Below the pieces are notes generated by a model. The model did no database searches and was not told the DNA's origin. It saw nothing but the letters and a program-made list of their open reading frames with translations. Both the position numbers and the translations under genes were made by a program. Shown here one piece after another: positions 1-31,381 of a stretch of 31,381 bases of DNA; position 1 is the stretch's first letter; the number at the start of each line of letters is the position of its first letter. The stretch comes from a virus (taxonomy: Duplodnaviria > Caudoviricetes), in the IMG/VR virus record IMGVR_UViG_3300005836_000061, positions 1 through 31,381 of that record, one strand, 5' to 3'.

Positions 1-345
1 TATGACCCTATGAATGATGTTTCATGGAATATCACTTGTCCACAATGTAATGGAGCATACTGGTTGGCTAATATAGAAAGTGAGGATATTCTGGCACGAG
101 TCCATTGGGTATCCAACGAAGGAATCACAGCAACTCCGGGTGGAAAATACTTCCTAGGAGATGCACAAATCACTGTTGACCCCTGCTATAAAGAATTACT
201 AGAGTCTGCTCAAAATGAGATGGGCAAGGTTGTAGTAGATGGTCAAGATATGCAAATACAAAGAATCAATCCAATGGGTGCACCAGAAATAAATAGAGTA
301 AGAGCAATCTTAAAGAGTATGGGTGGACGCCCTAATAACGATTAA
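1..345 (+). CDS. Putative head-closure/head-tail joining protein with a CxxC motif; probably 5'-truncated by the window
   Basis: The frame is open from base 1 (TAT GAC CCT ATG). The YDP...CPQCNG motif looks like the second half of a Zn-binding site. It lies upstream of the neck and tail genes and has a beta-rich C-terminus. Confidence 0.5.
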   Translation, partial: YDPMNDVSWNITCPQCNGAYWLANIESEDILARVHWVSNEGITATPGGKYFLGDAQITVDPCYKELLESAQNEMGKVVVDGQDMQIQRINPMGAPEINRVRAILKSMGGRPNND

Positions 346-363
346 GGAAAGGAGAAGGAAATC

Positions 364-636
364 ATGGGAGCATTATTCGCAGGAAACTTAGCAACATGCC
401 CAACATGTGGCTCACAGTTTGAACATAATAAAATCAATGGTGTAGCACTGGTGCAAGCAGTCAATGATATTGATGCAAGAAAAAGAATGCACGCAAGACT
501 AATCATAGATGGTTTAGAGCGACTAGATTTAGACCGGCCAGCATTCACAGCTATTCGAAAAGTAATCCTTGATGGTATAAATGATTTCAATAGGGACGTA
601 CAGACTATCTTAGGCTTAGATGATGATGTTGAATAG
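364..636 (+). CDS. Hypothetical phage protein (N-terminal CPTC, helical C-terminus)
   Basis: Purine-rich SD (AAGGAGAAGGAA) just upstream of the ATG; fits the + strand operon. Confidence 0.6.
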   Translation: MGALFAGNLATCPTCGSQFEHNKINGVALVQAVNDIDARKRMHARLIIDGLERLDLDRPAFTAIRKVILDGINDFNRDVQTILGLDDDVE

Positions 637-646
637 GTGAGTAAGT

Positions 647-1468
647 GTGGCAACACGATTTGAAGTCAATATTGACGCAATATTACAATCATCTGAGTAT
701 ATTGGGAGTGCTGGAAGACGCTTACATACATTAGATGTGGCTATGAACCTTATAGTAAAAACTGCAATGTCTGAAGTATTTACTGAGGCCATACGCGTTG
801 CTGACGAAGAAGATGGTTTTCCTATAGAGTTTCAAAATCATACCATGTCTGTAATTAATAAATTTGAAGGATTTACTATATCTCTTGATAATAATGTAGC
901 ATTTATTGGTGTAGATTTTGATGCACTTGGAACACAGGCCGACTTAATACAAGCATTTCATCAGGGTTCAAAACTTGCAGAAGGCGGCTTTCTGTGGGGT
1001 CCATATACAGGACAAGCACTTGCAACTGAGGAAGACCATTCCCCAGAAGAAAGACATGCTTTTTGGGAAGCTATTAGATTTGGCCATGATAAGGCAGTTC
1101 TTTTAAATGGTAAAACTATGCCAACTAATAAAGCTCCTTATCAGTGGGATGAAATAGTGAAACAGTATGTTCATATCTGGGGTCCAGATAAATGTCCTGA
1201 ATGGCTATTTATACAATATGGGCAGCGTGACTACGAGCCAACTGTTCCTGACTATGATATAGAAACAGAAGTAGGTAATAAATTAAATGAATTAGCAGAA
1301 ACGCTACTAGTTGAATTTGTTGAAGGGCAAGTTGAAATTGCCAATCTATATGAATCTGCTGGAATAAATATAGGATTTACTAAACGAGGTCAGCCTAGAT
1401 TAAGTGGGGGACAGCGTATAGGACTACTAGGCAAAGAACGATTAGGTGGACAATTTCTCCCATATTAA
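647..1468 (+). CDS. Putative neck/tail-completion protein
   Basis: 273-aa ORF with a GTG start after TAGGTGA. Call is by position between the head-closure and tail-terminator genes only. Confidence 0.4.
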   Translation: MATRFEVNIDAILQSSEYIGSAGRRLHTLDVAMNLIVKTAMSEVFTEAIRVADEEDGFPIEFQNHTMSVINKFEGFTISLDNNVAFIGVDFDALGTQADLIQAFHQGSKLAEGGFLWGPYTGQALATEEDHSPEERHAFWEAIRFGHDKAVLLNGKTMPTNKAPYQWDEIVKQYVHIWGPDKCPEWLFIQYGQRDYEPTVPDYDIETEVGNKLNELAETLLVEFVEGQVEIANLYESAGINIGFTKRGQPRLSGGQRIGLLGKERLGGQFLPY

Positions 1469-1485
1469 ATTAAGGATGGTGTATT

Positions 1486-1944
1486 ATGGCTGAAGGCAGA
1501 GTAAGATATGAGCAGCGTAGTACACTGCTAGCCTTAGAAACATATCTAACAACTAAGGGTTGGACAGGTATTACGTATACTGATGGCTATCAGGGAGATA
1601 AGACCATCACCAATCCTCATGTGGCGGTAACTTTTCCTCCAAGTTCTATAAAAGAATTAGAGCTAGGAAGGGTGGGGGGAAAGTTATTTAATAGACGAAT
1701 ACTCATAGATGCTTATATGGAAAATGAGCCGAGAGCACAGACTATCATAGATGATATTATGGACTTCATGGATGAAGCATGTATTGAAATCGTAGACCCT
1801 TCAGGTAATACGCTAGGAACATTAATCTGCTCTAATTCTGAAGCAATTCGTGCAGAAGTATTCCCTCCAATCATGGGAAATCCTAAGTTAGCCCGGTGGC
1901 GTGGTGCAGCACAGGGACCATTTGATGCATTTTACCCTGCGTAA
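1486..1944 (+). CDS. Tail terminator/completion protein (SPP1 gp17/lambda gpU-like)
   Basis: 152 aa, directly before the tail tube gene. The pattern NPHVAVTF...ELELG...RRILIDAYME...AQTIIDDIMDFM is typical of terminator proteins. Confidence 0.65.
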   Translation: MAEGRVRYEQRSTLLALETYLTTKGWTGITYTDGYQGDKTITNPHVAVTFPPSSIKELELGRVGGKLFNRRILIDAYMENEPRAQTIIDDIMDFMDEACIEIVDPSGNTLGTLICSNSEAIRAEVFPPIMGNPKLARWRGAAQGPFDAFYPA

Positions 1945-2094
1945 CGCCCCAAAACAGTTTAATATTGGTATTACTATATAGGGTACATATAGTTGGCTTC
2001 TTCAATAGAAATAAATTCGGGTGGAAGCAAGCAAAAAAAGGATAGGATAAGGATAAAAGTATTAAAATTTACTTAAATAAAGGAGGGATTTCCT

Positions 2095-3288
2095 TTGGCA
2101 AGACGAGCTAGAATTCATTCTAGAGATATACAGCCACTAATTGCGGCACCAAAGGGACTATTTGCTGCTGCCCGAGTTCAGCGATTGGATTTTCCATTAA
2201 CAATCAATACAACAAATATTGACGAATTAGGAAACAGATTGCACGTTGGTACAACATCAGATATTCCACAGGTTACAGTAACACTAGAAGCCTTTGACGT
2301 AAGCCACAACACGTTTGCTTATTTGACAGGATATACACCGGGAACATTCCCAGTATCAGGTGCTTCTATTACTGAATTGAAGAACATTGACGTTATCGGT
2401 TCCATTAGAGAGAATTGTGGAGACACAGTTGCTTCTGCTATCTATGTTAAGAGAGGTATCGTTACAGCAATGGCCGCATCATTCGGTGTGCAGGCTAACT
2501 CTACTGTAACATATACTGTTAACTCTAACAGTAAGAAAGCATTCAGACAGCCAGTTTACTATGATTCATTTACAGCCTCAGGTACTCAGTCAACATTCTC
2601 ACTGTCACAAACACCAACTTATCTAACTAGAACTTCTGGTTATGTAATTGATGCTTATGTAACAGCGGGCTCATGCACAACTAACTATCTAACAGAAGGA
2701 ACAGACTTTACCGTTAATGGTACAACTGTCACACTTAGTGGCATTACAGTTGCTACAGGCGACTCTTTCTGGTTTACATATACAAACCCAGCATCTTCAA
2801 CATTCCAAGCTCTAGATACTGCTGCACCAGCAGCTATTCAGGGCAAGTATGTTCCAGTATCAATATCTGTTAACAGTATTCCGAGAGTACAAAGCGCCAC
2901 AATCAACGCTTCGTTCGGTTCTGAGCAGATACTTGAAATGGGTGGATTAGGCAAGCCAGTTGGATACGAGATTAACGTACCTGACGTAACAGGTGATATA
3001 TCTGTTCTAAAGACAGACAATGACCTATTAGCTATACTTGAAGGAGTTTCAAATACTACAGTTGAAAACGATATTGAGTATGCACTAACTTCACTGCCAC
3101 TAAAGGTGCAGTTGAAAGACCCAAGCAATCCTGCCAGAGTTGTTCTTACGTACTACGTACCAAGCATTACAGTTACAGCGCAGGGAGACGCATCAACAGT
3201 TAATACATCTATTGCAGAAACATTCTCATGGAAGTCAACAACAGGAGAACTATTCGTTGCTTCTGGTGCTGGACCAGCGGGATGGTAA
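2095..3288 (+). CDS. Major tail tube protein with two tube-like halves and a central Ig-like insertion
   Basis: TTG start with SD AAGGAGG at 2080-2086. Thr/Ser/Val-rich, lies before the chaperone and tape measure genes, and is followed by a terminator. The RVQ...ELG/EMG...P-x-VT motif occurs twice. Confidence 0.8.
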   Translation: MARRARIHSRDIQPLIAAPKGLFAAARVQRLDFPLTINTTNIDELGNRLHVGTTSDIPQVTVTLEAFDVSHNTFAYLTGYTPGTFPVSGASITELKNIDVIGSIRENCGDTVASAIYVKRGIVTAMAASFGVQANSTVTYTVNSNSKKAFRQPVYYDSFTASGTQSTFSLSQTPTYLTRTSGYVIDAYVTAGSCTTNYLTEGTDFTVNGTTVTLSGITVATGDSFWFTYTNPASSTFQALDTAAPAAIQGKYVPVSISVNSIPRVQSATINASFGSEQILEMGGLGKPVGYEINVPDVTGDISVLKTDNDLLAILEGVSNTTVENDIEYALTSLPLKVQLKDPSNPARVVLTYYVPSITVTAQGDASTVNTSIAETFSWKSTTGELFVASGAGPAGW

Positions 3289-3327
3289 ATCGAAAGATGT
3301 TATAGGAGCTACTTAGTGTAGCAATAA

Positions 3328-3367
3328 GGGAAGAGTGCTATCCACTGCGCTCTTCCCTGCTTTTTTT
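3328..3367 (+). terminator. Rho-independent terminator after the major tail gene
   Basis: Stem GGGAAGAGTGC / GCGCTCTTCCC (one G-U pair), then TGC and a run of 7 T. Confidence 0.8.
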
Positions 3368-3390
3368 ATTGGAAATTAAAGGAGAAGGAA

Positions 3391-4104
3391 ATGGGAAGTC
3401 TAAGTGATTTATTCAAGTACAAGAAACAAATTGATATAATTGACCCTGATACGGGAGAGGTTGTACAGAAGCCTTGGGTACGAGTTTTAGGTGATGATGA
3501 TTTAAAAGAAGCATATCGTTGGTCCCGCATAGCATCTTCAGAAAAACGGGCAAAATTAAGGGATATAGGAAGTGTAGAATACAGAGATGAGATAGCACAA
3601 TTAGATGGTGTTCCAAAGGAAAATCTAATTGCCATCATTCTTGCTGCCCGTGAGCAAGAATTTTCTAATGAGGCAAATATAACAGTAGTTAGAAAAGACC
3701 TTCCTAAATTAGAGGATATAACTGAGCGCCCTGATGCTCCAAGTTTAGAGGACCAAGAAAAATTAGATAGACTTAGTGCAGAGATAGATGCTGAATATAC
3801 TACTGAAATACAAGAATATATTAATACTAAATTAGAAGAAGTTGGTAATATTCTTTTAGATAAGCCTGATGATGAAGTAATAAGTCTAGCAAAAAGTGAC
3901 TTAGCAAATATTCAGGCACTTGATGCTTTTGTTTCAGAATTAAATGACCAAAAAGGCTATAGAGGAACATATGACGATAAAGAATGTAGAAATCATTCCT
4001 TTGATTCAGTAGAAGAATTCAAAAGTTCTTCAAGTCTTTTAAAGTCTCAAATTATATCTGCATATTTAGAATTAGAAATGGGGTCAGATAAAGTAAAAAA
4101 ATAG
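3391..4104 (+). CDS. Tail assembly chaperone (gpG-like)
   Basis: Acidic helical protein between the tube and tape measure genes. It ends GTA AAA AAA TAG on a slippery heptamer. Confidence 0.8.
   Translation: MGSLSDLFKYKKQIDIIDPDTGEVVQKPWVRVLGDDDLKEAYRWSRIASSEKRAKLRDIGSVEYRDEIAQLDGVPKENLIAIILAAREQEFSNEANITVVRKDLPKLEDITERPDAPSLEDQEKLDRLSAEIDAEYTTEIQEYINTKLEEVGNILLDKPDDEVISLAKSDLANIQALDAFVSELNDQKGYRGTYDDKECRNHSFDSVEEFKSSSSLLKSQIISAYLELEMGSDKVKK
4095..4101 (+). other. Programmed -1 ribosomal frameshift site A AAA AAA
   Basis: The heptamer sits just before the TAG at 4102. The -1 frame (ATA GCA GAG GAA GGT TCT TGG GGA GTG...) is open into ORF 4125..4397. Confidence 0.85.
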
Positions 4105-4397
4105 CAGAGGAAGGTTCTTGGGGAGTGGCACTAGCGTTACATAAAACAATAGGTGTTCCTCTCGCTGAAGATATAGAAACAGCTACAGACCTTCCACACA
4201 CTTTATCATTTGCTATCTTATACAGAGATAGAATAGATTCATTTAATGAACTGCCTAAAGATAAAAGACCACCCCGGAATCTCTGGGATAAGCCGTATGA
4301 ATTAGAAAAGTTTTTTGACGCTATTTGGGGAGATAAAGAATCAGGAAAGGATACAGGACAAGACTTCTATGATATAGATGAGTCTGATGTGGAGTGA
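4101..4397 (+). CDS. C-terminal part of the frameshifted tail assembly chaperone (gpGT-like)
   Basis: The -1 frame is open from the slippery site to the TGA at 4397, immediately before the tape measure gene. This is the canonical lambda G/GT arrangement. Confidence 0.75.
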   Translation: MAEEGSWGVALALHKTIGVPLAEDIETATDLPHTLSFAILYRDRIDSFNELPKDKRPPRNLWDKPYELEKFFDAIWGDKESGKDTGQDFYDIDESDVE

Positions 4398-4404
4398 TAA
4401 ATAA

Positions 4405-7400
4405 TTGGTTGACTATCGAGTAACGTTTAAGGGTGACTTAGGCAATCTAGCACAATTTGATACTGCTATTAGAAATAGTGTACAACAAAGTGCTAGAGCA
4501 ATCGAACAAGCAAACAAGTCTTTGCTTGCACAAGTAGGGAATATCTCGGGTATCTTCAATCCACAGACTAGCGGTGCTGGACTATTCGTTAGTAAATTAA
4601 ATACACAAATTGATGGTGTAAATAGAACTCTTATTCATTCTGGCGAGATAGTAAGAAGAGTAACAGCAGATTATGAACTAGCTGTTAATTCCGCAGGAAG
4701 ATTATCAGTTAAACCTATATTTGCAGATGTATATAAGTCTCCGTATACAAAAATTATTGGAGACTTAGACAAGATTGAAGCTGCTCAGGCAAAACAAGGT
4801 CCAATAGAGCAAAAAATACTTGCTGATAGAGAGGCATCGTTAGCAAGAACTATTCCCTTAGAAGAAAGAGTATTAGCACTACAAGAGTTACAAGGTGCAC
4901 AGTTAGCAAAAAGAAAATCTGCTATTACTACTACTGGTATATATACTACACCCGTACAAAACCAACTAAATAAAGCTATAAAAGAACAAGCACTAATACC
5001 TCCAACTGATACAGCAGCACTAGCCGCAGGTAGCAAAAATATTGCTAACTTACGTTATGAACTTGCCCAGATAAAGGCAAGTGGTGCAGCAGCATTAGCA
5101 CCTATAGATTCAGAAATACTAAAAATTAATGCTGAAATAGATGCTTTAGGAATAAAAATAGCAAGGATAGGTACAGCACAAGAAATTAGAGCGGCTAGAC
5201 TTCGAAGTACAAGTCCTGCCTATGACCAGCAATTAACTACTAGTGGTCTACCAAATTCTAAATTACAAGCAAAAATACTTGAAGATACCCAGCAAACTCT
5301 TCAAAAAATTATACCTCTACAAGAAAAAATTGTAGGATTATACCAGAAAGAATCTGAAATAAATGCCAGAAGAGCGGCACAAGTAAAAGAAACTCAGGCT
5401 AAAACTGCTCCTTTAGAATCTCAGATAAGCCAGCTTCAAACAGCACGGACTGCTATAGACCCAACTGATACAGCAGCACTAAGAACAAATCAGCGTCAGA
5501 TAAATAGTCTCACAAAACAACTAGGTGTATTAAATAAAGAGGGTGCTGCGGCTTTAAAACCCTTTGATGCGGAATTAAAAGTAGTAGATAAAGATATAGC
5601 ACGTACAACACTAGCAGCAGAGAGATTAAATACTGCATTAGCGAAAAGAACTTATTCTACTGCAAGCAAGATTACACCACCTGCTGGTCCTGTATATGGT
5701 CCTCCTGTACCGGGAGAACTTACACAAGCATATGAAAGCACGCCTCCAATACAGGCGCAATTAGCAAATGTTTCTAAAACTTCACCAGAACTTCTTAAAA
5801 GACTTCAGAGAGAGGGCTTAGGCGGGGGATACCAAGCTGGTACTGAGGAATTTAAAAAAGCTTTAGCTCAACAAGAGGCAGCAGTTACACACTATACTGA
5901 AAATATTAGAACAGGTACTAAATTAGTACGGGGTTCATGGATTGATAATGTAGGAGTAGGAGCAACAGGAGTTGCAAAAGAGTTCTCAATAGAGTTGGAT
6001 AAGCAGGGTAAAGTTATCGGACGATGGGGAGGACAACTTGCAGGAGCGAGCCAATTCCTACGTCAGACAGTTAGAGACTTTACAAAAGTTATTGAATGGA
6101 CAGTTGCGACCACAGCAGTTTTCGGTACCTTGGCAACAGTTGTAGGACAACTAAAGACAATCAATGAATTAAATAGCTCACTCGCTCACCTTGCTATCAC
6201 TGCTCAAACTTCAGTTGGTGATACTGCAAAATTATTCTCTGCTTTAGGACAAGTTGCTGTGCAAACAGCTACACCATTAAATGAATTAGTGAAGGTAGCC
6301 GATGACATCGCACTAGCTACAAAGCAAGCAGGAGATTCTACACAGGAGTGGCAGGGTAAAATTATAGATTTAACACGAGCAGTAGGTATTTTTACGAACC
6401 TAGCCGGTGTTGATACAGTACAAGCTGCTGACCAGTTAAGTGCTGCATTTAAGCAGTTAGGAATTGCTCCAAGTGAACTAGTTGGAGTCCTAAGTAAAGT
6501 TACTGCTGTGGCAGGGGGACAATCAACAGCAATTGCTGATATCGTTAAGGGTTTGAGCAGTGTATCCGAGGCGGCAAAGGCCGCTGGTCTTTCATTAGAC
6601 GAACAGATATCATCAATTCAGGTTCTATCACAGGTTACAAATAAATCATCTGATGAGATTGCTACCTCATTCAAGAACCTATTTGGCAGTGTTAGTTCAG
6701 TAGGCTCTGAGAAGATACTTAAAGAGTTTGGTATCAATATTCGTGATGCCCAAGGCGGAATGAGAGGCTTCCTAGACATATATCGAGATGTTAAACAGGC
6801 ACTAGACTCAGGAGTAATTCCCCAGAATAGATTATCTGATGTTTTACGAGGCATTGCTGGTGGTCCAAGACGGGCACCAGATGCGGCAGCCTTGCTAGAG
6901 AATATTGGTAGAATTGATGCAACAGTAGGCACAAGTATAAATGCTACAAATGAAGCACTAATTGCCAATGCAAAAATATTAGATACCAATACTGCTAAGA
7001 TACAACAGTTTAAAAACTCTGTAGATATTGTAGTGTTTGAGAAATTTGGTAAGGTTGTTCAAGATTTAATTAGTACTCTAACAGATTTTGGTAATGTTTT
7101 ATTAGGAATTTTGAAGGCTCCTAATGCAGCGTTCTATTCCCTAATTGTTAATTTAGGCGCTATACTACTTCTAATGAAGGGCTTTGGTGCAGTTATTAGA
7201 ACATTGGGAATTGATAGTCTATCTGCGAGCGTCCTAAAATTATCTACGTCTTTTAAAACTCTTGCTATTTCATCATCATCAGCGGCGACAGCACTTCCTG
7301 CTGCAACTGGCCCCGGAACAGTTATACCACTAGGGCCGGGAGCTGGACCCGGAGGTATTAGAGGGCTGCTTAGTAAATTTGGAGGAAACAAGGCTCTAAT

Positions 7401-9951
7401 TGCAGGAGCATTAACAGCAGGAGCGGTTGGTGCTGCAAGTATTGCACAAGGTGGAATAAATGCTGGCACAGTAGGAACTGTGACACAGATGGCAGGAGCA
7501 CTCGCTTTGACTTTAGGAGTATCAGCACCTTTAGGAGTAGCTTTATTAGGGCTAGGAACAGTACTACAACTAGTCTCTAATGATTCTACTGCTGTTGCTG
7601 AATCCCAGAAAGATTTACGCTCTTCATTACTCACAGGTATAGATACTCTTAAAGCAGCGCAGTATGAAACAAATAACTTAGTAAAGGCGCAAGAAGATGC
7701 TGAAAAAGTAGTAACCAGATTACAAGAAAAAGGGAAATTAACATCTTCTGAACAGGCACAATTAACTACCGCCACTAAAGATTATGTTAATGCAGCCATT
7801 ACATTAATAGATGCAAATTCTAAAGTATCTGATTCTTTTAATGATGTTCTAGATAAAATTCAGAAATTAAACGGAGTAGATTATTCACACTTTAAGGATA
7901 TTGCAGCGGGATTAAATCCTGATAGTCCAGAGATTCAGAAATTACGACAGCAATTAATAGAAGATTTACTTAAAAGTACTGGACAATCTATTTATTCAGG
8001 AAAGACACTTACTCCAAGTAGTACATTTGTACCCTTTACCGATAACGGTACATCTACCCTTGCAAGAAGTAAGGGAGGTTTATACGGAAACTATGATATC
8101 TCTAGACTTTCAACAAATCCGGGGGAACTAAAGCAACTATTTAACGGAGATGGTACCCCCAATTATACTATCCCTGAAAATAAAGTTTCATTAACTTATT
8201 TACAGGAAGCATTAACTCAGGTATCTACAGACCTTAATAAATATGGTGTATCTCAGGACCAGTTTGATATGCTGACTAAGGCTATTAATAATTTAGCAGA
8301 AACATCTTCAACCTCTGCACAAAATGCTGCAATTGTACAACAAACTAATGCCCAAGTTCAAGCTAATAGTATCCTAGGAATATTTAATGCAGACCAAACA
8401 AAAAATGCTAATACAGATGTTACATTGCTAGGTAAAATACAGAAAGCACAAGAAGGCGTGCCTACTACATATAGCCCAACTGGTTCCGCCGTTACAACCC
8501 CAGAAGTTGATGCACTTCAAAAGCAGTTTGTTGAGATAAAAAAAGCCGCAGAACAGGGATTAACAGTTCCAAATGCAACTCTTAAATCTATAGCTACAAA
8601 TATACTTTCTGTTACTAAAGGTGGGGCAGGATTTGCATCAAAATTAGAAGAGATAGGTTCTAAAGGTAAAGAGGCACTTGATTTAGGCATATATAGCTAC
8701 TTAAAAAATGCAGGAGTATCACAAGAACAACTTAATTCTTACGCTGCCCAATATAAACTTAATCTACAAGCAATTGCTGATATTATTCCTGAAATATCTC
8801 AGGCATTCGAAGATGCAAGAAAAGCAGCACAGACATCTTTTGCTGACCGTTCATTGCAACTATTAATACAGAAAAACAGCGGGCAATTTAAAGGAAATGA
8901 ATCAGGGTATAAAGAATTAACAGATATAAATAATGAGGCATTAAAATCTAATAATAAATTAATTGATAGTGTAGAAAAAATGTCTGGAACAGCCTTAGTT
9001 GAATTTAATAATGCTCTAACAGGTATTATTGGCCTTCAAGGAGATTATATTACCGGGAACGAGGATTGGCTGAATCAAAGTGGAGAACTAGAAAAGCATG
9101 TTACTTCTCTTACATCTAAGCTTATATCTAATGCAGAGGCAGCGGGTGTAAATGCCTCTGGATTAGCACAAATAAGAATAGAAGCAGAAAAATTAGTAGC
9201 TATTTCTGCACTTATAGATTCTTATCATGAAATAATTATTCATGTTAAAACAGTATATGAGAATATAGGTAATAATCCTGCGACAGCTTATCTATCTGCT
9301 GCGGCAGCACAAGTCCTTACTGATTCATCTAATAAGGCAAAATCACAGCTATCTGATGCAGAAAAACAATTAAAAGCAGTACAAAAAATTATTAATCAAA
9401 TAAATGCAAGTGGGAAGGGAAGTAATATTGGTGGCAGTAGTAAAAGCAGTGGCAGTAGTGGTAAAACAGGTCCAAATGTTTCTACATTGGATATCCCTGA
9501 TGAGGTTGCAAGTGCTACAAATAGGTCTGCACTTTTACAAGAGGCTATCAAGAGAGCAAGAGCTTTGCAGTCCCAAATACCCGGTGCAACAAAAGATGCT
9601 AAGAATGATGTTGTTGAATTACTAAAGGGAACTCAGAGAATACTAGAGGTACGTGGAGTAAAGGATGATTATCTGAGAAAAGCCCTAGAAGAATTAGCAG
9701 CAATAGAAAAGAAGAGATTAGATTTTGAAACTAAGGCAGATACTATTAGACGTATCCGTGTTGGTGCAGGAGATTTCTCTGCTATTGCTAATGTTCCAGT
9801 TAATTCACAGACCGGAGTTAGTCTTGGCGGGCCACAAGGTCCAGTTAATATAACTCTAAATCTTAATGGTACTATTTTAACGCCAGCACAACTGGCGCAG
9901 TTTGGAGATTTAATTGCTGCTAGTTTGAAACGGCAGATAGCGAATGGATAA
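4405..9951 (+). CDS. Tape measure protein (1848 aa)
   Basis: Longest ORF, after the G/GT pair, Ala/Gln/Leu-rich and helical. It has a TP901-type core (AADQLSAAFKQ...VLSKVTAVAG...AKAAGLSLDEQIS...SSDEIATSFKNLF) and hydrophobic Gly/Ala segments at about 7130-7580. Confidence 0.93.
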   Translation: MVDYRVTFKGDLGNLAQFDTAIRNSVQQSARAIEQANKSLLAQVGNISGIFNPQTSGAGLFVSKLNTQIDGVNRTLIHSGEIVRRVTADYELAVNSAGRLSVKPIFADVYKSPYTKIIGDLDKIEAAQAKQGPIEQKILADREASLARTIPLEERVLALQELQGAQLAKRKSAITTTGIYTTPVQNQLNKAIKEQALIPPTDTAALAAGSKNIANLRYELAQIKASGAAALAPIDSEILKINAEIDALGIKIARIGTAQEIRAARLRSTSPAYDQQLTTSGLPNSKLQAKILEDTQQTLQKIIPLQEKIVGLYQKESEINARRAAQVKETQAKTAPLESQISQLQTARTAIDPTDTAALRTNQRQINSLTKQLGVLNKEGAAALKPFDAELKVVDKDIARTTLAAERLNTALAKRTYSTASKITPPAGPVYGPPVPGELTQAYESTPPIQAQLANVSKTSPELLKRLQREGLGGGYQAGTEEFKKALAQQEAAVTHYTENIRTGTKLVRGSWIDNVGVGATGVAKEFSIELDKQGKVIGRWGGQLAGASQFLRQTVRDFTKVIEWTVATTAVFGTLATVVGQLKTINELNSSLAHLAITAQTSVGDTAKLFSALGQVAVQTATPLNELVKVADDIALATKQAGDSTQEWQGKIIDLTRAVGIFTNLAGVDTVQAADQLSAAFKQLGIAPSELVGVLSKVTAVAGGQSTAIADIVKGLSSVSEAAKAAGLSLDEQISSIQVLSQVTNKSSDEIATSFKNLFGSVSSVGSEKILKEFGINIRDAQGGMRGFLDIYRDVKQALDSGVIPQNRLSDVLRGIAGGPRRAPDAAALLENIGRIDATVGTSINATNEALIANAKILDTNTAKIQQFKNSVDIVVFEKFGKVVQDLISTLTDFGNVLLGILKAPNAAFYSLIVNLGAILLLMKGFGAVIRTLGIDSLSASVLKLSTSFKTLAISSSSAATALPAATGPGTVIPLGPGAGPGGIRGLLSKFGGNKALIAGALTAGAVGAASIAQGGINAGTVGTVTQMAGALALTLGVSAPLGVALLGLGTVLQLVSNDSTAVAESQKDLRSSLLTGIDTLKAAQYETNNLVKAQEDAEKVVTRLQEKGKLTSSEQAQLTTATKDYVNAAITLIDANSKVSDSFNDVLDKIQKLNGVDYSHFKDIAAGLNPDSPEIQKLRQQLIEDLLKSTGQSIYSGKTLTPSSTFVPFTDNGTSTLARSKGGLYGNYDISRLSTNPGELKQLFNGDGTPNYTIPENKVSLTYLQEALTQVSTDLNKYGVSQDQFDMLTKAINNLAETSSTSAQNAAIVQQTNAQVQANSILGIFNADQTKNANTDVTLLGKIQKAQEGVPTTYSPTGSAVTTPEVDALQKQFVEIKKAAEQGLTVPNATLKSIATNILSVTKGGAGFASKLEEIGSKGKEALDLGIYSYLKNAGVSQEQLNSYAAQYKLNLQAIADIIPEISQAFEDARKAAQTSFADRSLQLLIQKNSGQFKGNESGYKELTDINNEALKSNNKLIDSVEKMSGTALVEFNNALTGIIGLQGDYITGNEDWLNQSGELEKHVTSLTSKLISNAEAAGVNASGLAQIRIEAEKLVAISALIDSYHEIIIHVKTVYENIGNNPATAYLSAAAAQVLTDSSNKAKSQLSDAEKQLKAVQKIINQINASGKGSNIGGSSKSSGSSGKTGPNVSTLDIPDEVASATNRSALLQEAIKRARALQSQIPGATKDAKNDVVELLKGTQRILEVRGVKDDYLRKALEELAAIEKKRLDFETKADTIRRIRVGAGDFSAIANVPVNSQTGVSLGGPQGPVNITLNLNGTILTPAQLAQFGDLIAASLKRQIANG
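4813..5730 (+). repeat. About 153-aa (459-bp) tandem duplication in the tape measure N-terminus
   Basis: The exact 21-mer CCAACTGATACAGCAGCACTA occurs at 5002 and 5461. KIL...IPL(E/Q)E...PTDTAAL...GAAAL(A/K)P(I/F)D(S/A)E repeats at the same 459-bp offset. Confidence 0.85.
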
Positions 9952-9963
9952 GGAGGAAATTAA

Positions 9964-10713
9964 ATGTCTCTAGGACCAACACAGCAGTATCTAGCTAGAT
10001 ATAACGGATACCGATTACCGGGTTATGTTCAAGAAGAGTCACTGGATTCTTCTGCAAATATTGCTACGCATCAGGCTCCGTATGCTGATGGTTCCTTATC
10101 TGAGTATACAGGATTAGAGAATAAGCAGGTATCTTTGACACTTAAAGTATGGGAGCAAGATTATCTATCCTGTAAATTAGCAGTTGGACAGGCTGCAACG
10201 ATATTAAGAAGTAAGAGAAATGGATTTGCACCACTCTACTTGCAGTACTCAGATAGATATTACGAAGCTATGACTACTTCAATCAAAGAAGGAAAAGTAG
10301 CAGGAGAATCTATTAGAACTCTAGCATATCAAGTAGAGTTAGCATGTAAGCCTTGGTTAACAAGTGTTAGTGGTTATACGCTTACTGGAACAACAGTAGA
10401 TACAGATTCAGTATCTCGTACTATTGATAATGGTGGCTGGACTCCAACGACAATCACAGTCACAGGCACGAATGTCACCATCTCAGGGTATACATCAACA
10501 GGAGATTTCGCTGGCTTTATCAGTATTTCGGGAGCAGTAACAAATATGATTATAGATACAGAAAATTACGAATCAACAATAGGGGGCATCAATGCTAATG
10601 ATAGGATGCTGTGGGCTGACTACCAGATGTATGTTGGTCCCGGTAAAACTACTTTTGTTAGTACAGGTGCATCAAGTATGAGTATAAATTATTCGGATAG
10701 GTGGTATCTATAA
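9964..10713 (+). CDS. Distal tail protein (Dit), bare copy
   Basis: Directly after the tape measure gene with SD AAGGAGG. Siphovirus Dit-like pattern: ...ACKPW...NGGWTPTTITVTG...MIIDTE...VGPGKT...YSDRWYL. Confidence 0.75.
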   Translation: MSLGPTQQYLARYNGYRLPGYVQEESLDSSANIATHQAPYADGSLSEYTGLENKQVSLTLKVWEQDYLSCKLAVGQAATILRSKRNGFAPLYLQYSDRYYEAMTTSIKEGKVAGESIRTLAYQVELACKPWLTSVSGYTLTGTTVDTDSVSRTIDNGGWTPTTITVTGTNVTISGYTSTGDFAGFISISGAVTNMIIDTENYESTIGGINANDRMLWADYQMYVGPGKTTFVSTGASSMSINYSDRWYL

Positions 10714-11714
10714 TGGCAGTCGTATTTATGGAAGGTTTTGACCATATCAGTGGTGCCCAAGTTGCACCAAAAGGCTGGACAGGTGGATTTATTGATGCTC
10801 AGGCCGGTAGATTTGGTGGGCAATGTATGAGACATCAGGGCAGTAGTGCCGCACACTCACTGCCGAGTTCCTATAGTACTGCTATTATTGGTGTTGCTGT
10901 ACTCCCTAATGTTAATAATCTTAATGATAATATGGTGGGGTTTCGAAATGGTAGCACTATCGTAGCTGCTGTAAGGGCTGTAACGGTTGGACCTATTAAT
11001 GTGTGGCGGGTTGTTAATTCTGCTGGAACAACGCTAGCAACAGGTACAACATCCATAGTTTTAGGTCAATGGGTTTATATAGAGCTAAAGGTCACTGTTA
11101 GTGCTACGGTAGGAACGGTAGAGGTTCGCCTAAATGGGGCATCTACAGCAGAATGCAGTGCTACAAATGTTAATACAGGCGCTTCTAATATTGATACCAT
11201 TCTTATTTCTGCTCTTAATGCACAAACGTTTTATGACGATATATACATATGTGATACTTCTGGCTCTGCTCCTACTAATGATTTTCTTGGCGACTGTCGA
11301 ATAGAAACATTAAGAGGCACAGCAGAAGGAGCTAATACAGCATGGACAGCTAATACTGGAACCAAAGTGAGCCGCGTTAATGATACATCTAGCTATGACT
11401 CTGATACAGGTTACATTTATAGTAGTACTCCGGGGGACAGAGAAACATTTACAAATGGCTCTTTAGCTACAACTACGGGTACTGTATATGCTGTGCAAAC
11501 AAATGTTGTCGCTAGAAAAGATGGTGCCGCTGCTCGTACCATCGCACCTGTTATTAGAAAATCTGGTGTTAACTATGATGGAACTACAACCGCAGCATTG
11601 GGTGCTAGTTATGTAGATTATATGCAACTTTATGATAGGCAAGACCCAGCAGGAGTAGATTGGAGCATAGCAACAGTTAATGCAATGGAAGTAGGAGTGA
11701 AAGAGGTAGCGTAA
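10713..11714 (+). CDS. Virion beta-sandwich (LamG/concanavalin-like) protein, putative tail-associated adhesin
   Basis: The ATG overlaps the Dit stop (TAATG), a more likely start than the GTG at 10701. The motifs GQWVYIELKV...TVEVRLNG...FYDDIYI are lectin/LamG-like. Confidence 0.6.
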   Translation: MAVVFMEGFDHISGAQVAPKGWTGGFIDAQAGRFGGQCMRHQGSSAAHSLPSSYSTAIIGVAVLPNVNNLNDNMVGFRNGSTIVAAVRAVTVGPINVWRVVNSAGTTLATGTTSIVLGQWVYIELKVTVSATVGTVEVRLNGASTAECSATNVNTGASNIDTILISALNAQTFYDDIYICDTSGSAPTNDFLGDCRIETLRGTAEGANTAWTANTGTKVSRVNDTSSYDSDTGYIYSSTPGDRETFTNGSLATTTGTVYAVQTNVVARKDGAAARTIAPVIRKSGVNYDGTTTAALGASYVDYMQLYDRQDPAGVDWSIATVNAMEVGVKEVA

Positions 11715-11720
11715 ATTACT

Positions 11721-11755
11721 TGCTATAATACAATATAGTTAGGATAATACAATAT
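11721..11755 (+). promoter_or_regulatory. Extended -10 promoter (TGCTATAAT) overlapped by a 12-bp direct repeat
   Basis: Perfect TGnTATAAT at 11721-11729; ATAATACAATAT at 11725 and 11744. Lies in the intergenic gap before the 1420-aa gene. Confidence 0.55.
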
Positions 11756-11770
11756 TAAGAAGGTGAAGTA

Positions 11771-14700
11771 GTGGTTACACAGAATTCGTTTGGACAGGTG
11801 CAAGCCACTATTCTTAACTACGTTCGTGTAACGCAAATAGCCACAGAAGCTCTTGTTACACAAACAGACGCATTAACTAGAGTAACACAGATATCTACAG
11901 AGGCTCTTATTACACAAACCGATGTTTCAGTACGTGTCACTCAAATAGCAATTGAAGTTCTACGACAAAATATACCTAATCGTACTTATGGCCAAGCGCA
12001 AGCAGATATCAAGGCAATAAGTAGAGGATTTGGTCAGGCTCAGGGCTATCTACAGGCTCCATTTTCTGGGGGATTTGGACAGGCCCAAGCAGATATCTTA
12101 CAAACATATCAAGCTTATGCACAATCTCAGGCTGATATCACACAAACGTATAACGGTTATGCTCAGACTCAGGCTGCACTTGTTGTAACACTGCAAGTTT
12201 ACGCCCAAGCGCAATCTAATATTAAATCTACTTCAAATGTTTTTGGGCAATCACAAGCAGATATTCTTGCTACTACTGATACATTTGCTCAGGCTCAGTC
12301 TGATATCAGGGCAACCTATAATGGATATGGCCAAGCCCAAGCAAGCATTATTAAGACGTTCCAAGTTTATGGACAGTCTCAGGCAGATATAAAATCTACG
12401 AATAATGGATTCGCGCAAAGTCAAGCAGATATTAAAACTTCATATCAGACTTATTCGCAATCACAGGGAGATATAAAGGCCTCATATCAAGGGTATGGGC
12501 AATCACAAGCAGCATTAGTTAAAACACTTGTTGCACTCGGTCAAGTACAATCTGATATTAAATCTACTATAAATACGTTTGGTCAGTCTCAATCAGACAT
12601 TAAAGCAATAAGTAATAAGTTTGCTCAGGCTCAGTCGGATACAAAAGTTACAACGAATTCTTATGCCCAGTCTCAGGCTTCGTTAATTAAGACATACCAG
12701 ATTTATGGTCAATCACAGGCAGACATTGATGCTATCACATTAGTATATGGGCAAGCGCAAGCAGATATTTTATCTAAGTCTAATGCTTATGGTCAAGCAA
12801 ATGCTAAGATAATAATTGTCTCTTATAGTTTTGGGCAAGTAAGAGCAGTAATATTCGACGTAGGATTAAGGTCCGCTTTTGCTCAGGCACAGGCTAATAT
12901 ATTAGCAATTACATACCAGACTGCATGGGTCCAAGGTACGATAACTACTACTACACCAAATGCTGCTGTTCAAGCACTCATAAGTAAGAGTGCAGGATAT
13001 GCTCATGTTCAGGCTGTTATTATTCGTTCTATTGCTTGGGCACAAGCAATGGCTCAGATTAAGCGAATACAACTTACAAGAGGTTGGGGACAAGCAAGAG
13101 CCTTTATTCTTAATAAGAAGAAAAATGCGCAAGCCCAAGCATGGATTAGGAGTCGTCCGCAAGCATTTAGTCAGACGAGAGCACTAATTAATTATAGGTT
13201 TGGGTTGGCGCACACCCAAGCACGAATGCTTGGTTTTGGAACAACAAGATATGCACAAGCAAAGGCTCGTATAAGAACTTCATCTACGGCTTTTGCACAA
13301 GCATCAGTTAGAATTAAATCTGCTTATTCTGGGTATGGTCAAGCACAGGGTCAGATTATTCTTGGCAGTCCAAACCGTGGCTTTGGGCAATCTCAGGCGT
13401 ACCTTAATACTTTTGGCTATATACGAACTGGCTTAGCAAGAGCTTATATAAATACAGTTATTATAGAAGATTTGCTTATAAATGCTCATACTTATAGTAT
13501 CAATAGTGGTTACAATGAAACAGCCTTTGTAAATTTTGCTGCTTATGGCAGTGACGTTACGGACCCAGACCCCCTGTACTCAGGACAATTCCCTGCTGAT
13601 GGTACTTGGGAGGACCAATTTGGTGATTTACCAACACAGTCTGCACCTAATGGCTGGGCTTATTTCACACTATCAAGTACAATGTATGTGCACTTTGATA
13701 CACTTACATTTTATGATAGAACCCACGATACAATGCTCGGTCTTTATACGGGAGTATCTGTGCCCGGAGCATGGGAAGTTATTGCGAGTAATGATGATAC
13801 TGTTTTCAATAGTAATCCTACTTATGAATCTATAATAGATACATTATTACCAGCAGGAACATACTTATTGCAAGTAGGAATGTATGCTTACTCTGTAGAA
13901 AGATATCCTACTAAAAAATATTCCTATGTGCGTATAGGAGCATACAGTCCTGTGGGTATAGGGCAAGCGCAAGCATTTATAAAGCCCCCAGTTTACGGAA
14001 TTAATAGTGCAGGACAAGCGAGAGCATCCATTAATCAGCCAAATCCAAGACAGTACGGACAAGTAAAAGCATTAGTAACTAATAAGATGGGATTTGGTCA
14101 AGCAAAGGCTCAAATTAAAGTATTTGGTACTAGTGCTTATGGCCAAGCACAGGCTAGATTGTGGTTGCGATTCTACCCAAGTAATGCTGCTAATGAGTAC
14201 CAAAGAATGGTAGTAGCAGATGGCGCGGCAGCCTACTATACGCTTGGAGAGCCCCTATTACCCGGTGGAACTACTGGTGGAAGCCCTTATCAAAGTTCTA
14301 ATATGCTTTATAAAGATAGGGTTTGGGATAATCTAGACCTTTATGATTTGGAAAGAACCTATGGTACTTCTGGTAATGGTCCTTATGGTGGAGATACTAT
14401 AGGAACCTATGTAGCAACTTTAAATATCTCTAGTTTAAGTTCTTATTTTTCGGAACCTCTGGGAATACCGGGAGCAAAGGCTCCTTCTGGTCTTTTAAGT
14501 AAGGATGAAACCCACAATGGATTTAATCAACTAATTAATTTTGAGCCCTACATACCTCTAAGATTTACAGATTGGGCAATAGAATTCTGGTACAAGACAC
14601 TAGAGTCTATTATTGAAGATGATACTTTAATCAGAATAGGTGGCCCTGATGCAGATGATACTGCTGCTCTTAGCATAGTAAATTCTGCTGGAACATTAAA

Positions 14701-16033
14701 GGTTATAGCAGGACAAGGTGGCTTTATCTTAGAGGGACCAAGTTATGGCGGGTTTGAAATAAACAAGTGGCATCATATCGTTGTTAAAAATGATGGGTAT
14801 CAAAACTCACAAATATGGGTAAATGGTGAATTAGTAGCCAATAAATATGTTCCAACTTGGAATTTTATAGAGGGAGAGCAATTAATTATTGTTCATCCTA
14901 ATGATACTTCTGGAAGTATATTTGTGATGGACCAACTGGCTCTATATGATTGGTTTCTTGAAGATGATTTAATTAGAAATCATTATTTCGCTGGCATCAA
15001 ATTAAATGTAGGCTTTGGTACTGCTATGGCCTACATTCGTCCAATAGTAGGTCTTGGACAAGCCTTAGCGGAGATATTTAATCCGTGGGCTAAAGCATGT
15101 GCTCGGGCATTAATCATAACTGCTCCACATAAAGTAGGGCAGGCACAGGCATACATCAAAGACTGGAATACAGGAATGTCTATGGCGCTTATTACGAGGG
15201 CACACAGCGGCTTAGGACAGGCCCAAGGGCGCATCAGTTTAAAGAGTAGTAAGAGTGGGCAAGCAAAGGCTTTAATAGGCACTACAAAGCCCACAGGACA
15301 GGCACAAGCCTTAATAGACAGCAGCCGATACTTAGTTTCATATAATGGCTATCATTTGCCGGGGTATGCACAGAATGAAACTCTGGAATCAGTTGCCGAA
15401 ATTAAGACATATGGAGAGCCCTATAGAGATAGTACTTTCTCTGAGTATTATGGACTAGTAAATAAGAATCTTACTATTTCTATGTTAGTACGTGGAGAAA
15501 ATTATCTAGACTGTAAGAATCAGATAGAGTTAGCAACTACATTAGTACGAAGTAAGCGAAAAGGATTTGCTCCTTTGTATGTTAACTTCTATGACAGACA
15601 TTTTGAAGCACTAACCAAGTCTGTTAAGACTGATGCAAATACAGGAAATATTTATACATCTATATACTCTGTAGACTTTGAAGCCAAGCCTTGGTTAATA
15701 AGCGACAGTGTAACAACTATTTCCGGGGCATCATTACTGACAACCACAGGACGAACCCTAGATAACGGTGGTTGGACTCCTACTAAATTAATAGTAAGTG
15801 GAACCAACGTAACAGTATCGGGGTACACAGCAACAGGGGACTTTACAGGCTTTGTCAGCATATCAGGAGCAGTAACTAATTTTGAGATTGACAGCGAGGC
15901 ATATGAAACTACAGATAACTCAGTACTAAACAATGCAGACTATGAAATTTATGTAGGTCCGGGTGTTACTAACTTTGTAGTAACTGGGGCAACAGATTGT
16001 ATAATTACATACCATGATAGATGGTACTTATAG
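11771..16033 (+). CDS. Repeat-fibre/Dit fusion protein (RVTQ repeats, GQAQA repeats, PPC-like domain, LamG-like domain, C-terminal Dit paralogue)
   Basis: Long array of [YF][GA]QxQAxI repeats. DTMLGLY...ASNDD...LPAGTYLLQV is PPC-like; WAIEFWYK...KWHHIVV...IWVNG...DQLALY is LamG-like. The last ~235 aa (from ~15326) align with ORF 9964..10713 through the terminal DRWYL. Confidence 0.8.
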   Translation: MVTQNSFGQVQATILNYVRVTQIATEALVTQTDALTRVTQISTEALITQTDVSVRVTQIAIEVLRQNIPNRTYGQAQADIKAISRGFGQAQGYLQAPFSGGFGQAQADILQTYQAYAQSQADITQTYNGYAQTQAALVVTLQVYAQAQSNIKSTSNVFGQSQADILATTDTFAQAQSDIRATYNGYGQAQASIIKTFQVYGQSQADIKSTNNGFAQSQADIKTSYQTYSQSQGDIKASYQGYGQSQAALVKTLVALGQVQSDIKSTINTFGQSQSDIKAISNKFAQAQSDTKVTTNSYAQSQASLIKTYQIYGQSQADIDAITLVYGQAQADILSKSNAYGQANAKIIIVSYSFGQVRAVIFDVGLRSAFAQAQANILAITYQTAWVQGTITTTTPNAAVQALISKSAGYAHVQAVIIRSIAWAQAMAQIKRIQLTRGWGQARAFILNKKKNAQAQAWIRSRPQAFSQTRALINYRFGLAHTQARMLGFGTTRYAQAKARIRTSSTAFAQASVRIKSAYSGYGQAQGQIILGSPNRGFGQSQAYLNTFGYIRTGLARAYINTVIIEDLLINAHTYSINSGYNETAFVNFAAYGSDVTDPDPLYSGQFPADGTWEDQFGDLPTQSAPNGWAYFTLSSTMYVHFDTLTFYDRTHDTMLGLYTGVSVPGAWEVIASNDDTVFNSNPTYESIIDTLLPAGTYLLQVGMYAYSVERYPTKKYSYVRIGAYSPVGIGQAQAFIKPPVYGINSAGQARASINQPNPRQYGQVKALVTNKMGFGQAKAQIKVFGTSAYGQAQARLWLRFYPSNAANEYQRMVVADGAAAYYTLGEPLLPGGTTGGSPYQSSNMLYKDRVWDNLDLYDLERTYGTSGNGPYGGDTIGTYVATLNISSLSSYFSEPLGIPGAKAPSGLLSKDETHNGFNQLINFEPYIPLRFTDWAIEFWYKTLESIIEDDTLIRIGGPDADDTAALSIVNSAGTLKVIAGQGGFILEGPSYGGFEINKWHHIVVKNDGYQNSQIWVNGELVANKYVPTWNFIEGEQLIIVHPNDTSGSIFVMDQLALYDWFLEDDLIRNHYFAGIKLNVGFGTAMAYIRPIVGLGQALAEIFNPWAKACARALIITAPHKVGQAQAYIKDWNTGMSMALITRAHSGLGQAQGRISLKSSKSGQAKALIGTTKPTGQAQALIDSSRYLVSYNGYHLPGYAQNETLESVAEIKTYGEPYRDSTFSEYYGLVNKNLTISMLVRGENYLDCKNQIELATTLVRSKRKGFAPLYVNFYDRHFEALTKSVKTDANTGNIYTSIYSVDFEAKPWLISDSVTTISGASLLTTTGRTLDNGGWTPTKLIVSGTNVTVSGYTATGDFTGFVSISGAVTNFEIDSEAYETTDNSVLNNADYEIYVGPGVTNFVVTGATDCIITYHDRWYL
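11981..13450 (+). repeat. Coding tandem repeat, 14-aa unit with a 56-aa super-period
   Basis: Units such as NGYAQTQAALVVTL / QVYAQAQSNIKSTS / NVFGQSQADILATT / DTFAQAQSDIRATY. N/Q-G/S-Y units recur at aa 128, 184, 240 and 296. Confidence 0.9.
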
Positions 16034-16042
16034 GGGTGAATA

Positions 16043-19000
16043 ATGACTTATCAAGTTCGAATAACAGACCCGGACGGCAGCAATCCAGTTATTTTAGAAA
16101 AAGCAGATAACGTATCTTATAATAAAGTAGTAAATACAACTACTGAAAGTTTAAGTTTTGAATTACCAACATCTGATGGTAAATCTTCTCTGGTTACATA
16201 TGCTAATTTGTGGGAGTTTTGGGATGTATTTGCTAATGAAAGACTAAATAGAGGACCAATACATTCTATCGAAGATACGGATAGTGGTACTCTTAGAATT
16301 TCAGGGCCGGGTAGGTCACAGTTTTTGGCAGACCACATACAAGAGAATTTAATATCTTTCTATAGCCGCCCATCTGACCTTATAAGTGGTCTTAGATACG
16401 AAAACGTAGCTGCAAATCCTGCTGCTAAGACCTACGTATGGGACGCACAAACATCAACTAAAACTATGTTCTTTCCTACTGATGTCACTGTAAATACAGA
16501 AAAATATAATCAATACTATGGACTAAGTAAACAGACTAAAGATAATGCTATTGATAATAATATTGGTTATATTAAGCCGGGAGCCGATAAACCTGTAAAT
16601 ACATATACAACAACAGATTCTTACTGGTCGGGCACAGATGTAGTAGATAGTTTAATTATAGATTTAGGCTCAACATTCCTTATTAACCATGCTTCTATTG
16701 TGTTTGCATGGTGGGGCGGTAATCAAAGAGTTTATGACAGAGGTTATAAGTTTAGATTTTACCATTCAACTGATACAGGAGATTTTGAAACAGTAAATCC
16801 ATCAAACTGGGTTCTTATGTATGAAGATACAGAAGGTAGGAATACAGGTTCCCCCGGAAGTGGTTATAATATTGTATATGGAACAGGAACAAATGCTGGT
16901 AGAACCGTTTATACAGGAACGCAGCCCACTAGTATTCGATACTTTAGAGTAGTTATAACGGGTACTACAGCATGGTATGGCTCTATTTATGATGCTAGCC
17001 CACCAGAAGATAAGTGGGACTTCCAGTGCAATCCTGATACAACCCAAACAAATATTGGACCTTCCGGTGCTTTACAAGTTCCTCCTATGCAGGGTAAAAA
17101 AATCAATGACCGCACACTAGAACCACCAAATGATTGCCATGCATCTATTGTAGAATTTCTAGCATATACAGAGCTTGTGGAAGTCAATCAGATAACTAAA
17201 TTAATTAAACAAAGAATTAAAAATGATAATAAACAAATAAAATATTTTCATACTTGCTCAGCAGGAGATACAATTACTTCCGGGAGTTACAGAAAATTTG
17301 AGCCGGGAGGATTTTTTGAACAAGTAGAATTATCTTATACAGGAGCAAGCTCTAGCTATACAAAGTTCTTTGATAGTGATTGTACTAATTGTTATTCATC
17401 ATTTAATTTTGGAATAGTAGATGATTATAATTCTCTTATATATGCATCTAGCAGTTCATCTGGCTCAAACATTAATTTAACTATACCAAGAAACGCAAGA
17501 AGTTTAACTATGAAGGGGTCAACTACGGCTGTTATTAATAATGTTGATGTATGGCCAACGGTACTAGACCCACTGTCTTGGGGAGGGCAGTATAGTTATA
17601 CTGAAACAGCAGGAGATTACCTATATCTTAACTTTAGGGGTCGTTCTTTCCAGTGGTGGGGAACGGTTCCTGCCGGTAAAACAGCAGGAGTAGCACTGGT
17701 AAAGTTACGCTCACGTAACGACGCTACAGGTGATTGGAATGCATGGACTACCCTAGAATCAGGACTCAATATTCCTGTAGATATATCCTCAGAGATTATT
17801 TATGAAATAGATTATGATAGCGGTATATTAGCAGATGATACCAGTTATCAAGTATATATTGAAAATTTAAATGGTGGCTATATATCTCTAGATAGTTTTG
17901 GGGGCTGGTGGGAAGGGTCTATATTAGACCTTAATGATGATAGTGATAGAATCTTTATTGCCCACCCCGATAACTGGAAGCAAATATATGATAATAGATT
18001 TAGTAATGGTACTATGGGTAAAACAAACTTAAATAGAGGAAGAGGTTCCCTAGGTTTTACTGGTGATAGATTACAGATTTATTCTGCTAAAGGAAGAAAT
18101 CATGGGAAGATTTCTATCTCAATGTCATCTAGTCCTACTGGCACACTTAATCAGTGGGACCCTACAGGAGAACAAAGAGTATTCATTCCGGGAGGGGACC
18201 CATCTAGTGGGACCTTAACAATTGATTTAGATACTGGAAAGAAGGGCAATGAAGCACCTAATGTATTGATATTTGATACTGACTCTCTAACTGGGTGGAA
18301 ATATGGCCCTAGTGGTACCCCGGTAGATTCATTACGCTGGAAAGGCTATCAGGTAAGTTTTGAATTATTTTATTATGAAAAATATTATACAGATGCATTA
18401 CAAGAGGATACGGACCAGTTTGTAGCGCGGTGTAGTGATTGTAATCCTCCAACAACAGGCACAGATTATATCAATAAATACATTTATTTAGATGGTATGT
18501 CACTGCATGAAGTTGCTAGAATGAGTGGTAGTTGGAAACTTCAAACCAATATTGCTATAATAGCATCAATAGCAGAAGCTTTACAATTAGAGTGGGACAT
18601 TGGTGAGCAGGGGTTAACAGTTTTACCGCGTATTGGTACTGATACAGATATTATTTTAAAGGAAGGTATCAATACGGTTATCTCATCCCAAGTGGTAAAG
18701 GATGGCCAGAAGATGGCAACACAGTTGTATAGCTCTGGGGCAGATATTGACGGATTACCTTTATTCTCTATTGTTGAAGATAGAAAGAATAGAGAAGTAT
18801 TAGGACGTACTGTGCAGCGGTTACAGGATTATAGGGATTTAGCGGATTATTTTACTCTTATTGGAGTTTCTAGAGCAGAGTTAGTACGAAGACGAGAACC
18901 AGAATATCGTATTGATGTTACGCATGTTGGGTATAAATATGGATTAAATGCAGGGGATAGTTTTATAGTTAAAAAGAATGCCCAAGACCCTATAAGGGCT

Positions 19001-19087
19001 AGAATAAATTCGCTGATTATAAATCAATCAAAATCTTCTGGTATAACGTATAGTTTGGAGTGTGTTAAATGGCCTCCGATAGTTTAA
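16043..19087 (+). CDS. Baseplate hub/Tal-like protein with inserted carbohydrate-binding-like domains
   Basis: Follows Dit. N-terminal hub pattern (SLSFELP...LWEFWD...RGPI) and C-terminal hub pattern (RIGTDT...ILKEGIN...ATQLYSSG...LNAGDSFIV). Discoidin/F5-8C-like insert (IIDLG...RYFRVVIT...SIVEF) and two F(R/T)G-x-x-(F/L)Q beta modules. Confidence 0.7.
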   Translation: MTYQVRITDPDGSNPVILEKADNVSYNKVVNTTTESLSFELPTSDGKSSLVTYANLWEFWDVFANERLNRGPIHSIEDTDSGTLRISGPGRSQFLADHIQENLISFYSRPSDLISGLRYENVAANPAAKTYVWDAQTSTKTMFFPTDVTVNTEKYNQYYGLSKQTKDNAIDNNIGYIKPGADKPVNTYTTTDSYWSGTDVVDSLIIDLGSTFLINHASIVFAWWGGNQRVYDRGYKFRFYHSTDTGDFETVNPSNWVLMYEDTEGRNTGSPGSGYNIVYGTGTNAGRTVYTGTQPTSIRYFRVVITGTTAWYGSIYDASPPEDKWDFQCNPDTTQTNIGPSGALQVPPMQGKKINDRTLEPPNDCHASIVEFLAYTELVEVNQITKLIKQRIKNDNKQIKYFHTCSAGDTITSGSYRKFEPGGFFEQVELSYTGASSSYTKFFDSDCTNCYSSFNFGIVDDYNSLIYASSSSSGSNINLTIPRNARSLTMKGSTTAVINNVDVWPTVLDPLSWGGQYSYTETAGDYLYLNFRGRSFQWWGTVPAGKTAGVALVKLRSRNDATGDWNAWTTLESGLNIPVDISSEIIYEIDYDSGILADDTSYQVYIENLNGGYISLDSFGGWWEGSILDLNDDSDRIFIAHPDNWKQIYDNRFSNGTMGKTNLNRGRGSLGFTGDRLQIYSAKGRNHGKISISMSSSPTGTLNQWDPTGEQRVFIPGGDPSSGTLTIDLDTGKKGNEAPNVLIFDTDSLTGWKYGPSGTPVDSLRWKGYQVSFELFYYEKYYTDALQEDTDQFVARCSDCNPPTTGTDYINKYIYLDGMSLHEVARMSGSWKLQTNIAIIASIAEALQLEWDIGEQGLTVLPRIGTDTDIILKEGINTVISSQVVKDGQKMATQLYSSGADIDGLPLFSIVEDRKNREVLGRTVQRLQDYRDLADYFTLIGVSRAELVRRREPEYRIDVTHVGYKYGLNAGDSFIVKKNAQDPIRARINSLIINQSKSSGITYSLECVKWPPIV

Positions 19088-21015
19088 GACAGGTAGGACA
19101 ATCATTAGGTAAGACTGGGCGTGATGCGGACCGGGCACTTAAAAAAGTATTCCCTATAAAACCACGCTTAGAGCGCGTTAGGGACGTGTTTGATTCTACA
19201 GTTCAATTTGAAATGGAATTTGTAAAAGAAGATAACGATAAGCGGGTGTTGCTAGACCTTTTTTTCAATCTTCCCCCACCGCTTAGGGGGTGTAAAATAG
19301 GGTGTATCTACACAAGATGCGAAGAGTTCGATTTTGAAGCGGGTGGAAATCATTATGTTACTTTAGAGCATCCCTATAATGCGGGCTCAGTATCAGTTTA
19401 TTTGAATGGAGATAAACTCCCAGACACAGACGTTGTAGAATCGTCCCCTGAAAGTGGGGAAGTATTTTATCAGACCAGCAGCAGCGGTCCAGATATTGTA
19501 GTATTTTGTTACATATATGATACTTGTGGATTACCCGGACTATGCCCACAGTTTAAACCTAGCTTTACAGGGGGCACATTGTTATTTAGTGATAAGTTTG
19601 ATAGACCAGAAGGTATAGAAACTTGGGGAGGTTTAGGATACTACTACTCAGGTGGGTATCCAACAACACCTATCTCTGTGCCAATAGGTACAATAGCACC
19701 TAATACTCTGGCACTAGATGCTTCAAGATACTATACATTTGAAGATATAAGGGCTACTGGCATAGTTTCAGAGATGATTTTAGCTTTTGATGCAAGAGAA
19801 TGGGTTAACATCCCTGACACATTTGCACAACATGCATCAACACTAGTTCTTTTTATGAACACTACACAAGAAACATCGCCAGTTACTACCCCTAGCTTAA
19901 CTATTAAAGTTGATGGCAGTGTTACATTAATTAGACATATACGGTATTTAACTACTCCTTATGTTTTTAATCTTGGTGATACTTGGCAGATTTTATCTCT
20001 TTCTCAGAGATTATATACTACACTAGATTTAAGACAAGAACTATTTATACGATTTTATTTTGATGGTGACATATACAGAGTTAAGATATGGCCACAAGAC
20101 CAAGATGAGCCTGTAGATTGGCTAGAGTTTGATATGGCTTTACCTTCACCAACGGCATTAAGAGATATTATAAATGCGTCAATTTTTCCTCCACAATCTT
20201 TTACAACCTCCAATATCCAATGGATTAAGCCCGATATTTGGGGGGGCCAAATGTCAACATTTGGGGGCGCTGACGGATTTCCAGTTCCGTTAAAGTCTAA
20301 TGGTGTTCTACAAGCGATAGAACATTGGGCGGGCCAAGTTTCAGGCGTGTATGGAAGCTGGGAGTACAGTGGTTTTAATCAGTCCGCTACGTGGTCTAGA
20401 CATGTCGCGCATAGTTATGCTGGATTTTTCTGGGATGATGACGTTGAGTCAGATACTATCGTAAATGGAACAACAAATGGACGAATGAGAGTGGGATATC
20501 CTACCTGTGCAGTAACCGCAGGTTGGAGTTCCTTTGACCCGTATGGTCCAGTTGAGCCTATATTTGTGGACCAACTTATTCCTGCGTGGGATACTTATTA
20601 TGGTAAAACTTTAGATATAAAAATCACCGGGGAAGTCCAATGGACAAGATGGAGAGAGACTTTAGCTACTCCCCCTCTAACGATTTTACTTCAAACATTT
20701 AATTATGGCCTTAATGGACCCCCCGGAACAGCGGGAGACTATTTTAGTGGGACAACCCAAGTATCTATATTAGCTAATTTTGAGGAATGGTATCCATTTG
20801 AACTGGTTATTCCAGCCACAGCCGATGGCTGGATACAGTGGGGGTGTCGCTTCCAAGAATCTCCTAAAACTATTGCGGAAGGATTAGCTGGATATACGGG
20901 TAGTTTCTTCTTTACATCTACATCAACTGCATCTATTAATTTTAGGAAAGTATGGACAGAGGCGGTTACTAAGCCCATTGGAGGGGCAAAACCTTTCTGC
21001 CCAGAGGAAGTTTAA
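19069..21015 (+). CDS. Tail-tip protein: ~150-aa adaptor module plus beta-rich putative receptor-binding domains
   Basis: Overlaps the Tal stop. The N-terminal ~150 aa are homologous to the next ORF. The FSDKFDR and RVKIWP...EPVDW motifs are typical of phage tail beta-sandwich domains. Confidence 0.6.
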   Translation: MASDSLRQVGQSLGKTGRDADRALKKVFPIKPRLERVRDVFDSTVQFEMEFVKEDNDKRVLLDLFFNLPPPLRGCKIGCIYTRCEEFDFEAGGNHYVTLEHPYNAGSVSVYLNGDKLPDTDVVESSPESGEVFYQTSSSGPDIVVFCYIYDTCGLPGLCPQFKPSFTGGTLLFSDKFDRPEGIETWGGLGYYYSGGYPTTPISVPIGTIAPNTLALDASRYYTFEDIRATGIVSEMILAFDAREWVNIPDTFAQHASTLVLFMNTTQETSPVTTPSLTIKVDGSVTLIRHIRYLTTPYVFNLGDTWQILSLSQRLYTTLDLRQELFIRFYFDGDIYRVKIWPQDQDEPVDWLEFDMALPSPTALRDIINASIFPPQSFTTSNIQWIKPDIWGGQMSTFGGADGFPVPLKSNGVLQAIEHWAGQVSGVYGSWEYSGFNQSATWSRHVAHSYAGFFWDDDVESDTIVNGTTNGRMRVGYPTCAVTAGWSSFDPYGPVEPIFVDQLIPAWDTYYGKTLDIKITGEVQWTRWRETLATPPLTILLQTFNYGLNGPPGTAGDYFSGTTQVSILANFEEWYPFELVIPATADGWIQWGCRFQESPKTIAEGLAGYTGSFFFTSTSTASINFRKVWTEAVTKPIGGAKPFCPEEV

Positions 21016-21453
21016 ATGGATAATGTTAATCAATTAGGAAAAAATCTAGGGAAGAATAAGAAGACTGCTGATAGGGCAGTTAAAAAGTCCGGACCAATAG
21101 TACCTCAAATTGAGCGTGTAAGAGATACGATGGATTTTGAGATACCCTTTGAAATGGAGTTTCATGTACAAAAAGTAGGACCAATCCTGCTCTCTCTTAC
21201 ATTTTATCCACCACCAAAGACAGGGTGCTGCGCAGATTGTTTTTGTTCTGTTTGCGAATTCTTTAGTAATGGAATTACAGAAACAGAATATCAAGTTACA
21301 TATGGGTATGTTCCCGGAACTGTTCATGTGTTTAAAAATAATATAGAGATAGTAGAATTTGTTGAAACTGATGCATCCCAAGGATTAGTCACAGTTTGGG
21401 CGCATAATGATGATGATATTACTATATGTTACGTATATAAGATTTGTTTATAG
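21016..21453 (+). CDS. Bare paralogue of the adaptor module of 19069..21015
   Basis: Shared LGK...ADRA(L/V)KK..P..P..ERVRD..D....FEMEF...LL.L.F..PPP..GC...C....CE.F.....Y..G.V.V..N.......CY.Y..C. Confidence 0.7.
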   Translation: MDNVNQLGKNLGKNKKTADRAVKKSGPIVPQIERVRDTMDFEIPFEMEFHVQKVGPILLSLTFYPPPKTGCCADCFCSVCEFFSNGITETEYQVTYGYVPGTVHVFKNNIEIVEFVETDASQGLVTVWAHNDDDITICYVYKICL

Positions 21454-21462
21454 GAGGCATTT

Positions 21463-21687
21463 ATGGCAACACCACCCTCATTCCCGGAAAACTGCAGGGT
21501 TTTTATTGATGGCATTGATTGCACATACTGGCTATTTGGTAAAGAAACAATAACACCTACAGAATTAGACCATCGGTGGCACGATGTTGATATATCTTTG
21601 TATGTTAAAGGACCCGGATTGCATAAGTTACAAATAACTGCTGAGTCTGGCGTAGGTAGAGTAGACGCAAGAGTGGCGCTTTCATAA
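21463..21687 (+). CDS. Small beta-rich tail-tip protein
   Basis: SD AGGAGG. The pattern RVFIDG...DVDISLYV..PGLHKLQIT...GRVDA resembles the C-terminal half-sandwich of phage tail-tip proteins. Confidence 0.55.
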   Translation: MATPPSFPENCRVFIDGIDCTYWLFGKETITPTELDHRWHDVDISLYVKGPGLHKLQITAESGVGRVDARVALS

Positions 21688-21698
21688 GGAGAAGGAAT

Positions 21699-21956
21699 AT
21701 GTTATTGCAAGAACGCAGTGCAGCTAGACGCGCAAAATGGGAAATATTCAAAACAGATAATTTAATTGAAGTTATTAAAAAAGCAGCGGAACTTGGTTGG
21801 GCAGATAAGAAAGTACAAGTGCGGGGCATTCAAACTGGCTCTGTGACATGGGAATATAGTATCGAACCCTTTGAAAAAGACTGCAATTGTCCCAGTATTC
21901 TAAAATATGCCGATTATAAAAGGGTAGAAGAAACTTTACCTTTGGTTAGAGAGTAG
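21699..21956 (+). CDS. Small hypothetical protein, paralogue A (CxC motif)
   Basis: SD AAGGAGAAGGA; KA.ELGW.DKKVQVR...YSIEPFEKDCNCPSILKY. Confidence 0.7.
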   Translation: MLLQERSAARRAKWEIFKTDNLIEVIKKAAELGWADKKVQVRGIQTGSVTWEYSIEPFEKDCNCPSILKYADYKRVEETLPLVRE

Positions 21957-21962
21957 AGTATA

Positions 21963-22160
21963 ATGGGGTATGAATATTTTACCTCCACTAACTTTGAATT
22001 AACAACACAAAAAGCAAAAGAAATGGGATGGAAGGATAGGAAGGTACAGGTAAGGGTAGAATTTGAGGGGCAGGTAGCACATTATTATATTGAGCCCTTT
22101 GAAAGAGACTGTTCTTGTCCAAATATTCTTAACTATATTAAAATATTTGGAGACAATTGA
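21963..22160 (+). CDS. Small hypothetical protein, paralogue B (CxC motif)
   Basis: KA.EMGW.DRKVQVR...YYIEPFERDCSCPNILNY, clearly homologous to the preceding ORF. Confidence 0.7.
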   Translation: MGYEYFTSTNFELTTQKAKEMGWKDRKVQVRVEFEGQVAHYYIEPFERDCSCPNILNYIKIFGDN

Positions 22161-23341
22161 TGGCTAAAATCTTTTTCGTGGGAGACTCTCCCACAGTAGA
22201 TACCGGGTTTGGGGTAGTAAGCAAAAATCTACTTACACGATGGCATGATATGGGCCATGAAATAGTAGTTCTAGGAATAAATGAGTACAATGATGACCCA
22301 CGGTCCGTACAAAAATTTCCATTTACCATTTATCCCTGTGAGAAGGGTAGTCCAGAACATATTTATGGAATGCATAAGGTTTGGTCCATTGCACAGATTG
22401 AAAACCCAGATATTATGTTCTTTCTAAACGACCCGTGGCTTATAAAGAGTTATATAGATTTGAAGCCAGAAGGTATTTTACCTTATACTAAATTTATAGG
22501 ATATTACCCTACTGATGCTGCCCCTTTAAAACCAGAGTGGCATAAAACATTAAATGGTTTAGATGCTCAGGTTGTATACTCTAAATATGGCGAAGATGTT
22601 GTTACTAAATCTAATGGAAGTAGGCCAGATAATCTTCATCAGATTTATCATGGGGTCGATACCAAGGTATTTTTCCCTGTTAACACACAAATTGCGCGCC
22701 AAAAACTAGGACTTCCTATCGACTCATTTATCGTTGGAATGATAGCACGTAATCAGCCAAGGAAACGATTTGATTTACTCATGATGGCTTTTGCTGAATT
22801 TGCAAAAGATAAAGAAAATGTTAAACTCTATTTACATACTGGGCTACACGATGTTGGTTTTGATATTTTAAATATCGCACACCAATTAAGTATCTCTGAT
22901 AAACTTATCCTAACTGAAAATCTTGCTCCCAACAAAGGAGTATCACCAGAAAGATTAAATCTTATTCATAATTCATTTAATGTTAATGCTCTTATTAGTT
23001 TAGGGGACGGTTTTGGACTTCCTGTAGCAGAGTCAATGGCGTGCGGATGCCCTCAACTAGTAAGTGGGCACTCAGCCCTGCAAGAACTGGTAGAAGGGCA
23101 CGGCGGATTGACCGTAAAAAATGCGGCATGGATTCTGAATCCGGGCGGAATTAATACGTGGGGCGGCGTATCTGATGTAATAGATATGGCAGAGAAAATG
23201 AATATACTTTACAATAACAATGAATTATGTGTTAAACTAGGGGAAGAAGGTTATATGTTTATAACCCAAGAAAAATTTACATGGAAATTTGCAGCCCTAG
23301 AATTTGCCAGTATTTTTAAAAATTTAATGCACTTACTATAG
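22157..23341 (+). CDS. Glycosyltransferase, GT-B fold, GT4 family
   Basis: KIFFVGDSP...TGFG, IYHGVDTKVFFP, VGMIARNQPRKRFD and SLGDGFGLPVAESMACGCP (variant of the ExFGxxxxE motif). The ATG at 22160 is an alternative start. Confidence 0.92.
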   Translation: MMAKIFFVGDSPTVDTGFGVVSKNLLTRWHDMGHEIVVLGINEYNDDPRSVQKFPFTIYPCEKGSPEHIYGMHKVWSIAQIENPDIMFFLNDPWLIKSYIDLKPEGILPYTKFIGYYPTDAAPLKPEWHKTLNGLDAQVVYSKYGEDVVTKSNGSRPDNLHQIYHGVDTKVFFPVNTQIARQKLGLPIDSFIVGMIARNQPRKRFDLLMMAFAEFAKDKENVKLYLHTGLHDVGFDILNIAHQLSISDKLILTENLAPNKGVSPERLNLIHNSFNVNALISLGDGFGLPVAESMACGCPQLVSGHSALQELVEGHGGLTVKNAAWILNPGGINTWGGVSDVIDMAEKMNILYNNNELCVKLGEEGYMFITQEKFTWKFAALEFASIFKNLMHLL

Positions 23342-23350
23342 GACGGTATT

Positions 23351-24133
23351 ATGACACCAACACCAGATTCTCCAACACTAGCAGTGCCTAGAATTACAAA
23401 AGCAAAGTTTAAATCGCTGTTAAAAACAAAAAATTCTCCTGCTGTACCTGAGTCTGACGCAGTATATGATATCTTAGTAGCACAAGGAGTAGATGTTTCA
23501 TTTGCTCTGGCTCAGTTTCGTGTTGAATCTCAGTATGGCACTGCCGGGTACGCAAAAACTACCGGCTCATGGGGAAACATGCTTCACGACCCTAACTTAA
23601 CAACGCATGAAAATGGTACATATTCTCCCGGAAATGGTTATACTTATGCTACATACGCAAATTATGTAGATGCAATCACAGATTATTGTACATATATTCA
23701 TTGGTATAAGGACCAGTATGATTTTGATACTATTTATGAGGCTACTGCACGATGGATTGGTAAATCTCCCGGCTCGTCGGGACACGTAAGTTACGTTACA
23801 AATATTATAAATGATATGATAGCATATGAATATCCTAGCGGCGGATATGAGAGTGGAGATGAAATGATTTATTTTGGACCAGCACTAGACAGAGCGACAG
23901 GACATATTGTACTTAAATACCCAGTATCTAATGGACTTCAGTTATATCGGGGGGCAGATGATGCATATCCTCTGAAGAAGTATTCAGGATTGCCGGGAAA
24001 GGCGTGGTGGATTGGATTCGTAAATGGGGGCACACAATGGGGTGCAATAGTAATTGGTACAACTGCAGCAGATGCAGATGCTACTATTGTGTACATTAAG
24101 AATCCGGACCCTAGTAAGATAGTAAAGATATAA
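23351..24133 (+). CDS. Endolysin, lysozyme-like (GH73/glucosaminidase-type) catalytic domain plus C-terminal domain
   Basis: FALAQFRVESQYGTAG (catalytic Glu motif), YATYANYVDAITDY, and a position in the lysis block near the holin. Confidence 0.75.
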   Translation: MTPTPDSPTLAVPRITKAKFKSLLKTKNSPAVPESDAVYDILVAQGVDVSFALAQFRVESQYGTAGYAKTTGSWGNMLHDPNLTTHENGTYSPGNGYTYATYANYVDAITDYCTYIHWYKDQYDFDTIYEATARWIGKSPGSSGHVSYVTNIINDMIAYEYPSGGYESGDEMIYFGPALDRATGHIVLKYPVSNGLQLYRGADDAYPLKKYSGLPGKAWWIGFVNGGTQWGAIVIGTTAADADATIVYIKNPDPSKIVKI

Positions 24134-24142
24134 GGAGTAGAC

Positions 24143-24799
24143 ATGGCATTACCGCACTCTAAGAACATATTTGATTACCCAGCTAGATTTCAGTTTGGGC
24201 AAGCAGGAGCGCCGTGCGGGGGAAGTTCTTGCTGCACAGATACAGTTATACAGATGATAGTTGAGTTTTATAAAGAGAAAACGTATAGTTTATCTTATAT
24301 TAGAAAAGTAGCTCAATCAGAAACAAGTTACAATGAGGCTCCATGCACAGGAATTAATTCTGTAGAGGTTGGAGTTGCCCTCAGAAAATTAGGAGTAACA
24401 CATTATAAAGTTGCAAATGGAGTAGACCACTTATTTGTAGCCAAAAAAATTGAGACAGGACCAGTACTAGTCGGAATACATTACGGTTCCTATCCATCAG
24501 CTTATAATAAATGTCACTCAGGAAGACACGGGGCAGAATATCATGGTAAAACAGACTGTGGATTTAGAGGCACTCATGCGGTGCTGGCAATAGGAAAGAG
24601 GGCACATAGAGACGTTGCGGGTAAATATCTTCATACAGATATCTATACTCGTGACCCTGACCATAACTCAGCCAGCAGACAAGAGAAGCCAAATTTTGAC
24701 AGAATCAGACTCTCTGACTTGGCATTAGCAATGAAAAATTTGCCTAAATATACAGCATTTAAAAACACCTATTGTATTTATCCTACACAGAAAAAATAA
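24143..24799 (+). CDS. Papain-like (C39-type) cysteine peptidase, putative second lysin
   Basis: Q...SSCCTDTVIQMI (catalytic Cys at a helix start), GPVLVGI, THAVLAIG (His) and YTRDPD (Asp). Confidence 0.7.
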   Translation: MALPHSKNIFDYPARFQFGQAGAPCGGSSCCTDTVIQMIVEFYKEKTYSLSYIRKVAQSETSYNEAPCTGINSVEVGVALRKLGVTHYKVANGVDHLFVAKKIETGPVLVGIHYGSYPSAYNKCHSGRHGAEYHGKTDCGFRGTHAVLAIGKRAHRDVAGKYLHTDIYTRDPDHNSASRQEKPNFDRIRLSDLALAMKNLPKYTAFKNTYCIYPTQKK

Positions 24800-24808
24800 G
24801 GAGATAAA

Positions 24809-25012
24809 ATGACAGACCCAATTCCTACTCTAGAAGAGGGGGAAATAGACCCGGATTCAATTGTTGGGGGTACCGAAGTCCCAGAAGATGATGAACCCTT
24901 TGAGGGAATAGAAGATATGGATGATGAAAGTGCAGACGCAGGAGATGTGGACCACCTTGCGGGTGCTAATGATGATGAAAATCCATCTAGTGACCTCCCA
25001 AGTGGAGAGTAA
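24809..25012 (+). CDS. Highly acidic 67-aa peptide
   Basis: Good SD (AAGGAGA); 25 D/E residues and no K/R. Confidence 0.6.
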   Translation: MTDPIPTLEEGEIDPDSIVGGTEVPEDDEPFEGIEDMDDESADAGDVDHLAGANDDENPSSDLPSGE

Positions 25013-25015
25013 AAC

Positions 25016-25045
25016 TTGACTTATTCTAAGCCTGATAGGTAATCT
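25016..25045 (+). promoter_or_regulatory. Putative sigma70-type promoter upstream of the holin
   Basis: TTGACT (25016), 18-bp spacer, TAATCT (25040); same layout as the site at 25513. Confidence 0.45.
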
Positions 25046-25093
25046 AACAGTAGTCCTGATAACAGGAAAAATAAATAAGAAGGGAGGTAGAAA

Positions 25094-25450
25094 ATGAATA
25101 TAGATTTAACGGCAATTACATTAGTGCAAGCATTCGGCTTGCTCGCAATTGTAGCCTTGCTCGATGTAGGCGCTGCTTATGCTTTATCTGTCAGTCACGG
25201 AGACTTTGACCTTGGAGCAGTAGGAGTATGGATTCAAAGCCACGTATTAAAGCGTGTCTTCCCAATCTTTTCACTTGCTGTGCTTGGGCACGGAGTAGCA
25301 CAACTTAATATTCCAGCAATTGAGCCCGCGTGGGCACTGGGTATTGTTGCACTTACAGCTTACGTATTAGAAACTGTTGCCAGTATTCAGCGGTCATTCA
25401 GTGACACTGAATCACCAGCAGATACATCACCAGTTACACCAGTCGCTTAA
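25094..25450 (+). CDS. Holin-like membrane protein
   Basis: SD GGGAGG; 118 aa with about three hydrophobic segments and a polar C-terminal tail; last gene of the lysis block. Confidence 0.65.
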   Translation: MNIDLTAITLVQAFGLLAIVALLDVGAAYALSVSHGDFDLGAVGVWIQSHVLKRVFPIFSLAVLGHGVAQLNIPAIEPAWALGIVALTAYVLETVASIQRSFSDTESPADTSPVTPVA

Positions 25451-25467
25451 TAACGGAAGCAATCCAC

Positions 25468-25508
25468 ATGGGAGATGCAAGAAATTGTGTCTCCCATTTT
25501 TTTATTTT
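25468..25508 (+). terminator. Rho-independent terminator ending the late/lysis unit
   Basis: Stem ATGGGAGATGCAA / TTGTGTCTCCCAT with a GAAA loop, then TTTTTTATTTT. Confidence 0.88.
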
Positions 25509-25512
25509 AGAT

Positions 25513-25542
25513 TTGACTTCTGGGTACCTAGAAGGGTATTAT
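25513..25542 (+). promoter_or_regulatory. Putative promoter of the replication operon with a palindromic operator-like spacer
   Basis: TTGACT (25513), 18-bp spacer, TATTAT (25537). CTTCTGGGTACCTAGAAG (25517-25534) is an 18-bp palindrome with one mismatched pair. Confidence 0.6.
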
Positions 25543-25641
25543 TAGGGTATCCCACTTGGGAGAATAAAAGTAGGAGGGCAGCATAGATAATATCCCATTA
25601 ATGCCAATGACCATTTGTCCATATGTACGGAGGAATTTTAG

Positions 25642-26409
25642 ATGCCATTAAGTCCAGAGCGTGAAACACGAAGTTATGATGATACACAAAAACGAACAGG
25701 TGTAGACTATATTAAGTTTACTACCGACTACAGAACAGTTATTAGAATACTACAGCCGGAAGTTAGAACCGTGTGGAAGCATTTTATTCCACAGGCAAAC
25801 AGTGGCAAGGGCTCTAGCGCGGTGTGCCCTAATGTTGCTCCGGGTATGAGTGTATGCCCTATCGAGCAAAGCGTGGCGCATCTTCCAAAAGATAACGAGG
25901 AACGAAAAGCTGTTACAGCACGTAAAAGATTTGTTATCAATGTCCTAGATAGAACACCACACACAATCTGCCAATCTTGTAACACACAAACTCCCGGTAA
26001 GACTGTTGCGTCTGCTACAGGTAAGTTTTGTGCTAATTGCGGAGCATCCCTAAAGGGCCGTGATTTTGCACCTTTGAATAAGGTTAAGATTTTAGAGCAG
26101 GGTCCAAATCTTTTCAATAAGCAGCTAAATGTTATTGAAAAAATTCAACTAGAAGAAATCAATAAGCCTATTACAGACTATGATATTACTATCACAGCAC
26201 AGGGCCAAGGTAGAGATAGAGTTTTGACGGCTATGCCACAGGACCCTAAAGAAATCACAGATGAAGAGTTATTAGACTCTGAAACTGGGGAACCACAACA
26301 GTTATGGGACCTAGAGTTACTGGCAGAGCCGGAGAGTTCGGAAGTAATTTCTTTAATGATGCAGGGCGCTTCATTTGAGCAAATAGCCGCAGTTAAGGGA
26401 CTAGAATAA
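25642..26409 (+). CDS. Single-stranded DNA-binding protein, T4 gp32-like, with a Zn-ribbon insertion
   Basis: SD GGAGG; VIRIL...WKHFI...CP...CPI...RFVINVLDR...VKILE.G..LF...YDITIT..G.G pattern; acidic C-terminal region; upstream of the helicase. Confidence 0.7.
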   Translation: MPLSPERETRSYDDTQKRTGVDYIKFTTDYRTVIRILQPEVRTVWKHFIPQANSGKGSSAVCPNVAPGMSVCPIEQSVAHLPKDNEERKAVTARKRFVINVLDRTPHTICQSCNTQTPGKTVASATGKFCANCGASLKGRDFAPLNKVKILEQGPNLFNKQLNVIEKIQLEEINKPITDYDITITAQGQGRDRVLTAMPQDPKEITDEELLDSETGEPQQLWDLELLAEPESSEVISLMMQGASFEQIAAVKGLE

Positions 26410-26419
26410 GAGGAATTAA

Positions 26420-26800
26420 GTGAGTAAACCATCAGGAATTGACTGGCTTACCATCACCAAAACCGAAGGAAAGGCGGGCTGGGAAAGATTTTACAAAGTC
26501 TATCTTGGCTCGCCTATTTCTCAATCTAAAAGATTTTTTGATGCTGTAGACCGGCTTGGACATGAGATTGTATTTGAAGCAGTTGTAGCTGCAAGTTTTA
26601 GAACATTAGATGGGGACCCATTGAATTATGTTCTAGCTGTTGCATTATCTAAATTCAACGATGAAATTCAAGGAATTGGAGAGGCAGATAGATATAAATT
26701 TAATCTAGAAAAAGCAAAACAAAGAGTCTCATTACAAAACGAAGAACTAGAAAGAAAATTAGAGAAAGCAAGGGAGATTAGACGTGGCATTACTCGATAA
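26420..26800 (+). CDS. Hypothetical replication-associated protein (weak DnaD-like helical motif)
   Basis: GHEIVFEAV...PLNYVLAVA resembles the DnaD-type helical/YxxxI motif; lies between SSB and DnaB. Confidence 0.4.
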   Translation: MSKPSGIDWLTITKTEGKAGWERFYKVYLGSPISQSKRFFDAVDRLGHEIVFEAVVAASFRTLDGDPLNYVLAVALSKFNDEIQGIGEADRYKFNLEKAKQRVSLQNEELERKLEKAREIRRGITR

Positions 26801-26993
26801 AAATGGAAATATAGAAGGTGTAACGATATTTTACGATATAGATGGAGCAGTTTATCCGGCGACCGGCTGGACAGTTAGTGGGAATAAGTTTGTAATTTAC
26901 TTGGAAAGTACAGAAGTTACATTTACAGAACAGGCTGTTTACAACATTTTAAATGCAATACGAACCTCTCCTGAGTATCATGTGGAGGCTTAA
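26784..26993 (+). CDS. Hypothetical protein
   Basis: GTG start with SD GGGAG; its stop overlaps the helicase ATG (TAATG). Confidence 0.55.
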   Translation: MALLDKNGNIEGVTIFYDIDGAVYPATGWTVSGNKFVIYLESTEVTFTEQAVYNILNAIRTSPEYHVEA

Positions 26994-28405
26994 TGATAGC
27001 AGCACCTTTTGCAGAGGAATTCGAAAAGGCACTACTGGTTGGCATACTTTCTGACCCTGAATTAGCTCCAAGAGTTTCGACAATACTAGAAGTCGATGAT
27101 TTTTATAGAGAAAGACACCGAGAAATATATAAAGAGATTTTAGGGATTGATATTGCCAATCTTGATTCATTGGCAGTGGAAGAGAGATTACATGACCCAG
27201 ATACCAAAGAATATTTTAGACAGTTAGTATCGGATAGCGATTCGTTACTACCGGGGCTGTCAAATATTTTATACTATGCTGAAACAATTAAAGACAAGGC
27301 TAAGTTACGTCGCGGCATAGAAATGGGCCGAGAAATCTCTGCTATTTGTTCTCAGGATAGTATCGCATCAGATGAAGCATTAGAAAAGTTAGAGAAAATG
27401 TTCTCTGGCTTTTTGCAAACACGGGTAAAAGACAATAAAGATGTTTCTACTAAAGACGCCTTTGTGGATTTTATTGATAGTCTCGGTGTACGAATTGATG
27501 ATACTTCTGGTGTTACTACTGGATTTAGGGGTGTTGACCTAATCCTTCACAAACTAGAGGGATTGATTGTTCTCGCTGCCAGACCGGGAGCAGGGAAAAC
27601 TGCGTTCGCTGCTAATATAGCACGCAACATAGGCGAACATAAGCCAGTGGTTTTCTTTTCATTGGAACAACCACGAGAGCAAATATTCGAACGAATACTT
27701 TCAGCCGAGTCCAATGTTCCCCTAGAAGATATTCGAACGGGAGTATTTATTGCCAATCCTGCACATGTTGACTCCATAGCAGCAGCAAAAGAACGTTTAT
27801 CGGAAGTTTTTGAGCGCGTTCATGTGGATGATACAAGTGCTATCTCAGCCTCATATATTGCATCTGTTGCGAGACAAAAGTTTTTTGAGTGGGGAGAGAT
27901 AGGTGTAATTATAGTAGATTATTTGCATATTATGCGTCTGGGAGAAAGAAATCTCGTTGAGGCTCTCGGGGACGCTGTAAAAGAGTTAAGAGCACTGGGA
28001 AGAGAATTAGAATGCCCCGTGTTACTGCTGTCACAACTTTCACGTCAGCCTGAAACTCAGACCAGCATGGGTGAGGGCGAAAAGAAGGTTAGACGCAGAC
28101 CAGAATTAACTGATTTGCGTTCATCAGGAGAGATTGAACAGTCTGCTGATGTAGTTATTTTCTTACACCGTGAATCATATTATGACCCAACAGGTTATAC
28201 ACCACGGGAAGATGAAGTGGAAATACTTATTAAGAAGAATAGAAATGGAAGGATTGGTATTACTAACTTGCTGTGGTACCCGCCCTACATGAAGTATCTA
28301 GACCGAGATAGTTTCGCTAGAACAGAGCCAGAAGAGGGCGGCATATGGGAACATCCCAAATTTGGAGTAGCGGCATTAGCGGAGGGTTACAGTGCGAGCG
28401 CCTAA
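26993..28405 (+). CDS. dnaB: Replicative DNA helicase, DnaB family
   Basis: N-domain E.ALLVGIL...DDFY...HR.IY; Walker A AARPGAGKT; FFSLE; IIVDYLHIM; LSQLSR; DLRSSGEIEQSADVVIFLHR; KNRNG. Confidence 0.97.
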   Translation: MIAAPFAEEFEKALLVGILSDPELAPRVSTILEVDDFYRERHREIYKEILGIDIANLDSLAVEERLHDPDTKEYFRQLVSDSDSLLPGLSNILYYAETIKDKAKLRRGIEMGREISAICSQDSIASDEALEKLEKMFSGFLQTRVKDNKDVSTKDAFVDFIDSLGVRIDDTSGVTTGFRGVDLILHKLEGLIVLAARPGAGKTAFAANIARNIGEHKPVVFFSLEQPREQIFERILSAESNVPLEDIRTGVFIANPAHVDSIAAAKERLSEVFERVHVDDTSAISASYIASVARQKFFEWGEIGVIIVDYLHIMRLGERNLVEALGDAVKELRALGRELECPVLLLSQLSRQPETQTSMGEGEKKVRRRPELTDLRSSGEIEQSADVVIFLHRESYYDPTGYTPREDEVEILIKKNRNGRIGITNLLWYPPYMKYLDRDSFARTEPEEGGIWEHPKFGVAALAEGYSASA

Positions 28406-28997
28406 GAAAGAGTATACATGCTCTAAATGTCGCGCAAAGTTTGCCAAGTTTTCAGGCTTCTGCCCATCCTGTAAATCAGCAGGAACATTAGCAGAGACAA
28501 CACTTGTTACTGCTTCTAGAGAGACGCCTGAGCGTAAGGCAATCAGACGGCGGTGGAAGACCCGAGAAAGGGACAAAGCCCGACGTATGACCACCGTAGA
28601 TGGTCATGACCCTGCCTTTAAGCACATCGCTTCTAGCACAGGTAAGATAGGAATGATTACTAATATCAGAGTTGATGCTGTGAGTATGACTTATGTTACG
28701 GAAGTTAAGAACCGGGATTTACCTAAATGGATTAACGATGCTTGGCTGTTAATCAATCAGAGAGCTATAGATTTTGGTAAGAATGCGCTCTTGCACATGG
28801 ACCCGCCTAATAGGGTAAAGGATTTTCCATTAAATGGGACAAAATATAAGTTGGGGGCGATGGATATAATCACTGAGACAAGGCACGAAGATTTGATTAT
28901 AAAAGAACAGAAACTAAATGGGGTTAATGAAATCATAGAATCTAAAGAGTCAAATATTATAAAGGTCAGAAAAATTACTGATATATTAGGGAGTTAG
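28392..28997 (+). CDS. Zn-ribbon plus PD-(D/E)XK nuclease, putative Holliday junction resolvase
   Basis: N-terminal YTCSKC...KFSGFCPSC...TLAE (RadA/Sms-like ribbon), then RER...RVDAV.....EVK (Hjc-like catalytic motif). Confidence 0.6.
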   Translation: MRAPKKEYTCSKCRAKFAKFSGFCPSCKSAGTLAETTLVTASRETPERKAIRRRWKTRERDKARRMTTVDGHDPAFKHIASSTGKIGMITNIRVDAVSMTYVTEVKNRDLPKWINDAWLLINQRAIDFGKNALLHMDPPNRVKDFPLNGTKYKLGAMDIITETRHEDLIIKEQKLNGVNEIIESKESNIIKVRKITDILGS

Positions 28998-29353
28998 TGA
29001 TATTATTTATGGCTATTGACAGGTTCGCATATAGGCGGGTATACTTAGCAGACGCAAATGAATCCCGTTTAAAGTCCTCCGGTTACAAAGAAAAGATTAA
29101 GAAAAGACGTGACAAGGCTAAACGTAATCAAATATTAGACCAAAGGAAAACTATGATAAATTCAGAATTTTGGGATAAGTTTTTATTGCTTGCAAAGGTG
29201 TGTTACATGCATGATGAGAATGCAGACCTTTACGATGTCTTTGAGACTTATAGGACCAACTTTATGGGTGGCTGGGAATCCTCTCCCGAACAATTTTCTA
29301 AGATAGATGAGATTATTGACAAAGAAGAAGAGTATGGTTTCTCAGGAGCCTAA
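28997..29353 (+). CDS. Hypothetical protein (basic N-half, acidic C-half)
   Basis: Overlaps the previous stop; the ATG at 29009 is an alternative start. Confidence 0.55.
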   Translation: MILFMAIDRFAYRRVYLADANESRLKSSGYKEKIKKRRDKAKRNQILDQRKTMINSEFWDKFLLLAKVCYMHDENADLYDVFETYRTNFMGGWESSPEQFSKIDEIIDKEEEYGFSGA

Positions 29354-29663
29354 TCTTAACGAACTTTTACCAGAGTTATTTGAAGAGGTTATGAATTACT
29401 TAGAGGATATAGATGTTGATAATGATGGAGAGCATTTATATAGTAATTATCAAAAAATTGCGGGGTATTCTATAAGACTAACTGAACTGCATAATCAAAT
29501 TCTATTACTAGAAATAACAGGTCGGGCAGATTCTGAGTTGAAAAAATTCAGAACTTTAATTTTAGATACTACTTTAGAGAGACTAGATAAATTAGCCCAG
29601 TTTGAATCACGTAAACTTACTGCTAAGTCTCTTGAAATGAGTTTAGATAAATATGAGCACTAG
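29334..29663 (+). CDS. Hypothetical helical/coiled-coil protein
   Basis: In frame with track ORF 29307..29663. The ATG at 29334 shortens the overlap and follows a purine-rich stretch. Confidence 0.55.
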   Translation: MVSQEPNLNELLPELFEEVMNYLEDIDVDNDGEHLYSNYQKIAGYSIRLTELHNQILLLEITGRADSELKKFRTLILDTTLERLDKLAQFESRKLTAKSLEMSLDKYEH

Positions 29664-29715
29664 CGAATATCAAAAACAATATGCAGACACACATAATCTA
29701 GAAAGGAAATAAAAA

Positions 29716-29982
29716 GTGAGCATTTTACAACCGATAGAGTCAGATATATTTGCAAGTACAACTAGAATTAATGATACGTGGCATTTATATCTTTCTTACG
29801 ATGGAAATATAACTAGCGCAGAGTTATATCATGTTCCTACGGGACTATGGGCAGCAGGACATGCTAAGCGTCTTCCAGAGGACGAATATAACGCAGAAAT
29901 TGGAGCAACTTTGGCATATTTCAGAGCTTTGGAAAGGGTTTCTCACAAAATTCTTCGAAAAGCATCTAGGGGCACGATATGA
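29716..29982 (+). CDS. Small phage protein with a dsRBD-like/Rv2632c (DUF1876)-like motif
   Basis: SD AAGGA; GHAKRLPEDEYNAEIGATLAYFRAL fits the G.A...P.D.....IG..LA..RAL signature. Confidence 0.6.
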   Translation: MSILQPIESDIFASTTRINDTWHLYLSYDGNITSAELYHVPTGLWAAGHAKRLPEDEYNAEIGATLAYFRALERVSHKILRKASRGTI

Positions 29983-30167
29983 CTAACGAAGAAGTACTAG
30001 TGTTTATAACAAGAAATACGTGTATATATGAAGGAATTCGGGAAGTCTCTGCACGTAAAATAGATGATGATAAACTAAGGGAATTAGTTTATGCTAGTCA
30101 AGCATATTTAGATGACCTTGATGATAGTATTCAAGAATTAGAAGATTATTTAGAGGAAATGTCATAG
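29979..30167 (+). CDS. Hypothetical acidic protein
   Basis: ATGA overlap with the previous gene. Confidence 0.55.
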   Translation: MTNEEVLVFITRNTCIYEGIREVSARKIDDDKLRELVYASQAYLDDLDDSIQELEDYLEEMS

Positions 30168-30430
30168 TGCAGTCAAGATTTTGGGTATCCACCCACGACA
30201 CGTTCGAAAAAGCTTTGAAGGCTAAAGAAGAACTTTCCTCAAAAAATGAGGGCAAAGTTTATCAGATACGTCGAGGATTTCAGAAGGGGAAAGAAAGATT
30301 TCGTCTTGTAGAAAGACTGAAAGGAAATGAGGCGAAAATTGTTAATGAGATTCATACGCCGACTGGTTACACCATCCGACGAAGTAAAAAGCAACGAAGA
30401 GAGCGAGAAGTTAACTCTATTTTGCGGTGA
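30167..30430 (+). CDS. Hypothetical basic protein
   Basis: GTG overlaps the upstream TAG; SD GAGGA. Confidence 0.55.
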   Translation: MQSRFWVSTHDTFEKALKAKEELSSKNEGKVYQIRRGFQKGKERFRLVERLKGNEAKIVNEIHTPTGYTIRRSKKQRREREVNSILR

Positions 30431-30599
30431 GTGTGGCACTCCACTTAGAGAAAAAAGGTTTGGGCCACTAACTAATAATAGTGTAGATATATATCAAATT
30501 TGTTCTAAAAATAGTTCTAGGCCCCACACAATGAAATTTATTCGTACTATAGAATACGAACCAAAATATGACAGCCTAACTGGAAAGAGAAATAGATAA
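30327..30599 (+). CDS. Hypothetical Zn-ribbon protein (start uncertain)
   Basis: FCGECG...C......H motif; its stop overlaps the next ATG (TAATG); it overlaps the previous ORF by up to 104 nt. Confidence 0.45.
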   Translation: MRRKLLMRFIRRLVTPSDEVKSNEESEKLTLFCGECGTPLREKRFGPLTNNSVDIYQICSKNSSRPHTMKFIRTIEYEPKYDSLTGKRNR

Positions 30600-31381
30600 T
30601 GGCATTACCACACATTTCATATAGCAGATTACATATGTTGGCCTGTCCCTACGCATCGTTCTTACGTTACGCAGGGAATGTTAAGGGGCCATCTACACCT
30701 TGGATAGCGCGGGGTAATGCTGTTCATGATGCTCTAGAACATTCATTCTCTGAATCAGGATTTGATTTAAATAAAGCAATAAATATTTTCAAGACAGAGT
30801 TTGCAAAGGAAGTAGAAGAAGAGAATGTTTCTGTAAATTGGGCAGCGTATAAAAAAATGGAAGCCGAAGCAATAGTTATGTTGGAGAATTTCAATGGCAA
30901 GATTGATTCAGGCGAAGTCTCACCGCAGCCTTTGGCATTGGAGAAGGAGTTTAAACTACCTTTCCTCGATACATATGTTGTCGGAAAAATCGACAAAGTT
31001 GACTTCACAGACGGAGAATATTTTGTTACCGACTATAAAACAGGAAAAGCCAAGCCAGACAAATGGTTCCTAAGACATAACTTACAGCTTACTGCATATG
31101 CGTGGGCTTGTTTAGAATTATACGGCCAGTTACCTAAGCAACTGATTTGGCACCACCTTGCAACCAATGAGATGCTTCTAACTGAACGTTCTTTGGCAGA
31201 CATAGATGATTTAAAGGCTATGATTGCTAATGCTATCGCTATGGACGAAGCTCAGATTAAGCACCGCATCTACCACGAGGATATTTGTGCTAAGTGCGAT
31301 TACGTCGGTGCCCTTTGTGATGACCGAGATTTGGAAGCAGAAATCGAGCAATCATTAGAAGATGGTACACGAATGCCTAAA
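30599..31381 (+). CDS. Cas4/RecB(AddB)-like PD-(D/E)XK exonuclease, 3'-truncated (absent from the ORF track)
   Basis: Manual translation: MALPHISYSRL...CP...RGNAVHDALE...LEKEF...GKIDKVD...TDYKTG...QLTAYAWA...CAKCDY...C. No stop before the window end. Confidence 0.88.
   Translation, partial: MALPHISYSRLHMLACPYASFLRYAGNVKGPSTPWIARGNAVHDALEHSFSESGFDLNKAINIFKTEFAKEVEEENVSVNWAAYKKMEAEAIVMLENFNGKIDSGEVSPQPLALEKEFKLPFLDTYVVGKIDKVDFTDGEYFVTDYKTGKAKPDKWFLRHNLQLTAYAWACLELYGQLPKQLIWHHLATNEMLLTERSLADIDDLKAMIANAIAMDEAQIKHRIYHEDICAKCDYVGALCDDRDLEAEIEQSLEDGTRMPK

What the first reader, a model, noticed from the sequence alone, without database searches (positions are those of the whole stretch)
2095..22160. 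Tail built from paired copies at several levels: candidate pseudo-hexameric 3+3 heteromeric tail tip
Seen: four duplications in one tail module. They are (i) two tube-like halves in the tail tube protein, (ii) two Dit copies (9964..10713 bare; ~15326..16033 behind a giant fibre), (iii) two adaptor modules (19069.. decorated; 21016..21453 bare) and (iv) two CxC mini-proteins (21699, 21963). Known: siphovirus tube and Dit rings are normally homohexamers, and T5 pb6 is a trimer of duplicated domains. Inference: this phage extends 3-fold pseudo-symmetry into the baseplate by alternating a bare and a cargo-bearing paralogue in each ring. That would let very large adhesins be displayed on half the subunits. 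I do not know of a described virion with this whole arrangement.
Basis: partly seen in the sequence, partly recalled or inferred. Interest (0 to 1): 0.85.

Follow-up and report, generated by a model that had tools for sequence, protein, structure and literature searches.

The report
Fibre-bearing second Dit, modular tip anchors
An uncultured family of long-tailed phages encodes a second copy of the ring protein that caps the tail tube, fused to the end of a long variable arm, plus one to three copies of a small anchor module behind the tip hub; the second copy likely shares one ring with the plain copy (a 3+3 ring of this kind is already solved in phage Nocturne116) and the anchors likely bundle as a three-chain plug, so the four 'pairs' do not follow one shared 3+3 rule.

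Summary
All four duplications are real: Dit pair 52%, adaptor modules 36%, CxC pair 51% identical; tube halves match at P 9e-5. They are not one design. Among 21 distinct relatives:
- CxC gene: single in 16 of 16 scoreable.
- Adaptor module: one (2), two (7) or three (10) copies among 19 scoreable.
- Bare Dit plus fibre-fused Dit: 12 of 14; two fragments show one Dit.

A two-domain tube needs no second Dit (T5, PMC10038345). An alternating 3+3 Dit ring is solved in Nocturne116 (PMC13595954). DitB keeps 27 core residues shared with DitA and has none of its own, and the tape-measure end has the same length in one- and two-Dit phages. This weakly favours one mixed ring (~55%; strict 3+3 ~30%) over stacked rings (~35%). 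The adaptors more likely fill a three-chain plug under Tal (~50%).

I found no description of the arm-on-Dit fusion or the 1/2/3-copy anchor. This scan noted the Dit pair before on two other genomes. Verdict: new variant of a known kind.

The parts
1486..1944 (+). 152-aa protein just before the tube gene; tail terminator by position (inferred)
   Evidence: conserved in place at 29-42% identity in all 8 of the 9 first loci that reach it; no family hit
2095..3288 (+). Tail tube protein: two tube-like halves (about residues 5-152 and 247-392) separated by an Ig-like insert (about 153-240); predicted trimeric, pseudo-hexameric ring
   Evidence: hhalign P 9.1e-5 against shuffles; Atlas feature match 0.93 to a cluster in which 25% of members carry PF18906 Phage_tube_2; 257 homologues
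3391..4397 (+). Two tail-assembly-chaperone-like ORFs (3391..4104, 4125..4397); the first ends in an A-AAA-AAA run before its stop (possible frameshift)
   Evidence: position, conservation, sequence; function inferred
4405..9951 (+). Tape measure protein; last 150 residues conserved without a large indel in one-Dit and two-Dit phages
   Evidence: PF10145 1e-19, PHROG TMP
9964..10713 (+). DitA: bare distal tail protein (ring domain about 6-132, beta-rich C-domain 134-249)
   Evidence: phrog_202 Dit E 1e-6; lies between TMP and Tal; ring-domain identity 61% among 13 paired phages
10701..11714 (+). 337-aa protein of unknown function (phrog_2448); an exchangeable slot, replaced by unrelated ORFs in several relatives
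11771..15319 (+). Arm of the giant protein: about 30 or more 14-residue Gln-rich repeats ([FY]GQAQA-x-I type) interleaved with cargo domains, including a LamG lectin-like domain (about residues 928-1065)
   Evidence: autocorrelation peaks at 14/28/42; PF13385 E 8e-8, above cut-off
15320..16033 (+). DitB: second Dit, forming the C-terminus of the giant protein
   Evidence: 52% to DitA; the relative L015 DitB hits phrog_33 Dit at 1e-4; C-terminal in 19 of 19 long homologues
16043..19087 (+). Tal / baseplate hub with inserted discoidin-like and other domains; ends right after the last hub strand, with no C-terminal fibre
   Evidence: C-terminal pieces of 3 of 6 relatives hit PF06605 (best 8e-6, below cut-off), the window's own piece did not; N-terminus PF18994 0.09; F5/8-C 0.002
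19069..21015 (+). AdA: N-terminal anchor module (residues 1-80: helix plus extended strands), Ig-like domain (about 84-153), then about 495 aa of cargo
21016..21453 (+). AdB: anchor module plus Ig-like domain, no cargo; covarying cysteine pairs C72-C77 and C80-C138 (likely disulfides)
   Evidence: model pLDDT 82: helix 2-25, unpaired 26-70, beta-sandwich 71-142; fold matches Z <= 6.9; covariation
21463..21687 (+). 74-aa beta-rich protein, single-copy in every relative where seen; fused to the anchor module in L029, so likely its partner or cap
21699..21956 (+). CxC mini-protein 1, the orthologue of the relatives' single copy
21963..22160 (+). CxC mini-protein 2, an extra copy seen only in this genome
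   Evidence: 16 of 16 scoreable relatives have one copy

Best explanation
This is the tail module of an uncultured siphophage family in which a two-domain tube protein likely forms three-subunit rings, a plain Dit and a fibre-fused second Dit likely share one distal ring that would display up to about three long lectin-bearing arms, and one to three proteins with the same N-terminal anchor likely bundle as a three-chain plug or central fibre under the Tal trimer; the second CxC gene is a private duplication.

Mechanism, step by step:
(1) Tube: trimers of the duplicated domain give a pseudo-six-fold tube. Inferred from profile homology and the T5/P74-26 precedent, about 85%.
(2) Dit: the ring lies between two three-fold partners, so its six seats fall into two classes. 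DitA, conserved on both of its inferred ring faces, would hold the demanding seats. DitB, a relaxed copy that keeps the core residues, would enter the others and project its Gln-repeat arm from its N-terminus. One mixed ring about 55% (strict 3+3 about 30%, variable occupancy about 25%); stacked rings about 35%.
(3) Anchor: Tal stops at the hub, and the next gene(s) begin with an amphipathic heptad helix that would seal the Tal cone as an exogenous three-helix plug. One gene would give a homotrimer, two a 2:1 heterotrimer and three a 1:1:1 heterotrimer, each chain carrying its own exchangeable cargo (about 50%).
(4) CxC: a single conserved accessory, possibly a disulfide partner of the anchor cysteines (speculative); its duplication is incidental (about 90%).

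Shown: the duplications, their copy numbers and the conservation patterns. Inferred: every oligomeric state.
For: Copy numbers in 21 distinct Tal-centred relatives (28 loci, 7 duplicates removed): two Dits in 12 of 14 scoreable; adaptor 1/2/3 copies in 2/7/10 of 19; CxC single in 16 of 16.

DitB is C-terminal in 19 of 19 long homologues. It is cut to, or replaced after, the ring domain in L015, L023 and L036/37, so the ring domain is the selected part.

Ring-domain identity is A-A 61%, B-B 40% and A-B 43% in the same phage versus 42% in other phages, while the C-domains are about equal (53% versus 50%). Positions conserved at 80% or more: 27 shared, 16 A-only, 0 B-only, 0 reciprocal (15 A and 33 B rows). 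The A-only residues cluster at the hairpin tip (H36, G43, S44) and at the strand-to-helix loop (W63, E64, D66). From the tube-fold topology I infer these are opposite faces of the ring; PMC13595954 implies the long loop normally points distally. A ring stacked above or below would put one of these conserved faces against a variable DitB face.

The TMP end is 146-148 residues in one-Dit phages and 146-153 in the others, with no large indel. Precedents: Nocturne116 DTP1/DTP2 3+3 ring; SPP1 gp17.1/gp17.1* mixed 3:1.

Anchor: N-terminal in 150 of the 150 listed hits (323 in all), lengths 69-1426 aa. Hydrophobic positions 4, 7, 11, 18, 21 and 22 with conserved Gly8. Residues 26-70 are unpaired in the monomer model. 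Ad1, Ad2 and Ad3 form three supported orthologue groups. In phage Mysterious the central fibre protein gp30 supplies an exogenous three-helix plug to the hub gp29.
Against: No structure of any ring was modelled, and the top/bottom assignment of the Dit loops is inferred.

The absence of B-specific residues argues against a strict, obligate alternation as much as against stacking; in Nocturne116 the two partners are strongly diverged. The lone Dit of L020 lacks most 'A-only' residues, which weakens their reading as tube or Tal contacts. That paper says several DTPs usually form separate rings (T5, DT57C), and the gene order DitA-DitB-Tal is collinear with stacking.

The two one-Dit contigs are fragments (19% and 40% complete). 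A relocated fibre-Dit cannot be excluded: G001 ends inside a Gln-repeat ORF. The B set (33 rows) is larger and more diverse than the A set (15), although the matched 13-pair test agrees.

The adaptor copy numbers reflect only a few evolutionary events. Stacked or separate homotrimers would explain them too.
Confidence: 0.45

Rival explanations
1. Stacked rings: a DitA homohexamer and a DitB homohexamer sit in series between tube and Tal, as p140 and pb9 do in T5, and the DitB ring carries six arms (or three paired arms).
For: T5: pb6 trimer, p140 trimer, pb9 hexamer, pb3 trimer; T4 gp54/gp48 are cited there as stacked rings (PMC10038345). PMC13595954 says several DTPs usually form two rings. 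Gene order is collinear with stacking. There is no reciprocal A/B specialisation. The lone Dit of L020 groups with the window's DitB (95/88), so a B-type Dit may close a ring alone.
Against: DitB has no conserved residue of its own although it would have a unique job. DitA is conserved on both inferred faces. The TMP end has the same length in one- and two-Dit phages (weak, since the TMP need not contact the tube specifically).
Confidence: 0.35
2. One reading: every level (tube, Dit, adaptor, CxC) is a 3+3 alternation of a bare and a cargo-bearing paralogue.
For: All four duplications coexist in this window. A 3+3 Dit ring exists in Nocturne116.
Against: CxC is single in 16 of 16 relatives. 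The adaptor has three copies in 10 and one in 2 of 19. Both adaptors carry cargo in L014 and L017, and all three do in L024. Neither CxC copy bears cargo.
Confidence: 0.04
3. Each anchor-bearing protein forms its own homotrimer, either stacked in series under Tal or docked side by side as a branched receptor-binding complex of the CBA120 tailspike type.
For: The Ig-like domain's best fold matches are the CBA120 TSP4 N-terminal region (Z 6.9) and phage fibre and collar domains. Ad1, Ad2 and Ad3 are old and separately conserved. Homotrimeric fibres are the rule (established knowledge).
Against: The Ig-like domain is absent from the three-copy clade, so it is not the conserved anchor. Ad1 is usually a bare 75-88 aa module (9 of 10), which fits a space-filling chain better than an independent fibre. 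No relative among 19 exceeds three copies.
Confidence: 0.4
4. DitB does not join the tube at all; its Dit-like domain docks on the outside or acts as a folding module of the arm.
For: DitB is relaxed at both loops. G001 has a complete 2635-aa Gln-repeat protein with no Dit domain, so arms can exist without it.
Against: DitB keeps 27 residues shared with DitA, many of them polar (Q23, E25, E47, K54, K71, R82, D97). The ring domain is what survives truncation.
Confidence: 0.08

Closest known systems
Lactococcus phage Nocturne116 DTP1/DTP2 hetero-hexamer (PMC13595954; passages and part of the reference list read)
   Same: Two distal tail proteins encoded in the tail-tip module; in that virion three of each alternate in one ring, one bare and one with an extra domain, above a hub trimer.
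   Different: There the two DTPs are small and strongly diverged, the tube is a true hexamer, and no fibres were seen. Here the copies are 52% identical, both usually keep the C-domain, the second carries an N-terminal arm of about 250-3160 aa, and the tube is predicted to be trimeric. No homology between the two systems was shown.
Phage T5 / DT57C tail tip (PMC10038345, passages read) and P74-26 tube (PMC10034513, passages read)
   Same: Tube protein built from two fused tube domains forming trimeric, pseudo-hexameric rings; an extra tube-fold ring near the tip (p140) around which the fibre-anchoring collar sits.
   Different: In T5 the extra ring is a tube-protein duplicate stacked above a homohexameric Dit, and the fibres attach through a separate p132 collar. 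Here the duplicate is Dit itself, fused to the arm, and the Ig domain sits between the two tube halves rather than at the C-terminus.
Evolved Dits of Gram-positive siphophages (PMC7291167; OE33PA, 10.64898/2026.05.20.726473; passages read)
   Same: Dit used as a platform for carbohydrate-binding modules.
   Different: Evolved Dits are a single gene with modules inserted in the galectin domain, on a hexameric ring. Here a separate paralogue carries an N-terminal repeat arm beside a plain Dit.
Mycobacteriophage Mysterious central fibre protein gp30 (PMC13252515, preprint; passages read)
   Same: The hub lacks its own plug, and a separate central fibre protein (gp30, numbered right after hub gp29) inserts a three-helix bundle into it; the anchor helix here has the same position and pattern.
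   Different: gp30 is a homotrimer from one gene. Here one to three paralogous genes share the anchor. No sequence or fold match to gp30 was shown.
SPP1 gp17.1/gp17.1* (PMC7666168, passages read)
   Same: A plain and a decorated version of one tube-fold protein coexist in one tail at a set ratio (3:1), and the decoration is dispensable.
   Different: Made by frameshift from one gene and located in the tube, not in the Dit ring.

Membership tests
Pseudo-hexameric two-domain tail tube protein (T5 pb6, P74-26) | Two homologous domains in one chain | tested here: met
   hhalign P 9.1e-5, 100 columns, score 32.9 versus shuffled maximum 19.7
Pseudo-hexameric two-domain tail tube protein (T5 pb6, P74-26) | Each half has the tube beta-sandwich fold | tested here: inconclusive
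   model failed (pLDDT 31); Atlas feature match 0.93 to a cluster with 25% PF18906; no PDB sequence hit
Pseudo-hexameric two-domain tail tube protein (T5 pb6, P74-26) | Trimeric rings in the virion | not testable with these tools
   needs cryo-EM or a ring model
Siphophage Dit | Gene between TMP and Tal | tested here: met
   both copies, in the window and in 12 of 14 scoreable relatives
Siphophage Dit | Homology to Dit families | tested here: met
   DitA phrog_202 E 1e-6; L015 DitB phrog_33 E 1e-4; the window's own DitB gave no PHROG hit but is 52% identical to DitA
Siphophage Dit | Homohexameric ring | not testable with these tools
   no six-copy single-protein job was available; not modelled
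Nocturne116-type 3+3 hetero-hexameric Dit ring | Two Dit genes, conserved together | tested here: met
   12 of 14
Nocturne116-type 3+3 hetero-hexameric Dit ring | Partners specialised for alternation (each with its own conserved features) | tested here: inconclusive
   0 B-only and 0 reciprocal positions versus 16 A-only: no sign of reciprocal specialisation, but alternation is not excluded
Nocturne116-type 3+3 hetero-hexameric Dit ring | Three of each, alternating, in the virion | not testable with these tools
   needs cryo-EM or stoichiometry
Tal / baseplate hub (PF06605, PF18994) | Hub domains at both ends | tested here: inconclusive
   3 of 6 relatives' C-parts hit PF06605 at 8e-6 to 4e-4, below the curated cut-off; N-part PF18994 at 0.09; position supports it
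Exogenous-plug central fibre (Mysterious gp30 type) | Gene right after a hub that has no C-terminal extension, starting with an amphipathic helix | tested here: met
   Tal ends at the hub; helix 2-25 with heptad pattern
Exogenous-plug central fibre (Mysterious gp30 type) | Three-helix bundle inserted in the hub lumen | not tested
   no Tal-plus-anchor model was run
   1/2/3 copies in 2/7/10 of 19; both decorated in 2 of 7 two-copy relatives
   one copy in 16 of 16

The most novel reading that the evidence does not exclude
A siphophage tip with two heteromeric, pseudo-symmetric display platforms. The first is a 3+3 Dit ring clamped between a trimeric tube and a trimeric Tal, in which the second Dit anchors three arms of up to about 3,000 residues built on a new 14-residue Gln repeat. 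The second is a central plug or fibre assembled from up to three different gene products (1:1:1), each carrying a different adhesin, so that one tip presents three distinct receptor-binding chains on its axis.
Probability: 0.15. Interest if true: 0.8.

Novelty: new variant of a known kind. Interest (0 to 1): 0.5.

Why it matters
In the adhesion devices covered by the papers I read, host-binding modules are inserted into a single Dit, appended to Tal, or hung on separate collars and upper-baseplate proteins. A Dit paralogue used as the C-terminal anchor of a giant exchangeable arm is another route. It is conserved across a widespread uncultured family (257 tube homologues, 323 anchor clusters; longest contigs about 105-120 kb). 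If the anchor really builds 2:1 and 1:1:1 heterotrimers, it would show how a three-fold tip breaks symmetry to carry several receptor-binding proteins at once, and it would give a small natural plug-in module. The family also offers a natural series (one or two Dits; one, two or three anchors) for asking when duplicated ring subunits alternate, mix or stack. The general ideas (pseudo-hexameric tube, 3+3 Dit ring, exogenous plug) each have a solved precedent, which caps the novelty.

Tried and rejected
- Single-sequence fold of the tube protein: pLDDT 31, unusable. With the second fold job spent on AdB, no Dit or tube model was obtained.
- Complex prediction of the three anchor paralogues of L016 (Ad1, Ad2, Ad3): verdict 'no answer', score 0.07, partner fold uncertain. 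It is not used for or against binding.
- No A3B3, A6 or B6 ring was modelled: one job only, and a pass between 52%-identical paralogues would not separate the models.
- PDB sequence searches with the tube, Dit and Tal profiles: nothing significant.
- Fold search of AdB: no Foldseek hit at E <= 0.001 in PDB or BFVD. VIA Z <= 6.9 covers only residues 67-145, so the anchor itself (1-66) was barely tested. Atlas hits for AdB were under 0.9.
- Cultured phages: no Dit match. One distant tube match, GX15bay (29%), has a single 129-aa ORF between TMP and a Tal-like gene; I read it as a ring-only Dit by position, but it hit no family.
- Search for more relatives of the one-Dit phage G001 returned only itself.
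- The tube tree could not root the one-Dit phages; they lie unresolved among two-Dit phages.
- Considered and rejected: an internal start releasing a free DitB (no ribosome site); recent gene conversion between the Dits (A-B identity is the same within and between phages); the 245-aa ORF of L020 as a hidden Dit (it is endonuclease VII); the PF07953 hit on the giant protein as a toxin (below cut-off, overlaps the LamG domain).
- Host not identified. The one genome-collection hit (L072) is a 16-kb contig in a bin labelled Flavobacteriaceae; it was not examined and is not taken as the host.
- Literature searches that found no description of an arm-fused second Dit or of a multi-gene anchor. The library holds only open-licence PMC papers and bioRxiv, and no supplements were read. 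For the Jabs paper (PMC13419713) only an abstract-length text was held.

Full report
**Setting.** The window is a whole 31,381-base virus record. It holds the tail, lysis and part of the replication module of a tailed phage. Tube homologues number 257, and the longest related contigs are about 105-120 kb. No cultured phage has a matching Dit; the host is unknown.

**1. Observation.** The Dit pair (52% over 244 aa), the adaptor pair (36% over 150 aa) and the CxC pair (51% over 57 aa) exceed all 500 shuffles. The tube halves are weak as single sequences (27 of 500 shuffles as high). As profiles they align in register: P 0.004 with 10 sequences, and P 9.1e-5, score 32.9 against a shuffled maximum of 19.7, with 121 sequences. 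An Ig-like insert lies between them. The giant ORF carries a 14-residue Gln-rich repeat and a LamG domain. It runs into DitB with no internal ribosome site.

**2. Relatives.** Tal-centred scans gave 28 loci. Seven were duplicates by Tal identity (L019, L026, L027, L028, L030, L035 and one of L036/L037), leaving 21.
- Dit: 14 loci show enough of the TMP-to-Tal interval. Twelve have bare DitA plus Gln-repeat-fused DitB; two (L020, L022) have one Dit. In L020 an endonuclease VII gene sits before it. In L022 the Gln-repeat genes lie downstream of Tal, one complete 2635-aa protein has no Dit domain, and the contig ends inside the next one. Both are fragments, so a relocated DitB is not excluded. 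The other 7 loci start too late to score.
- Adaptor: of 19 scoreable, 7 have two copies, 10 have three and 2 have one. In L029 the single copy is fused to the 74-aa protein. Both copies carry cargo in L014 and L017; the first of three is bare in 9 of 10.
- CxC: one copy in 16 of 16 loci where the region is bounded; none seen in L022; four loci are truncated.

These counts are not independent. The three-copy phages share one old triplication (three orthologue groups at 100/99, 97/90 and 99/93), and the two-copy proteins, together with the lone copies of L020 and L022, form another group (97/89).

**3. The Dit pair.** DitB is C-terminal in all 19 long homologues. In L015, L023 and L036/37 only its ring domain remains. 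In 13 paired phages, ring-domain identity is 61% among A, 40% among B, and 43% versus 42% between A and B of the same versus other phages; the C-domains evolve alike. There are 27 shared conserved positions, 16 A-only and none B-only or reciprocal. DitB is thus a relaxed copy whose constraints are a subset of DitA's.

DitA's private residues lie at the long hairpin tip and at the loop before the helix, which I infer to be the distal and proximal faces. A subunit conserved on both faces is most simply sandwiched directly between tube and Tal, which leaves DitB in the same ring. The TMP end, which threads the Dit and Tal lumen in OE33PA, has the same length in one- and two-Dit phages. An extra ring of about 40 A would correspond to about 27 helical residues (established geometry, recalled).

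Against this: the lone L020 Dit lacks most A-only residues and groups with the window's DitB; no reciprocal specialisation supports strict alternation; and stacked paralogous rings are described as the usual case. My odds: one mixed ring 55% (strict 3+3 30%, variable 25%), stacked 35%, other 10%.

**4. The adaptor.** The AdB model (48 sequences, pLDDT 82) has a helix at 2-25, an unpaired stretch at 26-70 and a beta-sandwich at 71-142. The sandwich resembles phage fibre-attachment and collar domains only modestly (Z <= 6.9; Foldseek E >= 0.03) and is missing in the three-copy clade. The conserved unit is therefore the first 80 residues or so. It is N-terminal in all 150 listed hits of 323, on proteins of 69-1426 aa. 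It has a heptad helix and two alternating-hydrophobic strands, and cysteine pairs 72-77 and 80-138 covary.

Tal ends at the hub and AdA overlaps its stop. In Mysterious the central fibre protein gp30 supplies a three-helix plug to a hub that lacks one. A three-seat bundle filled by one, two or three gene products explains the copy numbers; serial or side-by-side homotrimers do too. The label 'adaptor' is reasonable; a 3+3 ring is not supported.

**5. CxC.** The gene is conserved as a single copy next to the 74-aa gene in both clades. The two window copies are no closer to each other than to the relatives' copies. The extra copy is old or was acquired, but it is not shared by any relative seen. 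Whether either is a virion protein is unknown.

**6. What is known.**
- Two-domain trimeric tubes: T5 and P74-26 (passages). In T5 the tube continues as a p140 trimer, a pb9 homohexamer and a pb3 trimer, so a trimeric tube does not need a heteromeric Dit. HFTV1 has a pseudo-hexameric trimer above its hub (passages).
- An alternating ring of three DTP1 and three DTP2 is solved in Nocturne116. Its authors note that several DTPs usually form two rings (passages and part of the references).
- Plain and decorated subunits coexist in the SPP1 tube. Evolved Dits carry inserted modules.

My searches found no Dit paralogue fused behind a long arm and no multi-gene central anchor; supplements were not read. 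Two earlier notes of this scan describe the same Dit pair on other genomes; none was found for the adaptor.

**7. Verdict.** The tail is a new variant of known siphophage design: a probable pseudo-hexameric tube, an arm-bearing second Dit that may well alternate in one ring, and a one-to-three-copy anchor that more likely forms a heteromeric three-chain plug. The unified four-level 3+3 model is rejected as a family rule. Interest 0.5.

Noticed in passing
window 11771-15319; L042 4911-5768, 7019-14926, 14905-19773: A 14-residue Gln-rich repeat with no family match forms the arm and separates cargo domains. In G001 several Gln-repeat proteins exist, at least two complete ones without any Dit, so the repeat may itself mediate assembly. 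Fold and oligomeric state are unknown.
   Followed up: partly
L029 3784-4224; window 21463-21687: The 74-aa protein is fused to the anchor module in L029 and sits between Tal and AdA in L034; it is a likely cap or partner of the anchor bundle.
   Followed up: partly
L020 9998-14386: Tal is split into two ORFs (1037 aa and 420 aa), the second ending in the hub C-terminal part; an endonuclease VII gene lies between TMP and Dit (8464-9201).
   Followed up: partly
window 4090-4104: The first tail-chaperone-like ORF ends in an A-AAA-AAA run just before its stop, a possible -1 frameshift into the next ORF.
   Followed up: no
window 22157-23341: A GT4 glycosyltransferase (phrog_2170) follows the CxC gene closely in all 16 bounded relatives and precedes the lysis genes; it may modify tail proteins or host glycans.
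   Followed up: no
window 9964 and 11771: DitA has a strong ribosome site and an ATG; the giant DitB protein has a weaker site and a GTG start, which hints at more DitA than DitB (not measured).
   Followed up: no
window 10701-11714: The slot between DitA and the giant gene holds phrog_2448 in some relatives and unrelated ORFs (none to three) in others; in G001 the gene lies downstream with the Gln-repeat genes.
   Followed up: partly
L020 14402-14872: The anchor module is followed by a collagen-like Gly-Pro-X repeat, a trimer-forming cargo that would fit a three-chain bundle in that phage; the contig ends there.
   Followed up: no
L010 (GX15bay, MK557849.1) 19920-21137, 28608-28997, 32897-33325: The gene annotated 'epimerase' is a 29%-identical homologue of this tube protein. 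It is followed by a TMP, one 129-aa ORF, a Tal-like gene and a 142-aa gene that looks helical at its start.
   Followed up: partly
window 23351-25450: Glucosaminidase-like protein (PF01832, below cut-off), a 218-aa Cys/His protein with no family hit, and a 118-aa membrane protein: probable lysis cassette.
   Followed up: no
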